Origin: Candidatus Latescibacterota bacterium
Lineage (GTDB): Bacteria > Latescibacterota > UBA2968 > UBA8231
Direction: 5' to 3'
Length of the DNA: 64,000 nt
Assembly: GCA_965217585.1 (NCBI GenBank)
Contig: OZ244561.1
Coordinates: 1,856,001-1,920,000, forward strand
Shown here in pieces: positions 1-64,000 of this stretch. A program made the translations under genes and the position numbers. The notes below the pieces were generated by a model. That model had not been told where the DNA came from and did no database searches. It was given only the letters and a program-made list of their open reading frames with translations. The stretch's first letter is position 1, and each line of letters begins with the position of its first letter.

Positions 1-1
1 T

Positions 2-358
2 ACCACGGTCCTGAGTCCGCAGATTCTGGGCGGCAGATTACTCGCCCAAGTTGCGCTAGTGCCCGACGTCTTCACCCCCAACGGAGACGACATCAACGAT
101 GAAGTCTCCGTGCGCTACAGCCTGCTGTCCGTGAGCGCACTCCGCCCCGTCAATATCTCGGTATACGATCTCAGCGGCCAGCTCGTACGAGTCCTGCACG
201 ATACCCCTGAAATTAACGGACGCTACGAAGACAAGTCGTGGGATGGCCGCGACGAGAACGACCAACTCGTCGCACCGGGCGTCTATCTTGTGCGGATCTC
301 TGTCGAGGGGGACGCCAAAGCCGACGAACTGTTGCGCCTAGTCGCCGTCGCCTATTGA
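2..358 (+). CDS. 3' end of secreted FlgD-Ig/T9SS-type-B-like tail protein (paralog 1, 5'-truncated by window)
   Basis: Frame open from base 2; FTPNGDDIND...VYDLSGQLVR...WDGRDENDQLVAPGVY...VAVAY*, same tail as five other paralogs in window. Confidence 0.85.
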   Translation, partial: TTVLSPQILGGRLLAQVALVPDVFTPNGDDINDEVSVRYSLLSVSALRPVNISVYDLSGQLVRVLHDTPEINGRYEDKSWDGRDENDQLVAPGVYLVRISVEGDAKADELLRLVAVAY

Positions 359-443
359 CCCCACCTCACACCATCCCAATGACAACTCCAGATTGGTACG
401 TTGTTCCAAATCGCGGGCCTGCGTACCTCGGAGTGATGGAAAT

Positions 444-2102
444 ATGAAGATCCCATCGGCAGTGAGACTGCTAATCGCCGTTATCCCGGCTGGGTGTGAG
501 CCGTCCGAGGATGAGTTAGTCGCCCGGGTTGGGACATATCCGATCACCTCCAACGCGCTGAGGACCTTTGTTGAAGGGCTTCCAGTAGACCTGCGCGTTC
601 AAGAGACAGGTGATGTCGCTCGCCGCCGTTACCTGCAGGATATGGTCGATCGCTACCTGATGCTCATCGAGGCTCGGGCCCGGGGGTTGGACACCACACA
701 GGTGATGCGCACGGCGGTCAGCGAAGCAGTCGACAGCCGGGCTCGGAGTCGCTATAGGGCCCGTAAGATGACTTCCACTAAAGAGATTACTCCGCAGGAG
801 GGGCGTCGGTACTTTGCCAGCGAGGGATATGACCAGGAGCGCAAACTGACCGCTATCCTGCTTAAAAATCGAGCCCAGATCGAAGCGGCATTGGTCGAGC
901 TGAAGGCGGGAAAAGCTTTCGAGGATATTGCCCAGGCGCAGTCTCTGGACAAGGCGGCGGCGGTAAAAGGTGGTGAATTGGGATGGGTAGACAGGGATAT
1001 GGCACTGCGGCTCTACATCCCGCAGGAAGTCTTCACCGACCTGCCAACCGGGCAGGTTTCAGAGCCTCTGCCGGCGGGCAAACACTGGCACCTAGTCCGC
1101 TTTATAGAGGAGCGACCGACGCAGTATGAGAAGAACCGGCTGGTGATTGCATCCCGCCTTCGCGCCGAGCGCACAAAGCAGCTCTCCGAAGAGCACTTCG
1201 AGCAACTCGAAGCAACCTTCGATATACAGTTGGGAATAGACGGCTTCAAGGAACTGGCAGCGGCCTATCGCCAGAGGACGCCGGAAGTCCTCGCCGACAG
1301 TCCGACTCCACTCTACATATACGACCAGGGCCAGATCAGTGTGGGCCAGGCACAGCAGACGCTGAAGCCCCTGAAAGAGGCCCGCGCCTTGGCTGACGGT
1401 GACCGGGCCAAGGCGATCACCGTTCTGCAAAAATACGTTTTGCGCCCGTTTCTGCTGGAAGAAGCCGCCCGACGCGCAGGTATTTATGACGAGCCCGATA
1501 TCAAGCGTTTTGCAGCTAATTACCGAGAAGATGTTGTCTTGGAAATCTTGAGAAAAGTCGCCATTTCCCAGAGAGTAAAACTGTCTGAGGAAGAGGTGCG
1601 CCAATACTACGACGAGCACCTCGAAATGTTCTTCCACGAAGGTGCGACCTGGGTCGAAGAATTGCTGCTACCCACCGAGGCAGCGGCTCAGGACGCGAGA
1701 AAACAGCTAGAGGCCGGAGCGCAGTTCGAGGCGTTGGCCAGCCTTAGTCTGCGCCCTGGAGCGGTCGGAGTCAAAGCGAAATTTCACTTCCATGCTCTGG
1801 AAAAGGTCCGCTATCCCCAACTGATACCGGCAATTTTAGAAGCGCAAAAAGGTCAGCTCGTCGGACCCCTTAAACTGGAGTCGGGCTTCTCTGTATTCAA
1901 AGTTTTTAAGAGGGAGGAGGGCGCTGTAGAACCCTTCGCCACTGCTAGGCGTAGAGCCCAAGGCCTGCTCCGCATGCAGCGGCAGAAAGGTATGTTTCAG
2001 AACCTGATGGACACCCTGAGAAAACGCCACGCCGACCAAGTCGATATTTTCGAGGATCGACTGCGGGCGGCTCTGCCCGACAGCCTTGTGGGAACTGATT
2101 GA
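444..2102 (+). CDS. SurA/PpiC-like peptidyl-prolyl isomerase/chaperone lipoprotein
   Basis: ATG 444, lipobox-like IPAGC; VARVG N-domain; parvulin motif FEDIAQAQSLD...KGGELGW plus second degenerate rotamase domain; paralog of 61166-62941. Confidence 0.8.
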   Translation: MKIPSAVRLLIAVIPAGCEPSEDELVARVGTYPITSNALRTFVEGLPVDLRVQETGDVARRRYLQDMVDRYLMLIEARARGLDTTQVMRTAVSEAVDSRARSRYRARKMTSTKEITPQEGRRYFASEGYDQERKLTAILLKNRAQIEAALVELKAGKAFEDIAQAQSLDKAAAVKGGELGWVDRDMALRLYIPQEVFTDLPTGQVSEPLPAGKHWHLVRFIEERPTQYEKNRLVIASRLRAERTKQLSEEHFEQLEATFDIQLGIDGFKELAAAYRQRTPEVLADSPTPLYIYDQGQISVGQAQQTLKPLKEARALADGDRAKAITVLQKYVLRPFLLEEAARRAGIYDEPDIKRFAANYREDVVLEILRKVAISQRVKLSEEEVRQYYDEHLEMFFHEGATWVEELLLPTEAAAQDARKQLEAGAQFEALASLSLRPGAVGVKAKFHFHALEKVRYPQLIPAILEAQKGQLVGPLKLESGFSVFKVFKREEGAVEPFATARRRAQGLLRMQRQKGMFQNLMDTLRKRHADQVDIFEDRLRAALPDSLVGTD

Positions 2103-3635
2103 GTGCGCCAGATCTTCGCCTGTAGCCTCTGTGGCGCAGCGATCCTTTCCCTGAGTGTGGGATGCGGTCTTGGGCAGGAGCCCGACGGCAGTTCCCCAGA
2201 GCAGGACGCCAGGCGACAGAAAGGCCTCTTGTTGACGGGCAGAGGGCTTCTCTTGCTGCAGCAGGGGCGACCAACCCGGGCGCTGGCCGTTTCCAAGGAA
2301 GCCCAGCAGTTCATTCCAGAGGCACCGGAACCCTACTTCAATATGGGGCTCGCCTACTCTCGTCTCGGTCGCCATGCAGAAGCCATAAAAGCCTTCGAGC
2401 TAGCCCAAGCTCGGGGATCTCCAAATGCCGCCCAGTTTTTCGCTCTAGGCTTGTCGCTGCGCGCCCAGAACCACGATCTGGAGGCAGCTAGCGAGTTTCG
2501 CAAAGCCATAGATTTAGCCCCCGACCGAGCCGACTACCACTATGCTCTGGGTGAAGTGCTCAGGTCCATGAGCGATTTCCCCGGCGCAGTCGCGGCCTTC
2601 GAAACGGCTATCCGGCTCGATTCCACCCACATCGAAGCCCACTTTTACCGCAGTGATCTTCTTGCCCGAGGCCAGCGGCTGGACGAAGCCGAAGCCGGAT
2701 ACAGGCGCACCCTGGCGCTGGATCCGGAGCGGACGGCCACTTATCTGGGCCTGGGCCGACTACTCTCCAAACAGAGGCGTTTTGCCGAGGCCATCGACAT
2801 GCTGCAACGAGCCATCGCGATCAACCCGAAGGGCTCCAATGTCTATTATTTTTTGAGTCAGGTTCAGCGCCAAGCCGGAAATGAACAGGGGGCAGAATCA
2901 GCGCTCGCCACGTTTCAACACTTGTACGCAGTTGAACAGCATCTGGACCAGGGGGACCTATATGCGGTGCGCGGTAAGTGGGAACTGGCCATCGCGGCCT
3001 GGTTGCAGGCTATCGCCGTCGACTCCGCCTCCGTCGATGCCTATATACGGGTGAGTGAGACGCACCTGCGACAGGAAGATTTGGAGGCAGCACTGCCCGT
3101 GTTAAAAAGGGGACTAGCCGTGAGGCCGCAGAATTTGGTCCTGCGCTGCCTGTTGGGCGAGGCCTATCTCGTCGCCGATAATCCGACGGCCGCGGCGCAG
3201 ACATTTGAGCAGGCCCTACGCCAGGATCCGACCTTACTGCGGGCGCTGTATGGGCTCGGACGCGCCGATCTGGCAGCCGGAAATCTCCAGAGCGCTGTTG
3301 CTTGGTTCCGACGAGGTCTGGACATTGATCCAGATGACGTGGAATCGCACTACCACCTCGGACTTGCCTACGTCAGACAAAGGCGCTATGTCGAGGCTCT
3401 GACCTGCTTTCAGCAGAGCGTGGCTATCGACCCGTCCCACGTGCGGGCCCATTACGCCCTAGGCCGATTGCATGTGGAGCAGGCAGCAGATGTCGAGGCC
3501 AGAGCCGCTTTTGCCACAGTCTTGGAACTGGACCCCGATCACTCCAGAGCCCGAGAGGGTCTGGCGCGCCTAGATGAGGGTGGTGATTTGATTGGCCAAG
3601 GTGCTGCGGGAATGCCCGGCGAGGGGAGAAAATAA
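2103..3635 (+). CDS. TPR-repeat (lipo)protein
   Basis: Many TPR repeats (YFNMGLAY, YHYALGEVL, SHYHLGLAY); N-terminal SVGC lipobox-like. Confidence 0.85.
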   Translation: MRQIFACSLCGAAILSLSVGCGLGQEPDGSSPEQDARRQKGLLLTGRGLLLLQQGRPTRALAVSKEAQQFIPEAPEPYFNMGLAYSRLGRHAEAIKAFELAQARGSPNAAQFFALGLSLRAQNHDLEAASEFRKAIDLAPDRADYHYALGEVLRSMSDFPGAVAAFETAIRLDSTHIEAHFYRSDLLARGQRLDEAEAGYRRTLALDPERTATYLGLGRLLSKQRRFAEAIDMLQRAIAINPKGSNVYYFLSQVQRQAGNEQGAESALATFQHLYAVEQHLDQGDLYAVRGKWELAIAAWLQAIAVDSASVDAYIRVSETHLRQEDLEAALPVLKRGLAVRPQNLVLRCLLGEAYLVADNPTAAAQTFEQALRQDPTLLRALYGLGRADLAAGNLQSAVAWFRRGLDIDPDDVESHYHLGLAYVRQRRYVEALTCFQQSVAIDPSHVRAHYALGRLHVEQAADVEARAAFATVLELDPDHSRAREGLARLDEGGDLIGQGAAGMPGEGRK

Positions 3636-3760
3636 CTTACTCGTGAACCGGAATGGTATTACATTCTCCAAAGTCACCGATGGGGTCGAGGTTTCGCGGG
3701 ACGGCCTTGATGAGGAGTAGCTTCTTACCTGCTGGATCTTATAAATGATGGAGGTACCTT

Positions 3761-6421
3761 GTGCGACAACGCGAGTACTCTGTAGCATCCATTCTGTTCT
3801 GTATGGCCCTTGGGGCCCTTCCGATCAGTGCACAGGACTACGGTGCCCGCTTAGGAACCGAAAGGGGTGGAGAAGTCACTTTCGAACCGCAGGGCCCTGG
3901 GGTTATGTTTGGTGCATTGGATCCGGCGGTGCGCCGGTGGTACGTCCCCCAGGAGCTCTATAGAGAATTCGGCTGGAAGCAGTGGGAATACTCAAACTAT
4001 GCCAGAGAACACTATCAGCGTTACGTCGACATCAGCCTAGAAGGCGACTATTTTTACGATCTATATGGTGATTTCGTCGGTCGCGGATGGCTCATTTTTA
4101 ACACCTCCCAGATCCAGCCCGAACAGTTTGGCAGCTCAATCTTCAAGTCCACGAGGTTTTCTGAGTGGTTCTCCGGGCTTCTCATCTCCGCCGACAGAAA
4201 AGGGCAGTACCAATATGCGGTGACGATCAGCAACGAGCTCCGCACCACGCTGACCCCCATGACCTTTTCCAAGCCTCGCTGGGACGGCATCCAGATCGAT
4301 TTCGCCTCGGATGCATACGAATCCACCCTAATCTTTTCGCGTTTGAGCACTCCAGGAGGCTCCAGTACGCGAGACCTCGAGAACCTCGTGACAAACCTCA
4401 CTACACTGCTCGGTGGCCGTTTTACCATCCAGGTGGGGGATTTTGCGACGGTAGGTTTAACCACCGTCAATACCCACCAGTCCAACACGTTGGTCGACGG
4501 CTTCAAGGGCAACCCCATCCACGGCGAGCTGACCATCGACCAGAGAGCGACGATTGGCGCCATCGAAATTGTTCTGCGCGACGATTCCCCTGAAGACGGG
4601 ATCGGGGGGGCGGCCTTTTTTTCTGCCGGCTCCGACATCATCATTACCTATGTAGACGGCAAGGTGGACAGGGGTAAGAATATCCGTTTCGAACCCGTTA
4701 TCCAGGGTGGTTTTATCCGTGAGGGCTTCATCGCCGCCGATGGCACCGAGCAGATAAGCCTGCGCTATGACTTCGACAGTGCAGCCTTTCTCAATCGGGC
4801 AAATGGCACCAAAGAGGAGATCAAAAAGGTCGAGTTTGAGCTCGTTCTGGGCAATGACTACCAGGTGTGGGTGACATCCGACCGACAGTTGAACAGCGCC
4901 TCTACCTCCGTCCTCCTCATGGTGACCCAAGCAGAGGGCAACGTACAGGACAATACCAACCTCAGAGTCGTCAGCTTTGAATACGGTCTGCCTACGGCTA
5001 CCCAGATCTGGGGCACCACCCTTGAACTTAAAGAGGTTTTCGGGTTTAAATTCTACGGCGAATACGACCTGAGCCACAGCTACACAAAATTTCCCAGTAT
5101 AACGCGCAATAGCCACTCTGTTTTCTCGGGCATCAAAGGCGAGCGATCTGCGCCGGCGTGGATGATGAATGTTTCGCGCGTTGATTTTCCCTGGTTCTTC
5201 TTCGGCGAGGCGTACAGCATGGACCCACGCTACAACACCAGTAGCTTCGCTGCTGAGGCCTCCGGGTTTATCGACTACGAGGATCCGCGCGTTTCCACTA
5301 TCGACTTGGTCACCGACAACGATGACCAGGATCGATTCGCCGACGCCATTCGCAGAGATACGCGGAGAGGAGACAATGCCGTTTTTCCCGGCTGGGACGA
5401 GAACAACGACTTTGTGTCCGACTTTAACCAGAACGACAATTCCGTACTGTCGAATTCGACACCGGATTACGAGGAGGCCTTTCTGCGCCATCACGTCGAC
5501 CGGCCGGAATTTCTCTTCGGTATCGATTTGAACAACAATCTTTGGATCGACCGATTTGAGAATGATGATCAGCCGGACTATCCATACAAAAAAGATCGCC
5601 GTGGCTTCAATGTGTATGGAGGCTTGAACTTGCTTGCCGATGTTCAGCTCACGGTCGGGCTGCTGCGGGAAGAGCTGATCTCATCTGATAAGAAGAATCA
5701 TACCAACTACCTGCTGCTCACCATGGATCGCGATATGGCCGAATGGGGACGTCTGCGCTTCTTCGAGTCGCTGAAGTCCGTAAAAGACAATATTGAAGAC
5801 GAACTTCTCCAGTGGCTGCCAAATACGATATTGCGCACCGGAGAGCCGACGCGCTTGCAGGACCCGATTATAGCGCCCGATACCTGGATCAACACGCTGT
5901 GGACAGGACACGACTACTCCAGGGGAGCCCTGCAAGCAAAAAATCTGGTAAAATACAAAATCTATCACCAACGTCTCAACAAAGAAGAGAGAACGCTGCT
6001 CAGTAGGCGTAAACGGGACTACTTCTTCGGCCTTATCAACAAGGCTAGCTACCGCATCGATTGGGGCCGACTGCGAATCGAGCCGCGCTGGAAAAGCGAG
6101 TTCCGCAAGCAGACGCTGGACCTGCTTTCTACCGACAATCGGGAGGAATTGACCGAGATTGGTGGTGTTCTTGTATCCGTACCGTTCCTCCTGCACACTA
6201 CTTTAATGACGGGCATAGAGTACACGTCCTTCAATGATTTCAAGCGCGATTCCAACGATTTCAACGGTATCGCCACGGCGTTTCAGGTCACCAATGAATC
6301 CTCCTATCTGGGGTACAACCTGATTATGCAGGGTGGTGTGAAAATCAACCGCCGAGATTTTAAGGGTCAGGATTCAGACACTTTGACGCAGGGCTTTCTC
6401 ACAATGTACGCCGGGTTATAA
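3761..6421 (+). CDS. Large secreted, putative outer-membrane beta-barrel protein with Asp-rich Ca-binding repeats (paralog A)
   Basis: GTG start after GGAGG; signal peptide ALPISA-Q; DNDDQDR, DENNDFVSD, DLNNNLWIDRFENDD repeats; alternating amphipathic strands; ends FLTMYAGL; collinear homolog of 56687-59302. Barrel fold is inference. Confidence 0.7.
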   Translation: MRQREYSVASILFCMALGALPISAQDYGARLGTERGGEVTFEPQGPGVMFGALDPAVRRWYVPQELYREFGWKQWEYSNYAREHYQRYVDISLEGDYFYDLYGDFVGRGWLIFNTSQIQPEQFGSSIFKSTRFSEWFSGLLISADRKGQYQYAVTISNELRTTLTPMTFSKPRWDGIQIDFASDAYESTLIFSRLSTPGGSSTRDLENLVTNLTTLLGGRFTIQVGDFATVGLTTVNTHQSNTLVDGFKGNPIHGELTIDQRATIGAIEIVLRDDSPEDGIGGAAFFSAGSDIIITYVDGKVDRGKNIRFEPVIQGGFIREGFIAADGTEQISLRYDFDSAAFLNRANGTKEEIKKVEFELVLGNDYQVWVTSDRQLNSASTSVLLMVTQAEGNVQDNTNLRVVSFEYGLPTATQIWGTTLELKEVFGFKFYGEYDLSHSYTKFPSITRNSHSVFSGIKGERSAPAWMMNVSRVDFPWFFFGEAYSMDPRYNTSSFAAEASGFIDYEDPRVSTIDLVTDNDDQDRFADAIRRDTRRGDNAVFPGWDENNDFVSDFNQNDNSVLSNSTPDYEEAFLRHHVDRPEFLFGIDLNNNLWIDRFENDDQPDYPYKKDRRGFNVYGGLNLLADVQLTVGLLREELISSDKKNHTNYLLLTMDRDMAEWGRLRFFESLKSVKDNIEDELLQWLPNTILRTGEPTRLQDPIIAPDTWINTLWTGHDYSRGALQAKNLVKYKIYHQRLNKEERTLLSRRKRDYFFGLINKASYRIDWGRLRIEPRWKSEFRKQTLDLLSTDNREELTEIGGVLVSVPFLLHTTLMTGIEYTSFNDFKRDSNDFNGIATAFQVTNESSYLGYNLIMQGGVKINRRDFKGQDSDTLTQGFLTMYAGL

Positions 6422-6434
6422 GGTATAGAAGCTG

Positions 6435-8765
6435 TTGGGAAAATCCATTGGCTGGATCGCCTCTGCCAGAAGGCTCCTATCAGGTCGCTGTTTCTGGGCA
6501 GCACTGATTGCCCTGACTGCGCTCGCCCTGCGGATTGCCCACGTTCAAGACAGCACTTCCAGCCCGCTCTTCGATGCCCCTGTGGGCAACGCGCGGATGT
6601 ACGCGGAGGTGGCGACAGACCTAGTTGCAGGCAACTGGGCAGGTAAGCCCGAACCGTACTGGCAGCCTCCTCTGTACTCGTACTATCTGGCCATGATTTT
6701 CTGGATGACTGAACAGAGCTATTTTCTGCCGCGGCTTATTCAGGCGATCCTGGGCGCGGCCATCTGCGTGTTAATCTACTTCCTGGGGCTTATTGCCTTT
6801 CCAGATTCGGTGGCGCGGGGCGCAGGGGTCGGTGCCGCACTGTATGGCCCGCTCATCTACTTTGGCGGCGAGCTGCTGCCGACCATTGTGGCGATTTTTC
6901 TGTTCCTGCTCTTTCTGCTCTTTCTGCTCAGAAGCTGTCTGAAAACCCCCGGCGGCCGTCGCTCAGCTATCAAGGCTGCGGGGCTGCGTTGGCTGATTGC
7001 CGGATTCCTGTTGGGACTTTCAGCGCTGGCCGCAGTAAATATGCTTGTCTTCCTGCCGTTGCTCCTCCTGTGGCTCTACGCCTGCGCTGATCTGCCCAGA
7101 GGGCACACTAGGGCAGGACGCGCCCTCTTTGTGCTGCTCGGCTGCAGCCTGACCATTGCCCCGGTGACAGTGCGCAACTACATCGTCGGCCACGACCGAG
7201 TGCTCATCTCTGCCAATGCCGGCTTCGACTTTTATCTGGGCAACAACGCCAATTACGCCCGCACCGTTCAGATGCAACCCGGATTCGAGTGGCAGGAACA
7301 GGTGGAGAGCCCCGCAACATCCGAAAAGTCGCGTTATTTTCTGGCTAAACCCTGGCACTTTATCCGCCATGAACCCTTGCGGTATCTAACCCTGTCGCTG
7401 CACAAGCTTTACTTATTCTGGCACGGCGACGAGTTGCGCCGGAATCTCGATCCGTACTACGCCCGCAACGACTCGACGATTCTGCGCTTGCTAATGTGGA
7501 AATATGGACTTGCGTTCCCCTTTGGCCTTGTCGCTCCCTTGGCGCTGGTGGGTATGGTCTGCTACTGGAGAAGTGCACCCAGCTCATCCTCCGGTCGACT
7601 CCTCCTGCTGTTCTTGCTGGTTTACATGTTATCAGTAGTGGTGTTTTCCGCGACGGCCCAACATCGCCTTCCGGCGGTGCCTCTGGCCCTGCTCTTTGCC
7701 TGTTCTGGTCTGCGGGAGATCCTCGTGCGGCGGGGAAGCAACAGGCTCAGATTGCTCGTTGCAGTGGTGGTCCTGCTGGTAGCAACCAATGTGGGGGCGG
7801 GCACAATGAACATGGAAGGAAGCGGTTCCCAGCACTTTGTGTTGGGAACCGCCTATGAGACACTGGGGATGGAGGCCAACGCCATGCGGGAATATAGGGC
7901 CGCCCTGGAGTGCCTGCCCGATTACCGCGAGTCCGTGGTACGCCTAGGCCACCTCCACACCTCTCGCCAGGAACATGACCGCGCCATTCGGGTTTACGAG
8001 GCTTTCCTCCGGCGTTATCCAGAGACCGAATCCATCCGCTTCCTGTTGGCCAACGCCCATCTGGCGGCAGGACATCTCAAGAGGGCGATAGCTGGTTACG
8101 AAAGCCTGATCCCGCAGCGCCCGCAGTGGGCAGCTCTGCACGGCACCCTCGGCTATGCCTACCTGCGGGATGGGCGGCCCTCAATGGCGATCTCGGCCTA
8201 CCGACGAACGCTTGAACTGCAGCCAGATTCGAGCCTGGTACGCTACCAGCTAGCGCGGCTCTACGCGGTCCAGGACAGCTTGCGAGCTGCCACTGAACAA
8301 TTTAGCACGCTCCTGGAGAAAGACCCCGACAATGCAGAATTCCACACCCGCATTGCAGATCTTCTTATCCAGCGGGAAAGTGCGGGGGAAAACACCTTCG
8401 CCCTGCCGCAGAACGCGGCAACAGAGGCGGCCGAGATTCATCTACAGGAGGCGATTCGGCTAGCGCCGAATCGCCCTGAATCGCACTGGAGTCTGGGCAC
8501 GATGTTGGCCCGGCAAGCACGCTACGACGAAGCCACGAAGCACTTCGAACGGCTTTCTCAGCTCGAGTCCGACAATAACGAATTGTTTGTCTGGTTGGCC
8601 AACCTCAGCCAGCGAACCGGACACAACGACAGAGCGCAGGAGTACATGGCCCGTTATGCTAGGGCCGAACGCGAACGGCGACGCCAGCATCAGGTCCAGC
8701 GGGAAATGGACGATATGTTAAAAAAAACGTTCGGGAGGAAGACGACGCCAAAGAAAGATTTCTGA
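6435..8765 (+). CDS. GT-C (PMT/ArnT-like, GT39/GT83) membrane glycosyltransferase fused to TPR repeats
   Basis: Multi-TM N-half with YWQPPLYSYYLA, RNY...ISANAGFDFYLGNN, HRLP motifs; C-terminal TPRs. Confidence 0.75.
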   Translation: MGKSIGWIASARRLLSGRCFWAALIALTALALRIAHVQDSTSSPLFDAPVGNARMYAEVATDLVAGNWAGKPEPYWQPPLYSYYLAMIFWMTEQSYFLPRLIQAILGAAICVLIYFLGLIAFPDSVARGAGVGAALYGPLIYFGGELLPTIVAIFLFLLFLLFLLRSCLKTPGGRRSAIKAAGLRWLIAGFLLGLSALAAVNMLVFLPLLLLWLYACADLPRGHTRAGRALFVLLGCSLTIAPVTVRNYIVGHDRVLISANAGFDFYLGNNANYARTVQMQPGFEWQEQVESPATSEKSRYFLAKPWHFIRHEPLRYLTLSLHKLYLFWHGDELRRNLDPYYARNDSTILRLLMWKYGLAFPFGLVAPLALVGMVCYWRSAPSSSSGRLLLLFLLVYMLSVVVFSATAQHRLPAVPLALLFACSGLREILVRRGSNRLRLLVAVVVLLVATNVGAGTMNMEGSGSQHFVLGTAYETLGMEANAMREYRAALECLPDYRESVVRLGHLHTSRQEHDRAIRVYEAFLRRYPETESIRFLLANAHLAAGHLKRAIAGYESLIPQRPQWAALHGTLGYAYLRDGRPSMAISAYRRTLELQPDSSLVRYQLARLYAVQDSLRAATEQFSTLLEKDPDNAEFHTRIADLLIQRESAGENTFALPQNAATEAAEIHLQEAIRLAPNRPESHWSLGTMLARQARYDEATKHFERLSQLESDNNELFVWLANLSQRTGHNDRAQEYMARYARAERERRRQHQVQREMDDMLKKTFGRKTTPKKDF

Positions 8766-8784
8766 TGGTTGCAGGTGAGGGGAT

Positions 8785-10707
8785 TCACGGCTCCCACACT
8801 TCGACGAGCACATTGGCCGCTAGGGGGCCGGGCAGTGTCTGTACCTGCCCCGATGGCCAGCGGACCTCGATCTGTTCGATGGTCGCCGCATTGTCGAGAC
8901 CAAAGTAAAGGGGATAGAGACTTTGGGTAAGATAGCCCGATTTGCCGTCGTGGACTTTGGTGTAGGTCTGTGCACCTGCTTTGACGATGACCACCGCACC
9001 CAGCCCGCCGCGGTTTGATTGGGTGCCGATCAAGCGCACTTTGAGAAAGTGAATGTCTTTTCTGGTGGACAGGTCGCTGATCAGCACCATCGGCTCCGAG
9101 TTGAAGTCGTTGGTGACTATGTCCAGGTCGCCGTCGTTGTCCAGATCGAAGATAGCCGACGAGCGCGAACCCAGCGCTCCCCAGACGACAAAGCACCCTT
9201 TGCGGTTCTTGCAGAGACTGTGATGCTGGTCGTCGTTGGAGCAATCGAGTTCGAACCAGGGTTGGGCAGTGCGCCCATCCCGGCGCGGTTCAACGCCCAG
9301 GATGAATTCGCTGTCCAAGAACCCAACTCCTTTATTGTTCAACAGGAGGGAGTTGATTCCGTAGCGCCAGGGAGAATTCATGCTCGCAGTGATAAAGACA
9401 TCCTCGTAGCCATCGGCGTTGAAGTCTCCCACGCTCAACCCCCAAGGCCAGTAGTTCTCGGCACCGATCTGGTCCGAAATTTCCTCGAAGCGCCCGTTGC
9501 CGGCATTGCGATAGAACGCATTGCCGAAGATACTGTTGCCTCCACTGAGAAGGAACTCTTCTTCCTGTTTGACATCGGCCTTTAGCTTTTCTCGTTCCGG
9601 GCCGATATTCTCGGTCATATCCGAGTGCATGTCGGTTACATAAAGATCCATGTGACCGTCGTTGTTGTAATCGAATACCTTGACCCCCATGGATCCCCAG
9701 GGCGTTTTGGGAAAGACCTGGCGACTCTTCTTGATGAAGTATTGTCCCCGAACATTTTCGTAGTATTGGTCGTTCCCCTGCATATTCAATACATACAGAT
9801 CGGTCCAACCGTCCTCGTTCGCATCAATCGGGGTAGCATCCCCCGTCCAACTGGTATCCTCCAGTTTTACCTCAGTGGTCATGTCGCCAAAGCGCTTGTC
9901 GCCCAGATTCCTGAATAGCAGACTGCGCTCAAAGCGCTCGGGAAAAAGGTGTCCAGAGAAGGCGTCGCTCAAGCCGACGTAATAATTGTATTCCTCTCGA
10001 TCCTGACCGGCAGCATAGTGGGAAGAGGGTATCAGTACATCGCTGGTATAGGTGCCGACGTTGGTCAGGAACAGGTCCAGCAACCCGTCTCGGTCGTAGT
10101 CGAAGAAAATGGCCCCGGAGGAATAGCCTTTATAGTCGAGCCCGGACGACTCGGAGATGTCCTTGAAGCGCTCCTCGCCGTGGTTCTCGAACAGATGATT
10201 GCCTTCCCTGATAGTGGTCACATACAGGTCTGGATCGCCATCGTTGTCGATATCCGCGAACGAAGCGGTTACGCCAATAGGTTCGGCAAGACCCACGCCC
10301 GCAGTCGCAGTCACGTCTTCAAAGGTGCCATCGCCCTTGTTTTTCCACAGTTGATTGCTGCCCACTTGGTTGACAAAGTAAATGTCGTACAGGCCGTCCC
10401 CGTTCACATCGGCGATTGCGAGCCCGTTGCCGTGATCGTAGTGAACCGGTTGCCAGTATTTCCCCGAGTCGTCTACGACCTTGTTGCGAAAGTGGATACC
10501 GCTCCGGGCAATTTGATCGGAGAAATTGAAATGGCAGAAAACCTCGAACTGGTCAATGGTTGCCAGTTGAGCCTGTCTGCGACTTTCGAGCCATGGAGGA
10601 TCGATAATCTCCGGTGGTTCAGCAAGCATCTGTGGCTCTTGCGAGGAAGCTACTTCTAAGGTGGTTGCGAAAAAGGGTATTGCCATCCATATCGGGAGGT
10701 ATTTCAC
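8785..10707 (-). CDS. CRTAC1-family protein (FG-GAP/VCBS repeats + ASPIC/UnbV)
   Basis: DVNGDGLYD, DIDNDGDPDLY, DYDRDGLLD repeats; SNRGGLGA...GYLTQS...FGL...VRWPSG C-domain; start uncertain (GTG 10707). Confidence 0.85.
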   Translation of the reverse strand: MKYLPIWMAIPFFATTLEVASSQEPQMLAEPPEIIDPPWLESRRQAQLATIDQFEVFCHFNFSDQIARSGIHFRNKVVDDSGKYWQPVHYDHGNGLAIADVNGDGLYDIYFVNQVGSNQLWKNKGDGTFEDVTATAGVGLAEPIGVTASFADIDNDGDPDLYVTTIREGNHLFENHGEERFKDISESSGLDYKGYSSGAIFFDYDRDGLLDLFLTNVGTYTSDVLIPSSHYAAGQDREEYNYYVGLSDAFSGHLFPERFERSLLFRNLGDKRFGDMTTEVKLEDTSWTGDATPIDANEDGWTDLYVLNMQGNDQYYENVRGQYFIKKSRQVFPKTPWGSMGVKVFDYNNDGHMDLYVTDMHSDMTENIGPEREKLKADVKQEEEFLLSGGNSIFGNAFYRNAGNGRFEEISDQIGAENYWPWGLSVGDFNADGYEDVFITASMNSPWRYGINSLLLNNKGVGFLDSEFILGVEPRRDGRTAQPWFELDCSNDDQHHSLCKNRKGCFVVWGALGSRSSAIFDLDNDGDLDIVTNDFNSEPMVLISDLSTRKDIHFLKVRLIGTQSNRGGLGAVVIVKAGAQTYTKVHDGKSGYLTQSLYPLYFGLDNAATIEQIEVRWPSGQVQTLPGPLAANVLVEVWEP

Positions 10708-11058
10708 AGGGGTAATTCCTTTGTTTTGGATTTTGGATTGAGTCCCAATAGAAGTAAAATATGAAAAGTCTTTCCATCTACCAATAATATCTGCAAAGTC
10801 CATTGGGTTTGCCCCGACCGATTGTTTATATTGCTTGAAAACGACAGGTTTGCTCCAAATCGGGGTATTCTGGAAATGCTTCTCATAGGGAATCCCGAAG
10901 AATATCGGCTGAAATTCGGGATTTTTCATTTGCAAGATTTCATCTATGCAACTCGTTGTCGAACAGGAACCTGCCGTTTTCAAGTATATTATCAATACTT
11001 CACTAAATCGGCGACCCATCCTCGGTTCATCCAGGGCAGTTATAGGGAGGACAACTTA

Positions 11059-13179
11059 ATGAGTACACGCCTACTGCTTTGCTATTGTGGCCTGCTCCTT
11101 ACAGCCTCTGTCGCTTCGGGCCTGAGCGAGTACCGGCTCGGCGGGAACGACGGCAATGCTTGGCAGAGCGCCCTGTCCCTTGACAGCGCGGGAGAATACC
11201 TAGTCCTCGACAATAACAACCAGCTACAGAGGACGGTCGTGGTGGGGACGACGACGCACGGTGCCGGCACGGATACGCTGATCGATTTCTCCGATACGTC
11301 TATCCGCCCTCGTTTCATTGAACAGGATGTAAACCTGTCGGTTCTTGGTTCCGGAGATTCGTCAGTGCTGCCATACATCGGCGGCAGAGTACACAGTTCG
11401 ACTAATTGCGCAAATGCCGATTCGGATATTCTCACCATCAGACGAATGTTCGACGGAGACCAGACTACAGCGATGTTCCGGCCCTTCACCCGGCATCCAG
11501 ACGCACCACCGGGCTACTGCGGCGGTTACTGCGAGGGAGTAGGGTGGGGGGTGAGGCAAGCGGCGGTGATCGATTTTCGCGCCGTCGTGCCGGTGAACCG
11601 CATCCGCTTTTACCCGCGCCTGAGCCCGAGCGAAGATGCGCTGCTAATTGAGGAACTCGCCGAGCCCCGTCCCCCGCAGGAGGCGTACGGAGTAGACAGC
11701 TTCTCCGGCAACTTCATAACCGGGTATGAGCTCCGTTCAAGTGACAATACGGTCAAATACAGAAATAGCCCCTGCGATGAAATCGGTCGGCTGACGGGTC
11801 TGCCATGGGTGAGGCGAATGGATCCCCGGTTGGATGTATTAAAAAGCGAACCTGAAAACCTAGATATCGTCGTCGATCTGCATTTTCCTACCCAGTCAAT
11901 CCGCTGGTTGACCTTCCAGGCCTTCGGCGGCAGCACATTTGAGGTCGCCGAGATGGAAGTCTATGGCGAGGGCTTTGTCGAAGAGACGGTCTTTGTCACC
12001 CAGATTCTCGACTTCGGCAAATCGGTAAACTGGGGCAAGCTCCGGTGGGCCGGCGATCAGCCTCCGGGCACGCGCGTGGAGATTCAAACGCGCAGCGGCA
12101 ATACGCCGGATCCAAACCTGTATTACGCCGAAAGTGAAAATCTGGATATCGTCCCCGTTTCCCTGGACGAATACGAGGGCATCAACATTCTCGACCGGCA
12201 GCCGGTAGCTTACGACGTGGCGAACTGGAGTATCTGGTCACCGCCCTACAACTTCGCCGCCGGACTACGCGATTCTTCGTTATCCGCAGAGGCATGGCAA
12301 GACGGCACCCCGATGGTGTCACCGGGGCCTAGCCGCTACCTGCAGGTCCTGGTTCGGTTTCATTCCACCCTTACGACGGCATCTCGGTTGGATCAGCTAA
12401 CGCTGCAATTCGGCGACTCTCCCTCAGCCCAAGAGCTATTCGGCGAGATCTGGCCCATCGAAGTTGAAACCATTGAGCCTACCACTTTTACCTACGTTGT
12501 GCGGCCTAAATTCCAAGAAGGAGACATCGGCTTCGACCGGCTGGAAGTTCTCACCCCCACTCGCGTTGCCCACATTCACTCAGTGAAACTGGGCGGAGAG
12601 GAGATCAATCCCGATCTCTATCCCATCGATGTGGAGGAGGATCGGTTTGTGGTCGCATTTCCCCATCTCGTCGGCCAGGACAACAATCTGGTGCAACTGG
12701 AAGTGGTCTTTGATGCGCCGGTGCTGCGCTATGGCACCGAGTTCCGCGGTTGGGTCTTCAACAGCGAGGAGGCGCGGCCGATCAAACAGCAGGTGAAGCC
12801 AGGCGACGCCACGTTCCGATTTTCCGGCAATATCCTGGCCGTGAGAACACCGCTGGGGGGTGCTCTTCTGGTAGATGTGGAACCGGTACCGGGCATCTTT
12901 TCGCCCAATGGCGACGGCATCAATGAAACGATGACAATTTCCTACAAACTGCGCGAAATTACGGCGGAGCGGCTCGTCTTCCTGCGTATCTACAATCTGG
13001 CCGGCGAGCTGATGTATGAGTCGCCGTCTCGGCTGGTCAAGAGCGGTGAATTCGCTCACGAGTGGGGGGGGCTGGATCGCAACGGCCATCTGGTGTCGCC
13101 GGGCATCTATATCTACGAACTCAGCATTCAGGCTGAGGCAGAAGAGACCAAAATGGGTACATTCGCGGTAGCCTACTGA
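11059..13179 (+). CDS. Secreted discoidin-like/FlgD-Ig tail protein (paralog 2)
   Basis: ATG 11059 after GGGAGG; signal peptide; FDGDQTT, IRFYP, EVAEMEVYGEGF, TRSGNTPDP, NWSIWSPPY, FSPNGDGINE, ends FAVAY*. Confidence 0.85.
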   Translation: MSTRLLLCYCGLLLTASVASGLSEYRLGGNDGNAWQSALSLDSAGEYLVLDNNNQLQRTVVVGTTTHGAGTDTLIDFSDTSIRPRFIEQDVNLSVLGSGDSSVLPYIGGRVHSSTNCANADSDILTIRRMFDGDQTTAMFRPFTRHPDAPPGYCGGYCEGVGWGVRQAAVIDFRAVVPVNRIRFYPRLSPSEDALLIEELAEPRPPQEAYGVDSFSGNFITGYELRSSDNTVKYRNSPCDEIGRLTGLPWVRRMDPRLDVLKSEPENLDIVVDLHFPTQSIRWLTFQAFGGSTFEVAEMEVYGEGFVEETVFVTQILDFGKSVNWGKLRWAGDQPPGTRVEIQTRSGNTPDPNLYYAESENLDIVPVSLDEYEGINILDRQPVAYDVANWSIWSPPYNFAAGLRDSSLSAEAWQDGTPMVSPGPSRYLQVLVRFHSTLTTASRLDQLTLQFGDSPSAQELFGEIWPIEVETIEPTTFTYVVRPKFQEGDIGFDRLEVLTPTRVAHIHSVKLGGEEINPDLYPIDVEEDRFVVAFPHLVGQDNNLVQLEVVFDAPVLRYGTEFRGWVFNSEEARPIKQQVKPGDATFRFSGNILAVRTPLGGALLVDVEPVPGIFSPNGDGINETMTISYKLREITAERLVFLRIYNLAGELMYESPSRLVKSGEFAHEWGGLDRNGHLVSPGIYIYELSIQAEAEETKMGTFAVAY

Positions 13180-13359
13180 CCGCCAGATAGCATGGGTGGA
13201 TAATGCTTCAAGCGAAATACTGCCTAAAGGCGACTCTTCCCCGTGCCGGATCAACCTGCGGGCGATACTGACGGGGATGGTGCTGTATTCGGAATGGTCC
13301 TGGGACAGTTTGTGGTGGATGATGACCGGCAATTCGATTTAGCTGACCTGGAAAATATC

Positions 13360-13388
13360 TTGACAGCTATAATTTTATTATTTAGCGT
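13360..13388 (+). promoter_or_regulatory. sigma70-type promoter
   Basis: TTGACA (13360-65), 17-bp spacer, TAGCGT in an AT-rich island upstream of 13473. Confidence 0.55.
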
Positions 13389-13472
13389 ACTATATAATAT
13401 ATACGGATTAAGAGTAGCTGGTAAATTACCGGCTGAACTCTCTCCATCGTCCTCATCCATGGGAGTTATATC

Positions 13473-14375
13473 ATGCGTAGAAGGACAGCATTGACGCTCA
13501 GCGCGATCATGGTCTTGGCGTTTGCGATATCCGTTTCAGGCCATGTACCTGTGGGCGAGACGTTTTTCGCCGCCCAGTTTCCCGACGAAGCCGTCCCCAG
13601 CATAGATGGTGACCCCAGCGATTGGGACATCGTCCCAGAGACGCCTTATCATATCAGAAATGATCGCATGCAGGGAAGCGACCCGTCTATCGGATTGAGA
13701 GATCCAGGCTCCACCGATCCCAGCGATTTAAGTATGAACAGCGTCATTGGTTGGAATGAAAGTGCCAACAAGGTTTACTTCTTGGTTGAGGTGTTTGACG
13801 ATATCCACAACGTAGATCGCGATGACGTGTCGGTGTTCTGGGAAGATGACGATGTCGAGATCAACTTGAACGGCGACCATACCGGACAGGATGAGGCCAA
13901 TGTGGAAGGCGAGCCGTGGAACAACCAATATTACGGCCTAGTAGTGCCGCCGGTAGAGGGACAGTTTTTCTATCCCCAGCCTGGCCCCGAGTGGTTTCAG
14001 GCCGGCACCGACTGGCTCCAATTCGGCTGGAGTTTCACTGGCGAACAGTTTGGCGAAAGTACCTATTACTACGAGACGGCGATGCAGGTGTACCTCAGCA
14101 TTCCCAGAGTGGAAAGTCCCTCTGAAGATGACGTTGAGATTCTCGACCTCGAAGAGGGCGAAGTCATCCACTTTAGCATCGATATTGGCGACTTCGATGA
14201 GCCGGGCCGGACCTATGACACTTTCTGGTCCGTGAGCGACGACAGAGCCTGTTGCAGCGCCAACTCCGATCTGTTCTTGGCTGAAGTCGATCCTCTGCTT
14301 GAAGAGGCGCTGGCCAATCGCCCCACAGCAGTTGAAGAAGCGAGCTGGGGCCGTATCAAAGCTGCCCACCACTAA
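13473..14375 (+). CDS. Secreted acidic DOMON/CBM9-like protein with C-terminal WGRIKA motif
   Basis: Signal peptide ending VSG-H; PSIDGDPSDW, GWNESANKVYF, WEDDDVEI CBM9-like motifs; ends TAVEEASWGRIKAAHH; paralog of 51044-51979. Confidence 0.75.
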   Translation: MRRRTALTLSAIMVLAFAISVSGHVPVGETFFAAQFPDEAVPSIDGDPSDWDIVPETPYHIRNDRMQGSDPSIGLRDPGSTDPSDLSMNSVIGWNESANKVYFLVEVFDDIHNVDRDDVSVFWEDDDVEINLNGDHTGQDEANVEGEPWNNQYYGLVVPPVEGQFFYPQPGPEWFQAGTDWLQFGWSFTGEQFGESTYYYETAMQVYLSIPRVESPSEDDVEILDLEEGEVIHFSIDIGDFDEPGRTYDTFWSVSDDRACCSANSDLFLAEVDPLLEEALANRPTAVEEASWGRIKAAHH

Positions 14376-14434
14376 GCTGCATTCTGCCAGCCTGCCGCTG
14401 TAGTCTGGCTCAGGCAGAGTGTTTGTTTTGATCT

Positions 14435-14484
14435 ACCCCCTGTTCCGACCGGCTGGACCACTGGATCGGAACAGGGGGTTTTTT
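14435..14484 (+). terminator. Intrinsic terminator
   Basis: ACCCCCTGTTCCGA...TCGGAACAGGGGGT followed by T-run. Confidence 0.75.
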
Positions 14485-14519
14485 ATAGCGTACTGCCAAT
14501 CGTCCGCAGAGGAGGTGAT

Positions 14520-17500
14520 GTGAAACACGCTATCGCCGCACGACAGTCTTGGATATGGATCGCGTTGCTGTATCTGCACACCGGCGTCGGGATCAATGTC
14601 CATCCGGCCGCCGCACAAAGCGGCAAAGGATACCAACTGATTGGCGATCACATCGTCGTCAATGCGCCGTCTGAATGGGTCAACTGGAGTTTGCCACTCC
14701 ACGCGGTCGAGGTCACGGACGAGGGCGTTGCGCCCCATCTGTTTCGCCAGCGCTACAACTTGCTCGACGATCGCGAGACCTTTGTTCGCACACTCCCGGG
14801 GATAAAGCTGAAGAGAAAAGAGCACTTTATTCTCAATGTCGACAGCACCGAGACCCTGGATGTGAGGGGCAATATTATCACCAAGAAGTCGAAGGGCAAG
14901 TCGGTGCCTGTCTGGACCTACCAGCTACGGATGGGTATCAGCCGGGTGGGGTCCAACACAAATGCGGCGGCAAATATACTGGACGGCGATCCCAACACTT
15001 ACTGGGAGCCAGACCCGGACGATCCCATCGACGATTGGTGGGTAGAGGTGGATCTGGGTCGCGTGGTACCCATCGATTCGCTGGTGGTGCAATTCGTAGA
15101 CGAAAAACTGGGGGATCCGTTCGCTAAGTTTCGCCTGCTGACCTCTCCGTGGCAGGTCCCGGTCCTTGAAAAGTCCAGAGACATTGGCTTCGAGCTTTCG
15201 GGTCTGACGACGATACCCAACAAAGATCAACGGCAGTTCGATTTCGCCCTGACGCAACAACGCGCCGATCCGGGATGGACCGGGCAGTTGGTGGAGACCA
15301 TCCGCATTGTAGTCAGCGATACGCGCGGTGGCCGCGGCAGCCTAATCAGCGAGGAAGAGTGGCTGGCGCTAGCCCCCAACGAGCGGGGTGACATCGTCTA
15401 TTTCGCCGTAGACAAGGTGGGGTTTGAAGAGCCTATAGTGGAGGAGGAGAAAAGCGAGGAGAAGGCGGTATTCGAGGCCCTGCCACCGGAACGTCAGGGC
15501 CGCAAGGAATTCTACGTCCGCGAGCGCCCCCGGCTCGCCGACATCGAGGTATGGGGATGGGGCGATAACCTGAGTACAGGCATCATCTCCGGCGGCGGCA
15601 ACCTCACTGTTACCGGCAGCAGCGCCACTAGTCCGGGAGCGGCCTTCGACGGCGACTTCAAATCCATCTTTCAGCACGCCATCCGGGAGAAGATTTCCTT
15701 CATCGAGCGCGGCATCCTCACCATCGACCTGGGCGCGACGTTCTGGCTCGACTCTATGCGGCTGGCCTCAGCTGGCACTGACCAGTCGGAGGGCTACGCA
15801 GTGCGCAGTTCCCTGGGTGACTTCGATACCAACGGTCTGCTGCGCTGGCGAAAATTGAGTCCGCTCATGCGGGAAGACAACACGTTGGAACGCTACAACA
15901 ATATCCTCGACGCCTACGATCCGCCGACAAAAATGAGGCTGTTGGAGGTCGTTCAGCTCAACCCCGTTTCCAGAGGCGGGTACTATCTTGGTCCCAACGT
16001 TTCGGAGTATATGCTGTTTTCAGAGGGCTATGCCGCCGAGGTCGTACTCACCTCGGATTTGATCGAAGTCCCTATTGGCCGCAATTTAGGTGCCATCACC
16101 TGGGAGGCAGAAACACCTCCGGGCACCCAAGTGGAGATCCGCACTCGTTCCGGCGATCAGACCCAGGAAATCATTCGCTATTTTAACGCTACAGGCAGCG
16201 AGCTGACGCTTAAACAGTGGAATAATCTGCTCGGCTCCCTAAAGGGGCCCGTCGATACTTCGCTGGTCGTGGGCACCGACTGGAGTAACTGGAGCCGCCA
16301 ATACGCGCAATCTGGAGACCGGGTGACATCGCCGTCGCGCAAGAGCCTGCTGCAAATCCAGATAAAGCTGAAGACGGAGGATCGCTTTACGGCCGCCGCC
16401 ATCAAATTCGTCGACATTGAGCTGCTCGACCCGGCGGCCGACCGGCTCGTCGCCGAGCTATGGCCTGTTGCGGTGAACGCCGCTGGACGGCTGGACACCT
16501 TCGAGGTCTTCGCGCGGCCCTTCTTTATCGAGAGCCCCGTGCCCGAACGCAGCAGCGGCTTCGACGAGATCCTGCTCAGCTTCTCGGGTGCCGAAATGGA
16601 ACTGCTCGAATTGGATCTCGGCTTTGACGACAACGGCCAGCCCCTGACCTCCTTCCGAGCCAGCGAGCCCGGCTTTGACGGCCTGGAGTTGCTGCAAAAC
16701 CAATCCGATTCCATTCACGTCCGACTACCCAACATCATCCATGCGCTAACTGGCGGCGAGGGCCAGCGGCTCTATCACCGCATCACTGTCGAAGGGGACC
16801 AGGTTCCAACCGCCAGAAACGGCGAGCTGCTGACCAGCGCCACGTGGGGCCTGCTACTGCCCGAAGAGCGGGGCGACCGGCGTTTCTTCCGCAAGTTCGT
16901 CAACGCTAATGGACAGGTCGAGCTAACAGCTATCTCCGAGGACACGTACGACGAGCTGGAGGAGGAACAACGCCTAGGACGCTACTTCCGCATTCTCGTC
17001 GACGGAGGGGGCCAGTTCCCCTTCGCCGCCGGCGGTGACACGCTTGGCCGCAGCGCCCATTCGGCGCTCTCCTTCAGTGCCCGCGGACGTGTTGTCGGCG
17101 AAGGTCCACTCATGCGGCTGCGCTTTGCCTCCCCGGTTTTCGTCAACGGTACCACCCTGGACATGGCGGTGCGCAACACCAACGGCGGTGCTGATCTGGA
17201 GGTCGCTTGGCAGGGCGTCGAGTCGGGTGATGCCACACCTTTGATCGCCAGCGAATCGCTGTCCATTCAGATGCCTCTCGACGCCAGACCGTTGGATGAT
17301 TTCAGCATCACTCCCAATCCCTTTACGCCCAACGGCGATGATATCAACGACCAAGCGAACATCGAGGTTCTCGTTGTCAAACTCAGCGCCGCCCGCGAGG
17401 CCACGGTGCGCATCTTCGACCTAGGTGGCCGACGCGTCTGGGAACAGCAGCAGATGGTAAGCAGCGGCCTCGCCAGCATCGCCTGGAACGGCACCGACAA

Positions 17501-17609
17501 CGGGGGCAACCTCGTGGCACCGGGCATTTACATCTGCCAGTTCAAGCTTGCCGTCGATAACGACAATGCAAATACGGTGCTGTCCAGACTCGTTCACGTT
17601 GCATACTAG
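14520..17609 (+). CDS. Secreted double-discoidin/FlgD-Ig tail protein (paralog 3)
   Basis: Signal AAA-Q; LDGDPNTYW, WWVEVDLGR, DLGATFWLD, TRSGD, DWSNWS, FTPNGDDIND, ends VHVAY*. Confidence 0.85.
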   Translation: MKHAIAARQSWIWIALLYLHTGVGINVHPAAAQSGKGYQLIGDHIVVNAPSEWVNWSLPLHAVEVTDEGVAPHLFRQRYNLLDDRETFVRTLPGIKLKRKEHFILNVDSTETLDVRGNIITKKSKGKSVPVWTYQLRMGISRVGSNTNAAANILDGDPNTYWEPDPDDPIDDWWVEVDLGRVVPIDSLVVQFVDEKLGDPFAKFRLLTSPWQVPVLEKSRDIGFELSGLTTIPNKDQRQFDFALTQQRADPGWTGQLVETIRIVVSDTRGGRGSLISEEEWLALAPNERGDIVYFAVDKVGFEEPIVEEEKSEEKAVFEALPPERQGRKEFYVRERPRLADIEVWGWGDNLSTGIISGGGNLTVTGSSATSPGAAFDGDFKSIFQHAIREKISFIERGILTIDLGATFWLDSMRLASAGTDQSEGYAVRSSLGDFDTNGLLRWRKLSPLMREDNTLERYNNILDAYDPPTKMRLLEVVQLNPVSRGGYYLGPNVSEYMLFSEGYAAEVVLTSDLIEVPIGRNLGAITWEAETPPGTQVEIRTRSGDQTQEIIRYFNATGSELTLKQWNNLLGSLKGPVDTSLVVGTDWSNWSRQYAQSGDRVTSPSRKSLLQIQIKLKTEDRFTAAAIKFVDIELLDPAADRLVAELWPVAVNAAGRLDTFEVFARPFFIESPVPERSSGFDEILLSFSGAEMELLELDLGFDDNGQPLTSFRASEPGFDGLELLQNQSDSIHVRLPNIIHALTGGEGQRLYHRITVEGDQVPTARNGELLTSATWGLLLPEERGDRRFFRKFVNANGQVELTAISEDTYDELEEEQRLGRYFRILVDGGGQFPFAAGGDTLGRSAHSALSFSARGRVVGEGPLMRLRFASPVFVNGTTLDMAVRNTNGGADLEVAWQGVESGDATPLIASESLSIQMPLDARPLDDFSITPNPFTPNGDDINDQANIEVLVVKLSAAREATVRIFDLGGRRVWEQQQMVSSGLASIAWNGTDNGGNLVAPGIYICQFKLAVDNDNANTVLSRLVHVAY

Positions 17610-17652
17610 CGCTGAGAAGCCTTCTTACAATTTCCGGCGGCTGTCGCGCGGC

Positions 17653-20640
17653 TCACTCGGTGTCAATTTTATAGTGAATCTCGCGACTCGTGCCCGCCGT
17701 CGCCGCAGGCTCAGAGTCACTCTCAGCCATCAGGCCCTGCCATTCTCGCCTAGCTTCATCAAAGCGCTTTTCCGAGGCATAGAGGTCGATCAGTGCTTTC
17801 TGGGTACCCATCAACTCCGGATTCAATTCCAGCGCCGCTTTGTAGTGAGCGACGGCTTCTTCCGGCTTGCCTTGGGCGGCGTAGAGGGCACCTAAATTGC
17901 TGCTGGAAAGGGCGAGATCTGGCCTCAGAGCCAGCGCTTTTTGGTATGTAGCCAGCGCCTCTTCCACGCGCCCCGCTTGGTGATAGGCAAGGCCTAAATC
18001 GTTGAGAACCACCACCAAGTGCGGAGCGCAGCGATAAGCTTGCTGGTAGGCCTCGATGGCTTCCTCGAGGCGGCCTCTGGAATGGAGCAAAGCTCCCCAG
18101 CCGTAATGCCCTAGTCCAAAATTCGGGTCTAGCTGCACTGCACGGCGAAAGTGCCATATGGCCCGGTCGAGGCGGTCCTGCCGGAAGTAAATGCGCCCGA
18201 GATGGAAATGTGACTCGACGTCTGTTGAATCCTCGTCAATTTTTGCCAAATATCGCTCTTCGTCAAGCTGCCAGTCCCGCAGGCGCTCAAAGATTCGCCG
18301 CTCGCTCTCGGCAGCATTGAGGTATCCTTGTTGTCTGTAGAGGCGGGCGAGATTGAGGTGTGGATGCGGTTCCCATGGAGCCCGGAGAGCAGCCTGTCGA
18401 AAAGCTGCGGTCGCCGCCGCCACGGCCCCTTCGCGGCGGTGCACCAGCCCCAGAAGGTTCTGACTCTCCCAGTCGGCTGGAGCCAGAGCGGAGATGCGTT
18501 CAAGCACCTGTTTGGCCCGGTCTGTTCGGTTGAGGCTGAGGTAGATGTCGCTGAGTAGCTTGTAGATTTTCACCGACGACGAATCTCGCAAAATAGCCAT
18601 TTCGAGGACCGCTGTCGCCTCTTCTGCTTTACCCAACCCCCCGAAGAGAACAGCGGCGACAGCGTATCTGATATCGAGGGAATCGGGCTGCAACTCAATG
18701 GCCGGTCGCAGGACATTGAGCGCCTCTTCGTAGCGTCCCTGTTCATAGAGCTCGACCCCTTTTCTCAGGTGGTCGGTTGCGGTCCAGCCAGGGGACGCGG
18801 CAATTCGAGGAGGATGAGGTTGCGCCTCGATCTCTGCGGCGGCCAGCGAAGCGACAAGGGGCTGTTGATTTTCAGGTTTTGCGCCGCCGTAACTGGAGAG
18901 GATGGCTTCAGCCGCTTCCACGACCACATGGTAGCGACCCAACGGGGGATGTTCGAGCCTCTGAGTGCGTCCGCTGGGCCAGTGTATCTCGATGTGGTCG
19001 ATCTGTGCTGCGCTCCCAAGCCCGAAGAGTAGCCGGGTGTCGTGCTGTGACAGATAGCCGTAGCCCCTGTGTACTTCGCGGGTCTGAATTTGCTCGCCGA
19101 CTGCCAACTGCACTCGGGCACCTATCGCATCGCGATTGCTTTCCACACCGACCAACTCCAATCCCAGCCAGTTGTTGCGGTTGTCGCGCCGATTTTCGAG
19201 CAAAGTCGGTGTGTCGTTCAGGTTTACCACGAGGATGTCGACGTCTCCGTCGTTGTCGTAATCGCCAAAGGCCGCGCCTCGACTGACTTTCACCAGCTCT
19301 AGTCCGATACTGGATGCACTCGATCGAAACAGACCGCCGACATTGCGATAGAACAGATTGCGCTGGGCGTAGCCAATGTCGGCGGTATTCAGGTCGGTCT
19401 GAGGATAGATGTGGCCGTTGGCCACGAACAGGTCCAGCCAACCATCGTTATCGCTGTCGAAAAAGGACGTGCTCCAACCCAGATACGGCCTTACCTCGCC
19501 GTCCAATCCAACCGCCGCCGTGGCATCGAAAAACGAACCATCGCCTTGGTTTTGATACAGGGTATTGGCGTCATCGGAGAAGTTGGTGACGAAGAGATCG
19601 AGATCGCCATCGTTGTCGTAGTCTCCGGAGGCGACGCCCATCCCCGCCTGCTCACGTCCATTCTCACTGAAGGCAACGCCGGCGAGCATGCCGACCTCGG
19701 TCAGGCTCCATTGGCCGTCGTTGCGGTAAAGCAAATTTGGCATCGAGTCATTGGCGACGTAGATGTCCTGATCTGCGTCGCCATCGAAATCCCCGAAGAC
19801 GATTCCGAGCGAGGGCTGCTTGTGGCGGGTAACTCCCGTCCTCTCGCTGACGTCCACAAAACCGCCAGCACGGTCATTGCGATACAGGACATTGGCCTGT
19901 GGCTCTAGGCCCATAGGTCCGCAGAAGACATCCAGTCCTTTCCAGACACACGGCCGCCATTCTTCCGAGGGATCTGGCAGATCAAATACGAGGTAATTGG
20001 CGACGAAGAGATCGAGGAATCCATCTGCGTCGACATCGCCGAAAGCGGCACTGGCCCCCCAACCGTCATCGCCCACTGCCGCCTGGACGGTCACTTCGGT
20101 GAAGTGCCCGCTACCCTCATTGCGGTACAGAACATTGGGGCCCCAGTAGGTGACGTAGATATCTACATCGCCGTCGTTGTCATAGTCTCCTATGGCACAT
20201 CCCATGCCCCAGCCCAAATAGCCTACTCCAGCCTCCTCGGTCACGTCTGCAAACAGGTCATCCGGTCCCTGGCCGGTGTTGCGATAGAGCCGGTTGCCCT
20301 TTTCAGGCAACGCCTCCACAGCCCCGCCGTTGACTAGGAAAAGGTCGAGGAGTCCGTCTCCGTCATAGTCGAAAAAAGCGCCCCCGCCCGCCATCGACTC
20401 GAGGATGAATCGCTGTTGCCGGGTTCCCGATGTATGGACAAAATCCACGCCGCTCTGGTCAGTGACATCAACGAATCGAAGAGCCGCCGGAGCCGCCGGC
20501 TCCGAGTGCCGCTGCACCTGAGTCTGTGCCGGGCTGCCCGCGAAAATCAGCTCTTCGCGGTTGGGCGAGCACGCTGCTCCGAGCCAGATGAAGACAAAGG
20601 CGCTTGAAATTCCGAGAGCATATCTCAAGTATTGCGTCAT
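17653..20640 (-). CDS. CRTAC1-family FG-GAP/ASPIC-UnbV lipoprotein with C-terminal TPRs
   Basis: GAAC lipobox; DYDGDG/DYDNDGD repeats; SNRDAIGARV...HWPSG; TPR tail. Confidence 0.88.
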   Translation of the reverse strand: MTQYLRYALGISSAFVFIWLGAACSPNREELIFAGSPAQTQVQRHSEPAAPAALRFVDVTDQSGVDFVHTSGTRQQRFILESMAGGGAFFDYDGDGLLDLFLVNGGAVEALPEKGNRLYRNTGQGPDDLFADVTEEAGVGYLGWGMGCAIGDYDNDGDVDIYVTYWGPNVLYRNEGSGHFTEVTVQAAVGDDGWGASAAFGDVDADGFLDLFVANYLVFDLPDPSEEWRPCVWKGLDVFCGPMGLEPQANVLYRNDRAGGFVDVSERTGVTRHKQPSLGIVFGDFDGDADQDIYVANDSMPNLLYRNDGQWSLTEVGMLAGVAFSENGREQAGMGVASGDYDNDGDLDLFVTNFSDDANTLYQNQGDGSFFDATAAVGLDGEVRPYLGWSTSFFDSDNDGWLDLFVANGHIYPQTDLNTADIGYAQRNLFYRNVGGLFRSSASSIGLELVKVSRGAAFGDYDNDGDVDILVVNLNDTPTLLENRRDNRNNWLGLELVGVESNRDAIGARVQLAVGEQIQTREVHRGYGYLSQHDTRLLFGLGSAAQIDHIEIHWPSGRTQRLEHPPLGRYHVVVEAAEAILSSYGGAKPENQQPLVASLAAAEIEAQPHPPRIAASPGWTATDHLRKGVELYEQGRYEEALNVLRPAIELQPDSLDIRYAVAAVLFGGLGKAEEATAVLEMAILRDSSSVKIYKLLSDIYLSLNRTDRAKQVLERISALAPADWESQNLLGLVHRREGAVAAATAAFRQAALRAPWEPHPHLNLARLYRQQGYLNAAESERRIFERLRDWQLDEERYLAKIDEDSTDVESHFHLGRIYFRQDRLDRAIWHFRRAVQLDPNFGLGHYGWGALLHSRGRLEEAIEAYQQAYRCAPHLVVVLNDLGLAYHQAGRVEEALATYQKALALRPDLALSSSNLGALYAAQGKPEEAVAHYKAALELNPELMGTQKALIDLYASEKRFDEARREWQGLMAESDSEPAATAGTSREIHYKIDTE

Positions 20641-20671
20641 AGCAGGCTACATTGCCGATTTTCCCAAGATT

Positions 20672-20746
20672 TCATCCGCCCTCGCTGCCGACGACGGGCA
20701 GTTCGACGGTCTGGCCCCCAGCCTGCAAGCGGGCAGTTTCCTCCAT
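20672..20746 (-). pseudogene. Possible citrate synthase N-terminal stub
   Basis: MEETARLQAGGQTVELPVVGSEGG* resembles type II citrate synthase N-terminus. Confidence 0.35.
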
Positions 20747-20795
20747 GTCTTGCTCTACTTTACCCCCTCTCGTAACCCCCTCTCGTAGTCGCTAA

Positions 20796-22475
20796 CTACT
20801 GGTGCGGAATCACCGGCAAGAGTACATGAGACGGATGTGTTCTGGAGTGTTGCACTGTCTGTTGCGCGCTGCGCATTTCAGTGTCCGTGCCGAGGTCGTT
20901 GCCAGTGTTGTGGTTTCTGTCGAAGCGCGGGAAATTGGACGAGGACACTTCGACTCTGATCCTGTGTCCCTGCTTGAAGACATTGCCGGTGACGGCGAGA
21001 TCGATCTCATACTGGTAGGTTTGATCGGGCTGGAGCAACTTGGGGGAGGTGAAGCCCTCGCGGTAGCGCGCCCGGACGATGCCATCGCAGAGATTCTTGG
21101 CGTATCCGCTGGTTGACACGTCCACCAGCTTGGCAGCCCAGTCGGTATCTAGCCCGTCTGTAGCCGCGTATAGAACGAGCTTGATCGGCCCCGTCACCTC
21201 AAGATCGGCTGCCAACGGCTCGCTGGTGTAACAGAGCACGTCGCCCCTCATCTCCACATCGCGCTGGTCGTACGGCCCCCAGGGCACAATATGGGGCGAG
21301 CAACAGTTGTTTCCGCCCACGGTCTGCACGGGAAAATCGGGATCGTACACAAAGTGATCCGCAGGCTCGTCGCCCAGCTCAACCGGCGACAGGCCACCGT
21401 CGCCCAACAGCGAGTTGGCGTTTCCAGCAGAGTGCAGATACCACTTTTGCCAGTCGGTCCTAGCCAGCGGCCATTCGCACTCATCTCTCCATTCATTGAC
21501 GCCCATTATGAAGAGCCGCAGCGGAGCCTCGCCAACGATGCCGTTGTCAATGCCCTTCAGCCAATAATCAAACCAACGCAACTCCAACGCCTCCAGGTCG
21601 TACAGCGAGTTCGCGCCAAAGTCGATGTCTCCCGTCTTGGTAGAAACACTGAGCGCGTGCGGCCAAGGACCGACGATGAGCTGACTTTGCCTAGCCTCGG
21701 GCGTCCGCCCATGCAGCCTTAGACCGTTGAAGTTGATAAAGGTGTTGTGGGAGTAGAGGTCGTACCAGCCTCCCATTATCAGGGCAGGGGCCGCGATTTC
21801 GCCCCACTTGTTTTCGACGTTGACCGAGTCCCAGTAGGAATCGTATTCGGTGTGCGTTACCCAATCCCGCCAAAACTGTAGGGTTCGGCCCGCCTGTTGG
21901 TCCATGTCGATGAGTGGGATAGCGCGAAAGGCCTCCGTCCAGTTGTGGTACTCAATGCTCTGAGCGGTGCGGCCATTGGTCCGCATTCCCCACGTGAGGG
22001 CGACGTTGAGTTGGAACGCCCCGCCGGGGTGAATGAGGCCCGAGTACAGATCGCCGCACATGACCCTTGGTGCCATGCACGTCAGGTGCTGGTTGCGGTG
22101 CGGCGCGCTCTGCCACTGCACCCATCCAAGGTAGGAGCCCCCGGCCATGCCGATTTTGCCGTCGCTCCACTCCTGCTGGCCAATCCATTCCTGCGTATCA
22201 AAACCGTCCGGGCCGTGGTTGAACAGCGCGTAGTGAACGCCGTCGGAGTCCCAGCGCCCCCGCACGTCTTGGATGACGCAGGCATAGCCGTTATTGGCGA
22301 GCCGCATGGCCTTCTCAATCATGAGTGGAGTGTTGTTGTCGTACGGCGTGCGCATTAACACGGTCGGGAACCTACCCGATACCCTCGGCAGATAGAGGTC
22401 GGAAGAAAGATCGACGCCGTCCCGCATACGCGTTGGGATGTTCAATCTCATATCGACTTCGTAGTTTGGCTGCAT
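20796..22475 (-). CDS. CocE/NonD-family serine hydrolase (S15/Xaa-Pro dipeptidyl peptidase-like)
   Basis: MRDGVDLSSDLYLP, RTPY, QDVRGRWDSDG, GGSYLG nucleophile, GGWYD, GPWPH, SSNFPRFDRN. Confidence 0.92.
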   Translation of the reverse strand: MQPNYEVDMRLNIPTRMRDGVDLSSDLYLPRVSGRFPTVLMRTPYDNNTPLMIEKAMRLANNGYACVIQDVRGRWDSDGVHYALFNHGPDGFDTQEWIGQQEWSDGKIGMAGGSYLGWVQWQSAPHRNQHLTCMAPRVMCGDLYSGLIHPGGAFQLNVALTWGMRTNGRTAQSIEYHNWTEAFRAIPLIDMDQQAGRTLQFWRDWVTHTEYDSYWDSVNVENKWGEIAAPALIMGGWYDLYSHNTFINFNGLRLHGRTPEARQSQLIVGPWPHALSVSTKTGDIDFGANSLYDLEALELRWFDYWLKGIDNGIVGEAPLRLFIMGVNEWRDECEWPLARTDWQKWYLHSAGNANSLLGDGGLSPVELGDEPADHFVYDPDFPVQTVGGNNCCSPHIVPWGPYDQRDVEMRGDVLCYTSEPLAADLEVTGPIKLVLYAATDGLDTDWAAKLVDVSTSGYAKNLCDGIVRARYREGFTSPKLLQPDQTYQYEIDLAVTGNVFKQGHRIRVEVSSSNFPRFDRNHNTGNDLGTDTEMRSAQQTVQHSRTHPSHVLLPVIPHQ

Positions 22476-22509
22476 AGTTGGCTCCGGTGGGTTGAAGTGT
22501 AGTCGTATC

Positions 22510-22803
22510 CTACTGGTTGCGAATCGCCTCGATTTTGGCATCGCGTTCGGCAAAGAGTTCGTTGCGGACTTTGCTCATTTGCTCCTGCACTTGGCGGCGC
22601 GCTTCGACGAGGGCCTGCGGGTCTGCACCCGTGGCCTGCTCTAGCTGCCCCTTGAGCGCGATCTCCTGCTCGGCCCACTTGGCCTCGTACTGCTTGCGCA
22701 CTTGGTCTATGGCCTCTTTCTGCTCGTCTGTCAGCTTGATCCCCTCTGCGCCCCCGACCGCCTCGTTGGCCTTTTCCATGGCCAGTTCAAGTGCCGATTT
22801 CAT
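22510..22803 (-). CDS. Small conserved helical hypothetical protein
   Basis: MKSALELAMEK... after GGAG; coiled-coil-like. Confidence 0.7.
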   Translation of the reverse strand: MKSALELAMEKANEAVGGAEGIKLTDEQKEAIDQVRKQYEAKWAEQEIALKGQLEQATGADPQALVEARRQVQEQMSKVRNELFAERDAKIEAIRNQ

Positions 22804-22958
22804 CGCAAACTCTCCTGTGTTGACATCGCCTGACAACGGGCTTAACATCGCAAAAAGATAGAGGCTGGCCGCAATCGCGACAAATTGCGTTACTCACCCT
22901 CTACCATCCGAGCAGGCAGCGACCTGCCGCTCCAACTCACCACGCCAAAAGGAACCCC

Positions 22959-23402
22959 ATGTCCAAACAGTGGAAAGTCTATCTATCCGGCGAGATTCAC
23001 AGCGACTGGCGCGAGCGCATCGTCCAAGCGGCCAGCGACCTGCCGGTCGAGTTCACCGCTCCGGTCACCGATCACTCAGCCAGCGACAACTGCGGCATCG
23101 ACATGCTCGGGCCGGAGGAAAGCAGCTTTTGGAAGGATCACAAAGGCGCGCAGCTCAACGCCATCCGCACCCGCACCCTAATCCGCGACGCCGACTTGGT
23201 GGTGGTGCGCTTCGGCGACCAGTACCGCCAGTGGAACGCGGCTTTTGACGCGGGGTTTGCCGCCGCCTGCAACAAGCCGCTGATCGTCCTCCACCCGCCC
23301 GAGTTGCAACACGCGCTCAAAGAGGTGGATGCGGCCGCGCTCGCCGTGGCCAATGCGCCCGAGCAAGTCGCGGCCGTACTGCGCTATGTCATTGAAGGGT
23401 AA
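22959..23402 (+). CDS. YtoQ-family protein (nucleoside deoxyribosyltransferase-like fold)
   Basis: VYLSGEIHSDWRE, DLVVVRFGDQYRQWNAAFDAG, HALKEVD. Confidence 0.88.
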   Translation: MSKQWKVYLSGEIHSDWRERIVQAASDLPVEFTAPVTDHSASDNCGIDMLGPEESSFWKDHKGAQLNAIRTRTLIRDADLVVVRFGDQYRQWNAAFDAGFAAACNKPLIVLHPPELQHALKEVDAAALAVANAPEQVAAVLRYVIEG

Positions 23403-23408
23403 AACAGG

Positions 23409-25988
23409 TCAGCGCAGCAAAATCATCTTGCGCTGCGCGCGGTAGGAATCGGCTTTGAGCACGTAAAAGTAGAGGCCGCTCCGGTAGCCGGCCGCGTCCC
23501 ACTCCACCTCGTGCCGCCCTGGCGGCATCTGCCTCTCCACCAGCCGCGCGACCTCCTGCCCCAAGACGTTGTACACCGTTAGTTGCACCAAGCCGGCAAT
23601 GGGCAAATCAAAGCGGATTTTGGTCGTCGGATTGAACGGGTTGGGTGCGTTGGGGTGCAGGGCGTAGCGCTCGGGACGCGGCTGCGCCCCCTTTTGCGCT
23701 TCGACTTGCGGGTCAGATCGCAGCTCTAACGTCCCCTCGCCCGCTAGCTCCAACACGATCATTTCGCCTTCTACGGCTGTGCCCAGCCATGTGCCGCCGA
23801 GCAAGCGCGCCGCGGTCCACTCGTTCCCCGCGTGGGGCATTTTTAACTGATAGCCCGCGCCGGGGCCGCGCACGAAACCCGCATAATCGTCTCGCTCCAT
23901 GCTCACGTCTATCATTTCGCTGGCGCGGAAGACCGTCTCTCCGTCGGCCAAAAGGTAGGTCGCGTCTTGGGCTGCAAAGCGGGTGAGCTTTCCATCGACA
24001 TAGCGGACATAGCCGAAGCGGGCGTCGCTGACCAAGTGCGCATCCGGCCCGGCTACAGTGCCCTCGGACGCATTGCCGTTGCGGAGCCAAGCCAAATCCC
24101 GCACCCCGGCCAACGTCACCACGGCCGCCTCGGCTCCTTGCGCGGATGCGGTCTCAAACGCCGGCTCGGCCTCCCCAATCGCCCGCGGATACAGCACCGC
24201 GAGGTAGCGCCCATCGACGCCCTCTTGCTGCACCCGCAATACCGCGTGGGTCTGCTCTTGGCGATAGTCAAAGGAGTGGATCGCCTCGCTCTCCAGCGCA
24301 ACCCGACCGGGTTGATCGGGCAAAAACGCCAGCAACTCGGCTTTTTCCCGCGTCCAACGCGCCAAGTTCCCCGCGCGGGCATACGCGCCCCCGCTGGTGC
24401 CACCGCCGTTGCCGTGCAGCCGCCACTCGTAGTCGTGGCGACGGCCCCGGTCGTCGATTTCGTCGGCTACGAGGAAGTAGCTGTGGTCGGCAAAAAAGAC
24501 CCGTCGCCTTAGCTCGACACCCCGGTAGGCAGTGCAGACTTCCGCGTAATCCCCAGCGGCACTCGTGAAGAATGCCTCGATAAAAGCGTCGTTGCGGTCG
24601 CCGCTGGTCCCCACCACGGGCAAGATCCGGCGCGGCGGTCCATTCCCATCGACCAGCACCACGTTGTGATTGCGGCCTTTGTTGACCTTGTCGTGGTTGT
24701 CAAAATTGATGTAACCCGCATCTAGGGCCAGCATTTCGCCGGCGGCGTAGAGCACAAAGCTGGTTCCGTCGGGGTGCTCGTGCGCGAACCCGTGCTCGCG
24801 TGCCGTGCCGTTTTCGCCGCGCAAGAGCATGTAGGTAGCTGCGGCCGACCAGTCGCTGCGGAAGACGGCGTCTCCAGCCCCTGGCATAAAAACCGACGGA
24901 CCGTGCGTCGGCTCTTGCGCGGGCACGCTGTCGTCGTACAGGGCGATGGCGTCCATCTCGGAGAACTGGCGCACGTACAAGCCGCGCTCGTTATTTTCCC
25001 AGTCCCAGCGATGGATTCCACCGCTGGCTTGCACGGCCGCTAGGTAATGCCCGTAGAAATCGTCTAAGTGGCCGTCGTCGATGTTGGGCCGCCGGCCATT
25101 GGGCAGCCGCAGGTTCAGGGACCACTCGTGCATCTTCTCGATCTTGGGATCGGCAAACAGGTCCAAGCCGGTGCGGTTCTTGAGCGCGAATAAGTAGGGC
25201 AAATAGACATCCGCGGCGTAGCGGCTGTAGAACGGCCCCTCTGCGTACCCCCCGTCCCGCTCTTCGATCTGGAAGTCGAGGCTGCTGGTGACCATCTCCA
25301 AGGCGCGGTCAGCCCATTCCAGCGGCGTGCCCTCGCCGCTGGAGTACTCGCTCAAGGCCATGGCCGCTAGCCCGAGGCCGCCGTACGCGCGGATGTGCCA
25401 GTTGTCGAGATGCGGGGTCTCGTGCAAGCGAACTTTGACCTTGAACGGCCCCAACCCCACCTTGCCAATCACGATGCCCTTCCACAGGCGGTCGGCTTCC
25501 TCGCCGAGAATCGACCGCATCGCTTGCAGGGCCTGGGGGTCGTTGTCCGCAGCATAGGAGTGCAGGATGTCGTAGGCCACGGCGTACTGGGCCACGACCT
25601 CGCCCTCGTTGTGCGGCTCGCCCAAATCGCCTCCCCTCGGCGGGAACGCGACTCCCTGCATCACTTCCAACGCGCGCTCGGCAAACGCGGCATCGGCGGT
25701 CATCAGCCAAGCGAAGGCGAGGGACTTGGCGTAGCGGACCTCGGCGCGCTCGTCGGCAAAGGTCGCCGGAGCGTTTTGCGCCCGCTGCAACACGGTCTGC
25801 CACCACGTGACATACGGTTCGCGCTGGATGCGCTCTTTGAGTAGGGGAATGTCTTCGGCGGAAAAAAGCAGGCCCGGATGCACTTCGGCAGATAGCGTCT
25901 GCGCGGCAGCGCCCACAGGCACGAGAGCCAAGGTGGCGCAAAGGGCCAAGGCGATCATAAACCCTCTAAAAGACGCGGCGCAAATCAA
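23409..25988 (-). CDS. Heparinase II/III-like polysaccharide lyase with type A T9SS-like C-terminal domain
   Basis: HPGLLFS N-domain, DNW, DGGYAEGPFY, FRSDWS, AHEHPD, HNVVLVDG; tail PNPFNPTT...YNVLGQEV...SGLYFY...RKMILLR; true start may be slightly downstream. Confidence 0.85.
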   Translation of the reverse strand: MICAASFRGFMIALALCATLALVPVGAAAQTLSAEVHPGLLFSAEDIPLLKERIQREPYVTWWQTVLQRAQNAPATFADERAEVRYAKSLAFAWLMTADAAFAERALEVMQGVAFPPRGGDLGEPHNEGEVVAQYAVAYDILHSYAADNDPQALQAMRSILGEEADRLWKGIVIGKVGLGPFKVKVRLHETPHLDNWHIRAYGGLGLAAMALSEYSSGEGTPLEWADRALEMVTSSLDFQIEERDGGYAEGPFYSRYAADVYLPYLFALKNRTGLDLFADPKIEKMHEWSLNLRLPNGRRPNIDDGHLDDFYGHYLAAVQASGGIHRWDWENNERGLYVRQFSEMDAIALYDDSVPAQEPTHGPSVFMPGAGDAVFRSDWSAAATYMLLRGENGTAREHGFAHEHPDGTSFVLYAAGEMLALDAGYINFDNHDKVNKGRNHNVVLVDGNGPPRRILPVVGTSGDRNDAFIEAFFTSAAGDYAEVCTAYRGVELRRRVFFADHSYFLVADEIDDRGRRHDYEWRLHGNGGGTSGGAYARAGNLARWTREKAELLAFLPDQPGRVALESEAIHSFDYRQEQTHAVLRVQQEGVDGRYLAVLYPRAIGEAEPAFETASAQGAEAAVVTLAGVRDLAWLRNGNASEGTVAGPDAHLVSDARFGYVRYVDGKLTRFAAQDATYLLADGETVFRASEMIDVSMERDDYAGFVRGPGAGYQLKMPHAGNEWTAARLLGGTWLGTAVEGEMIVLELAGEGTLELRSDPQVEAQKGAQPRPERYALHPNAPNPFNPTTKIRFDLPIAGLVQLTVYNVLGQEVARLVERQMPPGRHEVEWDAAGYRSGLYFYVLKADSYRAQRKMILLR

Positions 25989-26598
25989 AGCCCCACAGCA
26001 GGCCCAAGGTGATGTAGCCCTTGCCGACTAGGATCTTGAAGCCGCCGACGGTCCGGCCCGGAGCATCGAAAAACAACCCCAAGGTTCCATACGCCGTCCC
26101 TGGGTTTAGGTGGCGGTAGCCCAACCCGGCGAACAGCTTGCCCGGTCGGCCGGCAATCCACACTTCGTCGAGGACAATATAGGCCAGATCCGCACTGAGC
26201 GAGCGGAGCCAATCCGTGCCGCCCGAGCAGCGGTAGTCCGCCACGCGGTATCCAGTCCGCGCATCGTAGCAGTAGCTGCGGGTGGGAAAAGGCCGGACGT
26301 AACGCGGGTCGTAATCGTCGCCTTCGTGAAAGCTCACATCGAGCATATTGGCCGAGCAGATGAGGCGCAAGCGGTTGAAGACCGCCCTAAACCCCAAGGG
26401 AACGCGCACGCCCGCGCCGCGATGATCCAAGTTGATGAAACCTACCCCTACCGCAGCATAGTAGCCGTCGCGCTGTCGCTTGGGCACTTCCTCGGGCACG
26501 GCGTCTTGGATGCGCACGGCCTCGGCTCCGCCTGCCAACAGCAAGCCGATCCAGATGAGTTGTATGTATCCGCGCTGTATCACCCGTTTGTCCTCCAC
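25966..26598 (-). CDS. Secreted hypothetical protein, possible small beta-barrel
   Basis: Signal peptide AEA-V; alternating strands, Gly/aromatic-rich, terminal Phe. Confidence 0.55.
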   Translation of the reverse strand: MEDKRVIQRGYIQLIWIGLLLAGGAEAVRIQDAVPEEVPKRQRDGYYAAVGVGFINLDHRGAGVRVPLGFRAVFNRLRLICSANMLDVSFHEGDDYDPRYVRPFPTRSYCYDARTGYRVADYRCSGGTDWLRSLSADLAYIVLDEVWIAGRPGKLFAGLGYRHLNPGTAYGTLGLFFDAPGRTVGGFKILVGKGYITLGLLWGFDLRRVF

Positions 26599-26657
26599 CT
26601 ATACAATCTATAAGTCACTGCAAAAATGCCAATGGCCCCGTAGGGATGCGCACACGG

Positions 26658-26879
26658 CTACCTGTAGGTCAAGTCGAACACGGCGTCCGTCAGCCAGCGC
26701 TTGAAGCCCTCGTCGTCCGCGAATTTTTTAAATAACTGAGTATCGTCGTTGATCATGGAGTACATCACGCGCGACACCGCTTTGTCCAGCTCAATGCGTG
26801 CGTTCTGCCGGTCGGAGTTTTCCCGCGCGTTGCGGTACGCCGCATCCGCCGCCACGCGCTCTGGAATATCTTCGGTAAT
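26658..26879 (-). pseudogene. hsdR: Type I restriction subunit R C-terminal remnant
   Basis: ITEDIPERVAADAAYRNARENSDRQNARIE...DDTQLFKKFADDEGFKRWL resembles HsdR C-terminus; rest absent. Confidence 0.7.
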
Positions 26880-26895
26880 TTTTAAAAAAATGATC

Positions 26896-28137
26896 TTAAA
26901 AAAACATTAGAACTATTCCCCCAGGATACCAGCGAGCGGCGCTAGTGTTCCCTACTTTGTGGATCTGTCCCTTAATCCTCAACTCTTGAAGTAATTTCTG
27001 AACTTGGACGTACGAGAGGGCTGGCAACACCTGCCTCAGTTCCCGCAACTGACTCCCTTCTTTCCGGTTATCTTGAATGTGCTTCAGTAGCAACTCTTTG
27101 TGCGTGAGCCATACGAAGTGGTCATCCGTGTGGGAGACGTCGGGCAACGGCTTACTCTGCTGAATGCACTCGCGGAAGATGCGGTCAAACCCCTGCCCGG
27201 CCCGTTCGACCAAGCCGCATTTGCCGAGGACTTCGGCGATACGGCGATTGCGCGGATTTTGTTGCCGAAGGACGTTCTCAGGGGTGATGCCTGCTGGAAA
27301 GCCGCCAGGGCTGACGATCTCGATGCGTCGAGAATACTGGCGCACAAAGATGGAGCCTCCGTGGCGATAATCGCGGTGACTCACTGCGTTCAAGACGGCC
27401 TCGCGAACCACGCGCTCGTTGAACGTGGGCACATCCCAAATAAAGAGTCCTTGCTGAAAGTGTTGCAGGTCATTGCGCTGGTTGATGAGTCGCCAGATCC
27501 CGTCGAGTACAGGAAGAAAGCCCTGTCTGAACTCATGTCGTTCCGCCGCCGGTCCCGGCACTTCGTTAGATCGGTATTCAAAAATAAGCTCCGCTTGGGC
27601 GAAGTATTTGCCTAGGGCTTTGCGCGTGCCCAGCAGGATCAGCGCCGCGTACGTCACCTCGCCATCGACGAGCAATTCCGCATCTGTTAGGAGTTGCTCT
27701 ACGGGGCGGGCCGAAATGTCTTGGTCTGGTGACTTCCGCTGCCAGAGTTGACGCAGAACCTCCACGGCGATTGGATCAAGATCGTCCAATTGGGCAGACG
27801 TACAAATCTCAGACGAGAAATCGGGGCTGGCCTCGGCAAAGATGCGTTGGAGTTGATCTGGTGTCATGGGAACAAGAGCCTCGCCACCACGCATCCAATA
27901 CGCGCCTTTATACTGTATAGGCGTACCGATCGGACGGGCGGGGATTTGAAAGACCAGAACCCGACCGTTTCGGTGCTGAATTTCCTCGACATCAAAGCGC
28001 AACCGCAGTCGCTCAATCAGACCAGCCTTCGTCCGTTCGAGATTGGGAAAAGCTCGGCTACCAACCACCGTGCGCGGCAACTTGCACAGCTCGCGCACCA
28101 AACCGGCGAAATAGTCGCTGTCGCGGCCGGGGGTCAT
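26896..28137 (-). pseudogene. AlbA_2/Schlafen + HATPase_c_4 (RecG-C-like) + wHTH protein with apparent in-frame deletions
   Basis: REAVLNAVSHRDY, IVSPGGFP, PRNRRIAE, VERAGQGFD; N-terminus jumps from LCKLPR to VVGS, lacking the usual EFK...ALAN...GV AlbA core. Confidence 0.6.
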
Positions 28138-28951
28138 GCTTCGGCCTCTGCGGGGACGATGTCGAGGGCGGCGGGCGCATCACTAAGTGCATCCCCATCG
28201 TCGAGCGGTTCCGGCTCCTCGTCGGGCAGATTGGCCGCCGCCTCGCGCATGTCCAGTTGGCCGGTGACCACATCGGCGATCAGGCGGGTGCGGTATTCCT
28301 GGAGCAGCTCGATTTGGCGGCAGGCGCGGCTGATGGCGGTGTCGATGTCGGCGGTTGCCTTGTCGAGGAAGCGGACGATAGAGGATTGTTCGGGGAGGGG
28401 CGGGAGGGCGATTTGTCTAGAGCCAATCCGGTCAACATTGAGATTGCCTTGCGTATTTACAGGTGCCTCACTCATCAATTCGGCTTTCATTGCTATAAAT
28501 AGGTGGTATAAGTAGTCGCGATCAACGTTCTGGCGCGGGACGAATCCAACCACGCTATCGGGGAAACACGCTTCAAAATCAAGAACGGCTACACGACATC
28601 ACGGGGACGTAATACCAGAAATTCACCGACGCACAAGCCGTCGTAATCGGGGCGCACCACCTTTGCCAAATAAGGGCGCAATTTTCCAAACAACACATCT
28701 CCAGCCTGAAACCGCTTTACTTGGCTATCAAGGCTCACATCCAGGCCAGGGTCCCTAATCCTGCCCGTCCAACTTTCGACGCGTTCCAAGGCGATACATA
28801 CTTCATCTTGGCGTCGTCCGTTACTCTGGTCAATTATATCCGCAACATTCACCTTCAACCGCCGCACCTCCCAATGTGTCGGCACATCGCCCAGCCACTC
28901 GACGCCGGAGGGTTTATAGTTGGGGTAGGATTTGATATTGGAGTCAATCAT
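28134..28951 (-). pseudogene. hsdS: Type I R-M specificity subunit, internally deleted and out of frame
   Basis: 5' part YKPSGVEWLGDVPTHWEV...FGKLRPYLAK stops at 28589; other frame continues FPDSVVGF...PPLPEQ...LIADVVTGQLD. Confidence 0.85.
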
Positions 28952-28957
28952 CAGGTC

Positions 28958-29662
28958 TCATGTTCCTCTTCTCAATATCCGAGGAATAGTCAACTGAACA
29001 GAGCATTGCGGAGTTTGAAAAGGATCTAATGGCAGATTGTACAATTCGCACATTTGCGCTAAAAATTGTGTCTGTCCACCATAGCTAGGGTGCCGTACTT
29101 GAAAGACTCTGTGCTGATACATTAAACGAGGTGCTGTTCGTGAAGCATCGTTGCCGATTGCAACTAGTCGGCGCGGCTTTAGAAGAAGGATGAGTTGAGA
29201 GAGAAATTTCTCCCCGGTCCTACGCTCAAGAGAATTATGAGATCGATTGCTGAAGGGATTACCGGGTTCGTGAGGGTGTAATGGGAAGACATTCCACAGA
29301 AAGACAGACACCTCGATTTGTGAGAGAGCACTCCAGATGACAGCAGCCGTCCTCTCGGCAGCTACGTCGCCTTTCGTTGGCCTCTGAATAGATAACCCCC
29401 ACCGTGCGGCGTATTCGTGAATATGAACATCGTCTGTTAAAGCAAGCCCTGTTCGCCTACCGCCGCGATAGCCAAGATCGCGCCCAATCCATATAGAATC
29501 AATATCCTGTTTTGTTGCAGCCTCAAGTACAGTCAATAACGTTTGTAAGCGACGTTGCGGCGCATCATCTAGGTCGTGAACAACACATCGATTTGAATAA
29601 GGGTTAAAGGCATTCTCAAATTTTAGCTTACTCAATGCCTCTACAAATTGCACTGGCTCCAC
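28958..29662 (-). CDS. Uracil-DNA glycosylase superfamily protein
   Basis: FNPY, IGRDLGYRGGRRTGLALTD, WNVFPLHPH, VAIGNDA, VRHPSYGG. Confidence 0.8.
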   Translation of the reverse strand: MEPVQFVEALSKLKFENAFNPYSNRCVVHDLDDAPQRRLQTLLTVLEAATKQDIDSIWIGRDLGYRGGRRTGLALTDDVHIHEYAARWGLSIQRPTKGDVAAERTAAVIWSALSQIEVSVFLWNVFPLHPHEPGNPFSNRSHNSLERRTGEKFLSQLILLLKPRRLVAIGNDASRTAPRLMYQHRVFQVRHPSYGGQTQFLAQMCELYNLPLDPFQTPQCSVQLTIPRILRRGT

Positions 29663-29678
29663 GGTCTATTCTCCATCA

Positions 29679-29835
29679 ACTAACATGTTGTACTTTGGCC
29701 GTCACGCCGCGCCGCTCGCGAACGATTTCATGGAGCCTCGTGGCGGGCAGGTTGATGTCCTGCGCCAATCCGTTGACGGTCAGCCCCATTTCCTCAATCT
29801 GCTCTAGAAGAAACGCGCCGGGATGAGTGGCAATT
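29679..29835 (-). pseudogene. Truncated second copy of higA
   Basis: IATHPGAFLLEQIEEMGLTVNGLAQDINLPATRLHEIVRERRGVTA near-identical to 30523-30660; 5' start codon lost, early stop. Confidence 0.8.
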
Positions 29836-29932
29836 CCTCTTTCATCCGTTGGTCTAGACGATTGACCATTCTGGCGAACTTGCGGCTCGGCGTTTCAAAC
29901 CCGGTAATTCGCACCTGTCGTGGGGCCATGGC

Positions 29933-30367
29933 CTATGGATTTTCCATTGACGCCATAAATTCTGAGCCGCTGGCGCATGTTCCGCCTGTGCTTGGAGCGA
30001 GTGCCCCGTCGTGGATCATTATAGCCCAGCGAAGCTCTTGGAGCGACGCAACGAGATATTCAAACAGCTTGTCTAGGCGTTCCAATGCTGCGAAGACCTC
30101 GGCTCCATATGCTTCTGCGCCTCCTATCCGCTGCAAGGCGTCCCGGACATCGTGCAATTCTTCTCTTTCCTTACGGAAGTATCCCTCGCTTTTCTCCAGC
30201 TCGGGCACCACGATGCCGTCAGGGTCCATTGCACGGCCCAGAGGAAAACCTTCAGCCGCTTTCTGGAGTCGCCCCTGAAAGGCGGTACAGACATTGGCTA
30301 CAGCATCGTGGCGTTCACGAAAACTTTCGGTTAATTCCTCAGTCGGATTTTGACGCCAGCAGGTCAT
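29933..30367 (-). CDS. Hypothetical protein, possible antitoxin
   Basis: 144 aa ORF overlapping higA stop; followed immediately by short MAPRQVRITGFETPSRKFARMVNRL ORF resembling a RelE-like N-terminus. Confidence 0.5.
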   Translation of the reverse strand: MTCWRQNPTEELTESFRERHDAVANVCTAFQGRLQKAAEGFPLGRAMDPDGIVVPELEKSEGYFRKEREELHDVRDALQRIGGAEAYGAEVFAALERLDKLFEYLVASLQELRWAIMIHDGALAPSTGGTCASGSEFMASMENP

Positions 30368-30681
30368 ACTGCCGTAGCCCGATCCTTAGCGCGACGGCGG
30401 ACCCTCGAACGAATCTCCTTGCCATTCTCGACCAATTCTCTTGATAACTCATAAACCTTCTGGGCATTCATCCAAAACTCTGGAGTCTGGCCGAAGTACT
30501 CGCCAAGGGCGATCGCCGTCTCGGCCGTCACGCCGCGTCGCTCGTGAACGATTTCATGGAGCCTCGTGGCGGGCAGGTCGATGTCCTGCGCCAATCCGTT
30601 GACGGTCAGCCCCATCTCCTCGATCTGCTCCAGAAGAAACGCACCGGGATGGGTGGCGATCCGATTTGTGGGTACATTCAT
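30364..30681 (-). CDS. higA: HigA-family addiction module antitoxin
   Basis: THPGAFL...RLHEIVHERRGVTAETAIALGEYFGQTPEFWMNAQ..Y. Confidence 0.9.
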   Translation of the reverse strand: MNVPTNRIATHPGAFLLEQIEEMGLTVNGLAQDIDLPATRLHEIVHERRGVTAETAIALGEYFGQTPEFWMNAQKVYELSRELVENGKEIRSRVRRRAKDRATAV

Positions 30682-30717
30682 AATATTACCTCTCCATTCC
30701 TCATTCATAGTGGTTAC

Positions 30718-32078
30718 TCAACTCAACCCGCTGGCATCGATGAGCTGTACCTTGCCGCGCCGATGCTCTAACTTGCGATTGCTGAGCACCCAGATGTAGG
30801 TGGCAATGCCCGTGTTGAAAACATGTTGAGCGGCAGCGCGACAATGGCCTCCAGATAGTCGTTCTCAATGATCCAGCGGCGGATATTGCTCTCACCTTGG
30901 CCGGCGTCGCCGGTGAACAGGGAGCTGCCGTTGTGGACCTCGGCGATGCGGCTGCCGAGCAGGGTCTGCTGCTTCATCTTACTCAGCATGTTGGCGAGGA
31001 ACAGCATCTGACCATCGCTGGAGCGGGTGACCAGCGAGTATTCGGGATCGCCCGCGTGCTCAAAGAGAAAGCGCGGGTCGCGCATGTCGCTCTTGCCGCC
31101 CAAGCGGTCGAGGTCGCTCTTCCAACTCTTGCCGTACGGCGGATTGGAGAGCATGAAGTCGAACTCGTGGGTCAGGAACGCGTCGTTGGCCAGCGTCGAG
31201 TACGCCGGGCCACCGACAATGTTATCGGCCGCGTCGCCTTCGCCCTTGAGCAGCAGATCGGCCTTGCAGATGGCGTAGGTTTCGGCGTTGATCTCCTGCC
31301 CGTAGAGGTGCGTCGCCACCTGCTTGCCGCGCTCGCGGGCGATCTCTTGCAGCGTCTCTTCGGCGACCGTCAACATGCCGCCGGTGCCGCAGGCGCCATC
31401 GTAGAGCAGGTAGGTGCTGGACTCGATCTGGTCGGCGACCGGCAAGAAAATGAGCTTGGCCATCAGCTTGACGGCATCGCGCGGCGTCCAGTGCTCGCCC
31501 GCCTCCTCGTTGTTCTCCTCGTTGAAGCGCCTGACCAGTTCCTCAAAGACCGTGCCCATGCCGTGATTGTCGAGGCCGGGCAGCTTCACCGAGCCGTCGG
31601 CGTTTTTGACCGAGTGCGGGCTTAGGTTGACGTCGGGCGACGTCAGCTTCTCGATCAGCGTACCGAGCGCATCAGCGCTAGAGAGGCGCGAGATCTGGTT
31701 GCGGAACTCGAAGCAGTCGAGAATGTCCTGCACGTTGGACGAGAAGCCGTCGAGGTACGCCTCGAAATCGGCGCGGAGCTGCTGCTGGTTGGCGCGGGAT
31801 CTCAGGTCCCGCAGAGTGAACGGGGAAGTGTTGTAGAAGGCTTGCCCGGCCGCGTCGCGCAGCGGCCCCTCCTGCTCCACCACGCCCGCCTTGTCGAGCA
31901 GATCACGTCGCTCCAGAACGTCCGCCTTGCTGTCTTCGAGCACTGCATCCAAGCGGCGCAGCACCGTCATAGGCAGAATCACGTCGCGGTACTTGCCGCG
32001 TACGTATAGGTCGCGTAGCACGTCGTCGGCAATACTCCAGATGTAGTTGGCGATCCAGTTAAGCTCGCCGTGCTGCAT
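30718..32078 (-). pseudogene. hsdM: Type I R-M methyltransferase subunit M, frameshifted and 3'-truncated
   Basis: GEHWTPRD, YDGACGTGGML, NPPY motifs; 1-nt loss near 30818-30821 (LPLNMF|[15 protein letters not shown]...VQLIDAS in shifted frame), then stop at 30718. Confidence 0.9.
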
Positions 32079-32184
32079 GGTTTCCTCCTCAATGTTTCTG
32101 CGTAATTCTAACAGACGCCCCATCCCCCGACAAGCAAGCCGCCCGCGTCTTGCTCTCTCTACCACGCCCCGTATTTTACCCTAC

Positions 32185-33021
32185 ATGATCCGCAAGGTAC
32201 AGTCCATCGCCATCGCCTTGCTCTTGGCGACCCATGCCAGTTGTCTGGCCCCGTCTGACGACGGCGCGGAACCCGCCGCCCTCCAGCCTCAACCGCCCGC
32301 TGAAATCCCCACGTACTCCTACCGAGTCGCCCGCGCCTTTCCGCACGACCCGGACGCCTTCACCCAAGGGCTGCTCTACGACGACGGCTTTCTCTACGAA
32401 AGCACCGGCCAGTACGGCCAGTCGTCCCTGCGCAAGGTCGAGCTCGAAACCGGGACCATTGTGCAGCTCCACCAGCTAGACGAGCGCTTCTTCGCCGAGG
32501 GCCTCGCCCTCTTCGGCAATCGCCTCCTCCAGCTAACTTGGCGGGCCAACAAAGGCTTTGCCTATCGGCTCGATTCTTTTGAGCCGCTAGCGGAATTCGC
32601 CTATCCCACCGAGGGCTGGGGGCTGACGTACAACGGCGAACTACTCATTATGAGCGATGGCAGCGCGACCCTTTACTTCCGCGATCCGTTTACCTTTGCC
32701 GAGGTAGGCCGGGTCGCCGTGGTGGCCCAAGGCCGTCCCGTGTCTCAGCTCAACGAACTGGAATGGGTCGCCGGCGAGGTCTTTGCCAATATCTGGCAGA
32801 CCGACACCATTGCCCGCATCGACCCGGCGACCGGCCAAGTCGCGGGGTGGATAGACCTGACCGGGCTGCTGAGCGACGCGGACCGCCGTGGCTCCAACGC
32901 CGAGGTGCTCAATGGCATTGCCTACGACCCCAAAGGCGAGCGCCTCTTCGTCACCGGCAAGTGGTGGCCCAAGCTCTACCAAATCGAACTCGTATCCCCT
33001 TCACCAAGAGGTACCCCATGA
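32185..33021 (+). CDS. Glutaminyl-peptide cyclotransferase (beta-propeller type), lipoprotein-like
   Basis: PHDPDAFTQGL, YESTGQYG, FAEGL, QLTW, EGWGLT, SDGS, LNELE, VLNGIAYD, TGKWWP. Confidence 0.92.
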   Translation: MIRKVQSIAIALLLATHASCLAPSDDGAEPAALQPQPPAEIPTYSYRVARAFPHDPDAFTQGLLYDDGFLYESTGQYGQSSLRKVELETGTIVQLHQLDERFFAEGLALFGNRLLQLTWRANKGFAYRLDSFEPLAEFAYPTEGWGLTYNGELLIMSDGSATLYFRDPFTFAEVGRVAVVAQGRPVSQLNELEWVAGEVFANIWQTDTIARIDPATGQVAGWIDLTGLLSDADRRGSNAEVLNGIAYDPKGERLFVTGKWWPKLYQIELVSPSPRGTP

Positions 33022-33533
33022 CCCAAGACCGCGTTCCCGTGTGCATCGCCGTGCTCACGGTCTCCGACACCCGCGACGAAACAACCGACAAGTCCGGCAA
33101 GCTGCTGGCCGAGCGCCTCGCAGCGGCCGGCCACATCTTGCACGAAAAGCAAATCCTGCCCGACGACATCTATCAGCTCCGCGCCCAAGTCTCGCAGTGG
33201 ATCGCCGAGCCCCGCGTCCAAGCCATCGTCACTACCGGAGGTACCGGCCTCACGGGCCGCGATGGGACGCCCGAGGCCGTCAGCGTGCTCTTCGACAAGG
33301 AAATCGAGGGCTTTGGCGAGGTCTTTCGCGTGCTGTCCTACGATGAGATCGGCACCGCGACCTTGCAATCGCGCTGCGTGGCCGGCGTCGCCAACAGCAC
33401 CTACATCTTCTGCCTGCCCGGCTCCTCGGGGGCTTGCGCCACCGGCTGGGACAAGCTCATCGGGCCGCAGCTAGATTCCACCAACCAGCCCTGTAACCTC
33501 GTCGATCTGATGCCGAGATTGTCCGAAACTTAG
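33018..33533 (+). CDS. moaB: Molybdenum cofactor biosynthesis protein B
   Basis: AVLTVSDTR..DKSG, TTGGTGLTGRDGTPEA, GFGEVFR, LPGS. Confidence 0.92.
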   Translation: MTQDRVPVCIAVLTVSDTRDETTDKSGKLLAERLAAAGHILHEKQILPDDIYQLRAQVSQWIAEPRVQAIVTTGGTGLTGRDGTPEAVSVLFDKEIEGFGEVFRVLSYDEIGTATLQSRCVAGVANSTYIFCLPGSSGACATGWDKLIGPQLDSTNQPCNLVDLMPRLSET

Positions 33534-33556
33534 ACGAGAGGAACTGCGCGCCTAGC

Positions 33557-36430
33557 TCAGTTCAAGTAGTTCTTGAGGAATTGCCCGGTGTACGACTCGC
33601 TCACCTCGGCGAGTTCCTCCGGGGTGCCCTGCCCGACGATCTGGCCGCCGTTGTGGCCGCCCTCGGGACCTAAGTCGATGATGTAGTCCGCGGTCTTGAT
33701 GACATCGAGGTGGTGCTCGATGACCAAGACCGTATGACCGGCCTCGACCAAGCGGTTGAGGCTGTCGAGCAGACGCTGAATATCTGCTAGGTGCAGCCCA
33801 GTGGTAGGCTCGTCGAGCAGGTAGAGGTTGCTCTTGCCGCGCTTGAGCTTGCCCAGCTCGTCGGCTAGCTTGACGCGCTGGGCCTCGCCGCCCGACAGCA
33901 GGGGAGCCGGGTGGCCAATTTGCAAATAGCCCAGCCCCAAATCGTTGAGTACGCCCAGCTTGTGGGCGATGAGCCGCTGGTCGGCGAAAAAATCCACCCC
34001 ATCCTCTATGGTCATCGCCAAGACCTCGGCGATGTTCTTGTCCTGATAGGTAACCTCGAGCGTGTCCTGATTGTAACGCGCGCCCTTGCAGGTGGGGCAA
34101 GGCACCTCCACATCGGCCATCAAATGCAGCTTAGTGGTGACCGTGCCCTCGCCGCCGCACTCCTCGCAGCGGCCTCCCTTGACGTTGAAGCTAAAGCGCG
34201 AGGCCGTATAACCGCGCTCCCCGGCCTCGGGCGTCTGGGCGAAGAGGCGGCGGATGTTGTCGTAGAAGCCGATGTACGTGGCCGGGTTGGAGCGGGGCGA
34301 GCGGCCGATGGGGGATTGGTCGATGTTGATCACATCGCTTATGTGCTCGACCCCGTCGAGGCGGTCGTGCGCGCCCGACAGCACGCGGCTGTCGTGGAAG
34401 ATGGAGTAGAGCTTCTTGTAGAGAATGTCGTGGACGAGGGAGCTCTTGCCCGAGCCAGAGGCCCCGCTGACGCAGACGAAGACCCCCAAGGGGATTTTGA
34501 CGTCGAGGTCGTCGAGGTTGTTGGCGCGGGCACCGCGGACGCGCAGGCTGTGGCCGTTGAGCGGGCGGCGCTCGACCGGCACGCTGATGTGCTGGCGGCC
34601 CGTGAGAAACTGGCCGGTTAGGGAGTTGGGGTTTTTCAATACCTGGCGAATGGTGCCCTCGGCGGCGATGCGACCACCGTGCACACCCGGCCCAGGGCCG
34701 AGCTCAATGATGTGATCGGCCGCCCGAATGGTCTCCTCGTCGTGCTCCACCACAATAACCGTGTTGCCGACATCGCGCAGGCGGCGCAGTGTCTCAATCA
34801 TCTTGACGTTGTCTTTGGGATGCAGGCCAATGGAAGGCTCGTCGAGCACGTAGAGCATGCCCATTAGGCCGGAACCGATCTGCGTGGACAGGCGAATGCG
34901 CTGGGCCTCGCCGCCGGAGAGGGTCCCCGCCCGGCGAGTGAGACTGAGATAATCCAAGCCAATGCCCATGATGAGGTCGAGCCGCAGTGCGAGCTCGCGC
35001 ACGATCTGCTCGCCGGCCTGCTTCCTCTGCACGGGCATGGGAACGTCGCTGAGAAAATCGCGCAGCTCCTGCAGGTGCATCTCGCACAGGTCGTGGATGG
35101 TGCGTCCGGCGACGGTGACGAGCATGCGCGTGGCTTTGAGCCGCGTGCCGCCGCAGTCCGGGCAGTCGTACTCGACCATGACCTTGCGCAGGTAGTCCTC
35201 CATCCCCGAATGCGCCACCCCTTGGCGGCGATAGCGGCGGTAGCGGCGATCAATCTGGTTGATGATCCCATCGAAAGAGACCTTGCGCCCTTTGTAGCGA
35301 CGGCCTTCGGTCGCGCCCGGCGGCAGGACAATAGTGAAGCGCTTGCCTTTGGTGCCGTAGAACAGCACGTCAACGATGCGGTCGGACAGCTCGGCAAAGG
35401 GCGTGTCCAAGTCGAAGCCGTAGTGTTGGGCCAAGCTGCATAAGATGCGGCCGCCCCACCCATTGCGGTCGTAGTTGAATGCCTCGCGCACAAAGGCACC
35501 GTCGATAATACTCCGGCTCTTGTCGGGTACCAGCAGATCGGGATGGACCTGTAGATAGGTGCCCAAGCCCGAACAGGTGACGCAGGCGGAGAGCGGCTCG
35601 TTGAAGGTGAAGTAGCCCTGGGTCAGCTCGGCCATGCTGAGGCGATGCTCGGGGCAGCCGAAGCCTTCGTAGAAGGCCGCGACCTCTTGGGCAGAAGCGA
35701 TTTGCGGATTCAGCAGGTGGAAGCTGAGAAAGTTCTCGCCCACCACTAGGCCGTGCTCAATGGAAGCGAGGAGCTGTTTCTGCAGGTCGCCGCCGATGAC
35801 GAAGCGGTCGATGACCACCTCGATGTGGAAATCCTCGTTCTCGTCGAGCTCGAGTTCCTCGCTCAGGTCGCATAGCTCGCCTTCGATGCGCACCCGCCGG
35901 TAGCCCTTGGTGCGAATGTCGTCAAAGAGGAAGGCGTAGTCCTCGCCGTAGATCTTAAACACCGGCGCGCGGATTTCTACCTCGGCCCCGGTCGGCAGGG
36001 ACAGCAAGTGCTCGGCCATCTGGTAGGGCGTGCGATAGGTGATGGGGCGGCGGCAATAGGGGCAGTGGGCTTGGCCCACCGTGGAGTAGAGCATGCGCAG
36101 GTATTCGTACAGGTCGGTCATGGTGCCGACGGTCGAGCGCGGATTGTTGAAGATGGTCTTCTGCTCAATGGAAATGACCGGCGAAAGCCCGGTGACGAAA
36201 TCGACATCCGGCTTCTTCATATGCTCGACGAAGCGCTTGGCATAGGTGGACATGGACTCCATGAAGCGCCGCTGGCCCTCGGCGTACACCGTGTCGAAGG
36301 CCAGCGAGGATTTGCCCGAGCCGCTGATGCCGGTGATGACGACCAGTTTATCGCGCGGGATGCTGATGTCGATGTTCCGCAGGTTGTTCTCGCGTGCGCC
36401 CTTAATGGCGATCGCGTCTCGCATAGCCAT
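33557..36430 (-). CDS. uvrA: Excinuclease ABC subunit A
   Basis: Two ABC cassettes ([26 protein letters not shown] x2), zinc fingers, RSNPATY. Confidence 0.93.
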
Positions 36431-36446
36431 AGTGTGTCCTGTTGTG

Positions 36447-37385
36447 CTAGTGTAGGCCCCAATCGGACCCGTCGCCGTCGTAGTGATAGGCTGCTTCCTG
36501 TAGCTCTACGCGGCTCTTTTCGGTGAGGCGCAGCGGTGCCGACATCTTTTGTAGCAAGCCCTTTTCGACCAGCCACTCGCAGGCAAAGTCCGCGCCTTCC
36601 ATCTTGAAGTGCTCTTCTATTTCCGACACCGTGCGCATGGCCTCGGCCTCCTCCAAATAGTCAATCAGGGGCTGGAACAGGTCCCAGAGGTGGTCGTCGA
36701 GGTAGGTCTCTACGCGCTGGAGGGCCGCCTTGAGGGTGCGGGCGTTTTTGGGGGCGGCGATCAGATCCGTGTAGATGGCGTTGAAGAACTCGGGGTTAAA
36801 GGCGAGGGCTTGGTGAATGACCTCGCGGCCCGGGGCTTGGCCGTTGAGGATGCACTCGACGCTGGCGAGCTGATCGGCCACGTTGAGGAACCACAGGAAG
36901 CTGTAGTTGTAGTCCTTCTTCACCTGGTACCACTTCTGGGCTTTGGTCAAGGTGGCCAACAGCGGAAGGGCGCGCCGCAGCAACTGGTAGTCGCGGTCGC
37001 GCGCGCCGATGCGCTCGGCGTCTTTGTACCACGCGGCAATGGACTCGTCCTTGGAGAACAGGAGGGTGCTGTGGGCGAAGGTAAAGTCGAGCCAGCCGCC
37101 TTGGCGCGAGCCTTCTATGTTTAACTGGAACCGCTTGCGCGGGATGAGATTGGCGTGGATGATGACGCCTTCCTCGGTGAGGCAGTGGTCCTCGTAGCGC
37201 CGCACCTTGGGGTCATCGGCCATGACGATCCACAAGTCGATGTCGGACTTCTCCCAAACCTGATCGTACGAATAGGAACCATAGACGATGGCGGCCAAGA
37301 CCGTGCGGTCTTGTTGGAGTTTTTGGGTCAAGGCGTCGAGCGCCCGGCGATAGCGCTCTTGGACTGCTTGCTGAGACCGAGACAT
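36447..37385 (-). CDS. Pol-beta-type nucleotidyltransferase-domain protein
   Basis: [19 protein letters not shown]..DxD motif; helical C-domain; directly upstream of uvrA. Confidence 0.75.
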
Positions 37386-37537
37386 GGCAGTTCCTGACGA
37401 GGAAATCAACGTGCGAGCGGCACAAAATATACTGAACATACGTATAGTTGTCAAGGTGTCGCATGGCCTAGCTGTGTGGCGTCTTCCGAAGGCGTCCGTG
37501 AGCCGCTATATATAAAGGATAGAGACGCTGTTTTCTG

Positions 37538-37571
37538 AGCCACCCGCTTGCGAAAAGCAGGCGGCTTTTTT
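37538..37571 (+). terminator. Terminator-like hairpin
   Basis: AGCCACCCGCTT-GCGAA-AAGCAGGCGGCT followed by T-run. Confidence 0.5.
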
Positions 37572-37572
37572 G

Positions 37573-37600
37573 TTGACAATGGAAATCGCCGCCCTATTTT
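37573..37600 (+). promoter_or_regulatory. Possible sigma70 promoter
   Basis: TTGACA, 16-bp spacer, TATTTT. Confidence 0.35.
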
Positions 37601-37751
37601 TGTTCGTGTTTTTATAACTGTTTACATAAAATCCTCTGATCATCGTGGATATCTTGAGATAGGGTACCTCCCTACTGACGACCACTCAAGAAACGCCCTC
37701 ATCCAATCGACCGAGCTGCTCAGACGATACCGACCTAATAAGGAGGAAAGA

Positions 37752-39149
37752 ATGGTACGAATAAATTGTCCGAAATGTTCGACTGAACTTAGCGATACTG
37801 CATTAAGATGCCCCAAATGCGGTGTTCGATTGACGAAGTCCAAAAGGGACTTTTGGGGTAATCTTCTTAAGTGGATTATTGGGTTCATTATTCTGATGGT
37901 TTTTTGGTTTATTTTTGGGACGAAGAGTATCATGGGATTCCTGTCAATGCTTGGGGGCATCATTTTTTTGACGATGATCGTTGGACTGATTAAGCCCTCA
38001 ATCCTGCGAATGCCGTCGTTGAGTTCAAGACTTCGTGTGTTTGGAGTAGGGACTTTCAGCCTTATTGTTCTCTCATTCATCCAAGAGTCGTTTGAGCCTC
38101 AGCCGACTCAAGATGGCAAGCGGAGCGTGGAGATAGAAAAGACCGAAATTTCCGATTCCGAGAGCAAATCTGATGTTAAGGAAAACGAAGAGAGGAAAGA
38201 ACGTATAGAGGCCGGAAAGCTCCGAGAAGCCGAACAGTTGCGCCGCCGAACGAAGGATCCAACCTACGTGAGTGATCTCAGGGCTGCTCTTAAAGAGGGT
38301 AAAAAACTAATCAGCGAGGCTGAATCCGCCCTTAAGGCGCGAAATTATAATCTGGCAAAATCACTGTTGGATTCGATATTAGAGACTCCAGACCTTTACG
38401 AACGACACAAGGTATATATTTTTCCCAAACATGTGAGTTTTGTGTTTTTGGAAAAGAAGTACTCTAAACCTTCCTCTTGGTTCCACCCGGAGGAAGAACA
38501 GGCCTACAATCAACGATTTCAGGCCGCACGACTTGATAATGTTGTCAGATTTCGGGAGGCTGAATCTCAGTACGAAGACGCAGGCGATCTGTCCACGAAG
38601 CGAGACAGTTTTGAGCGATTAGTAGAACTTGCTCTTCTGTGGGAATTTCGTTCTCACCATGATGCACTGATATATATCCTGTATGGAGGAGAATCATATA
38701 GATTTGTGAAGAACATTGACTTCACCGATGGACGTCTGACAGTCTCTCTTCGGGCGAAAGACTCCTACTCCATAGACCTATCCGACGGAACAGTAGAACC
38801 CAAGCACCCAGTTGATACAATAAAAAATTCGCATGATTTCATTCAATTGTTATTTACTAAGTATAGTACTCGTGTCCCTATATACTTTAGGAAAGAACTT
38901 GCGAAGGACTTCGACAAAGTAGATGAGGTGATTATTGCATTGTACTGGCCTGCTGCAACTGTGAAATCCGGTGGAGATCTCCTCGCTGCTCGGTATGGAA
39001 TCAAACGTACTAAATTCGACCGGAAGAAATGGAGAAAACTCAAGGCGAAGGATGGAACATTCCAGGACTATTTGAAGATACATGGGACCTACTATCTGCA
39101 TAAGGACATGCCCGACAAAGGCACTCCTGCCCACATTCTCAAAGGGTGA
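37752..39149 (+). CDS. Zinc-ribbon membrane-anchored hypothetical protein (AT-richer DNA)
   Basis: AGGAGG + ATG 37752; CPKC...CPKCG, three hydrophobic segments, large soluble domain. Confidence 0.75.
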   Translation: MVRINCPKCSTELSDTALRCPKCGVRLTKSKRDFWGNLLKWIIGFIILMVFWFIFGTKSIMGFLSMLGGIIFLTMIVGLIKPSILRMPSLSSRLRVFGVGTFSLIVLSFIQESFEPQPTQDGKRSVEIEKTEISDSESKSDVKENEERKERIEAGKLREAEQLRRRTKDPTYVSDLRAALKEGKKLISEAESALKARNYNLAKSLLDSILETPDLYERHKVYIFPKHVSFVFLEKKYSKPSSWFHPEEEQAYNQRFQAARLDNVVRFREAESQYEDAGDLSTKRDSFERLVELALLWEFRSHHDALIYILYGGESYRFVKNIDFTDGRLTVSLRAKDSYSIDLSDGTVEPKHPVDTIKNSHDFIQLLFTKYSTRVPIYFRKELAKDFDKVDEVIIALYWPAATVKSGGDLLAARYGIKRTKFDRKKWRKLKAKDGTFQDYLKIHGTYYLHKDMPDKGTPAHILKG

Positions 39150-39415
39150 TCCCATGGCTAATAAAATGACACTGGAGCAATTGTCGTCACAAGTAACCGA
39201 CAAAAAAACTGGTGAGGAGACGGCGGCTGAGGTGCTGCAACCAAAGGGGTTGTGAGAGGCGGTCGGGAGGATATACGAGTGATCTTGGAGTTGGATGACG
39301 AAGGCATCCACGTGATCTGTCCTAGAAGAGACATATCATGCTTAATTGACAAAAACTGAAACGACGCAGAACATCATTGCTCACATAAAACCATTCAAAA
39401 AGGAGCTGTTCGGCC

Positions 39416-40465
39416 ATGAGCAGATATTGGCTACACAGAATTTCTCATTGTCAAGAGACATCTCGGCCTCTTTTGGAGAAAGGCTTTTTGACCATCGGCT
39501 TTTCTGACTTCAGAAACCCCGAGTTTTTGAGTTACGGATGGAACGATTTTAACGAAGAATTCCAAAGACAATGGGGTTCCTTGCCAAACAATAGATTTTT
39601 CCTTTGGCGGTTTCTACATGAAATGAGCAACGACGACTTCGTCCTAGTCCCTGGGTACAGGACCTATTCGGTCTATGAGATCGAGGGCTGTGCGAAACCG
39701 ATCGGTGAAATTCCTATCTCTGATCTCAGAACATGGACTGGCGACATCGTAGAGAAGAGGGAAGGTCTTCTCTACGCACAAGGCCAACTCATTGACCTCG
39801 GTTTCTTTAGAAGAGTCAAATTGCACCGCATAGGGGGCGAAAACGGGCTGGAAGCCAAAGATATCAACAGATATGAATATGCCGACAACGCCTTGACCAA
39901 ACGCCTGAGATTCTTTGGAGCAACTTTAGATATATCCGACCTAGAAAACAGTATCAGGAGATCGTTGGCCCATTACCAAGATCAGAAACCTCTGAATCTC
40001 CATTCTCGGATAGTGGAAGAGATGACGGAGGGAATATTGGACCTGATTTGTGAAGAATTGACGCCTGACAAATTCGAGTCGCTGATTAAGTGGTATTTCA
40101 GGAGAATCGGAGCCAGCGAAATATATATCCCACCAAGAAACGAATCTGACAACGCAGGCGATGCGGACGTCATTGCAACTTTTGAGCCGATCAAAACGAT
40201 CATTTATGTTCAGGCCAAGTTCCACGAGCCGGATAGTGAGACGGATGAATGGGCTGTGGAGCAAATAAGAGAATACGTGGATTATAGAGATACAGAAGAC
40301 GATGGGTATTCCAAGATTTCTTGGGTCGTTTCGACATGCGACGGCTTTACCGAGCGTTGCCAGAATATGGCCAACTTGCACGGCGTTACTTTGATTAATG
40401 GCCAAGAGTTTGCACGTATGCTGATCCATGCTGGAATCGAAGGTCTCGATACGGCGTTCGACTGA
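39416..40465 (+). CDS. Mrr-like (type IV) restriction endonuclease
   Basis: C-terminal Mrr_cat: FESLIKWYF, GDADVIA, YVQAKFH, TLINGQE. Confidence 0.8.
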   Translation: MSRYWLHRISHCQETSRPLLEKGFLTIGFSDFRNPEFLSYGWNDFNEEFQRQWGSLPNNRFFLWRFLHEMSNDDFVLVPGYRTYSVYEIEGCAKPIGEIPISDLRTWTGDIVEKREGLLYAQGQLIDLGFFRRVKLHRIGGENGLEAKDINRYEYADNALTKRLRFFGATLDISDLENSIRRSLAHYQDQKPLNLHSRIVEEMTEGILDLICEELTPDKFESLIKWYFRRIGASEIYIPPRNESDNAGDADVIATFEPIKTIIYVQAKFHEPDSETDEWAVEQIREYVDYRDTEDDGYSKISWVVSTCDGFTERCQNMANLHGVTLINGQEFARMLIHAGIEGLDTAFD

Positions 40466-40679
40466 TAGTGGTGGACTCTACGACGTATCCTTTGTGGACA
40501 TCATGGAGAAGAAGTCCCTGCCGATCGCATATACATATAGACGTTTCAGTGGGGCGTCGCGACATGTCCGCCAAAAAAACTTCGACGCCGTAGCTTCGAC
40601 GAGTACCGCCTCTCGTTACTCGCCCCATCAACACCTGTCTCCTGCAAGCACGTCCGAAGCACCCTCCACCACCGATCTC

Positions 40680-40760
40680 TCCCGGCAAATCCCCGACCGT
40701 CCAGCGCCTGTCCCATAGCCCCGCCGCAAGTGCAGTCACGCAGACGATTTTGACGAAAAA
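40680..40760 (-). mobile_element. Degenerate IS1-family transposase C-terminal remnant
   Basis: FVKI..VTALAAGLWDRRWTVGDL resembles NF.RIH..LRVTPAMAAGLTD..WT..DL. Confidence 0.35.
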
Positions 40761-40904
40761 TGATCCTTTTACAAAAAAACTACCTGCGACACGATCTGTC
40801 GCACCTCTCAGGTAAGTTTCCTTTTACCACAATCAGAAGGGTGCCGGGCCATGCCTCCATCTCACAGATTCCACCACACTCTTCTGCCGAGGATCACCTA
40901 GCGC

Positions 40905-40973
40905 ATGTCGCCGGACAATACCTTGGCTTCTGGCTCGGCGGTGATAGCACCTGTTGCGCTGCCGCCGCCGAGC
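40905..40973. repeat. Hairpin repeat, copy 1 of 3
   Basis: GCTCGGCGGTGATAGCAC-CTGTT-GCGCTGCCGCCGCCGAGC; related to 41345-41390 and 43085-43147. Confidence 0.65.
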
Positions 40974-40990
40974 ACTTCTGACGGGAGAGA

Positions 40991-41251
40991 CTATTGGGAA
41001 AGCGTCTGTAGTTCCTCGCGGATCACTTTGCGCAAGGTTTCCTCTAAGACAGAATCCTGAACTTGGATATATCGACGCAATGCCTCGTTAATCAAGGTCT
41101 GGTAATTGCCTCCGCCGGCCTCGTGTACCTGGTTCCTAAACCAGTTCAACACATCGTTGTCCAAGCGTATCGTGATGCGCGTCTTATTGGGAGCAGCCGG
41201 AACGAGTGCTCCTCGGTTGGCCTGAGTAAAATCAAATTCTTCCTTGCTCAT
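40991..41251 (-). CDS. BrnA-family antitoxin (orphan)
   Basis: EFDF...KTRITIRLDNDVLNWFR...GNYQTLINEALR. Confidence 0.88.
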   Translation of the reverse strand: MSKEEFDFTQANRGALVPAAPNKTRITIRLDNDVLNWFRNQVHEAGGGNYQTLINEALRRYIQVQDSVLEETLRKVIREELQTLSQ

Positions 41252-41279
41252 AGTGTCTCCTTTCACGCGGCGTGGCTTC
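41232..41279 (-). pseudogene. BrnT toxin C-terminal stub
   Basis: EATPRERRHYEQGRI* overlapping the brnA start matches the BrnT ARKAT..E...Y terminus. Confidence 0.65.
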
Positions 41280-41344
41280 AATATATGCACAAATGATGCA
41301 CAATCAAGGTGCTTACCCTGCAACCTTTGAGCCGTAAGACCCCT

Positions 41345-41390
41345 GCCTCCCGGCTCGGCACAATAGTGCCTGTTGCGCTGTCGCCGAGCA
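41345..41390. repeat. Hairpin repeat, copy 2
   Basis: GCTCGGCACAATAGTGC-CTGTT-GCGCTGTCGCCGAGC. Confidence 0.6.
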
Positions 41391-41506
41391 TCAACAAAGC
41401 GCATCGCATTTCTTTGCAAGGGTTGGCCCTGTATCCTATCTTGTCGGCTATAGGCCCCAGATGTTCCCGGCACTCTACCCGTTGGCCGGGATGTGGAGTA
41501 AGACCC

Positions 41507-43084
41507 ATGCTAAAGATGGAACCCGAAGCGGGACAGACGGCCAAGCGCAAACTGCCCATCGGCATTCAGACCTTTCGCCAGATTCGCGAAGAACCCTACT
41601 ACTATGTCGATAAGACCGCCTACATAAGGCGGTTGGTCGCCGAGGGCAAGCACTACTTCCTGTCGCGCCCACGTCGCTTTGGCAAGAGCCTGTTTCTCGA
41701 TACGCTCAAGGAACTGTTCGAGGGCAACGAGCCGCTGTTTAAGGGGCTGGCCATTCACGACCAGTGGGATTGGTCGGTGCGCCATCCGGTGCTGCGGCTG
41801 AGCTTTGGCAGCGGCAACTTCAAGGAACCGGGCTTCCTGCACGAGAACTCGATGGAACAGCTAACCGCCATTGAACGCCGGGCAGGAGTGGTTGCCGAGT
41901 CCGGCACAGCACCGGGGCGGTTCGCCCACTTGCTAGAGACACTGCACGACGAGGCCGGCCAGCCAGTGGCGGTGCTGATTGACGAGTACGACAAGCCCAT
42001 TCTCGACGCACTGGAGGAACCAGAGATCGCCCGCGCCAACCGCGACTACTTGCGCGGCTTGTACGCGACGATCAAGGACAGCGACGCGCACATCGCGTTC
42101 TCCTTCCTCACCGGGGTAAGCAAGTTCTCCAAGGTCAGCCTGTTCTCCGGCCTCAACAACCTCATCGACATCACCCTAAACCCGCACTACTCCGCCATTT
42201 GCGGCTACACCGAGGCGGACTTGGACGCGGTGTTCGGACCGGAACTCCCCGGCTTGGACCGCAATGAAATACGCACGTGGTACAACGGCTACAACTGGCT
42301 GGGCGAGGAAGCCGTGTACAACCCCTTCGACGTGTTGTTGCTGTTCTACAACCGCCGGTTCGCCGCCTACTGGTTTGAGACAGGTACGCCGACGTTTCTG
42401 CTCGAGATGTTGGTGGCGCGGGGGATCAGTTCCCTGTCCTTGGACGACATGCCCAGCAGCGACGCGTTGTTGTCGGCCTTTGACGTGGATCACATTGCGA
42501 CCGAGGCACTGCTGTTCCAGACCGGCTACCTAACCATTCGCCGCACCGAGCTGCGCGGCGGGGAGCTATACTACCGGCTGGGCTACCCGAACCGGGAGGT
42601 GCAGCAGAGCCTGAACAAGAGCCTGCTGAACCACCTGACGGGCAACATCTCGCGTCAGGTCGAGCACAGTGCCCGGCTGTACGATCTGCTGCTGGTCAAC
42701 GACTTCGATAGCTTGAAAACGCTATTCGAGGCGTTCTTTGCCAGCATCCCCTACCAATGGCATACCAACAACGAGATTGCCAACTACGAGGGCTATTACG
42801 CCAACGTGTTCTACTCCTACTTCGCGTCGCTGGGGCTGGCGATCACAGTAGAGGACAGCAGCCAAGCGGGTCGCCTCGACATGGCGCTCCTGTTCAATGG
42901 GAATGTGTACCTGTTTGAGTTCAAGGTGGTGGAACGGGTGTCGGCGGGGGCGGCGATCAAGCAGCTAAAGGAGAGAGACTACGCAGCCAAGTATCGCGGA
43001 CGAGGCGAGCCGATTTACCTGATAGGAGTGGAGTTCAGCCGAGAGACCCGCGCCTTGGCGGGTTTTGAAGTGGAGCGCGTGTAA
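41507..43084 (+). CDS. AAA-ATPase-like + PD-(D/E)XK nuclease protein, copy 1
   Basis: KLPIGIQTF, YYVDKT, SRPRRFGKS, LIDEYDKP, WYNGY, YPNREV, GRLDM...FEFK. Confidence 0.92.
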   Translation: MLKMEPEAGQTAKRKLPIGIQTFRQIREEPYYYVDKTAYIRRLVAEGKHYFLSRPRRFGKSLFLDTLKELFEGNEPLFKGLAIHDQWDWSVRHPVLRLSFGSGNFKEPGFLHENSMEQLTAIERRAGVVAESGTAPGRFAHLLETLHDEAGQPVAVLIDEYDKPILDALEEPEIARANRDYLRGLYATIKDSDAHIAFSFLTGVSKFSKVSLFSGLNNLIDITLNPHYSAICGYTEADLDAVFGPELPGLDRNEIRTWYNGYNWLGEEAVYNPFDVLLLFYNRRFAAYWFETGTPTFLLEMLVARGISSLSLDDMPSSDALLSAFDVDHIATEALLFQTGYLTIRRTELRGGELYYRLGYPNREVQQSLNKSLLNHLTGNISRQVEHSARLYDLLLVNDFDSLKTLFEAFFASIPYQWHTNNEIANYEGYYANVFYSYFASLGLAITVEDSSQAGRLDMALLFNGNVYLFEFKVVERVSAGAAIKQLKERDYAAKYRGRGEPIYLIGVEFSRETRALAGFEVERV

Positions 43085-43147
43085 ATGTCGCCGGACAACA
43101 CCTCGGCTCCCGGCTCGGCTTCTATAGCACCTATTACGCCGCCGAGC
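43085..43147. repeat. Hairpin repeat, copy 3
   Basis: ATGTCGCCGGACAAC...GGCTCGGC...GCCGAGC, similar to 40905-40973. Confidence 0.6.
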
Positions 43148-43259
43148 CCCTCATTCGCATCAACGTCCAAGGCATCGCATTTCTTTGCACGAGTTGGCCC
43201 TGTATCCTATTTTGTCGGCTGTAGGTCCCATACTTCCCCGGTACTCTAGAGTAAGCCCC

Positions 43260-44825
43260 ATGCTAAAGATGGAACCCGAAGCGGGACAGACTGCTAGGCG
43301 CAAACTGCCCATCGGCATCCAGACCTTTCGCCAGATTCGCGAAGAACCCTACTACTATGTCGATAAGACCGCCTACATAAGGCGGCTGGTCGCCGAGGGC
43401 AAACACTATTTCCTATCGCGCCCACGTCGCTTTGGCAAGAGCCTGTTTCTCGATACGCTCAAGGAACTGTTCGAGGGCAACGAGCCTTTGTTTAAGGGGC
43501 TGGCCATCCACGACCAGTGGGATTGGTCGGTGTGCCATCCCGTGCTGCGGCTGAGCTTTGGCAGCGGCAATTTCAAGGAGCCGGGCAATCTGCACAAGGA
43601 GACGATGGCCCAATTGGACGCCATAGAGAAGGTTGACGGCTGCGACACTGCACCGGCTTACTTCCGGCATTTGCTGCGGACGCTGCATCAACGGACCGGC
43701 CAGCCGGTGGCGGTGCTAATTGACGAGTACGATAAGCCCATTCTAGACGCGCTGGAGGTGCCAGAAGTCGCCCGGGCCAACCGCGACTACTTGCGCGGCT
43801 TGTACGCGACGATCAAGGACAGCGACGCACACATCGCGTTCTCCTTCCTCACCGGGGTTAGCAAGTTCTCCAAGGTCAGCTTGTTCTCCGGCCTCAACAA
43901 TCTCAAGGACATTACCTTAGACCCACGCTATTCTGCCATTTGCGGCTATACCGAGGCGGACTTGGACGCGGTGTTCGCCCCAGAACTGCCCGGCTTGGAC
44001 CGAGAGGAAATCCGGCGCTGGTACAACGGCTACAACTGGCTGGGCGAGGAACAGGTGTACAACCCCTTCGACATCCTCCTGTTCTTCGACCGCCGTCAGT
44101 TCGGTGCCTATTGGTTCGAGACGGGTACGCCGACGTTTCTGCTCGAGATGTTGTTGGAGCGCGGGGTCAGTTCCTTGGCCTTGGACGACATGCTCGGCAG
44201 TGAGGAGTTGCTGTCGGCGTTTGACGTGGATCACATTGCGACCGAGGCCCTGCTGTTCCAGACCGGCTACCTAACCATTCGCCGCACTGAGTCGCGCGGC
44301 GGGGAGCTATACTACCGGCTGGGCTACCCGAACCGGGAGGTGCAGCAGAGCCTGAACAAGAGCCTGCTGAATCACCTGACGGGCAACCCCTCGCGCCAGG
44401 TCGAGCACAACGCCCGGCTGTACGACCTGCTGCTGGTCAACGATTTCGACGGCTTGAAAACGCTGTTCGAGGCGTTCTTTGCCAGCATTCCGTATCAGTG
44501 GCACACGAACAACGAGATTGCCAACTACGAGGGCTATTACGCCAGCGTGTTTTACTCGTACTTCGCGTCGCTGGGGCTGACGATCACGGTGGAGGACAGC
44601 AGCCAAGCGGGTCGCCTCGATATGGCGGTCCTGTTCAATGGGAATGTGTACCTGTTTGAGTTCAAGGTGGTGGAACGGGCGTCGGAGGGGGCGGCGATCA
44701 GGCAGTTGAAAGAGAGAGACTACGCAGCCAAGTATCGCGGACGAGGCGAGCCGATTTACCTGATCGGAGTGGAGTTTAGTCGGAAGACGCGCACCTTGGC
44801 GGCTTTTGAAGTGGAGCGTATGTGA
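43260..44825 (+). CDS. AAA-ATPase-like + PD-(D/E)XK nuclease protein, copy 2 (tandem duplicate)
   Basis: Same motifs; long near-identical nucleotide stretches with copy 1. Confidence 0.92.
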   Translation: MLKMEPEAGQTARRKLPIGIQTFRQIREEPYYYVDKTAYIRRLVAEGKHYFLSRPRRFGKSLFLDTLKELFEGNEPLFKGLAIHDQWDWSVCHPVLRLSFGSGNFKEPGNLHKETMAQLDAIEKVDGCDTAPAYFRHLLRTLHQRTGQPVAVLIDEYDKPILDALEVPEVARANRDYLRGLYATIKDSDAHIAFSFLTGVSKFSKVSLFSGLNNLKDITLDPRYSAICGYTEADLDAVFAPELPGLDREEIRRWYNGYNWLGEEQVYNPFDILLFFDRRQFGAYWFETGTPTFLLEMLLERGVSSLALDDMLGSEELLSAFDVDHIATEALLFQTGYLTIRRTESRGGELYYRLGYPNREVQQSLNKSLLNHLTGNPSRQVEHNARLYDLLLVNDFDGLKTLFEAFFASIPYQWHTNNEIANYEGYYASVFYSYFASLGLTITVEDSSQAGRLDMAVLFNGNVYLFEFKVVERASEGAAIRQLKERDYAAKYRGRGEPIYLIGVEFSRKTRTLAAFEVERM

Positions 44826-44827
44826 AT

Positions 44828-45841
44828 ATGTCCAGCACACCTGCCATCCAAACCACAACCGTCGGCTCCTATCCCGTCCCAGACTGGCTCCAAGCCCTGC
44901 CCTCCGAGCAGGCCCTCGTCGATGCCACCCGCGTAGTGTTCGACACCCAGCGCCAAGCCGGCATCGACCTGCCCACCGACGGCGAGCTGTACCGCTTCGA
45001 CATCAACCACCCGGACACCAACGGCATGATCGAGTACTTCGTCCGGCCCATGGGCGGCACCCGCGCAGAATTTGGCCGCCGCGAGGCCGAGGAGTTTGCC
45101 GCCAAACAAAGCATGGGCTTCCGGGCCAAGCCCGCGGCCGTGGTGGAAGCCGAACTCGGCGCGGGCAGCCTCGACCTGTTCGCCGACTGCGCCCGCGCCG
45201 CCGCCGTGGCCGGCGGCCCCTTCAAGTTCACCCTGACCAGTCCCTACATGCTGGCCCGCACCCTCCTCGATCACCACTACGGCGACTTTGCCGCGCTCTT
45301 GATGGGTGTTGCCCACGTCCTCGCCGACCAAGTCCGCGGCCTACCCTGCTCCTGCATCCAGATCGACGAGGCCAACATCCCCGGCAACCCAGCCGACGGC
45401 CCCCTCGCGGCCCGCGCCATCAATGCCGTACTCGACAGCATCGACGCGGGCACCCAAAAGGCCGTCCACTTCTGCTTTGGCAACTACGGAGGCCAGACCA
45501 TCCAGCAGGGCGAATGGCGCGCCCTGCTCGGCTTTCTCAACGAACTGCGTGCCGATCACTTGGTGCTTGAGCTCGCCCACCGCCCGGCGAGCGACCTGAG
45601 CGCCCTGCGACAAATCGACCCGCACATCGGCCTCGGCCTCGGCGTGATCGACATCAAGGTCAACCACATCGAGACGGCCGAAGAGATCGCCCGCCGCATA
45701 GAAGCCGCTGCTGCCGCCGCTGGACCCGACCGCATCCGCTTCGTCCACCCAGACTGCGGCTTTTGGATGCTCAAACGCTCCATCGCCGACCGCAAAATCA
45801 CGGCACTGGCCGAAGGACGCGATCTGTACTTGGGGCTTTAG
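44828..45841 (+). CDS. Cobalamin-independent methionine synthase II-like (MetE core) protein
   Basis: TTTVGSYPVP, TDGE, IQIDE, HFCFGNY, HPDCGF zinc ligands. Confidence 0.85.
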   Translation: MSSTPAIQTTTVGSYPVPDWLQALPSEQALVDATRVVFDTQRQAGIDLPTDGELYRFDINHPDTNGMIEYFVRPMGGTRAEFGRREAEEFAAKQSMGFRAKPAAVVEAELGAGSLDLFADCARAAAVAGGPFKFTLTSPYMLARTLLDHHYGDFAALLMGVAHVLADQVRGLPCSCIQIDEANIPGNPADGPLAARAINAVLDSIDAGTQKAVHFCFGNYGGQTIQQGEWRALLGFLNELRADHLVLELAHRPASDLSALRQIDPHIGLGLGVIDIKVNHIETAEEIARRIEAAAAAAGPDRIRFVHPDCGFWMLKRSIADRKITALAEGRDLYLGL

Positions 45842-45933
45842 AAGCTGCGGCCTAGTTAACGCTCGGCGCTGACTAAGGGCAGATGGGCCTCCCCATCCGA
45901 GGGCACAGCCCGCCTTTGGCTTGCTTGCAACCG

Positions 45934-47751
45934 ATGATGCAAAAAATAGCCTTCATTTTTTGCATGGCCTGGAGCCTGCCAGCCTGCGATTTAGGCTCTA
46001 ATACAGTGCAATTCGCGGATGTCACGGCCCAATCCGGGATTTCCTTTACCCATACCAATGGTTCTGCCGGGGAGTATTTTCTGATAGAAACGACCGGAGC
46101 GGGCGGGGCCTTCTTCGACTATGACAACGATGGCGACTTGGATGTTTACTTGGTGGATGGATTCGATCTGCAAGGCATCCGCTCGGTTCCCATCAATCTC
46201 GTGTACCAGCAGGGCGATCACTACTGGGTGAGGAAGCCGAACCAAGACGGGGGCGCGCGTTCAAGGGACGCGGCAAATTACGCGGTCGATCTTGCGCCTT
46301 GGCCCGACTCCGCCGGCGTCCCGCCCCGTAATGTGCTGTACCGGAACAATGGGGACGGCACCTTTACTGATACCGGCCAAAAGTCCAAGACGGGCGATAC
46401 GGGCTATGGCATGGGATGCGCGATAGCCGACTACGACAACGACGGCGATCAGGATCTCTACGTGACCAACTACGGGCCGAATGTGCTATACCAGAACAAT
46501 GGGGACGGCACTTTTGCCGATGGTACGGAGCGGGCGGCTGTGGGCGCATCCCAGTGGAGTACGAGCGCTGCTTTCCTAGACTACGACAACGACGGGGAGC
46601 TAGATCTCTACGTGGCTAACTACGTGGATTTCACTGTCGAGACCAACAAGGTATGCGGCGGATATGCGAGGACGAATTCCCAAGGCTACCGGGCCATCGT
46701 CGAGGCTACCCGTTCGTATTGCGCACCTCTGGAGTACAGAGGGGTGCCGGATGTACTGTATCACAACAACGGGGATGGGACCTTTGCCGATGTCTCGGTC
46801 GCGGCCGGGATCAATGATCCATCCGGCAAGGGGTTGGGCGTGGTCGCCTTGGACTACGATAGTGACGGAGATCAGGATTTGTTTGTCGCCAACGATGGGA
46901 CGCCGAACTTTCTCTACCAGAACCTAGGGGACGGAAGGTTTGCAAACGCGGCCTTAACAAAAGGTGTGGCCCACAACGGGGCCGGCGAGTCAGAGGCCGG
47001 CATGGGGGTGGATTTTGGGGATTACGACAACGACGGCGATTTTGATCTTTTTGTCGCCAATTTCTCTTACGAGACCAATACCCTCTACCGCAATGAGGGG
47101 GTTTTCTTCAAGGACGTGACGGCCGCGGTCGGGCTGGCCGAGCCGAGCCACCGCTTCCTCGGCTTTGGGACGAACTTCCTGGACTACGACAACGACGGCG
47201 ACCTCGACCTGTACGTGGCCAACGGGCATGTGCTGGACAAGATCGCCCTGTTCCAGTCGGGGGTCGAGTACATGCAGGAACACCAACTCTTCCGCAACGA
47301 CGGCGATGGGAGTTATACGGAAACCTCTTCGATCTCGGGCGAGTGGTTTTTGCACAAGCAGATCAGCCGTGGTGCCGCCTTCGGAGATTACGACGGAGAC
47401 GGGGATGTGGATGTCCTAGTGACCAACTGCGGTGGGGAAGCCAAACTGGTCCGCAACGACGGCGGCAGTCGAGAGAATTGGCTGATGGTGCGAACCGTGG
47501 GAACCCAGAGCAACAGGGACGGGATAGGAGCTAGGGTGCGGGTGGTAGCGGAGGGGCTGGAACAGATCCGTCAGGTGCGGAGCGGTTCCAGCTACCTGAC
47601 GGCGAGCGACCCACGGCTCCACTTTGGTTTGGAATCTAGGACCAAGGTCGATCTAGTAGAAGTGAGATGGCCCAGTGGTCTGGTGCAGCGATTAGAACAG
47701 GTCCCAATAAATGAAGTGTTAATCATCGAGGAAAAGGTCGCTTCGGAATAA
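45934..47751 (+). CDS. CRTAC1-family FG-GAP/ASPIC-UnbV lipoprotein
   Basis: LPAC lipobox; DYDNDGD repeats; SNRDGIGARV, LHFGL, VRWPSG. Confidence 0.9.
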   Translation: MMQKIAFIFCMAWSLPACDLGSNTVQFADVTAQSGISFTHTNGSAGEYFLIETTGAGGAFFDYDNDGDLDVYLVDGFDLQGIRSVPINLVYQQGDHYWVRKPNQDGGARSRDAANYAVDLAPWPDSAGVPPRNVLYRNNGDGTFTDTGQKSKTGDTGYGMGCAIADYDNDGDQDLYVTNYGPNVLYQNNGDGTFADGTERAAVGASQWSTSAAFLDYDNDGELDLYVANYVDFTVETNKVCGGYARTNSQGYRAIVEATRSYCAPLEYRGVPDVLYHNNGDGTFADVSVAAGINDPSGKGLGVVALDYDSDGDQDLFVANDGTPNFLYQNLGDGRFANAALTKGVAHNGAGESEAGMGVDFGDYDNDGDFDLFVANFSYETNTLYRNEGVFFKDVTAAVGLAEPSHRFLGFGTNFLDYDNDGDLDLYVANGHVLDKIALFQSGVEYMQEHQLFRNDGDGSYTETSSISGEWFLHKQISRGAAFGDYDGDGDVDVLVTNCGGEAKLVRNDGGSRENWLMVRTVGTQSNRDGIGARVRVVAEGLEQIRQVRSGSSYLTASDPRLHFGLESRTKVDLVEVRWPSGLVQRLEQVPINEVLIIEEKVASE

Positions 47752-47856
47752 GGTTAGTACTTCAATACACGACACCAAATTTACGTTGCCGCATAGCCCG
47801 GCGTTAGGTTTATTGGTGTTGCAAAAATTTCCTCGCTGATTGCGCCCAAACGACCT

Positions 47857-49842
47857 ATGCCCATACCTATTCCCGAGCATTACTTAGCTCCCCAGTCCGC
47901 TCCGCGAGAATCCTCCTCCGGTTTTACGATCAGAGCACTTATTATCGGAACCGCGCTCGCGTTTTTTATTGGTGTGGCGGCTCCGTACGGCAATATGATC
48001 ATTCGCGGATCGTATATGGCGCTGAATATCAGCACCCCTATCGCTTTTTTTATTTTCTTCGTGCTGGTGGGGGGCATAAATGTGGCGCTGCGCCTGATGC
48101 GGGTGAACTGGGCGCTAAAGCCGGCCGAACTGGTGCTCATCTACATCATGATGATCATCGCCGCTACAGTACCTACCAAGGGCTTTACCGAAGCCTGGCT
48201 TCCCAAGATCACGGGTCCCTATTACTACGCTACACCTGAGAACGATTGGGCCACGCTGGCCCATCCGCATATCAAAGCCTGGCTGACTCCCCGCGACCCG
48301 GAGATGATCAAGTATTTTTTTGAGGGGCTTCCCAAAGGCATGGAAATCCCCTGGGGGGTCTGGCTCGAACCTCTTTTTCACTGGAGCCTGTTTTTCCTGG
48401 TCCTCTGCTTTGTGATGATCTGCATATCGGTCATTCTGCACCGGCAATGGGCCCACAATGAACGACTGATCTACCCCTTGATCCAAGTCCCCTTGGACAT
48501 GATCAAAGAGGACTCAAAAGGTTCTCTGGTGAACCCCTTTTTCAAGAATACGGTAATGTGGGCGGGGTTTGCCATTTCCTTCTTCATCACCAGCGTAAAT
48601 GGTTTTCACAACTATTATGAAACCCTCCCCTCAATTGAGCTGGCCACCACTTTCAGCGCCTTTCGCGAGACGATGTCGATACCCATCCACCTGAGCTTTT
48701 CCATGATTGGGTTTTCATATCTCATCAGTCTGGATATCGCCTTCGGAATTTGGTTGTTCTACCTGCTGGGCACACTGGAGCAGGGGATATTCAACATCTT
48801 GGGGATAGCCAGTACGGAGACGCTGGATATATTCGCTACGGCTGCACCTATTATTGCGCATCAGGGAATGGGAGCCTTCATCGTCTTGGTGCTGGCGAGT
48901 CTGTGGGGGGCCCGCAGGCATCTGATGGATGTATTTAACAAGGCTTTTAGGCGGACTTCGACCGTCGATGATTCCCAGGAGTTGCTGTCGTACCGCACCG
49001 CGGTACTCGGCTTGATCGCCGGTTTGGGATTTATAGGGATCTGGCTCTACAAAGGCGGCCTAGCCGCTTGGCTGGTACCTATCTTTCTCTTTGCCGTTTT
49101 CGTCCTCTTTATCGCGCTGACCCGGGTGGTTGCCGAGGCCGGCTTGGCCGCGGTACGGGCTCCCCTAACACCCGTCTCATTTCTGATCTCTGGGGTCGGT
49201 TCATCTGCCATCGGTCCGGCCGGCCTAGTCTTCCTAGGACTCAGCTTTTCCTGGGCAGTCAACTTCAGGACCTTTGTGCTGGCCTCTGCTGCCAACGGGT
49301 TGAAGCTGAGCGACGAAGTTGGCGCAGGGCAGCGGAAAAGACCGCTGTTCTGGGCCATGATGCTGGCCGTAGTGGTCAGTCTGGTGGGTTCGACCTGGAT
49401 TATACTCGCCATGTGCTATAAGTATGGGGGAATCAATCTGGATCAATGGTTCTTCGTCGGCGGGGCCTCGAGGCCCTTTGATTTTGTGGTTCCGTACTTG
49501 ACCACACCTGTCGAGGCCAATCTAAGCGGCTGGTTGTGGACGGGTGTAGGAGGAGGGATCATGAATATATTGATCGTCATCCGACAAAAATTACTCTGGT
49601 GGCCGTTTCATCCACTCGGGTTCTTGATCAGCACCACGTGGATGGCGCAGTTCGTCTGGTTCAATGTATTTCTGGCTTGGCTCGTAAAACTCTTGGTCCT
49701 GCGCTACGGAGGGGCGCGGTTGTACCAAGCTAGCCGACCGTTTTTCTTAGGTTTGATCCTGGGGCACTTTACCGTTGCGGGAGTGTGGCTGATCGTGGAT
49801 CACTTTACCGGCATGACGGACAATCAACTGATGTGGTTGTAA
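47857..49842 (+). CDS. Polytopic membrane protein, OPT-like peptide transporter family (DUF6785/DUF6784-like)
   Basis: Many TM helices; YYATPEN, RQW..NERL.YP, RVVAEAG, WWPFHPLGF, RYGG..LY...RPFFLGLILG. Confidence 0.7.
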   Translation: MPIPIPEHYLAPQSAPRESSSGFTIRALIIGTALAFFIGVAAPYGNMIIRGSYMALNISTPIAFFIFFVLVGGINVALRLMRVNWALKPAELVLIYIMMIIAATVPTKGFTEAWLPKITGPYYYATPENDWATLAHPHIKAWLTPRDPEMIKYFFEGLPKGMEIPWGVWLEPLFHWSLFFLVLCFVMICISVILHRQWAHNERLIYPLIQVPLDMIKEDSKGSLVNPFFKNTVMWAGFAISFFITSVNGFHNYYETLPSIELATTFSAFRETMSIPIHLSFSMIGFSYLISLDIAFGIWLFYLLGTLEQGIFNILGIASTETLDIFATAAPIIAHQGMGAFIVLVLASLWGARRHLMDVFNKAFRRTSTVDDSQELLSYRTAVLGLIAGLGFIGIWLYKGGLAAWLVPIFLFAVFVLFIALTRVVAEAGLAAVRAPLTPVSFLISGVGSSAIGPAGLVFLGLSFSWAVNFRTFVLASAANGLKLSDEVGAGQRKRPLFWAMMLAVVVSLVGSTWIILAMCYKYGGINLDQWFFVGGASRPFDFVVPYLTTPVEANLSGWLWTGVGGGIMNILIVIRQKLLWWPFHPLGFLISTTWMAQFVWFNVFLAWLVKLLVLRYGGARLYQASRPFFLGLILGHFTVAGVWLIVDHFTGMTDNQLMWL

Positions 49843-50043
49843 ACGAAGTCGCGGATGAAGCCATAAGCGTCGACACCAGAAGCGGACAGAAAAACTTGAC
49901 ATCTCTGATCTTATTTATTAATAGGTATCCAACTTGCGGGAGTTACAAAATCAAAAGAAGACATAACTTATTGATCCTCAGTAATTTAGAAAATGGCGGT
50001 TCGCGAAAGGCCAAAATTGCAAAAAGTGTCTGAACTATTGACT

Positions 50044-50820
50044 ATGAAAGCCACTTTTCGGCTTGTGACGAAAGGGAGATCACAGCGGTTATCCGCTCTG
50101 GCCGCAGGTTTTTTACTGGCCGGTCTTTGCGCTACGTGCGGGTACAGGTACTACGCCGGTCCCTTGCAACCCCTCCCCGACGCCGAGCAACACACCGGCA
50201 TGCAAGTTAGCGATGACGGGACGGTGCTGTTCGTTCAGGAGAGATTTGAAGTCGGAGTGCGTCCCCAGACTGACGCGGAACTGAACCGGTTGTATCCTAT
50301 GTACTCCAAGGGCGGTATAGAGTCTATAAATCCCTATACCTACGGCGACTGGAAAGATCCCGAAACCGGCTCGACGCCGCAGCGCTTCACGATCTTCCTT
50401 TTAAAGGTTAAAAATTACAGCTATCCCAAAGTGCAAATCGACCCTTTGAAGATTTCGCTCATCGCTGCAAACGGTCGCGAATACCCGGCTCTAGATCCGC
50501 TCAAATTCGACGAGTACTATCGTCCGTACGCCACTGCTTATTCCGGGAATCTGTACGACCGCTACGAAGAGCGCAAAGACCTGTTCGCCTCTTCTAGATA
50601 CGGCTCTGAACCCGTATTCAGCGGTCAGGAAGCCCAAGGATTTCTGGTCTTTCCCGCCCTACATCCAGATGTGCGGGAATTGCGCCTCAAGCTCAAAGAT
50701 GTAGCGATCAGATTCGACTTTCGGGGCGATCCAATAGAAATGCTCGACCTCGAGTATCTTTTTTTTCGGGAAACCGGCCGGATTTATCCCGATGGGACGA
50801 CGAGATTGTCTTCGGGGTAA
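50044..50820 (+). CDS. Hypothetical lipoprotein
   Basis: CATC-G lipobox-like; NPYTYGDW, DUF4352-like GFLVFP; start uncertain (49993 or 50044). Confidence 0.65.
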   Translation: MKATFRLVTKGRSQRLSALAAGFLLAGLCATCGYRYYAGPLQPLPDAEQHTGMQVSDDGTVLFVQERFEVGVRPQTDAELNRLYPMYSKGGIESINPYTYGDWKDPETGSTPQRFTIFLLKVKNYSYPKVQIDPLKISLIAANGREYPALDPLKFDEYYRPYATAYSGNLYDRYEERKDLFASSRYGSEPVFSGQEAQGFLVFPALHPDVRELRLKLKDVAIRFDFRGDPIEMLDLEYLFFRETGRIYPDGTTRLSSG

Positions 50821-51043
50821 TCGGGCTATCTATCCTGCAAAACCGATGTGTTCGGTAAGCGTTTTTTGCGAAAACACCTCAACTAGAATTTACAGAAAGG
50901 AGGTGGTTGAATGAGGTGAATCTTTTCCCGGGCAGGTGTGGACGGGATAATCGATTTTTTTCGACTCTACAGCGGGAATTGATAAGTCCTGCTGGTTTGC
51001 AATTTTGTTCCATCTCGTCATTCCGAATTGAGGAGTCTATTCA

Positions 51044-51979
51044 ATGAAACGATTAGCAATGCCTTTCATGGCGCTAGCTCTGGTAGCCATGCTGTCGAGC
51101 AGTTCCTGGGGCCATAAGCCCGATGGCGTAGAGTTCTTCGCGCCCCATATTCCGGATGAATTGATCCCGGATATAGATGGAAATTCCGCTGACTGGATGA
51201 ACTGGTTCCCGTCGGACCTGGTCATTACCCACGATATGCTGCTCTCGCGTGCCGGCAATGACCCGAGGGACATTTCGGACATCGACGTGAGTATGATGGT
51301 CGCTTGGAACGAGACCACCCAGAAACTCTACCTCGGTCTCGAAGCCTTCGACAATTTTATCCACCGCGATTCAGAGAACCGGGTGGATATATACACAGAG
51401 GATGGCTGGACCATCAGCACCGATCCCGATCACAGCGGTGGTTTCTTCCACGGCGGAGATCTGGAGCAGAACGAGATGGGTACCCAAGGGCAACAGTGGG
51501 TAGTCCATCCTCCCGCCCAAGGACCGGCGACTATGTGGATTTTCAGTTTCGGTGAGAACTTCTTTGAGAAGATTGAGACCCGCGAGTGGGACGCGATGTG
51601 GTTCGGCCATCCGCCGTGGGGCCATCTCGGCGTAGGTCCCCCAGAGGCCGTGCCGGTCAATGAAGGGGATACCAACGTCACCTTGTTCTATGAAATAGCT
51701 TGGTCCCTGTTCGATCATCTGGATTACGACGGCCCCGACTCCAGTGTGCCCCATGTATTCGAAGAAGAGCAAATCATCCACCTGAACATCCACTACCAGG
51801 ACCACGACGAAAACGGCGATGATTGGGATTCGCAGTGGGGCCTGAACGACGAAACCCACGCCACCCGGGACGGGTCCGCTGCACCTGACTGGGTTATGGT
51901 GAAGGTTCCCATCGAAGCCACCGAAGCCACGAGCGTAGAAGGAGAAACCTGGGGGAGGATCAAAGCCTCTTTCCGCTAA
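51044..51979 (+). CDS. Secreted acidic DOMON/CBM9-like protein with C-terminal WGRIKA motif
   Basis: Signal ending SWG-H; PDIDGNSADW, AWNETTQKLY; ends TSVEGETWGRIKASFR. Confidence 0.75.
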   Translation: MKRLAMPFMALALVAMLSSSSWGHKPDGVEFFAPHIPDELIPDIDGNSADWMNWFPSDLVITHDMLLSRAGNDPRDISDIDVSMMVAWNETTQKLYLGLEAFDNFIHRDSENRVDIYTEDGWTISTDPDHSGGFFHGGDLEQNEMGTQGQQWVVHPPAQGPATMWIFSFGENFFEKIETREWDAMWFGHPPWGHLGVGPPEAVPVNEGDTNVTLFYEIAWSLFDHLDYDGPDSSVPHVFEEEQIIHLNIHYQDHDENGDDWDSQWGLNDETHATRDGSAAPDWVMVKVPIEATEATSVEGETWGRIKASFR

Positions 51980-52010
51980 AGACCTGGAGCTTTTTAGACT
52001 AGTCTTCAGA

Positions 52011-52050
52011 TAGATTGAAGGGATGGGATTTTTCTCATCCCTTCAATCTA
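52011..52050. terminator. 18-bp stem-loop downstream of WGRIKA gene
   Basis: TAGATTGAAGGGATGGGA-TTTT-TCTCATCCCTTCAATCTA; no U-tail. Confidence 0.55.
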
Positions 52051-52068
52051 GCCAATGGGAGAACAACA

Positions 52069-52440
52069 GTGAAGATCTACGCACTTGCAATTGCGGCGTT
52101 GACAAGCATCTGTGCTTTGGTCGCCTGTGAGGAGGTTGATCTTTCTACCGGACCTTCGGGGTCCACCGGCAGGACTGAACTAGTCAGATTCGATAACAAG
52201 TCGAATTTTGATCTCCAGATTACCATTGGCGCGTGCTTTCAGGATTTCGTCTTGGACGCTGGGCGCGAGCGGACCATTGAATGCAATCCGGCAGATGGCG
52301 CAGCAAGCTTTGACGTCGGCATCGTTCGAACAGATAAAGAAGACGCCAACTGGGCCGGCTCCGCTTCAAAGGGGCAGTCCCTCCTCATCCTCACCAATCC
52401 CTGGCACGGCGGATTCTTCACCGTAGAGGTTGAAGAATAA
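52069..52440 (+). CDS. Small lipoprotein
   Basis: GTG after GGGAG; LVAC lipobox; beta-rich. Confidence 0.7.
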   Translation: MKIYALAIAALTSICALVACEEVDLSTGPSGSTGRTELVRFDNKSNFDLQITIGACFQDFVLDAGRERTIECNPADGAASFDVGIVRTDKEDANWAGSASKGQSLLILTNPWHGGFFTVEVEE

Positions 52441-52480
52441 GCTAAGCGGGCGGATTCTCCGCACCGCGGGAATGCAAAGC

Positions 52481-54277
52481 ATGGAGCCGATTGGGCGAAA
52501 AGTTCTGCTGGTATCCACTTGGGTTTTGCTGGCACTGATCTCTGCCAAAAGCACCTGGGGCGTGGAAGTCTTGGGCATCGGCAACGAGCAGAACCCTTGG
52601 GAAGCTATGGGTACCATGGAGAACATTGATACCACCACGGATCCAGGGTGGATTCAGCCCCGACGCACCGAAGCCACGGAAAATTTGAGCCTCGGTGCCC
52701 AAGGAAGAGGGGGAGGTATGTCCACGCCCCAGCCATCTGTGCGCCAGGCCGGCAACCTGAACAATATGATAGATGGGGATGTAAACACGGTTTTCGACGG
52801 GAGCAGGGCCCGGCAAGTGGGGGGCAGAATGGATCTGGACCTGGGCTCGATTTTCGGTGGGGTCGAGAGAATTCGCTTCTACCCCAGCCCGACCTTCAGC
52901 GACAAGTTTCTGAAGGGGTACGAAGTGTACATCAACGACGGTAGCGCGGAAATGCAGGTTGGCGGGGTGCTGCAGTGGACGCTGGTGGAAAAGGCCGAGA
53001 AAAACACCGACAGTACCGTACAGATGCGAATTCCGTCCCAGTACGTGCGCCATGTCAGGATTGTGTTCACCACGCCGCTGCCTTGGGAAATTGCCGAGTT
53101 GGAGGTGTACAGCCGCGGCTTTGTACCCCGAGCAAACTATACTTCAGAGGTGATAGACCTAGGTGGGCTGGCTAATTTTGGCCAGTTGAAGTGGGCTGCA
53201 GAAGAGCAACCTCGAGCCTCGGTGCATATCTTTACCCGAACCGGAGCCACGCCCGATCCCCTTAAATATTACCAACTAAAAGAAAAAGGACTCAAGACCG
53301 AACAGACCGAGGTGTCCGCAGATGATTACAACAGCCTGAAAGAGGCCGAGCGGGAAAAGGGTTTGGATGCGGAGAACTGGAGTCCTTGGTCTCCGGTGTA
53401 TACCCGTGCATCTGGAGAACAGGTGGCCTTCGTCGAACCTCGGCGCTACTTCCAGTTCAAGTGTGAGTTTGCCAGTGATTTTTTTACCCAGGGAGCGCGG
53501 CTCGACTCGCTGGCGTTCGAATTTTCCACCCCTCCGGTAGCGCGTTTTGTCTGGGGTGAGGTCGGGCCGCTGGAGGTCAACGCCGGAGAACCCACTCTGT
53601 TTACCTATGTGGTGCGAGCCAAAATCGAGGAAAGCGATACGGGATTCGATGCCTTGGAGATCGCTACTCCTTCTCGGGCCACAATTGAGGAACTGAAAAT
53701 CGGTGGCACAGCGGTGGCGGATTTCGTCCAGGAAATCGAAGACGACCGCATGGTAATCCGCTTCCCCAATCATAGGGTCGTGGATACCACTCCGGTGGAG
53801 TTGAGTTTTGAGGGGGCGGTTCTGGTGTACGGGACGCGTTTTACCGGCAAAGTCTTCGATACCCAGACCGCGGAGTTACCGCAGCCCATTACCGCAGGGG
53901 ATACATCCCCGGATTTGCCCAACGACGACCTGGCGGTGGCCGTGTCGCTCGGAGAGACCATTGTCGCAGGTGGTCGCATGGTCCCCAATCCTTTCACCCC
54001 CAACGGCGACGGCGTGAACGATCTGGCCTCCATACACTACCAGATTCTCAAGTTGACCAAGGAGGTTCCGATCACCGTGGCGATCTACGACCTTTCGGGC
54101 AGACTGGTCCGCGATTTGTACTCGGGCACGGACGTGAGCGGGATTTATGCCTTGGATTGGGATGGTCTGGATAACAGTGGGCGTTTGGTAGTTCCGGGAC
54201 TCTACCTCAGTCGTATATCAGTTGACGCCGATAGGGGCGCAGGGGACAAGGTTGCACTCATAGCGGTGGTCTACTGA
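52481..54277 (+). CDS. Secreted discoidin/FlgD-Ig tail protein (paralog 4)
   Basis: IDGD, DLG..IRFYP, WEIAELEVY, TRTGATPDP, NWSPWS, FTPNGDGVND, ends IAVVY*; start 52472 or 52481. Confidence 0.85.
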   Translation: MEPIGRKVLLVSTWVLLALISAKSTWGVEVLGIGNEQNPWEAMGTMENIDTTTDPGWIQPRRTEATENLSLGAQGRGGGMSTPQPSVRQAGNLNNMIDGDVNTVFDGSRARQVGGRMDLDLGSIFGGVERIRFYPSPTFSDKFLKGYEVYINDGSAEMQVGGVLQWTLVEKAEKNTDSTVQMRIPSQYVRHVRIVFTTPLPWEIAELEVYSRGFVPRANYTSEVIDLGGLANFGQLKWAAEEQPRASVHIFTRTGATPDPLKYYQLKEKGLKTEQTEVSADDYNSLKEAEREKGLDAENWSPWSPVYTRASGEQVAFVEPRRYFQFKCEFASDFFTQGARLDSLAFEFSTPPVARFVWGEVGPLEVNAGEPTLFTYVVRAKIEESDTGFDALEIATPSRATIEELKIGGTAVADFVQEIEDDRMVIRFPNHRVVDTTPVELSFEGAVLVYGTRFTGKVFDTQTAELPQPITAGDTSPDLPNDDLAVAVSLGETIVAGGRMVPNPFTPNGDGVNDLASIHYQILKLTKEVPITVAIYDLSGRLVRDLYSGTDVSGIYALDWDGLDNSGRLVVPGLYLSRISVDADRGAGDKVALIAVVY

Positions 54278-54296
54278 TCGCCTAGTACAGATAGAG

Positions 54297-56648
54297 GTGA
54301 GCGAGATGACACAATCGCATGTATGGGCGAGTCTCGTAGCAATGGTCGGCCTTTTGATCGGCGTAGCCCGCGCCGACACTATAGCATTCGGGTCCAAAGC
54401 CGACTGGGAGAAGTGGGTCTTTCCCGTGGGGACGCTGGAAGTCTCGGAGGATGGCCTCGTGAGGCCCAAGTTCGTCAAAAAGAATATCAATGCGAGTCTC
54501 AATGCCGGTGAGTTTGTCGTCGAGCGCGAGGGAAATAAACCTACCAAATGGGGAGGGATATCCGGTGTGGGATCCAATTCCGCCCGAGCGGCCAATATAT
54601 TTGACGGCGAGGTGGACACTTGGTGGGCACCCGACCCGGACGACGATATGGATACCTGGTGGATTGAGCTCGACTTGGGCCGATTGGTTTCTGCTACCAA
54701 GATCGCGTTGAAATTTTCACCTCAGGGCGAGCCGTTCAGGATGTTCAAGGTCTATACCTCCACCGGTGAGGAAGCGCTCTACTCTGGGTCGGGCAAAAAG
54801 GAGTACCTAGTGGTTGGACAGACCACCCAGCCGAACTTTGCCTACGAGCTGGAATATCCCTTAGGCCAGTTTGGCACGGCTCTCAGCACGGCAGAAGAAC
54901 CTAGGCAACTAGTCGGCTTTGTGCTAATCCAGGTCACTGCTCCGTTCGGCGATGCGCGTCTGGGCGAAGTTGAAGTCCACACTCTGGGCGACAACGTGGT
55001 GCTGGGAACGGTGGAGCGAGGCGGTCTGGCCATTCAGGCGAGTCCCGGCGGAGATCGCCGCATATTGACTAACAACGAGGTTCTGGATGGACGCTTTGAT
55101 ACCTACTGGAACTCAAGTGCCGGGTTTCTCGACTGGACCGAGAAGGGCTGGGTCAACATGAATCTGGGAGCACTGTTCTGGGTGGATACCATCCGGATCG
55201 TATCGGCCAGGGTGCATCAAGGTTCTAGGGTAGACCCGCTGTTTGGCTACAAGCTATTCGCCTCCGACGGCACCCTAGGACCAACGGCCCAACTCGGCAC
55301 GGAAAACGTCATGGGGAGTTTTGTGTGGGAAGAGGTGGGGGCTCTGGATGATAATTCCGTGGGATTTCTCACTTTTGAAGATACTTTTTCTCCCCGACCA
55401 GTACAACACATCTTCTTTTCCCACCGAAACGATGTCAGGGATACGGGCACTTATGGAAGCTTCAAAACCCTAGAGATTCAGGCTTATGGCGAGGGGTATA
55501 TTCCGGGCGTGTCCATGACTTCGGGCTTGCTCAACCTCGGTCGCTCCAAAAATATGTTGTCGATCGCGTGGGAAGCGGACATCCCGCCGGGAACCAAATT
55601 GGAGATCAGCACGCGAACGGGCGATCAGTTGGGCGAGAAATTGCACTACTTTGACAAAAAGGGCAATGAACTTACCAAAGAGAAGTGGGAGAGTCTGCCC
55701 AAATTCCGCAAAGAAGCCGATCCCGTAGTGGAGTTGGTTCCCGACCCCCAGACCTGGAGCCCGTGGAGCAAACCCTACCTCCATTCCGGTGCCCGCTTTG
55801 CCTCTCCTAGTCCGCGCCAGTACCTAGAGATACGGGCTATACTTTTGAGTACTATACCGGATCAGGCAGTTAGCCTGGACCGGATAGTGCTTTCTTTTGC
55901 CGATCCACTGGCCAGAACCCTGACTGCCGAGATCTGGCCGGATACAGCCCTAGCGGCAAAGCCCCAGGAGTTCAAATACTTCATCCGTCCTTCGTTCGCG
56001 GCCGGCGATCTCGGTTTTGATCAGGTACTCATCAAGACTCCTGCCCAAGCTGAATTGATAGGGGTAAAAGTCGCCTCTGACCCGCTGGCGCTGGAGGAGC
56101 TATCCGTATATTCGACCGCAGATTCTCTGCTAATTCAGCTTCCCTTGACAATCCAGTCTGCGGAGCTGGTAGAAGTCGAGTTCAAAAGCCAAGTCTTTTT
56201 GAACAACACAGTATTCGAGGGATTGGTCGGTAATTCTTCCAGAAAGTTGTGGCAGACCATAGACCCCGGGGACGCCGCCTCAGAGGCCATGAGCGATGTG
56301 CTAGTGGTGACCGTACCGATCCAGGACCGGCTAGTTGGCGATATGCAGATTGCTCCGGCGATTATTACTCCCAATGGGGATGGTCTAAACGATCAGATGA
56401 ACATTGACTTTTTGATATTCCAGATTGACCGGGCCCAGCCCATCACAGTAAAAGTGCACGATCTATCTGGCAGAATTGTCAGGGAAGTGATGGCCCAGCA
56501 CGGTATCAGCGGTGCACATCGGGCCGTCTGGGATGGCACGGATGGAGCCGGCGTCCTCGTTCCACCCGGCCTCTACATCTGCCGGGTCGAGATAGAAGCC
56601 AGCCAGGACGCCGCTGCCATTGTCCAGACCGTTGGGGTCGCCTTTTGA
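54297..56648 (+). CDS. Secreted double-discoidin/FlgD-Ig tail protein (paralog 5)
   Basis: FDGEVDTWW, WWIELDLGR, LGALFWVD, TRTGD, WSPWS, ITPNGDGLND, ends VGVAF*; closest to 14520-17609. Confidence 0.85.
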   Translation: MSEMTQSHVWASLVAMVGLLIGVARADTIAFGSKADWEKWVFPVGTLEVSEDGLVRPKFVKKNINASLNAGEFVVEREGNKPTKWGGISGVGSNSARAANIFDGEVDTWWAPDPDDDMDTWWIELDLGRLVSATKIALKFSPQGEPFRMFKVYTSTGEEALYSGSGKKEYLVVGQTTQPNFAYELEYPLGQFGTALSTAEEPRQLVGFVLIQVTAPFGDARLGEVEVHTLGDNVVLGTVERGGLAIQASPGGDRRILTNNEVLDGRFDTYWNSSAGFLDWTEKGWVNMNLGALFWVDTIRIVSARVHQGSRVDPLFGYKLFASDGTLGPTAQLGTENVMGSFVWEEVGALDDNSVGFLTFEDTFSPRPVQHIFFSHRNDVRDTGTYGSFKTLEIQAYGEGYIPGVSMTSGLLNLGRSKNMLSIAWEADIPPGTKLEISTRTGDQLGEKLHYFDKKGNELTKEKWESLPKFRKEADPVVELVPDPQTWSPWSKPYLHSGARFASPSPRQYLEIRAILLSTIPDQAVSLDRIVLSFADPLARTLTAEIWPDTALAAKPQEFKYFIRPSFAAGDLGFDQVLIKTPAQAELIGVKVASDPLALEELSVYSTADSLLIQLPLTIQSAELVEVEFKSQVFLNNTVFEGLVGNSSRKLWQTIDPGDAASEAMSDVLVVTVPIQDRLVGDMQIAPAIITPNGDGLNDQMNIDFLIFQIDRAQPITVKVHDLSGRIVREVMAQHGISGAHRAVWDGTDGAGVLVPPGLYICRVEIEASQDAAAIVQTVGVAF

Positions 56649-56686
56649 TATACATGCCCATCTGAAGTCCTGGGAGGGAGTTCACG

Positions 56687-59302
56687 ATGACTATTCGATG
56701 CAGAGATGTGTGGGGACTGGTACTCCTCTTCATTGGTCTGAGCGCATCCACGGGAGACGCTCAGCGGTCGGTCCCGTCTAGCCCGGAGCCGGTAGTCGAA
56801 GCCCTAGATCCGACCTTGATGAAATGGTACCAGCGTCAGGAACTTTACTATCAGTACAGATGGTCGTGGTGGAGGTACAGCAATTATGCAAGAGAGCCTT
56901 ACAAGCGTTACGTGGATGTGGGCTTAGAGGGCACTAGGTGGTACGACCTGTACGGGAAATACCTCACCAAGGGCTGGAAGATCTACGAATGGACCCAAGA
57001 AGTTCCCACTTCTTTCGGCAGCAATATTTTTAAGAGCAGCAGGTACTCCAATTGGTTCAACAATGTCGTGATTGGGCATACCTCCAGCGGACAGTACAAC
57101 TTGGCGATAACCCTAGGCGATGAAATCAGAACGACCCTGACGCCCATGACGTTCTCGAAACCAGCTTTCAATGGTATCCAGGCAGATTTTCGCTCCGACA
57201 AATACGCGCTCACCTTCCTGAGTTCCAGAGTCAATTTTCCGACGCGGGGACAAAATGTAGATGTTCCCGAGACCCGGATGACGGACTTTAACAACCTCTT
57301 CGGCTTCAGGGGCACAGTCCAAGTCGGCGACTTCGTAAACCTCGGGGCCACCTACGTCAACTCCCATCTCAGCCGCACCTCTACGGACTTACCTCTCAGT
57401 GGCTTTCAGGAAGGCCAGCTTACTTCGGTACAAAACCAAGATGTCATCCGCTGGATCGCCATCCGCATCACCGACGATTCGCCCGAGGATGGAGGAGGGG
57501 GAGGAGTACTGTTCTCCGAACAGATATTCATCAATAGAGGCAATGAAATGGAACCCGCGGCCATTGAACCCCGCATAGAGGGGGGATTGCCGGTGAGAGG
57601 AGCTTTGGCTGCAGATGGGATCGAAGCTATCACCCTGACCTATGTGATTCCCGATCCCGAGCTAAAAAGAAAAATAGGATTTGAACTGGTTCTGGCCAAC
57701 GATTACCGCGTTGAGACCACATCGAACCTGCAGACCAATGCCCTCGGCGAGCCGGTCTTTTTGCCGGTAGTGCGGGCGGACGGAAATGTTGACGACGGCT
57801 CAAACCAGAGGGTAGTCAAGTTCGATTACGGCCTGCCCACGGGAAACGAGATCATCGGATTTACCCTAGAAGTGCACGACCTGATGGGATTCACAGTGTG
57901 GGGCGAGGTGGATATCAACAACCGCTGGAGGCGATTCCCCAATATCAACTTTGAGCGTCACGCCCATGCTTCCACTCGTTCGGAGGCCTTTTTTCTGGCC
58001 GCACGCAAGGTCGCCTATCCCTGGTTCGGCTTTGGAGAAATATTCAGTATCGACGAGGGATATTCCACCTCTATGTTCATCTTGGACCGGACCGGCGAGA
58101 TCGACTATTCAAATGCGGAACGCAATCACTACGAGTTCGTCGATGACAACGATGACCAGGACCGATGGCCGGACTGGCAGCGAGCCAACCAGCCGCTCGA
58201 AGGGGAGGGATTGGCCCGGGGTGGTCCCCCTGCCGGGGGCATCTTTCCCGGACTGGACGAAAACAACGATTTCATCTCGGATTTCAACCAGAACAACAAT
58301 CTGCGGCCCGATTACGATGAACCCTTTTGGCGCTACGAGGTGGATCCCCCGGAGTTTCTATTTGGGATGGACCTAGATCACAACACCATTATTGATCGCT
58401 TTGAAGACGATGATGAGCCAGATTATCCCTACCAGCGGGACCACCGTGGGTACAATGGCTATGCGGGGCGGCGTCTCACCCCCGAATCAAAAGTCCTGAT
58501 CGGATATGCCAAGGAATGGTTGTGGTCCGATGAAAGGGAGAGCGAAGATTTTTATGGCTTGGTGACCTTTGACAAGGATTATGCCCAACTGGGCCGGTTA
58601 CAGATATTCGATAACCTGCGAATCGTCAAAGACAATCTCATCGACGACCAGCTTATCTGGACGCACCCGCCCGGTACATTCGGAGGCATACAAACCTTTC
58701 AGGATCGCCTAGTGGCTCAGGATGCGGTGATCAACACGGCCTTTCTGCGCTTCGATTACAAGGGGCTGCCCAATTTCAATGTGACCAATAAGGTCAAGTA
58801 CGAGATTTACAATCAGCAGAGCACGAATTTCGCTAGGCCGCTCCGAACCGGAGGCGTGCTCGAGGAGTTGAAGGATTCCTACTTCTTGGGGATTGTCAAT
58901 AAATGCGACTATGCCTTCTGGATCAGAGACTTCAAAATTCACCCCAAATTTAGAAGCTTGTACCGCCGCAGCACGGCCTTCATCAAAGGCGACGCGGATG
59001 TCCACAATCTAACTGAGATGGGTATCTTGACGGTCCGAACTCAGCCCATGCCAAAGCTCTGGCTCGAAGTGGGTACCGAGTTGGCCCAGTTCTACGACCT
59101 CGAGGAAGCACTGGGCAGCACAGGAGATTTTTTCGGCAGCGTCATCACGTCGCAGATTTCTATCAATAACAACTACCTAGGCTACGAGGTCATCATGAAC
59201 ATCGGGCACCAGTGGGAGAGAAGAAAATTTGAGAACAGAGATTCTCCAGAGACCATCACCAGTGCTTTCATCGTGGTGTTCGCCGGGCTCGGCTCCAGTT
59301 AG
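56687..59302 (+). CDS. Large secreted, putative outer-membrane beta-barrel protein (paralog B)
   Basis: Signal GDA-Q; ALDP..WY..QELY, YSNYARE, RTTLTPMTFSKP, DDSPEDG, DDNDDQDR, DENNDFISD; ends FAGLGSS. Barrel fold is inference. Confidence 0.7.
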   Translation: MTIRCRDVWGLVLLFIGLSASTGDAQRSVPSSPEPVVEALDPTLMKWYQRQELYYQYRWSWWRYSNYAREPYKRYVDVGLEGTRWYDLYGKYLTKGWKIYEWTQEVPTSFGSNIFKSSRYSNWFNNVVIGHTSSGQYNLAITLGDEIRTTLTPMTFSKPAFNGIQADFRSDKYALTFLSSRVNFPTRGQNVDVPETRMTDFNNLFGFRGTVQVGDFVNLGATYVNSHLSRTSTDLPLSGFQEGQLTSVQNQDVIRWIAIRITDDSPEDGGGGGVLFSEQIFINRGNEMEPAAIEPRIEGGLPVRGALAADGIEAITLTYVIPDPELKRKIGFELVLANDYRVETTSNLQTNALGEPVFLPVVRADGNVDDGSNQRVVKFDYGLPTGNEIIGFTLEVHDLMGFTVWGEVDINNRWRRFPNINFERHAHASTRSEAFFLAARKVAYPWFGFGEIFSIDEGYSTSMFILDRTGEIDYSNAERNHYEFVDDNDDQDRWPDWQRANQPLEGEGLARGGPPAGGIFPGLDENNDFISDFNQNNNLRPDYDEPFWRYEVDPPEFLFGMDLDHNTIIDRFEDDDEPDYPYQRDHRGYNGYAGRRLTPESKVLIGYAKEWLWSDERESEDFYGLVTFDKDYAQLGRLQIFDNLRIVKDNLIDDQLIWTHPPGTFGGIQTFQDRLVAQDAVINTAFLRFDYKGLPNFNVTNKVKYEIYNQQSTNFARPLRTGGVLEELKDSYFLGIVNKCDYAFWIRDFKIHPKFRSLYRRSTAFIKGDADVHNLTEMGILTVRTQPMPKLWLEVGTELAQFYDLEEALGSTGDFFGSVITSQISINNNYLGYEVIMNIGHQWERRKFENRDSPETITSAFIVVFAGLGSS

Positions 59303-59311
59303 GCGCAAGAG

Positions 59312-61162
59312 ATGAACGTGAGCAGGCGAAAATATAGCCTGTTGCTGCCGATGGGCTGTGCCTTATTGCTCTTTGCAGAATCAGCTCTCGGAGCGGCTAG
59401 ATGGACGGTTGGAACCGCGGACCGTCCATGGAGCGCTGCAGGTAGTTTTGCGGGGCTGGACGACACCGCGGAGGAGGGCTGGCTGCAACCCATCTTCGTG
59501 TCGAACCAGAATTTGTCCCTCAGTTCCATGGACAGAGGTGGGTGGGTAAATTCGGATTTCCGCATAGGGGTAGAACTGTTGCCCAAGATCATCAATGGAG
59601 ATCGCACTGCGGCTTTCCCGGACCTGTCCGACAGGAGCGTGGAACGCAGAGTAAACAAAGCAGATCTCCCCGTAACCCTGATCCTAGACTTGGGTGGGCC
59701 TTTCGGCGTGGACAGTCTTAGCTTCTATCCCCGGGAAGGGTTAGAACAAGCCTTTATGAGAGGATACCAAGTCTGGGTCCACGATGGGGTCGGGCTCGAT
59801 GAACTCAAACTCCCCCTCGGAGGACACTGGTTTAATGTCGTAAAAGACTGGAAGCTGGTAGCGGAAAAGGCCCAGACGGATAACCCTTTCGCCCATATAA
59901 AACTCCCCTTGCAGGTGGTGCGCTACGTGGCCATCTCAGACACCATCAGTTTGCCCGATCCCACCTTGTGGGAGATTGACGAACTCGAGGTCTGGGGCAA
60001 TGGATACGCCCTCGTGGGCCACTACGAGTCAGACGTGATCGATCTGGGCGACCGGGCCAGTCTCGGGAATCTGACGTGGTCGGCTCTGAGCGATTCGGGC
60101 AGTGCTCTGCTGATCCGCACGCGCACCGGGCAGACGGAAGACCCCTTTGTGTACCATCGTCTGACTGGTCTGGGGCTGGCAGGGGAAGAACGGGTAACGC
60201 GAGCTCAGTACAAAAAACTCAGACCGACAGAAAAAGGATCCATCCAGCCCGATACCGAGAATTGGAGCGGCTGGTCGGCTCCTTATCCTTCAACTGGGGA
60301 GGAACCCCTCATCGCTTTAGCTCCGGCACAATACGTTCAGTTCAGAATCGATTTTCAATCCTTCTCTCCGCTGTCCAGGAGCCGGATTGATTCTCTAGCA
60401 GTGGAATTTTCCACGCCTCTATTCGGCAGGGAATTCATAGCCGAGTTGACTCCCCAACAAGTCATTCCCGGCAAAAAGACGGCCTTCACCTATGCGGTGC
60501 GCGCTATCTTGGAGTCCGAGGACGGCGGCATTGACGGTCTGCAAGTAGCCACGCCTTTGCCGGCGGCAATCAAGGAAGTCAGGATCAATGGCAATCCGGT
60601 CGAATACTCCGAGGACGTGGGGGCAGACGGTTTCGCGGTCTCGTTTCCAGAGAACCGGATAACTGAACACGCAACCTTGCTCGAAGTGGACTTTGACGCC
60701 GAAGTACTGGTGTACGGCACGCGCTTCACCGGCCGGGTATTCGATACCAAGAGGGAGGGAGATATACCGCAGATCATCGTGCCGGGAGATGCCACGCCGG
60801 ACATTGATACGGATGACCTGCTGGTGAAATGGGACCTGGATAGATCTCTACTTGCATCCGTAGAGATTTCGCAGCGCCATCTGACACCCAATGGCGATGG
60901 GGTGAATGATGCAGTAGAAATATCTTACAGCCTGCTACAGGTCATCCAGTCCATTCAGGTATCTGTTGAGATCTTTGATCTTTCTGGCCAGCGGATTTGG
61001 CACCGCTCCGCAGAGCAGGCCAACGGGCAATACGCTATATCTTGGAGGGGCTTTGACGATGCCGGGCAGGTGGTGCCGCCGGGCCTGTACGTTTACCAAC
61101 TAGTTGCCGATGCCGACCAAGGAAACAATGTGTACATGGGAACCCTAGCGGTTGTGTATTAA
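59312..61162 (+). CDS. Secreted discoidin/FlgD-Ig tail protein (paralog 6)
   Basis: DLGG..SFYP, WEIDELEVWG, TRTGQTEDP, NWSGWS, LTPNGDGVND, ends LAVVY*. Confidence 0.85.
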   Translation: MNVSRRKYSLLLPMGCALLLFAESALGAARWTVGTADRPWSAAGSFAGLDDTAEEGWLQPIFVSNQNLSLSSMDRGGWVNSDFRIGVELLPKIINGDRTAAFPDLSDRSVERRVNKADLPVTLILDLGGPFGVDSLSFYPREGLEQAFMRGYQVWVHDGVGLDELKLPLGGHWFNVVKDWKLVAEKAQTDNPFAHIKLPLQVVRYVAISDTISLPDPTLWEIDELEVWGNGYALVGHYESDVIDLGDRASLGNLTWSALSDSGSALLIRTRTGQTEDPFVYHRLTGLGLAGEERVTRAQYKKLRPTEKGSIQPDTENWSGWSAPYPSTGEEPLIALAPAQYVQFRIDFQSFSPLSRSRIDSLAVEFSTPLFGREFIAELTPQQVIPGKKTAFTYAVRAILESEDGGIDGLQVATPLPAAIKEVRINGNPVEYSEDVGADGFAVSFPENRITEHATLLEVDFDAEVLVYGTRFTGRVFDTKREGDIPQIIVPGDATPDIDTDDLLVKWDLDRSLLASVEISQRHLTPNGDGVNDAVEISYSLLQVIQSIQVSVEIFDLSGQRIWHRSAEQANGQYAISWRGFDDAGQVVPPGLYVYQLVADADQGNNVYMGTLAVVY

Positions 61163-61165
61163 TTA

Positions 61166-62941
61166 ATGTCTCAAAGGAACATGAGAAGACGCAGGACGGG
61201 AAGTGGGTGGGGTCAGCTCTCTCGCCTTTTTCTACTTGGTCTATTCACCGCGTGTACTACAACATCCGAGGACCCTCCCCAAGCCGCGCCCGGCGTGGTG
61301 GCGCGGATTGGAGATACGGTCCTCCAAGCCGGCGAGTTGCGCGACTTCGCCATTTCCACCCCTCGGAGTCTGCGTTCCAAGCAGGAGGGAGCGGCAGCGC
61401 GGGAGGACTATCTGCGCAGTTTGCTGGTCAAGCACCTGCTCTACCTAGAGGCCCAAGTTTGGGAATTGCAGGAGTCGATGGAGGTCCAAAAGCGGCTTAC
61501 AGCGAGCTGGCACCAACACCTCATCGAAGTTTATCGCAACGAGCAGCCACCCATCCAGGTAGAAGTTGACGAGGCGGATATCCGCAGGCATTTCGAGGAA
61601 AAGGACCTAGGGCGTCAGCGCCAACTAGCCGGTATTCTAGTCGAGGAAGAATCCCAGGCCCAAGAGGTGCTCGCAAAGCTCGCCGCTGGCGAAATTTTCG
61701 CGGATTTGGCCGGACAATACTCCGTCCACAAGGGGTCGGCCACCCAAGGTGGCGTATGGGGGTATATTTCGCGGCAGCAAGCCCGCCGATTAAAAATTCC
61801 AGATGAGGTATTCCGCGAACTGCCGGTGGGCGTCGTGTCCGACATCCTGCCCATCAATAAACGCTACTTGGTCATGCGCTTTCTCCAGGACCGGCCCGGG
61901 AGCCTAAATGAACACCGGTCCCGCATTCGCTCCGTGCTCCATGCAGGAAAGCTCAAAGAGGCCAAAAGAGAAAAGGGCCGGTCTCTAGCCCGGGAGTTTG
62001 GCTGGAAAATCGAATCCGCAGGGTTAGAACTTCTCCTGAAAAAAGCGGCCGCGTACTCCCCGGTGCATCGCCGGCATTTTTCAGCTAGAGAAGCGTTCCA
62101 GCCCCTCTTCACCTATCAGGGCGGGCAGGTGACTGTGGGAGAATGCGTGGATGCGCTGTGGGAAGATGCCGGGCGGGCGCTCTCTGGCTCGGGGATGAAG
62201 GACAGCGCTGAGGTAGTTGCAGCCGCTGAGTCCACCGTCATGGAGTCAGCCATTTTGCTGGAGGCGGCAAAGAGAGCGGGCATCCCCGAACGACCAGAAG
62301 AACAAAATTGGCTGGAGCAGACGCGCTGGGAGTTCATGGTTCGGCAAGCCCGCAGGGAAGAAGTGGAAGACAAGGCCGTAGTCAGCGAGGAAGAGGCGCA
62401 GGAGTTCTATCAGTCGCACGAGGATTTGTTTCGCAAATCCGACCAGTTTGATCTGATCGAATTACTGGTCGAAACCCAAGAAAAAGCGCGGGATCTGCTC
62501 ACAACATTGGAGCGCGGGGACGCAACCCTTATCGACCTAGCCCGGAAACACACCATCCGCACCGAGTCGCAGGAAGAGCCGGGACAGGTACACCTGCACG
62601 GCCGCGATCGCTATGTCAACCCGCAGCTCTACGAGGCCGTACAGGAGGCCGAACTAGGGGAAATCGTTGGACCTGTCCAGGTCAAGGGTGGGTACAGCCT
62701 GTTCAAAGTACTCCGCCGCGTAGAAGGAGAACTCCCTCCGTTTTCCAAAGTGGCACGACGGGCGCACTCACTGCTGCGTCGGCAGAAAGAAGACCGTCTC
62801 TTCGAGGAACTAGTCGACGATTTGCTGGAGAAGTACCAAGATCGCATCACAGTGTACCAAGACGAGTTGGAAGCGGCTTTGCCCGATACCTTGATACAGC
62901 GACTGGCGGCTACTGAGGGAGCTTGGAGAGATGGAGAATAG
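61166..62941 (+). CDS. SurA/PpiC-like peptidyl-prolyl isomerase lipoprotein
   Basis: FTAC lipobox; FADLAGQYS...QGGVWGY; second rotamase domain; collinear with 444-2102. Confidence 0.8.
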   Translation: MSQRNMRRRRTGSGWGQLSRLFLLGLFTACTTTSEDPPQAAPGVVARIGDTVLQAGELRDFAISTPRSLRSKQEGAAAREDYLRSLLVKHLLYLEAQVWELQESMEVQKRLTASWHQHLIEVYRNEQPPIQVEVDEADIRRHFEEKDLGRQRQLAGILVEEESQAQEVLAKLAAGEIFADLAGQYSVHKGSATQGGVWGYISRQQARRLKIPDEVFRELPVGVVSDILPINKRYLVMRFLQDRPGSLNEHRSRIRSVLHAGKLKEAKREKGRSLAREFGWKIESAGLELLLKKAAAYSPVHRRHFSAREAFQPLFTYQGGQVTVGECVDALWEDAGRALSGSGMKDSAEVVAAAESTVMESAILLEAAKRAGIPERPEEQNWLEQTRWEFMVRQARREEVEDKAVVSEEEAQEFYQSHEDLFRKSDQFDLIELLVETQEKARDLLTTLERGDATLIDLARKHTIRTESQEEPGQVHLHGRDRYVNPQLYEAVQEAELGEIVGPVQVKGGYSLFKVLRRVEGELPPFSKVARRAHSLLRRQKEDRLFEELVDDLLEKYQDRITVYQDELEAALPDTLIQRLAATEGAWRDGE

Positions 62942-62969
62942 GAGTCCATACAAAAATTTGGGACGGAAA

Positions 62970-63698
62970 TCATCTGTCCGCACAGTCGCCGGGATTCTCT
63001 TCGCAATTTGATCTCTTTATCAATTGCCCTTTTTCCCACACATCCCGCCTTACCTTATTGCCCTGGACATCAAAGATTACAAAAATTCCATCGGGATTTC
63101 CGTCTGTGTAGGATCCCTCCCATTTTTTTTGCCCGTTTTCGTAGTAGGAGACAAGGGGCCCGTTTGTCTTTTTTGCTGATTCGTCGTAATGAGTCCAGAT
63201 CCCGCTCTCGCGGCCGTTTGTATAGAACCCTTCTAGCCATTTATTCCCGTTGCGGTAGTAACTGATATAGGGGCCGTGCCATTGACCGTCTTTGAAGACT
63301 ACGGATAATTCTATTTGCCCGTTTGCATAGTACTTGGTATAGGCTCCGTGGAACTGCCCCGCTTTATAGGTTCCTTTCGAACGTTTGGTTCCATCCTCAT
63401 AATAGTCTGTAAAGGGGCCGTGGAGGCTACCTGCGCTATAAGTCTCTGCCGATTTTCTGGTCCCATCTTCAAAGTAATAGACAATTTTTCCATCTTTCTT
63501 GTTGTCCTTGTACATGCCCTGTGTTTGCGGATTGCCGCTTATATAATACGCTATATAGGGGCCGTGTTTGATTAACTCGTTTGCTTCGTTTTTGTAGTAC
63601 TGGTATTTAACTTTGACCCGTCCATCGGGATATGTCTCAGTTTTAACTTTTGGGCCACAGCCATATAGTGCGATTGCCGCACCGATAACAATCGGCAT
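62970..63698 (-). CDS. MORN-variant repeat lipoprotein (YwqK-like)
   Basis: LYGC lipobox; repeated HG.Y..YY.NG...EG.Y..G units. Confidence 0.8.
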   Translation of the reverse strand: MPIVIGAAIALYGCGPKVKTETYPDGRVKVKYQYYKNEANELIKHGPYIAYYISGNPQTQGMYKDNKKDGKIVYYFEDGTRKSAETYSAGSLHGPFTDYYEDGTKRSKGTYKAGQFHGAYTKYYANGQIELSVVFKDGQWHGPYISYYRNGNKWLEGFYTNGRESGIWTHYDESAKKTNGPLVSYYENGQKKWEGSYTDGNPDGIFVIFDVQGNKVRRDVWEKGQLIKRSNCEENPGDCADR

Positions 63699-63781
63699 CC
63701 ATTTCACGATTGAAAGTCCCGCTGACAGAATGTAGTTTGCTATAATTTGGACCGAAAACCGGGAGAGCATAGAGACCCAAC

Positions 63782-64000
63782 TCAACGCGCCAAGATATCC
63801 CAGTCCGTGGTCTGCAGAATGTCTCGCCGATTGGCTTCCTTCAGTTCCAGATCGTAGCTGTCCAGCGGATTGTAGTCGTCGCGCAGAATGATGGCCGGCA
63901 CCCCCTCGTCGAAGGAAAACTGCCTGAAGGTGGAGATCCTTTTCCTAGCGAAAGGGTGGATCGTCTCGCCGGCGAACAGATCCGATGGAAAGGCCGCCTC
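63782..64000 (-). CDS. 3' end of probable fused MFS/spermidine-synthase-like protein
   Basis: Open frame from window end containing ILRDDYNPLD, ending WDILAR*. Confidence 0.55.
   Translation of the reverse strand, partial: EAAFPSDLFAGETIHPFARKRISTFRQFSFDEGVPAIILRDDYNPLDSYDLELKEANRRDILQTTDWDILAR

Follow-up and report, generated by a model that had tools for sequence, protein, structure and literature searches.

Two clusters in a Latescibacterota genome are copies of an undescribed cell-envelope cassette that probably couples secreted sugar-binding-type proteins to a giant outer-membrane barrel

The window analysed here, a stretch of 64,000 nucleotides from a Candidatus Latescibacterota bacterium (assembly GCA_965217585.1, contig OZ244561.1, positions 1,856,001 to 1,920,000), carries two separate clusters with the same set of parts. 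As the original prediction had placed them, each holds three "cargo" genes with a tail-type C-terminal domain (CTD), one protein of about 880 aa, one peptidyl-prolyl isomerase (PPIase), one His1/WGRIKA protein (W) and FG-GAP/ASPIC proteins. The features are listed below by position in the window, with Pfam bit scores.

Cluster 1
2..358, + strand: 3' end of a cargo gene, an open-ended ORF cut by the window start; the CTD tail is complete (PNGDDIND ... VAVAY) and the genome map has a full cargo gene here
444..2102, +: PPIase P1, double-parvulin lipoprotein (Rotamase_2 85.8, Rotamase 51.5 bits; NCBIfam matches partial and under the cut-offs); the ORF opens at 393, probable start MKIPS at 444, lipobox IPAGC
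2103..3635, +: TPR protein (Pfam TPR families) with a signal peptide/lipobox-like N-terminus
3761..6421, +: predicted barrel B1, 886 aa (AlphaFold2 model and fold matches; no Pfam or NCBIfam match)
6435..8765, +: predicted membrane protein (hydropathy) with C-terminal TPR repeats, its only Pfam match
8785..11019, - strand: FG-GAP/UnbV_ASPIC (CRTAC1-like) protein (FG-GAP_3 157, UnbV_ASPIC 54 bits)
11059..13179, +: cargo C1, CHU_C-type tail (39.0 bits, cut-off 27); the ORF opens at 10822, overlapping its neighbour, with a probable start MSTRLLL at 11059; full-length paralogs exist in the genome
13473..14375, +: W1, exported protein of predicted CBM9 fold (model, fold and profile matches)
14520..17609, +: cargo C2, 1029 aa, discoidin (F5_F8_type_C 40.3 bits) and CHU_C-type tail (38.1 bits)
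17653..20640, -: FG-GAP/UnbV_ASPIC protein fused to TPR repeats (Pfam)

Cluster 2
45883..47751, +: FG-GAP/UnbV_ASPIC (CRTAC1-like) protein (FG-GAP_3 171.6, UnbV_ASPIC 78.2 bits)
47857..49842, +: DUF6785/DUF6784 membrane protein (456.8 and 107.3 bits)
49993..50820, +: U275, small exported protein of 275 aa from a barrel-linked family
51044..51979, +: W2, second His1/C-terminal-tag, CBM9-like protein (similarity to W1, alignment)
52430..54277, +: cargo C3, CHU_C-type tail (CHU_C 30.6, FlgD_ig 30.0 bits)
54297..56648, +: cargo C4, discoidin (F5_F8_type_C 30.6 bits) and CHU_C-type tail (29.4 bits), with the barrel gene directly downstream
56687..59302, +: predicted barrel B2, 871 aa (similarity to B1; no Pfam or NCBIfam match)
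59312..61162, +: cargo C5, CHU_C-type tail (39.6 bits)
61166..62941, +: PPIase P2, double-parvulin lipoprotein, lipobox LFTAC (Rotamase_2 74.8, Rotamase 59.5 bits)

The paralog pairs are real, with identities of 41% between the barrels (876 columns), 31% between the PPIases (557 columns) and 28% between the W proteins (E 3e-27). In both clusters the PPIase directly follows a cargo gene (from 358 to 393 or 444, and from 61162 to 61166). Its description as SurA-like holds for the parvulin domains but not for the SurA model, for which the score is 42 bits and the cut-off 394. In a similar way, a discoidin subtype of cargo stands, but its "double" form is unconfirmed, because Pfam finds one stretch only, and only in two of the five full-length cargo proteins (14520-17609 and 54297-56648).

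The two clusters had been proposed to be a duplicated module. The module is repeated, but much more than a duplication is involved: the genome, 7.3 Mb long, contains 41 regions that share 80 barrel genes, its paralogs of cargo, W and PPIase number 168, 49 and 42, and 12.2% of its DNA belongs to six cassette families; a third module begins about 1.2 kb beyond the window end. The barrel regions contain cargo in 39 cases, W in 31, PPIase in 28 and all four in 26. When the 80 barrel genes were compared with 1000 random placements, a partner within 10 kb was found far above random: cargo for 71 barrels (random mean 29.5, maximum 49), W for 41 (10.1, 23), PPIase for 38 (8.7, 20) and the DUF6785 protein for 32 (15.4, 30). 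Divergence of the partners also follows that of the barrel (Mantel r of 0.87 for U275, 0.70 for W, 0.53 for cargo and 0.40 for PPIase), and none of 2000 permutations reached any of these four values. Both clusters are thus real copies of an undescribed cell-envelope cassette, present around forty times in the genome.

Further families accompany these parts. U275 has 24 paralogs, 21 of them within 10 kb of a barrel, and gives no Pfam or NCBIfam match; a lipobox in 16 of the 24 indicates that it is probably a lipoprotein. The DUF6785/DUF6784 protein, with 78 paralogs, has about 12 hydrophobic segments by hydropathy, which together with a weak Atlas lead (score 0.78) hints at a putative transporter. 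The protein at 6435..8765 (17 paralogs) has 8-9 hydrophobic segments in residues 1-460, and its N-terminal half has no match in Pfam or NCBIfam. TPR proteins occur in 22 and FG-GAP/ASPIC proteins in 14 of the 41 barrel regions.

The original prediction called for co-occurrence and synteny in other genomes, and both were found. Among 74 loci of other genomes, 69 have cargo, 55 W and 53 PPIase, and of 10 loci taken from three distant families, 9 retain the barrel next to W or to a tail-bearing protein. In a set of 168 Latescibacterota genomes, barrel (detected in 106), W (109) and cargo (87) follow a common phyletic pattern; three families belonging to the same class, with 56 genomes, lack barrel and cargo in all 56, and W gives only weak matches there, in 5 genomes.

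The AlphaFold2 model of B1 (pLDDT 81.3, pTM 0.77) has around 26 long strands, an Asp/Asn-rich loop of about 125 residues (488-612) and, at the N-terminus, a conserved stretch rich in aromatic residues. Its top Foldseek matches are MtrB (6r2q_B, E 2e-7), SlpA, LptD, FimD and TonB-dependent barrels, and its best 50 VIA matches are all beta-barrels from bacterial or organellar outer membranes. From this model we confidently predict that the protein, already suspected to be a barrel and not soluble, represents a new family of very large barrels in the outer membrane. With MtrB (6r2q), SlpA (8ae1, 7zgx), LptD (5iv9) and FimD it shares fold and size class, two dozen or more strands, but TM-scores do not exceed 0.32, identities are 6-10% and no Pfam family is common to them; none of the genes that go with these barrels (MtrA/C, LptE, SLH domain, pilus subunits) is present.

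SlpA barrels rank among the top fold matches (8ae1_A, E 7.9e-7; 7zgx_A, Z 9.8, 394 aligned), which brings in a variable coat or adhesion layer on the surface, where the barrel would be an S-layer-type anchor like that of Deinococcus and the lectin-like proteins the coat subunits, the paralogous modules providing surface diversity, e.g., as a defence against phages or grazers or to attach to particles of different kinds. The massive paralogy of surface-directed proteins and their discoidin and FG-GAP/ASPIC domains, typical of adhesion, would fit such a coat. Nevertheless, the SlpA matches have low TM-scores (0.21-0.25), similar to those of other large barrels, no SLH or SlpA family match was found in the barrel with Pfam, the modules persist between genomes as orthologous loci instead of varying from strain to strain, and a coat would not be expected to be linked with an inner-membrane protein or with catabolic enzymes, all of which makes this reading improbable.

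Sec signal peptides are present in the cargo proteins, all of which have, by homology, a T9SS-related CTD and some of which also have a galactose-binding-like/discoidin domain; most of their length is without a recognised domain. The motif PNGD[GD]xN[DE] is present in all six tails of the window, and the five full-length proteins pass the Pfam threshold for CHU_C, a type B CTD (29.4-39.6 bits), although the tails remain under the NCBIfam type B cut-off (16.7-23.8 against 35 bits). The tails are also homologous to the CTD of PorU itself, and the genome encodes SprA, PorU and an adjacent PorV-like gene, so the comparison with type B T9SS substrates was apt. The suggested search for sprA and porKLMN was answered in part: SprA is there, whereas GldM/PorM was not detected in the genome, with a silent control. 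This last result would agree with the barrel being itself the exporter, a translocon for a polymer or, in a two-partner or usher-type manner, for the neighbouring proteins, whose CTD-like tails would then target it instead of the T9SS, with the PPIase as periplasmic chaperone. FhaC (Z 12.7) and CdiB (Z 12.1) are among the best VIA matches, ushers appear in both fold searches, and the chaperone gene lies directly behind cargo in both clusters. However, these fold matches are generic for barrels (rmsd 10-13 Å for FhaC and CdiB), and Pfam finds no POTRA, usher or PapD family match, in such a way that the proposed analogy with chaperone-usher systems has no support. Having in mind also the T9SS genes and the PorU-like tails, we regard export through the barrel as very improbable.

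A stronger competitor is that the barrel acts only as cognate outer-membrane partner, a replacement for PorP/SprF that takes the type-B-like cargo from SprA and anchors it on the surface for display or adhesion, with no import. In Bacteroidota, according to PMC9143113 and PMC12618676, type B substrates are genetically linked to, and bind, cognate PorP/SprF shuttles, as in SprB-SprF and PG1035-PorP. The cassette is similar in having CHU_C-type secreted proteins encoded beside a dedicated outer-membrane barrel, many cognate pairs per genome and T9SS core genes. The adjacency holds in other genomes as well, where C2-type cargo of orthologous loci lies directly upstream of the barrel and ends just before it, and the correlated divergence of cargo and barrel points in the same direction. 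Two models (273-292 positions) detect no PorP/SprF homolog in this genome despite 263 tail-bearing ORFs, in searches whose control was silent and which had no positive control. On the other hand, the barrel has around three times the length of these models and no sequence match to them, in line with the original prediction; the tails stay under the NCBIfam type B cut-off; and some regions have two or three barrels in a run with a single cargo gene. The numbers differ too, 80 barrels and 168 cargo against 12 type B substrates in F. johnsoniae. The cassette moreover goes beyond the type B scheme with its CBM9 protein W, the double-parvulin PPIase, the 12-TM protein and TPR proteins, and a pure anchor does not account for W, DUF6785 or the catabolic neighbours. 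We therefore hold it to be rather unlikely, yet a serious candidate.

The W1 model (pLDDT 86.2) superimposes on CBM9-2 of Thermotoga maritima Xyn10A (1i82_A; Z 20.2, rmsd 2.3, 185 of 189 residues aligned), and a remote sequence similarity is detected by profile comparison (E 6e-5) and by Pfam CBM9_1 (E 0.0011; 19.4 bits, under the cut-off of 23.4). W is thus predicted, on its model, to be a carbohydrate-binding module of CBM9-type fold, with sugar binding as its predicted function. Unlike CBM9 modules, it is a stand-alone exported protein and not part of an enzyme, and its mature form starts with a His that hardly ever varies; H24, H136, W292 and K296 are conserved in the alignment. W1 finishes in a helix tag, TAVEEASWGRIKAAHH, and the WGRIKA end is a C-terminal tag common to 28 unrelated exported proteins.

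In the original prediction each cluster encoded its own set for export or assembly of a surface complex. The parts are indeed linked and this is one of two live readings, but nutrient capture and uptake fits at least as well, given how many barrels there are (80), the predicted CBM9 fold in W, the linkage to a 12-TM protein and the presence of catabolic enzymes in sister modules (in the 41 barrel regions, sulfatase in 8, GFO/IDH/MocA in 6, enolase-superfamily in 5 and amidohydrolase_2 in 4). The interpretation is in this way partly supported, and no described system fitting the whole set was found in the literature, nor in Pfam or NCBIfam for the barrel. Probably, the cassette couples secreted sugar-binding-type proteins to the giant barrel for capture and uptake of nutrients, and the best reading, to which we give a probability of roughly 40%, is a PUL-like surface capture-and-import cassette.

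The SusC/SusD PULs of Bacteroidota form dozens of paralogous loci per genome, with a large outer-membrane barrel and surface carbohydrate-binding proteins near catabolic enzymes and inner-membrane transporters, and FG-GAP/ASPIC proteins also adjoin SusC/SusD pairs. The cassette resembles them in its dozens of loci, its large barrel, its carbohydrate-binding-type surface proteins and its catabolic and inner-membrane neighbours, and Latescibacterota may have amplified it much as Bacteroidota did those loci. In the capture-and-import scheme, cargo would be exported by the T9SS and retained on the surface as substrate-binding proteins beside the barrel, which would serve both as their platform and as the channel of captured material, probably fragments of glycans or glycoconjugates, into the periplasm. 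There, W, tethered to a membrane face by its amphipathic C-terminal tag, would receive the imported oligomers, and the DUF6785/6784 protein, where present, might move the product across the inner membrane. The module-specific PPIase may fold or hold its own barrel or cargo, and U275 and the TPR proteins could be structural accessories. If import is true, different modules would take different substrates.

Several observations count against import or set the cassette apart from SusC/SusD loci. Pfam matches neither a Plug nor a TonB-dependent-receptor domain in the barrel, and no SusD-like lipoprotein accompanies it, the surface proteins having T9SS tails where SusC/SusD loci use lipid anchors; 25 ordinary Plug-domain receptors are also encoded in the genome, and no ExbBD enrichment was seen (two of nine ExbD loci within 10 kb of a barrel, with 17% expected; binomial P 0.47). 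Carbohydrate-active enzymes are few inside the modules, with no glycoside hydrolase, lyase or sulfatase found by Pfam in either module of the window; the catabolic neighbours are confined to a minority of barrel regions, and cargo is one family, not a varied enzyme set. Linkage of DUF6785 is moderate, 49 of its 78 copies lying more than 10 kb from every barrel.

Contigs of RNA libraries (four runs, two studies), 95-99% alike to the window, cover 50123-60549, and single contigs of 8190 and 7691 nt span U275, W, the two following cargo genes and the barrel, which is consistent with expression of the cluster 2 genes.

Both clusters of the window were found to carry the parts that the original prediction had listed for them, according to the ORF listing and to scans against Pfam (34 window ORFs) and NCBIfam. 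Their features are the following.

Cluster 1 (1-20640)
2-358, cargo gene, 3' end
444-2102, double-parvulin PPIase lipoprotein (P1)
2103-3635, TPR protein
3761-6421, protein of 886 aa (B1) with no family match
6435-8765, protein of 776 aa with 8-9 hydrophobic segments and TPR repeats (hydropathy, Pfam)
minus strand, two FG-GAP/UnbV_ASPIC proteins
11059-13179, second cargo gene
13473-14375, His1/WGRIKA protein of 300 aa (W1)
14520-17609, third cargo gene (C2)
Cluster 2 (45883-62941)
first, FG-GAP/ASPIC protein
next, DUF6785/6784 membrane protein
49993-50820, protein of 275 aa (U275)
51044-51979, His1/WGRIKA protein (W2)
then, in this order, cargo, cargo, the protein of 871 aa (B2, 56687-59302), cargo and the second PPIase (P2)

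The last five genes of cluster 2, from the first cargo to the second PPIase, are close-packed on a single strand. Between the two clusters, identity is 41% for the barrel-like proteins (876 columns), 31% for the PPIases and 28% for the W proteins (E 3e-27); judged from these alignments, the three pairs are true paralogs. The membrane part of the 776-aa TPR protein, its N-terminal half, was suspected from its look to be a GT-C-type glycosyltransferase; as Pfam (E<=1) and NCBIfam (E<=10) returned nothing useful, we call it no more than a multi-pass membrane region. Unrelated genes fill the 25 kb from one cluster to the other; they include an S15 peptidase, a heparinase-like protein and a UvrA paralog, along with restriction-modification and other genes of defence type. 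The defence- and repair-type genes, at 26896-45841, comprise a HATPase_c_4 protein, HsdM, a Mrr-like nuclease and two AAA-ATPase_like/PDDEXK_9 paralogs, with the UvrA paralog adjoining a nucleotidyltransferase. At 38-40 kb the G+C content sinks to 0.455, while elsewhere it is about 0.57.

To follow these families over the whole genome (7.32 Mb, one contig), BLAST and paralog-derived HMMs were run on every ORF of the six frames. The searches gave 80 barrel, 168 cargo, 78 DUF6785, 49 W, 42 PPIase and 24 U275 genes, six families that together take up 12.2% of the genome DNA, and the cargo tail was present on 263 ORFs. The 80 barrels fall into 41 regions, with cargo in 39 of them, W in 31, PPIase in 28 and all four in 26. 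The two clusters do contain the same parts, as had been claimed, but the term duplicated module falls short of what is an amplified cassette. Partners lay within 10 kb of the 80 barrels much more often than after random placement (n=1000): cargo beside 71 (random mean 29.5, maximum 49), PPIase beside 38 (8.7, 20), W beside 41 (10.1, 23), U275 beside 26 (4.9, 14) and DUF6785 beside 32 (15.4, 30). The distance matrices of mutually nearest partners were also compared with those of the barrels by Mantel tests, giving r of 0.87 for U275, 0.70 for W, 0.53 for cargo and 0.40 for PPIase, values reached in none of 2000 permutations, and 0.40 for DUF6785, reached in 14 of 2000. These correlated matrices show that the modules duplicate and diverge as units; physical binding does not follow from them by itself. 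A third complete module (PPIase, W, U275, three cargo genes, barrel, TPR and DUF6785) begins about 1.2 kb past the window end, at genome positions 1921194-1939399, and a DUF6785 gene stands just ahead of the window start, at 1850155-1852272.

The 886- and 871-aa proteins have no match in Pfam or NCBIfam. A word-indexed search returned 1138 relatives, the best 120 of them without any Pfam domain and the few named ones among these being 'hypothetical' proteins from Latescibacteria, and an exhaustive search of 1.84 billion cluster representatives returned 719 at E<=0.001. The AlphaFold2 model (60-row alignment; pLDDT 81.3, pTM 0.77) shows about 26 long antiparallel strands, a count that is approximate as taken from the DSSP string, running from residue 138 to the C-terminus, with a poorly structured, Asp/Asn-rich stretch at residues 488-612. 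The best Foldseek matches were MtrB, SlpA, LptD, FimD/PapC and TonB-dependent barrels (E down to 2e-7, TM-scores of at most 0.32), and an independent VIA search gave beta-barrels throughout, with Z up to 12.7 and no single family prominent. The barrel-like character first proposed for these proteins is thus borne out, the protein not being modelled as a soluble non-barrel, and by its model the ~880-aa protein belongs to a new family of outer-membrane barrels, in the largest size class. Its N-terminal 95 residues were modelled with low confidence, yet they are conserved and aromatic-rich, and this segment could be where a periplasmic partner docks, the parvulin lipoprotein for instance. Residues 25-95 (window 3761-4045) are the conserved, very W/Y/F-rich part of this low-confidence region.

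The known systems built around large barrels differ from this one. In SusC/SusD polysaccharide utilization loci (PULs), a TonB-dependent transporter of SusC type (Plug and TonB_dep_Rec domains) stands beside a SusD-like lipoprotein, whereas neither the 886- nor the 871-aa protein has the transporter match and no SusD/RagB Pfam match was found among the 34 window ORFs; the genome does encode 25 ordinary Plug-domain receptors, none of them in the window. A variable surface coat anchored by a barrel of SlpA type would agree with the presence of SlpA among the structural matches; that match is weak (TMq 0.25, TMt 0.24), and the Deinococcus SlpA family has an SLH domain and an SlpA_C barrel where no Pfam match exists here, so this alternative appears quite improbable. 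The barrel could also be an autonomous exporter, in line with the comparison to chaperone-usher systems originally drawn. That comparison found no support: neither the PF00577-type usher nor the PapD-like chaperone was matched by Pfam in the window ORFs, and ushers appeared only as generic barrel matches to the ~880-aa protein (TMq 0.16-0.21). We consider an autonomous exporter very unlikely.

The genome offers another route for the cargo. All five full-length cargo proteins passed the Pfam cut-off for CHU_C (PF13585; 29.4-39.6 bits, cut-off 27), and they scored 16.7-23.8 bits with the NCBIfam model of type B C-terminal domains (CTDs), TIGR04131, whose cut-off is 35; further matches of the tails are to FlgD_ig, to Por_Secre_tail and to PorU's own CTD. 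SprA was found in one 2153-aa frame (483.5+116.5 bits) and PorU at 627.5 bits, the latter adjoined by a PorV-like gene at 153.8 bits, under the cut-off of 250. Judged by these matches, the core machinery of type IX secretion (T9SS) is encoded in the genome. The prediction had left it to be seen whether sprA and porKLMN occur here: the first does, and for GldM/PorM (TIGR03517) there was no match in the genome but none in the control genomes either, so its absence is not established. With SprA, PorU and a PorV-like protein present and tails that match the CTD of PorU, export of the cargo by T9SS is the simplest reading. A heparinase II/III-like protein at 23409-25988 (minus strand), outside both modules, carries a type A tail (Por_Secre_tail), which indicates that both types of T9SS tail are used by this genome. 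As to the bodies of the cargo proteins, two of the five complete ones have a discoidin domain (Pfam); Pfam at E<=1 gave no further domain, the Atlas gave just the cargo's own family, and a profile search of the PDB gave nothing beyond FlgD Ig-like tails and a weak match to a discoidin stretch of a fucosidase.

These tails bring in the main rival explanation, by which the cassette would be only the secretion half of such a system and the barrel a cognate anchor like PorP/SprF. According to the parts consulted of two reports, type B substrates of Bacteroidota bind cognate PorP/SprF-like barrels encoded alongside (PMC9143113, PMC12618676), and this pair is the closest described arrangement; the barrel here, on the other hand, is an unrelated and far larger protein. 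PorP_SprF had no Pfam match among the window ORFs, and genome-wide searches (TIGR03519, PF11751) were silent, equally so in the control genomes, so that absence is not established. A predicted complex between B1 residues 25-886 and the CTD of C2 (residues 920-1029) gave an ipSAE of 0.00 in both runs, made with no controls, and speaks neither for nor against binding. We regard the anchor as possible, though on the unlikely side, and it is compatible with the import cassette discussed below.

The lipoproteins P1 and P2 had been called SurA-like, and this stands as far as the two parvulin-type domains that they share with SurA; with the SurA equivalog model itself (NF008038, cut-off 394 bits) they score only 42.1 and 16.2 bits. 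DUF6785 was considered as an OPT-type transporter, since the Atlas linked it to 'peptide transporter'/OPT clusters with a feature score of 0.78; no Pfam OPT match and no PDB relative were found, and this identity is kept as a lead only. ExbD was considered as a motor of the module: its 17 matches lie in nine genome loci, two of them no more than 10 kb from a barrel (17% expected; P 0.47), and it is absent from both window modules. Not being enriched near barrels, it was not counted in the core.

The W proteins were studied in an alignment of 30 sequences from this and other genomes. A signal peptide is followed directly by a near-invariant histidine (H24 in W1), an IDGxxxDW motif, a second conserved histidine (H136) within DxDHSGG, several acidic positions and a C-terminal TAVExxSWGRIKA; H24, the first mature position, and H136 are each kept in at least 90% of the sequences. 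The W1 model (pLDDT 86.2), in which the last 13 residues form a helix, superimposes on the CBM9 module of T. maritima Xyn10A with cellobiose (1i82_A) over 185 of 189 residues (Z 20.2, rmsd 2.3 Å), followed by a Bacteroides putative carbohydrate-binding protein (Z 16.3) and by the haem-binding DOMON-type subunits of ethylbenzene dehydrogenase (Z 12.2) and nitrite oxidoreductase (Z 11.6). The same structure, 1i82, was found by a sequence profile of the 30 W proteins searched against the PDB (E 6e-5), and Pfam CBM9_1 (PF06452) scored 19.4 bits, under its cut-off of 23.4. The model thus supports that W has a CBM9 fold. Histidine-brace copper proteins of the LPMO and CopC types also have an N-terminal and a second histidine, set on an Ig/FnIII-like sandwich; in W, H24 and H136 are comparable as alignment positions only, and the fold is CBM9/DOMON-like, not LPMO-like.

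The C-terminal motif is found outside W as well. Out of 18,574 ORFs of at least 100 aa, 70 (42 W proteins and 28 others) have the pattern [ST][AEGSV][VTIA]x2-5W[GA]x[IVL]K within their final 30 residues, and none has it in either of two control windows. The 28 others are small exported proteins that have signal peptides and a mix of unrelated domains (PD40 propellers, sCache_2, FGE-sulfatase and Temptin_C among them), which argues for a positional C-terminal tag. No named model matched six 49-residue C-terminal pieces in NCBIfam (E<=10), and no paper on this WGxIK tag was found in the open-access literature. C-terminal amphipathic anchors occur in some periplasmic penicillin-binding proteins, and by analogy we read the tag of W as a putative membrane tether. 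The N-terminal histidine is present after the signal peptide in 33 of the 42 tagged W proteins, as AxA followed by His, against 2 of the 28 other tagged proteins, and the untagged W-like proteins examined are devoid of it. In the window, the tag (consensus [ST]AVExxSWGxIK, with the lysine 3-9 residues from the end) lies at 14316-14375 (W1) and 51920-51979 (W2), and His24 of W1 is encoded at 13542-13544; the pairing of histidine and tag in W extends to a distant family of the phylum (loci L129-L131). A tandem run of tagged PD40 genes is found at about 6.837-6.853 Mb of the genome.

The linkage of the parts, proposed from one genome, was confirmed in others. A scan of one genome per species gave 635 barrel relatives, and among the best 74 loci, mostly orthologs of cluster 1 and so not independent, cargo was present in 69, W in 55, PPIase in 53 and DUF6785 in 21, with D-P-c-B-c-c-B-W as the usual gene order. 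Going by record titles, 58 of these loci belong to Latescibacterota, 13 to Gemmatimonadetes/-ota and one to Bryobacterales. Among 168 genomes of the phylum, barrels were found in 106, W in 109 and C2-type cargo in 87, counts given with no statistic as kin are not independent. In the window's own family barrel and W are present in 75 of 75 genomes and C2-type cargo in 71, whereas three other families of the same class have no barrel or cargo (0/56 for each) and only weak W matches (5/56), and all three components are again present in most of the more distant families. This pattern supports that the cassette was lost in those lineages or spread unevenly. Many of the genomes without barrel and cargo (G037-G092) are more than 95% complete. 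Ten loci of three distant families, taken from five genomes, were inspected: W adjoins the barrel in four, three of these four W proteins keeping histidine and tag; cargo or another tail-bearing protein is nearby in six, one locus enters both counts and one barrel stands alone.

Apart from the six families already counted, the genes that recur in the 41 barrel regions were TPR proteins (22 regions), FG-GAP/ASPIC (14), PhyH dioxygenases (9), sulfatases (8), DUF4159 (8), a 1088-aa TPR protein (8), GFO/IDH/MocA (6), enolase-superfamily (5), ExbD (4, counted at +/-12 kb) and amidohydrolase_2 (4). Sulfatases and sugar-acid-type enzymes near barrels suggest glycan catabolism, in a minority of the regions and in neither window module.

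The reading that we favour, with a probability of around 40%, is that the cassette is a PUL-like unit for capture and import. Its homologies, folds, linkage and distribution are shown, and from there on we infer where each part would act, what it would touch and in which direction transport would go: lectin-type cargo would be displayed outside by T9SS, the giant barrel would be platform and channel at once, W would bind glycans in the periplasm as a tethered protein, DUF6785 may provide the inner-membrane step, and the module-specific parvulin lipoprotein may act as foldase or holdase. A bolder form, which we hold tentatively and consider rather unlikely, would make the cassette a new outer-membrane nutrient importer owing nothing to TonB-dependent transporters, the Latescibacterota counterpart of the PUL paradigm. 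A plug-less barrel of about 26 strands would be gated by its own acidic loop of calcium-binding type, with T9SS-delivered lectins outside and the tag-held CBM9 protein inside, whose two histidines would make up the metal site required to capture the ligand or for oxidative cleavage.

Latescibacterota, a widespread and uncultured group, degrade organic matter. A cassette that fills an eighth of the genome and is conserved in most of the phylum must have a central part in the feeding or attachment of these cells, and its core barrel is without family, name or studied relative. No paper on the cassette, on a Latescibacterota T9SS or on DUF6785 was found in open-access text, judged partly by title and abstract, and an earlier genome analysis of the phylum, in the part consulted, assumed that substrates enter through non-specific porins (PMC4454575). 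Understanding the cassette would add a new family to the known repertoire of outer-membrane barrels, would put to the test a second origin of PUL-like modular nutrient capture on a different transporter scaffold, and would take the biology of type-B-like T9SS cargo and cognate barrels past Bacteroidota. It would also define a new C-terminal sorting or anchoring tag and yield substrate-specific marker loci for reading the ecology of the phylum from metagenomes.

RNA libraries of two studies (four runs) gave contigs with 95-99% identity to the window that extend over 50123-60549. Single contigs, one of 8190 and one of 7691 nt, reach from U275 through W and two cargo genes to the barrel; in the two runs concerned, contig depth was several-fold lower over the upstream FG-GAP/ASPIC and DUF6785 genes, and 62002-63785 was without cover. 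These data are consistent with expression of the block from U275 to the barrel in a close relative, contigs being no proof of a transcript as DNA may be present in RNA libraries. Directly past cluster 2, on the opposite strand, a MORN-repeat protein is encoded at 62970-63785 (minus strand).
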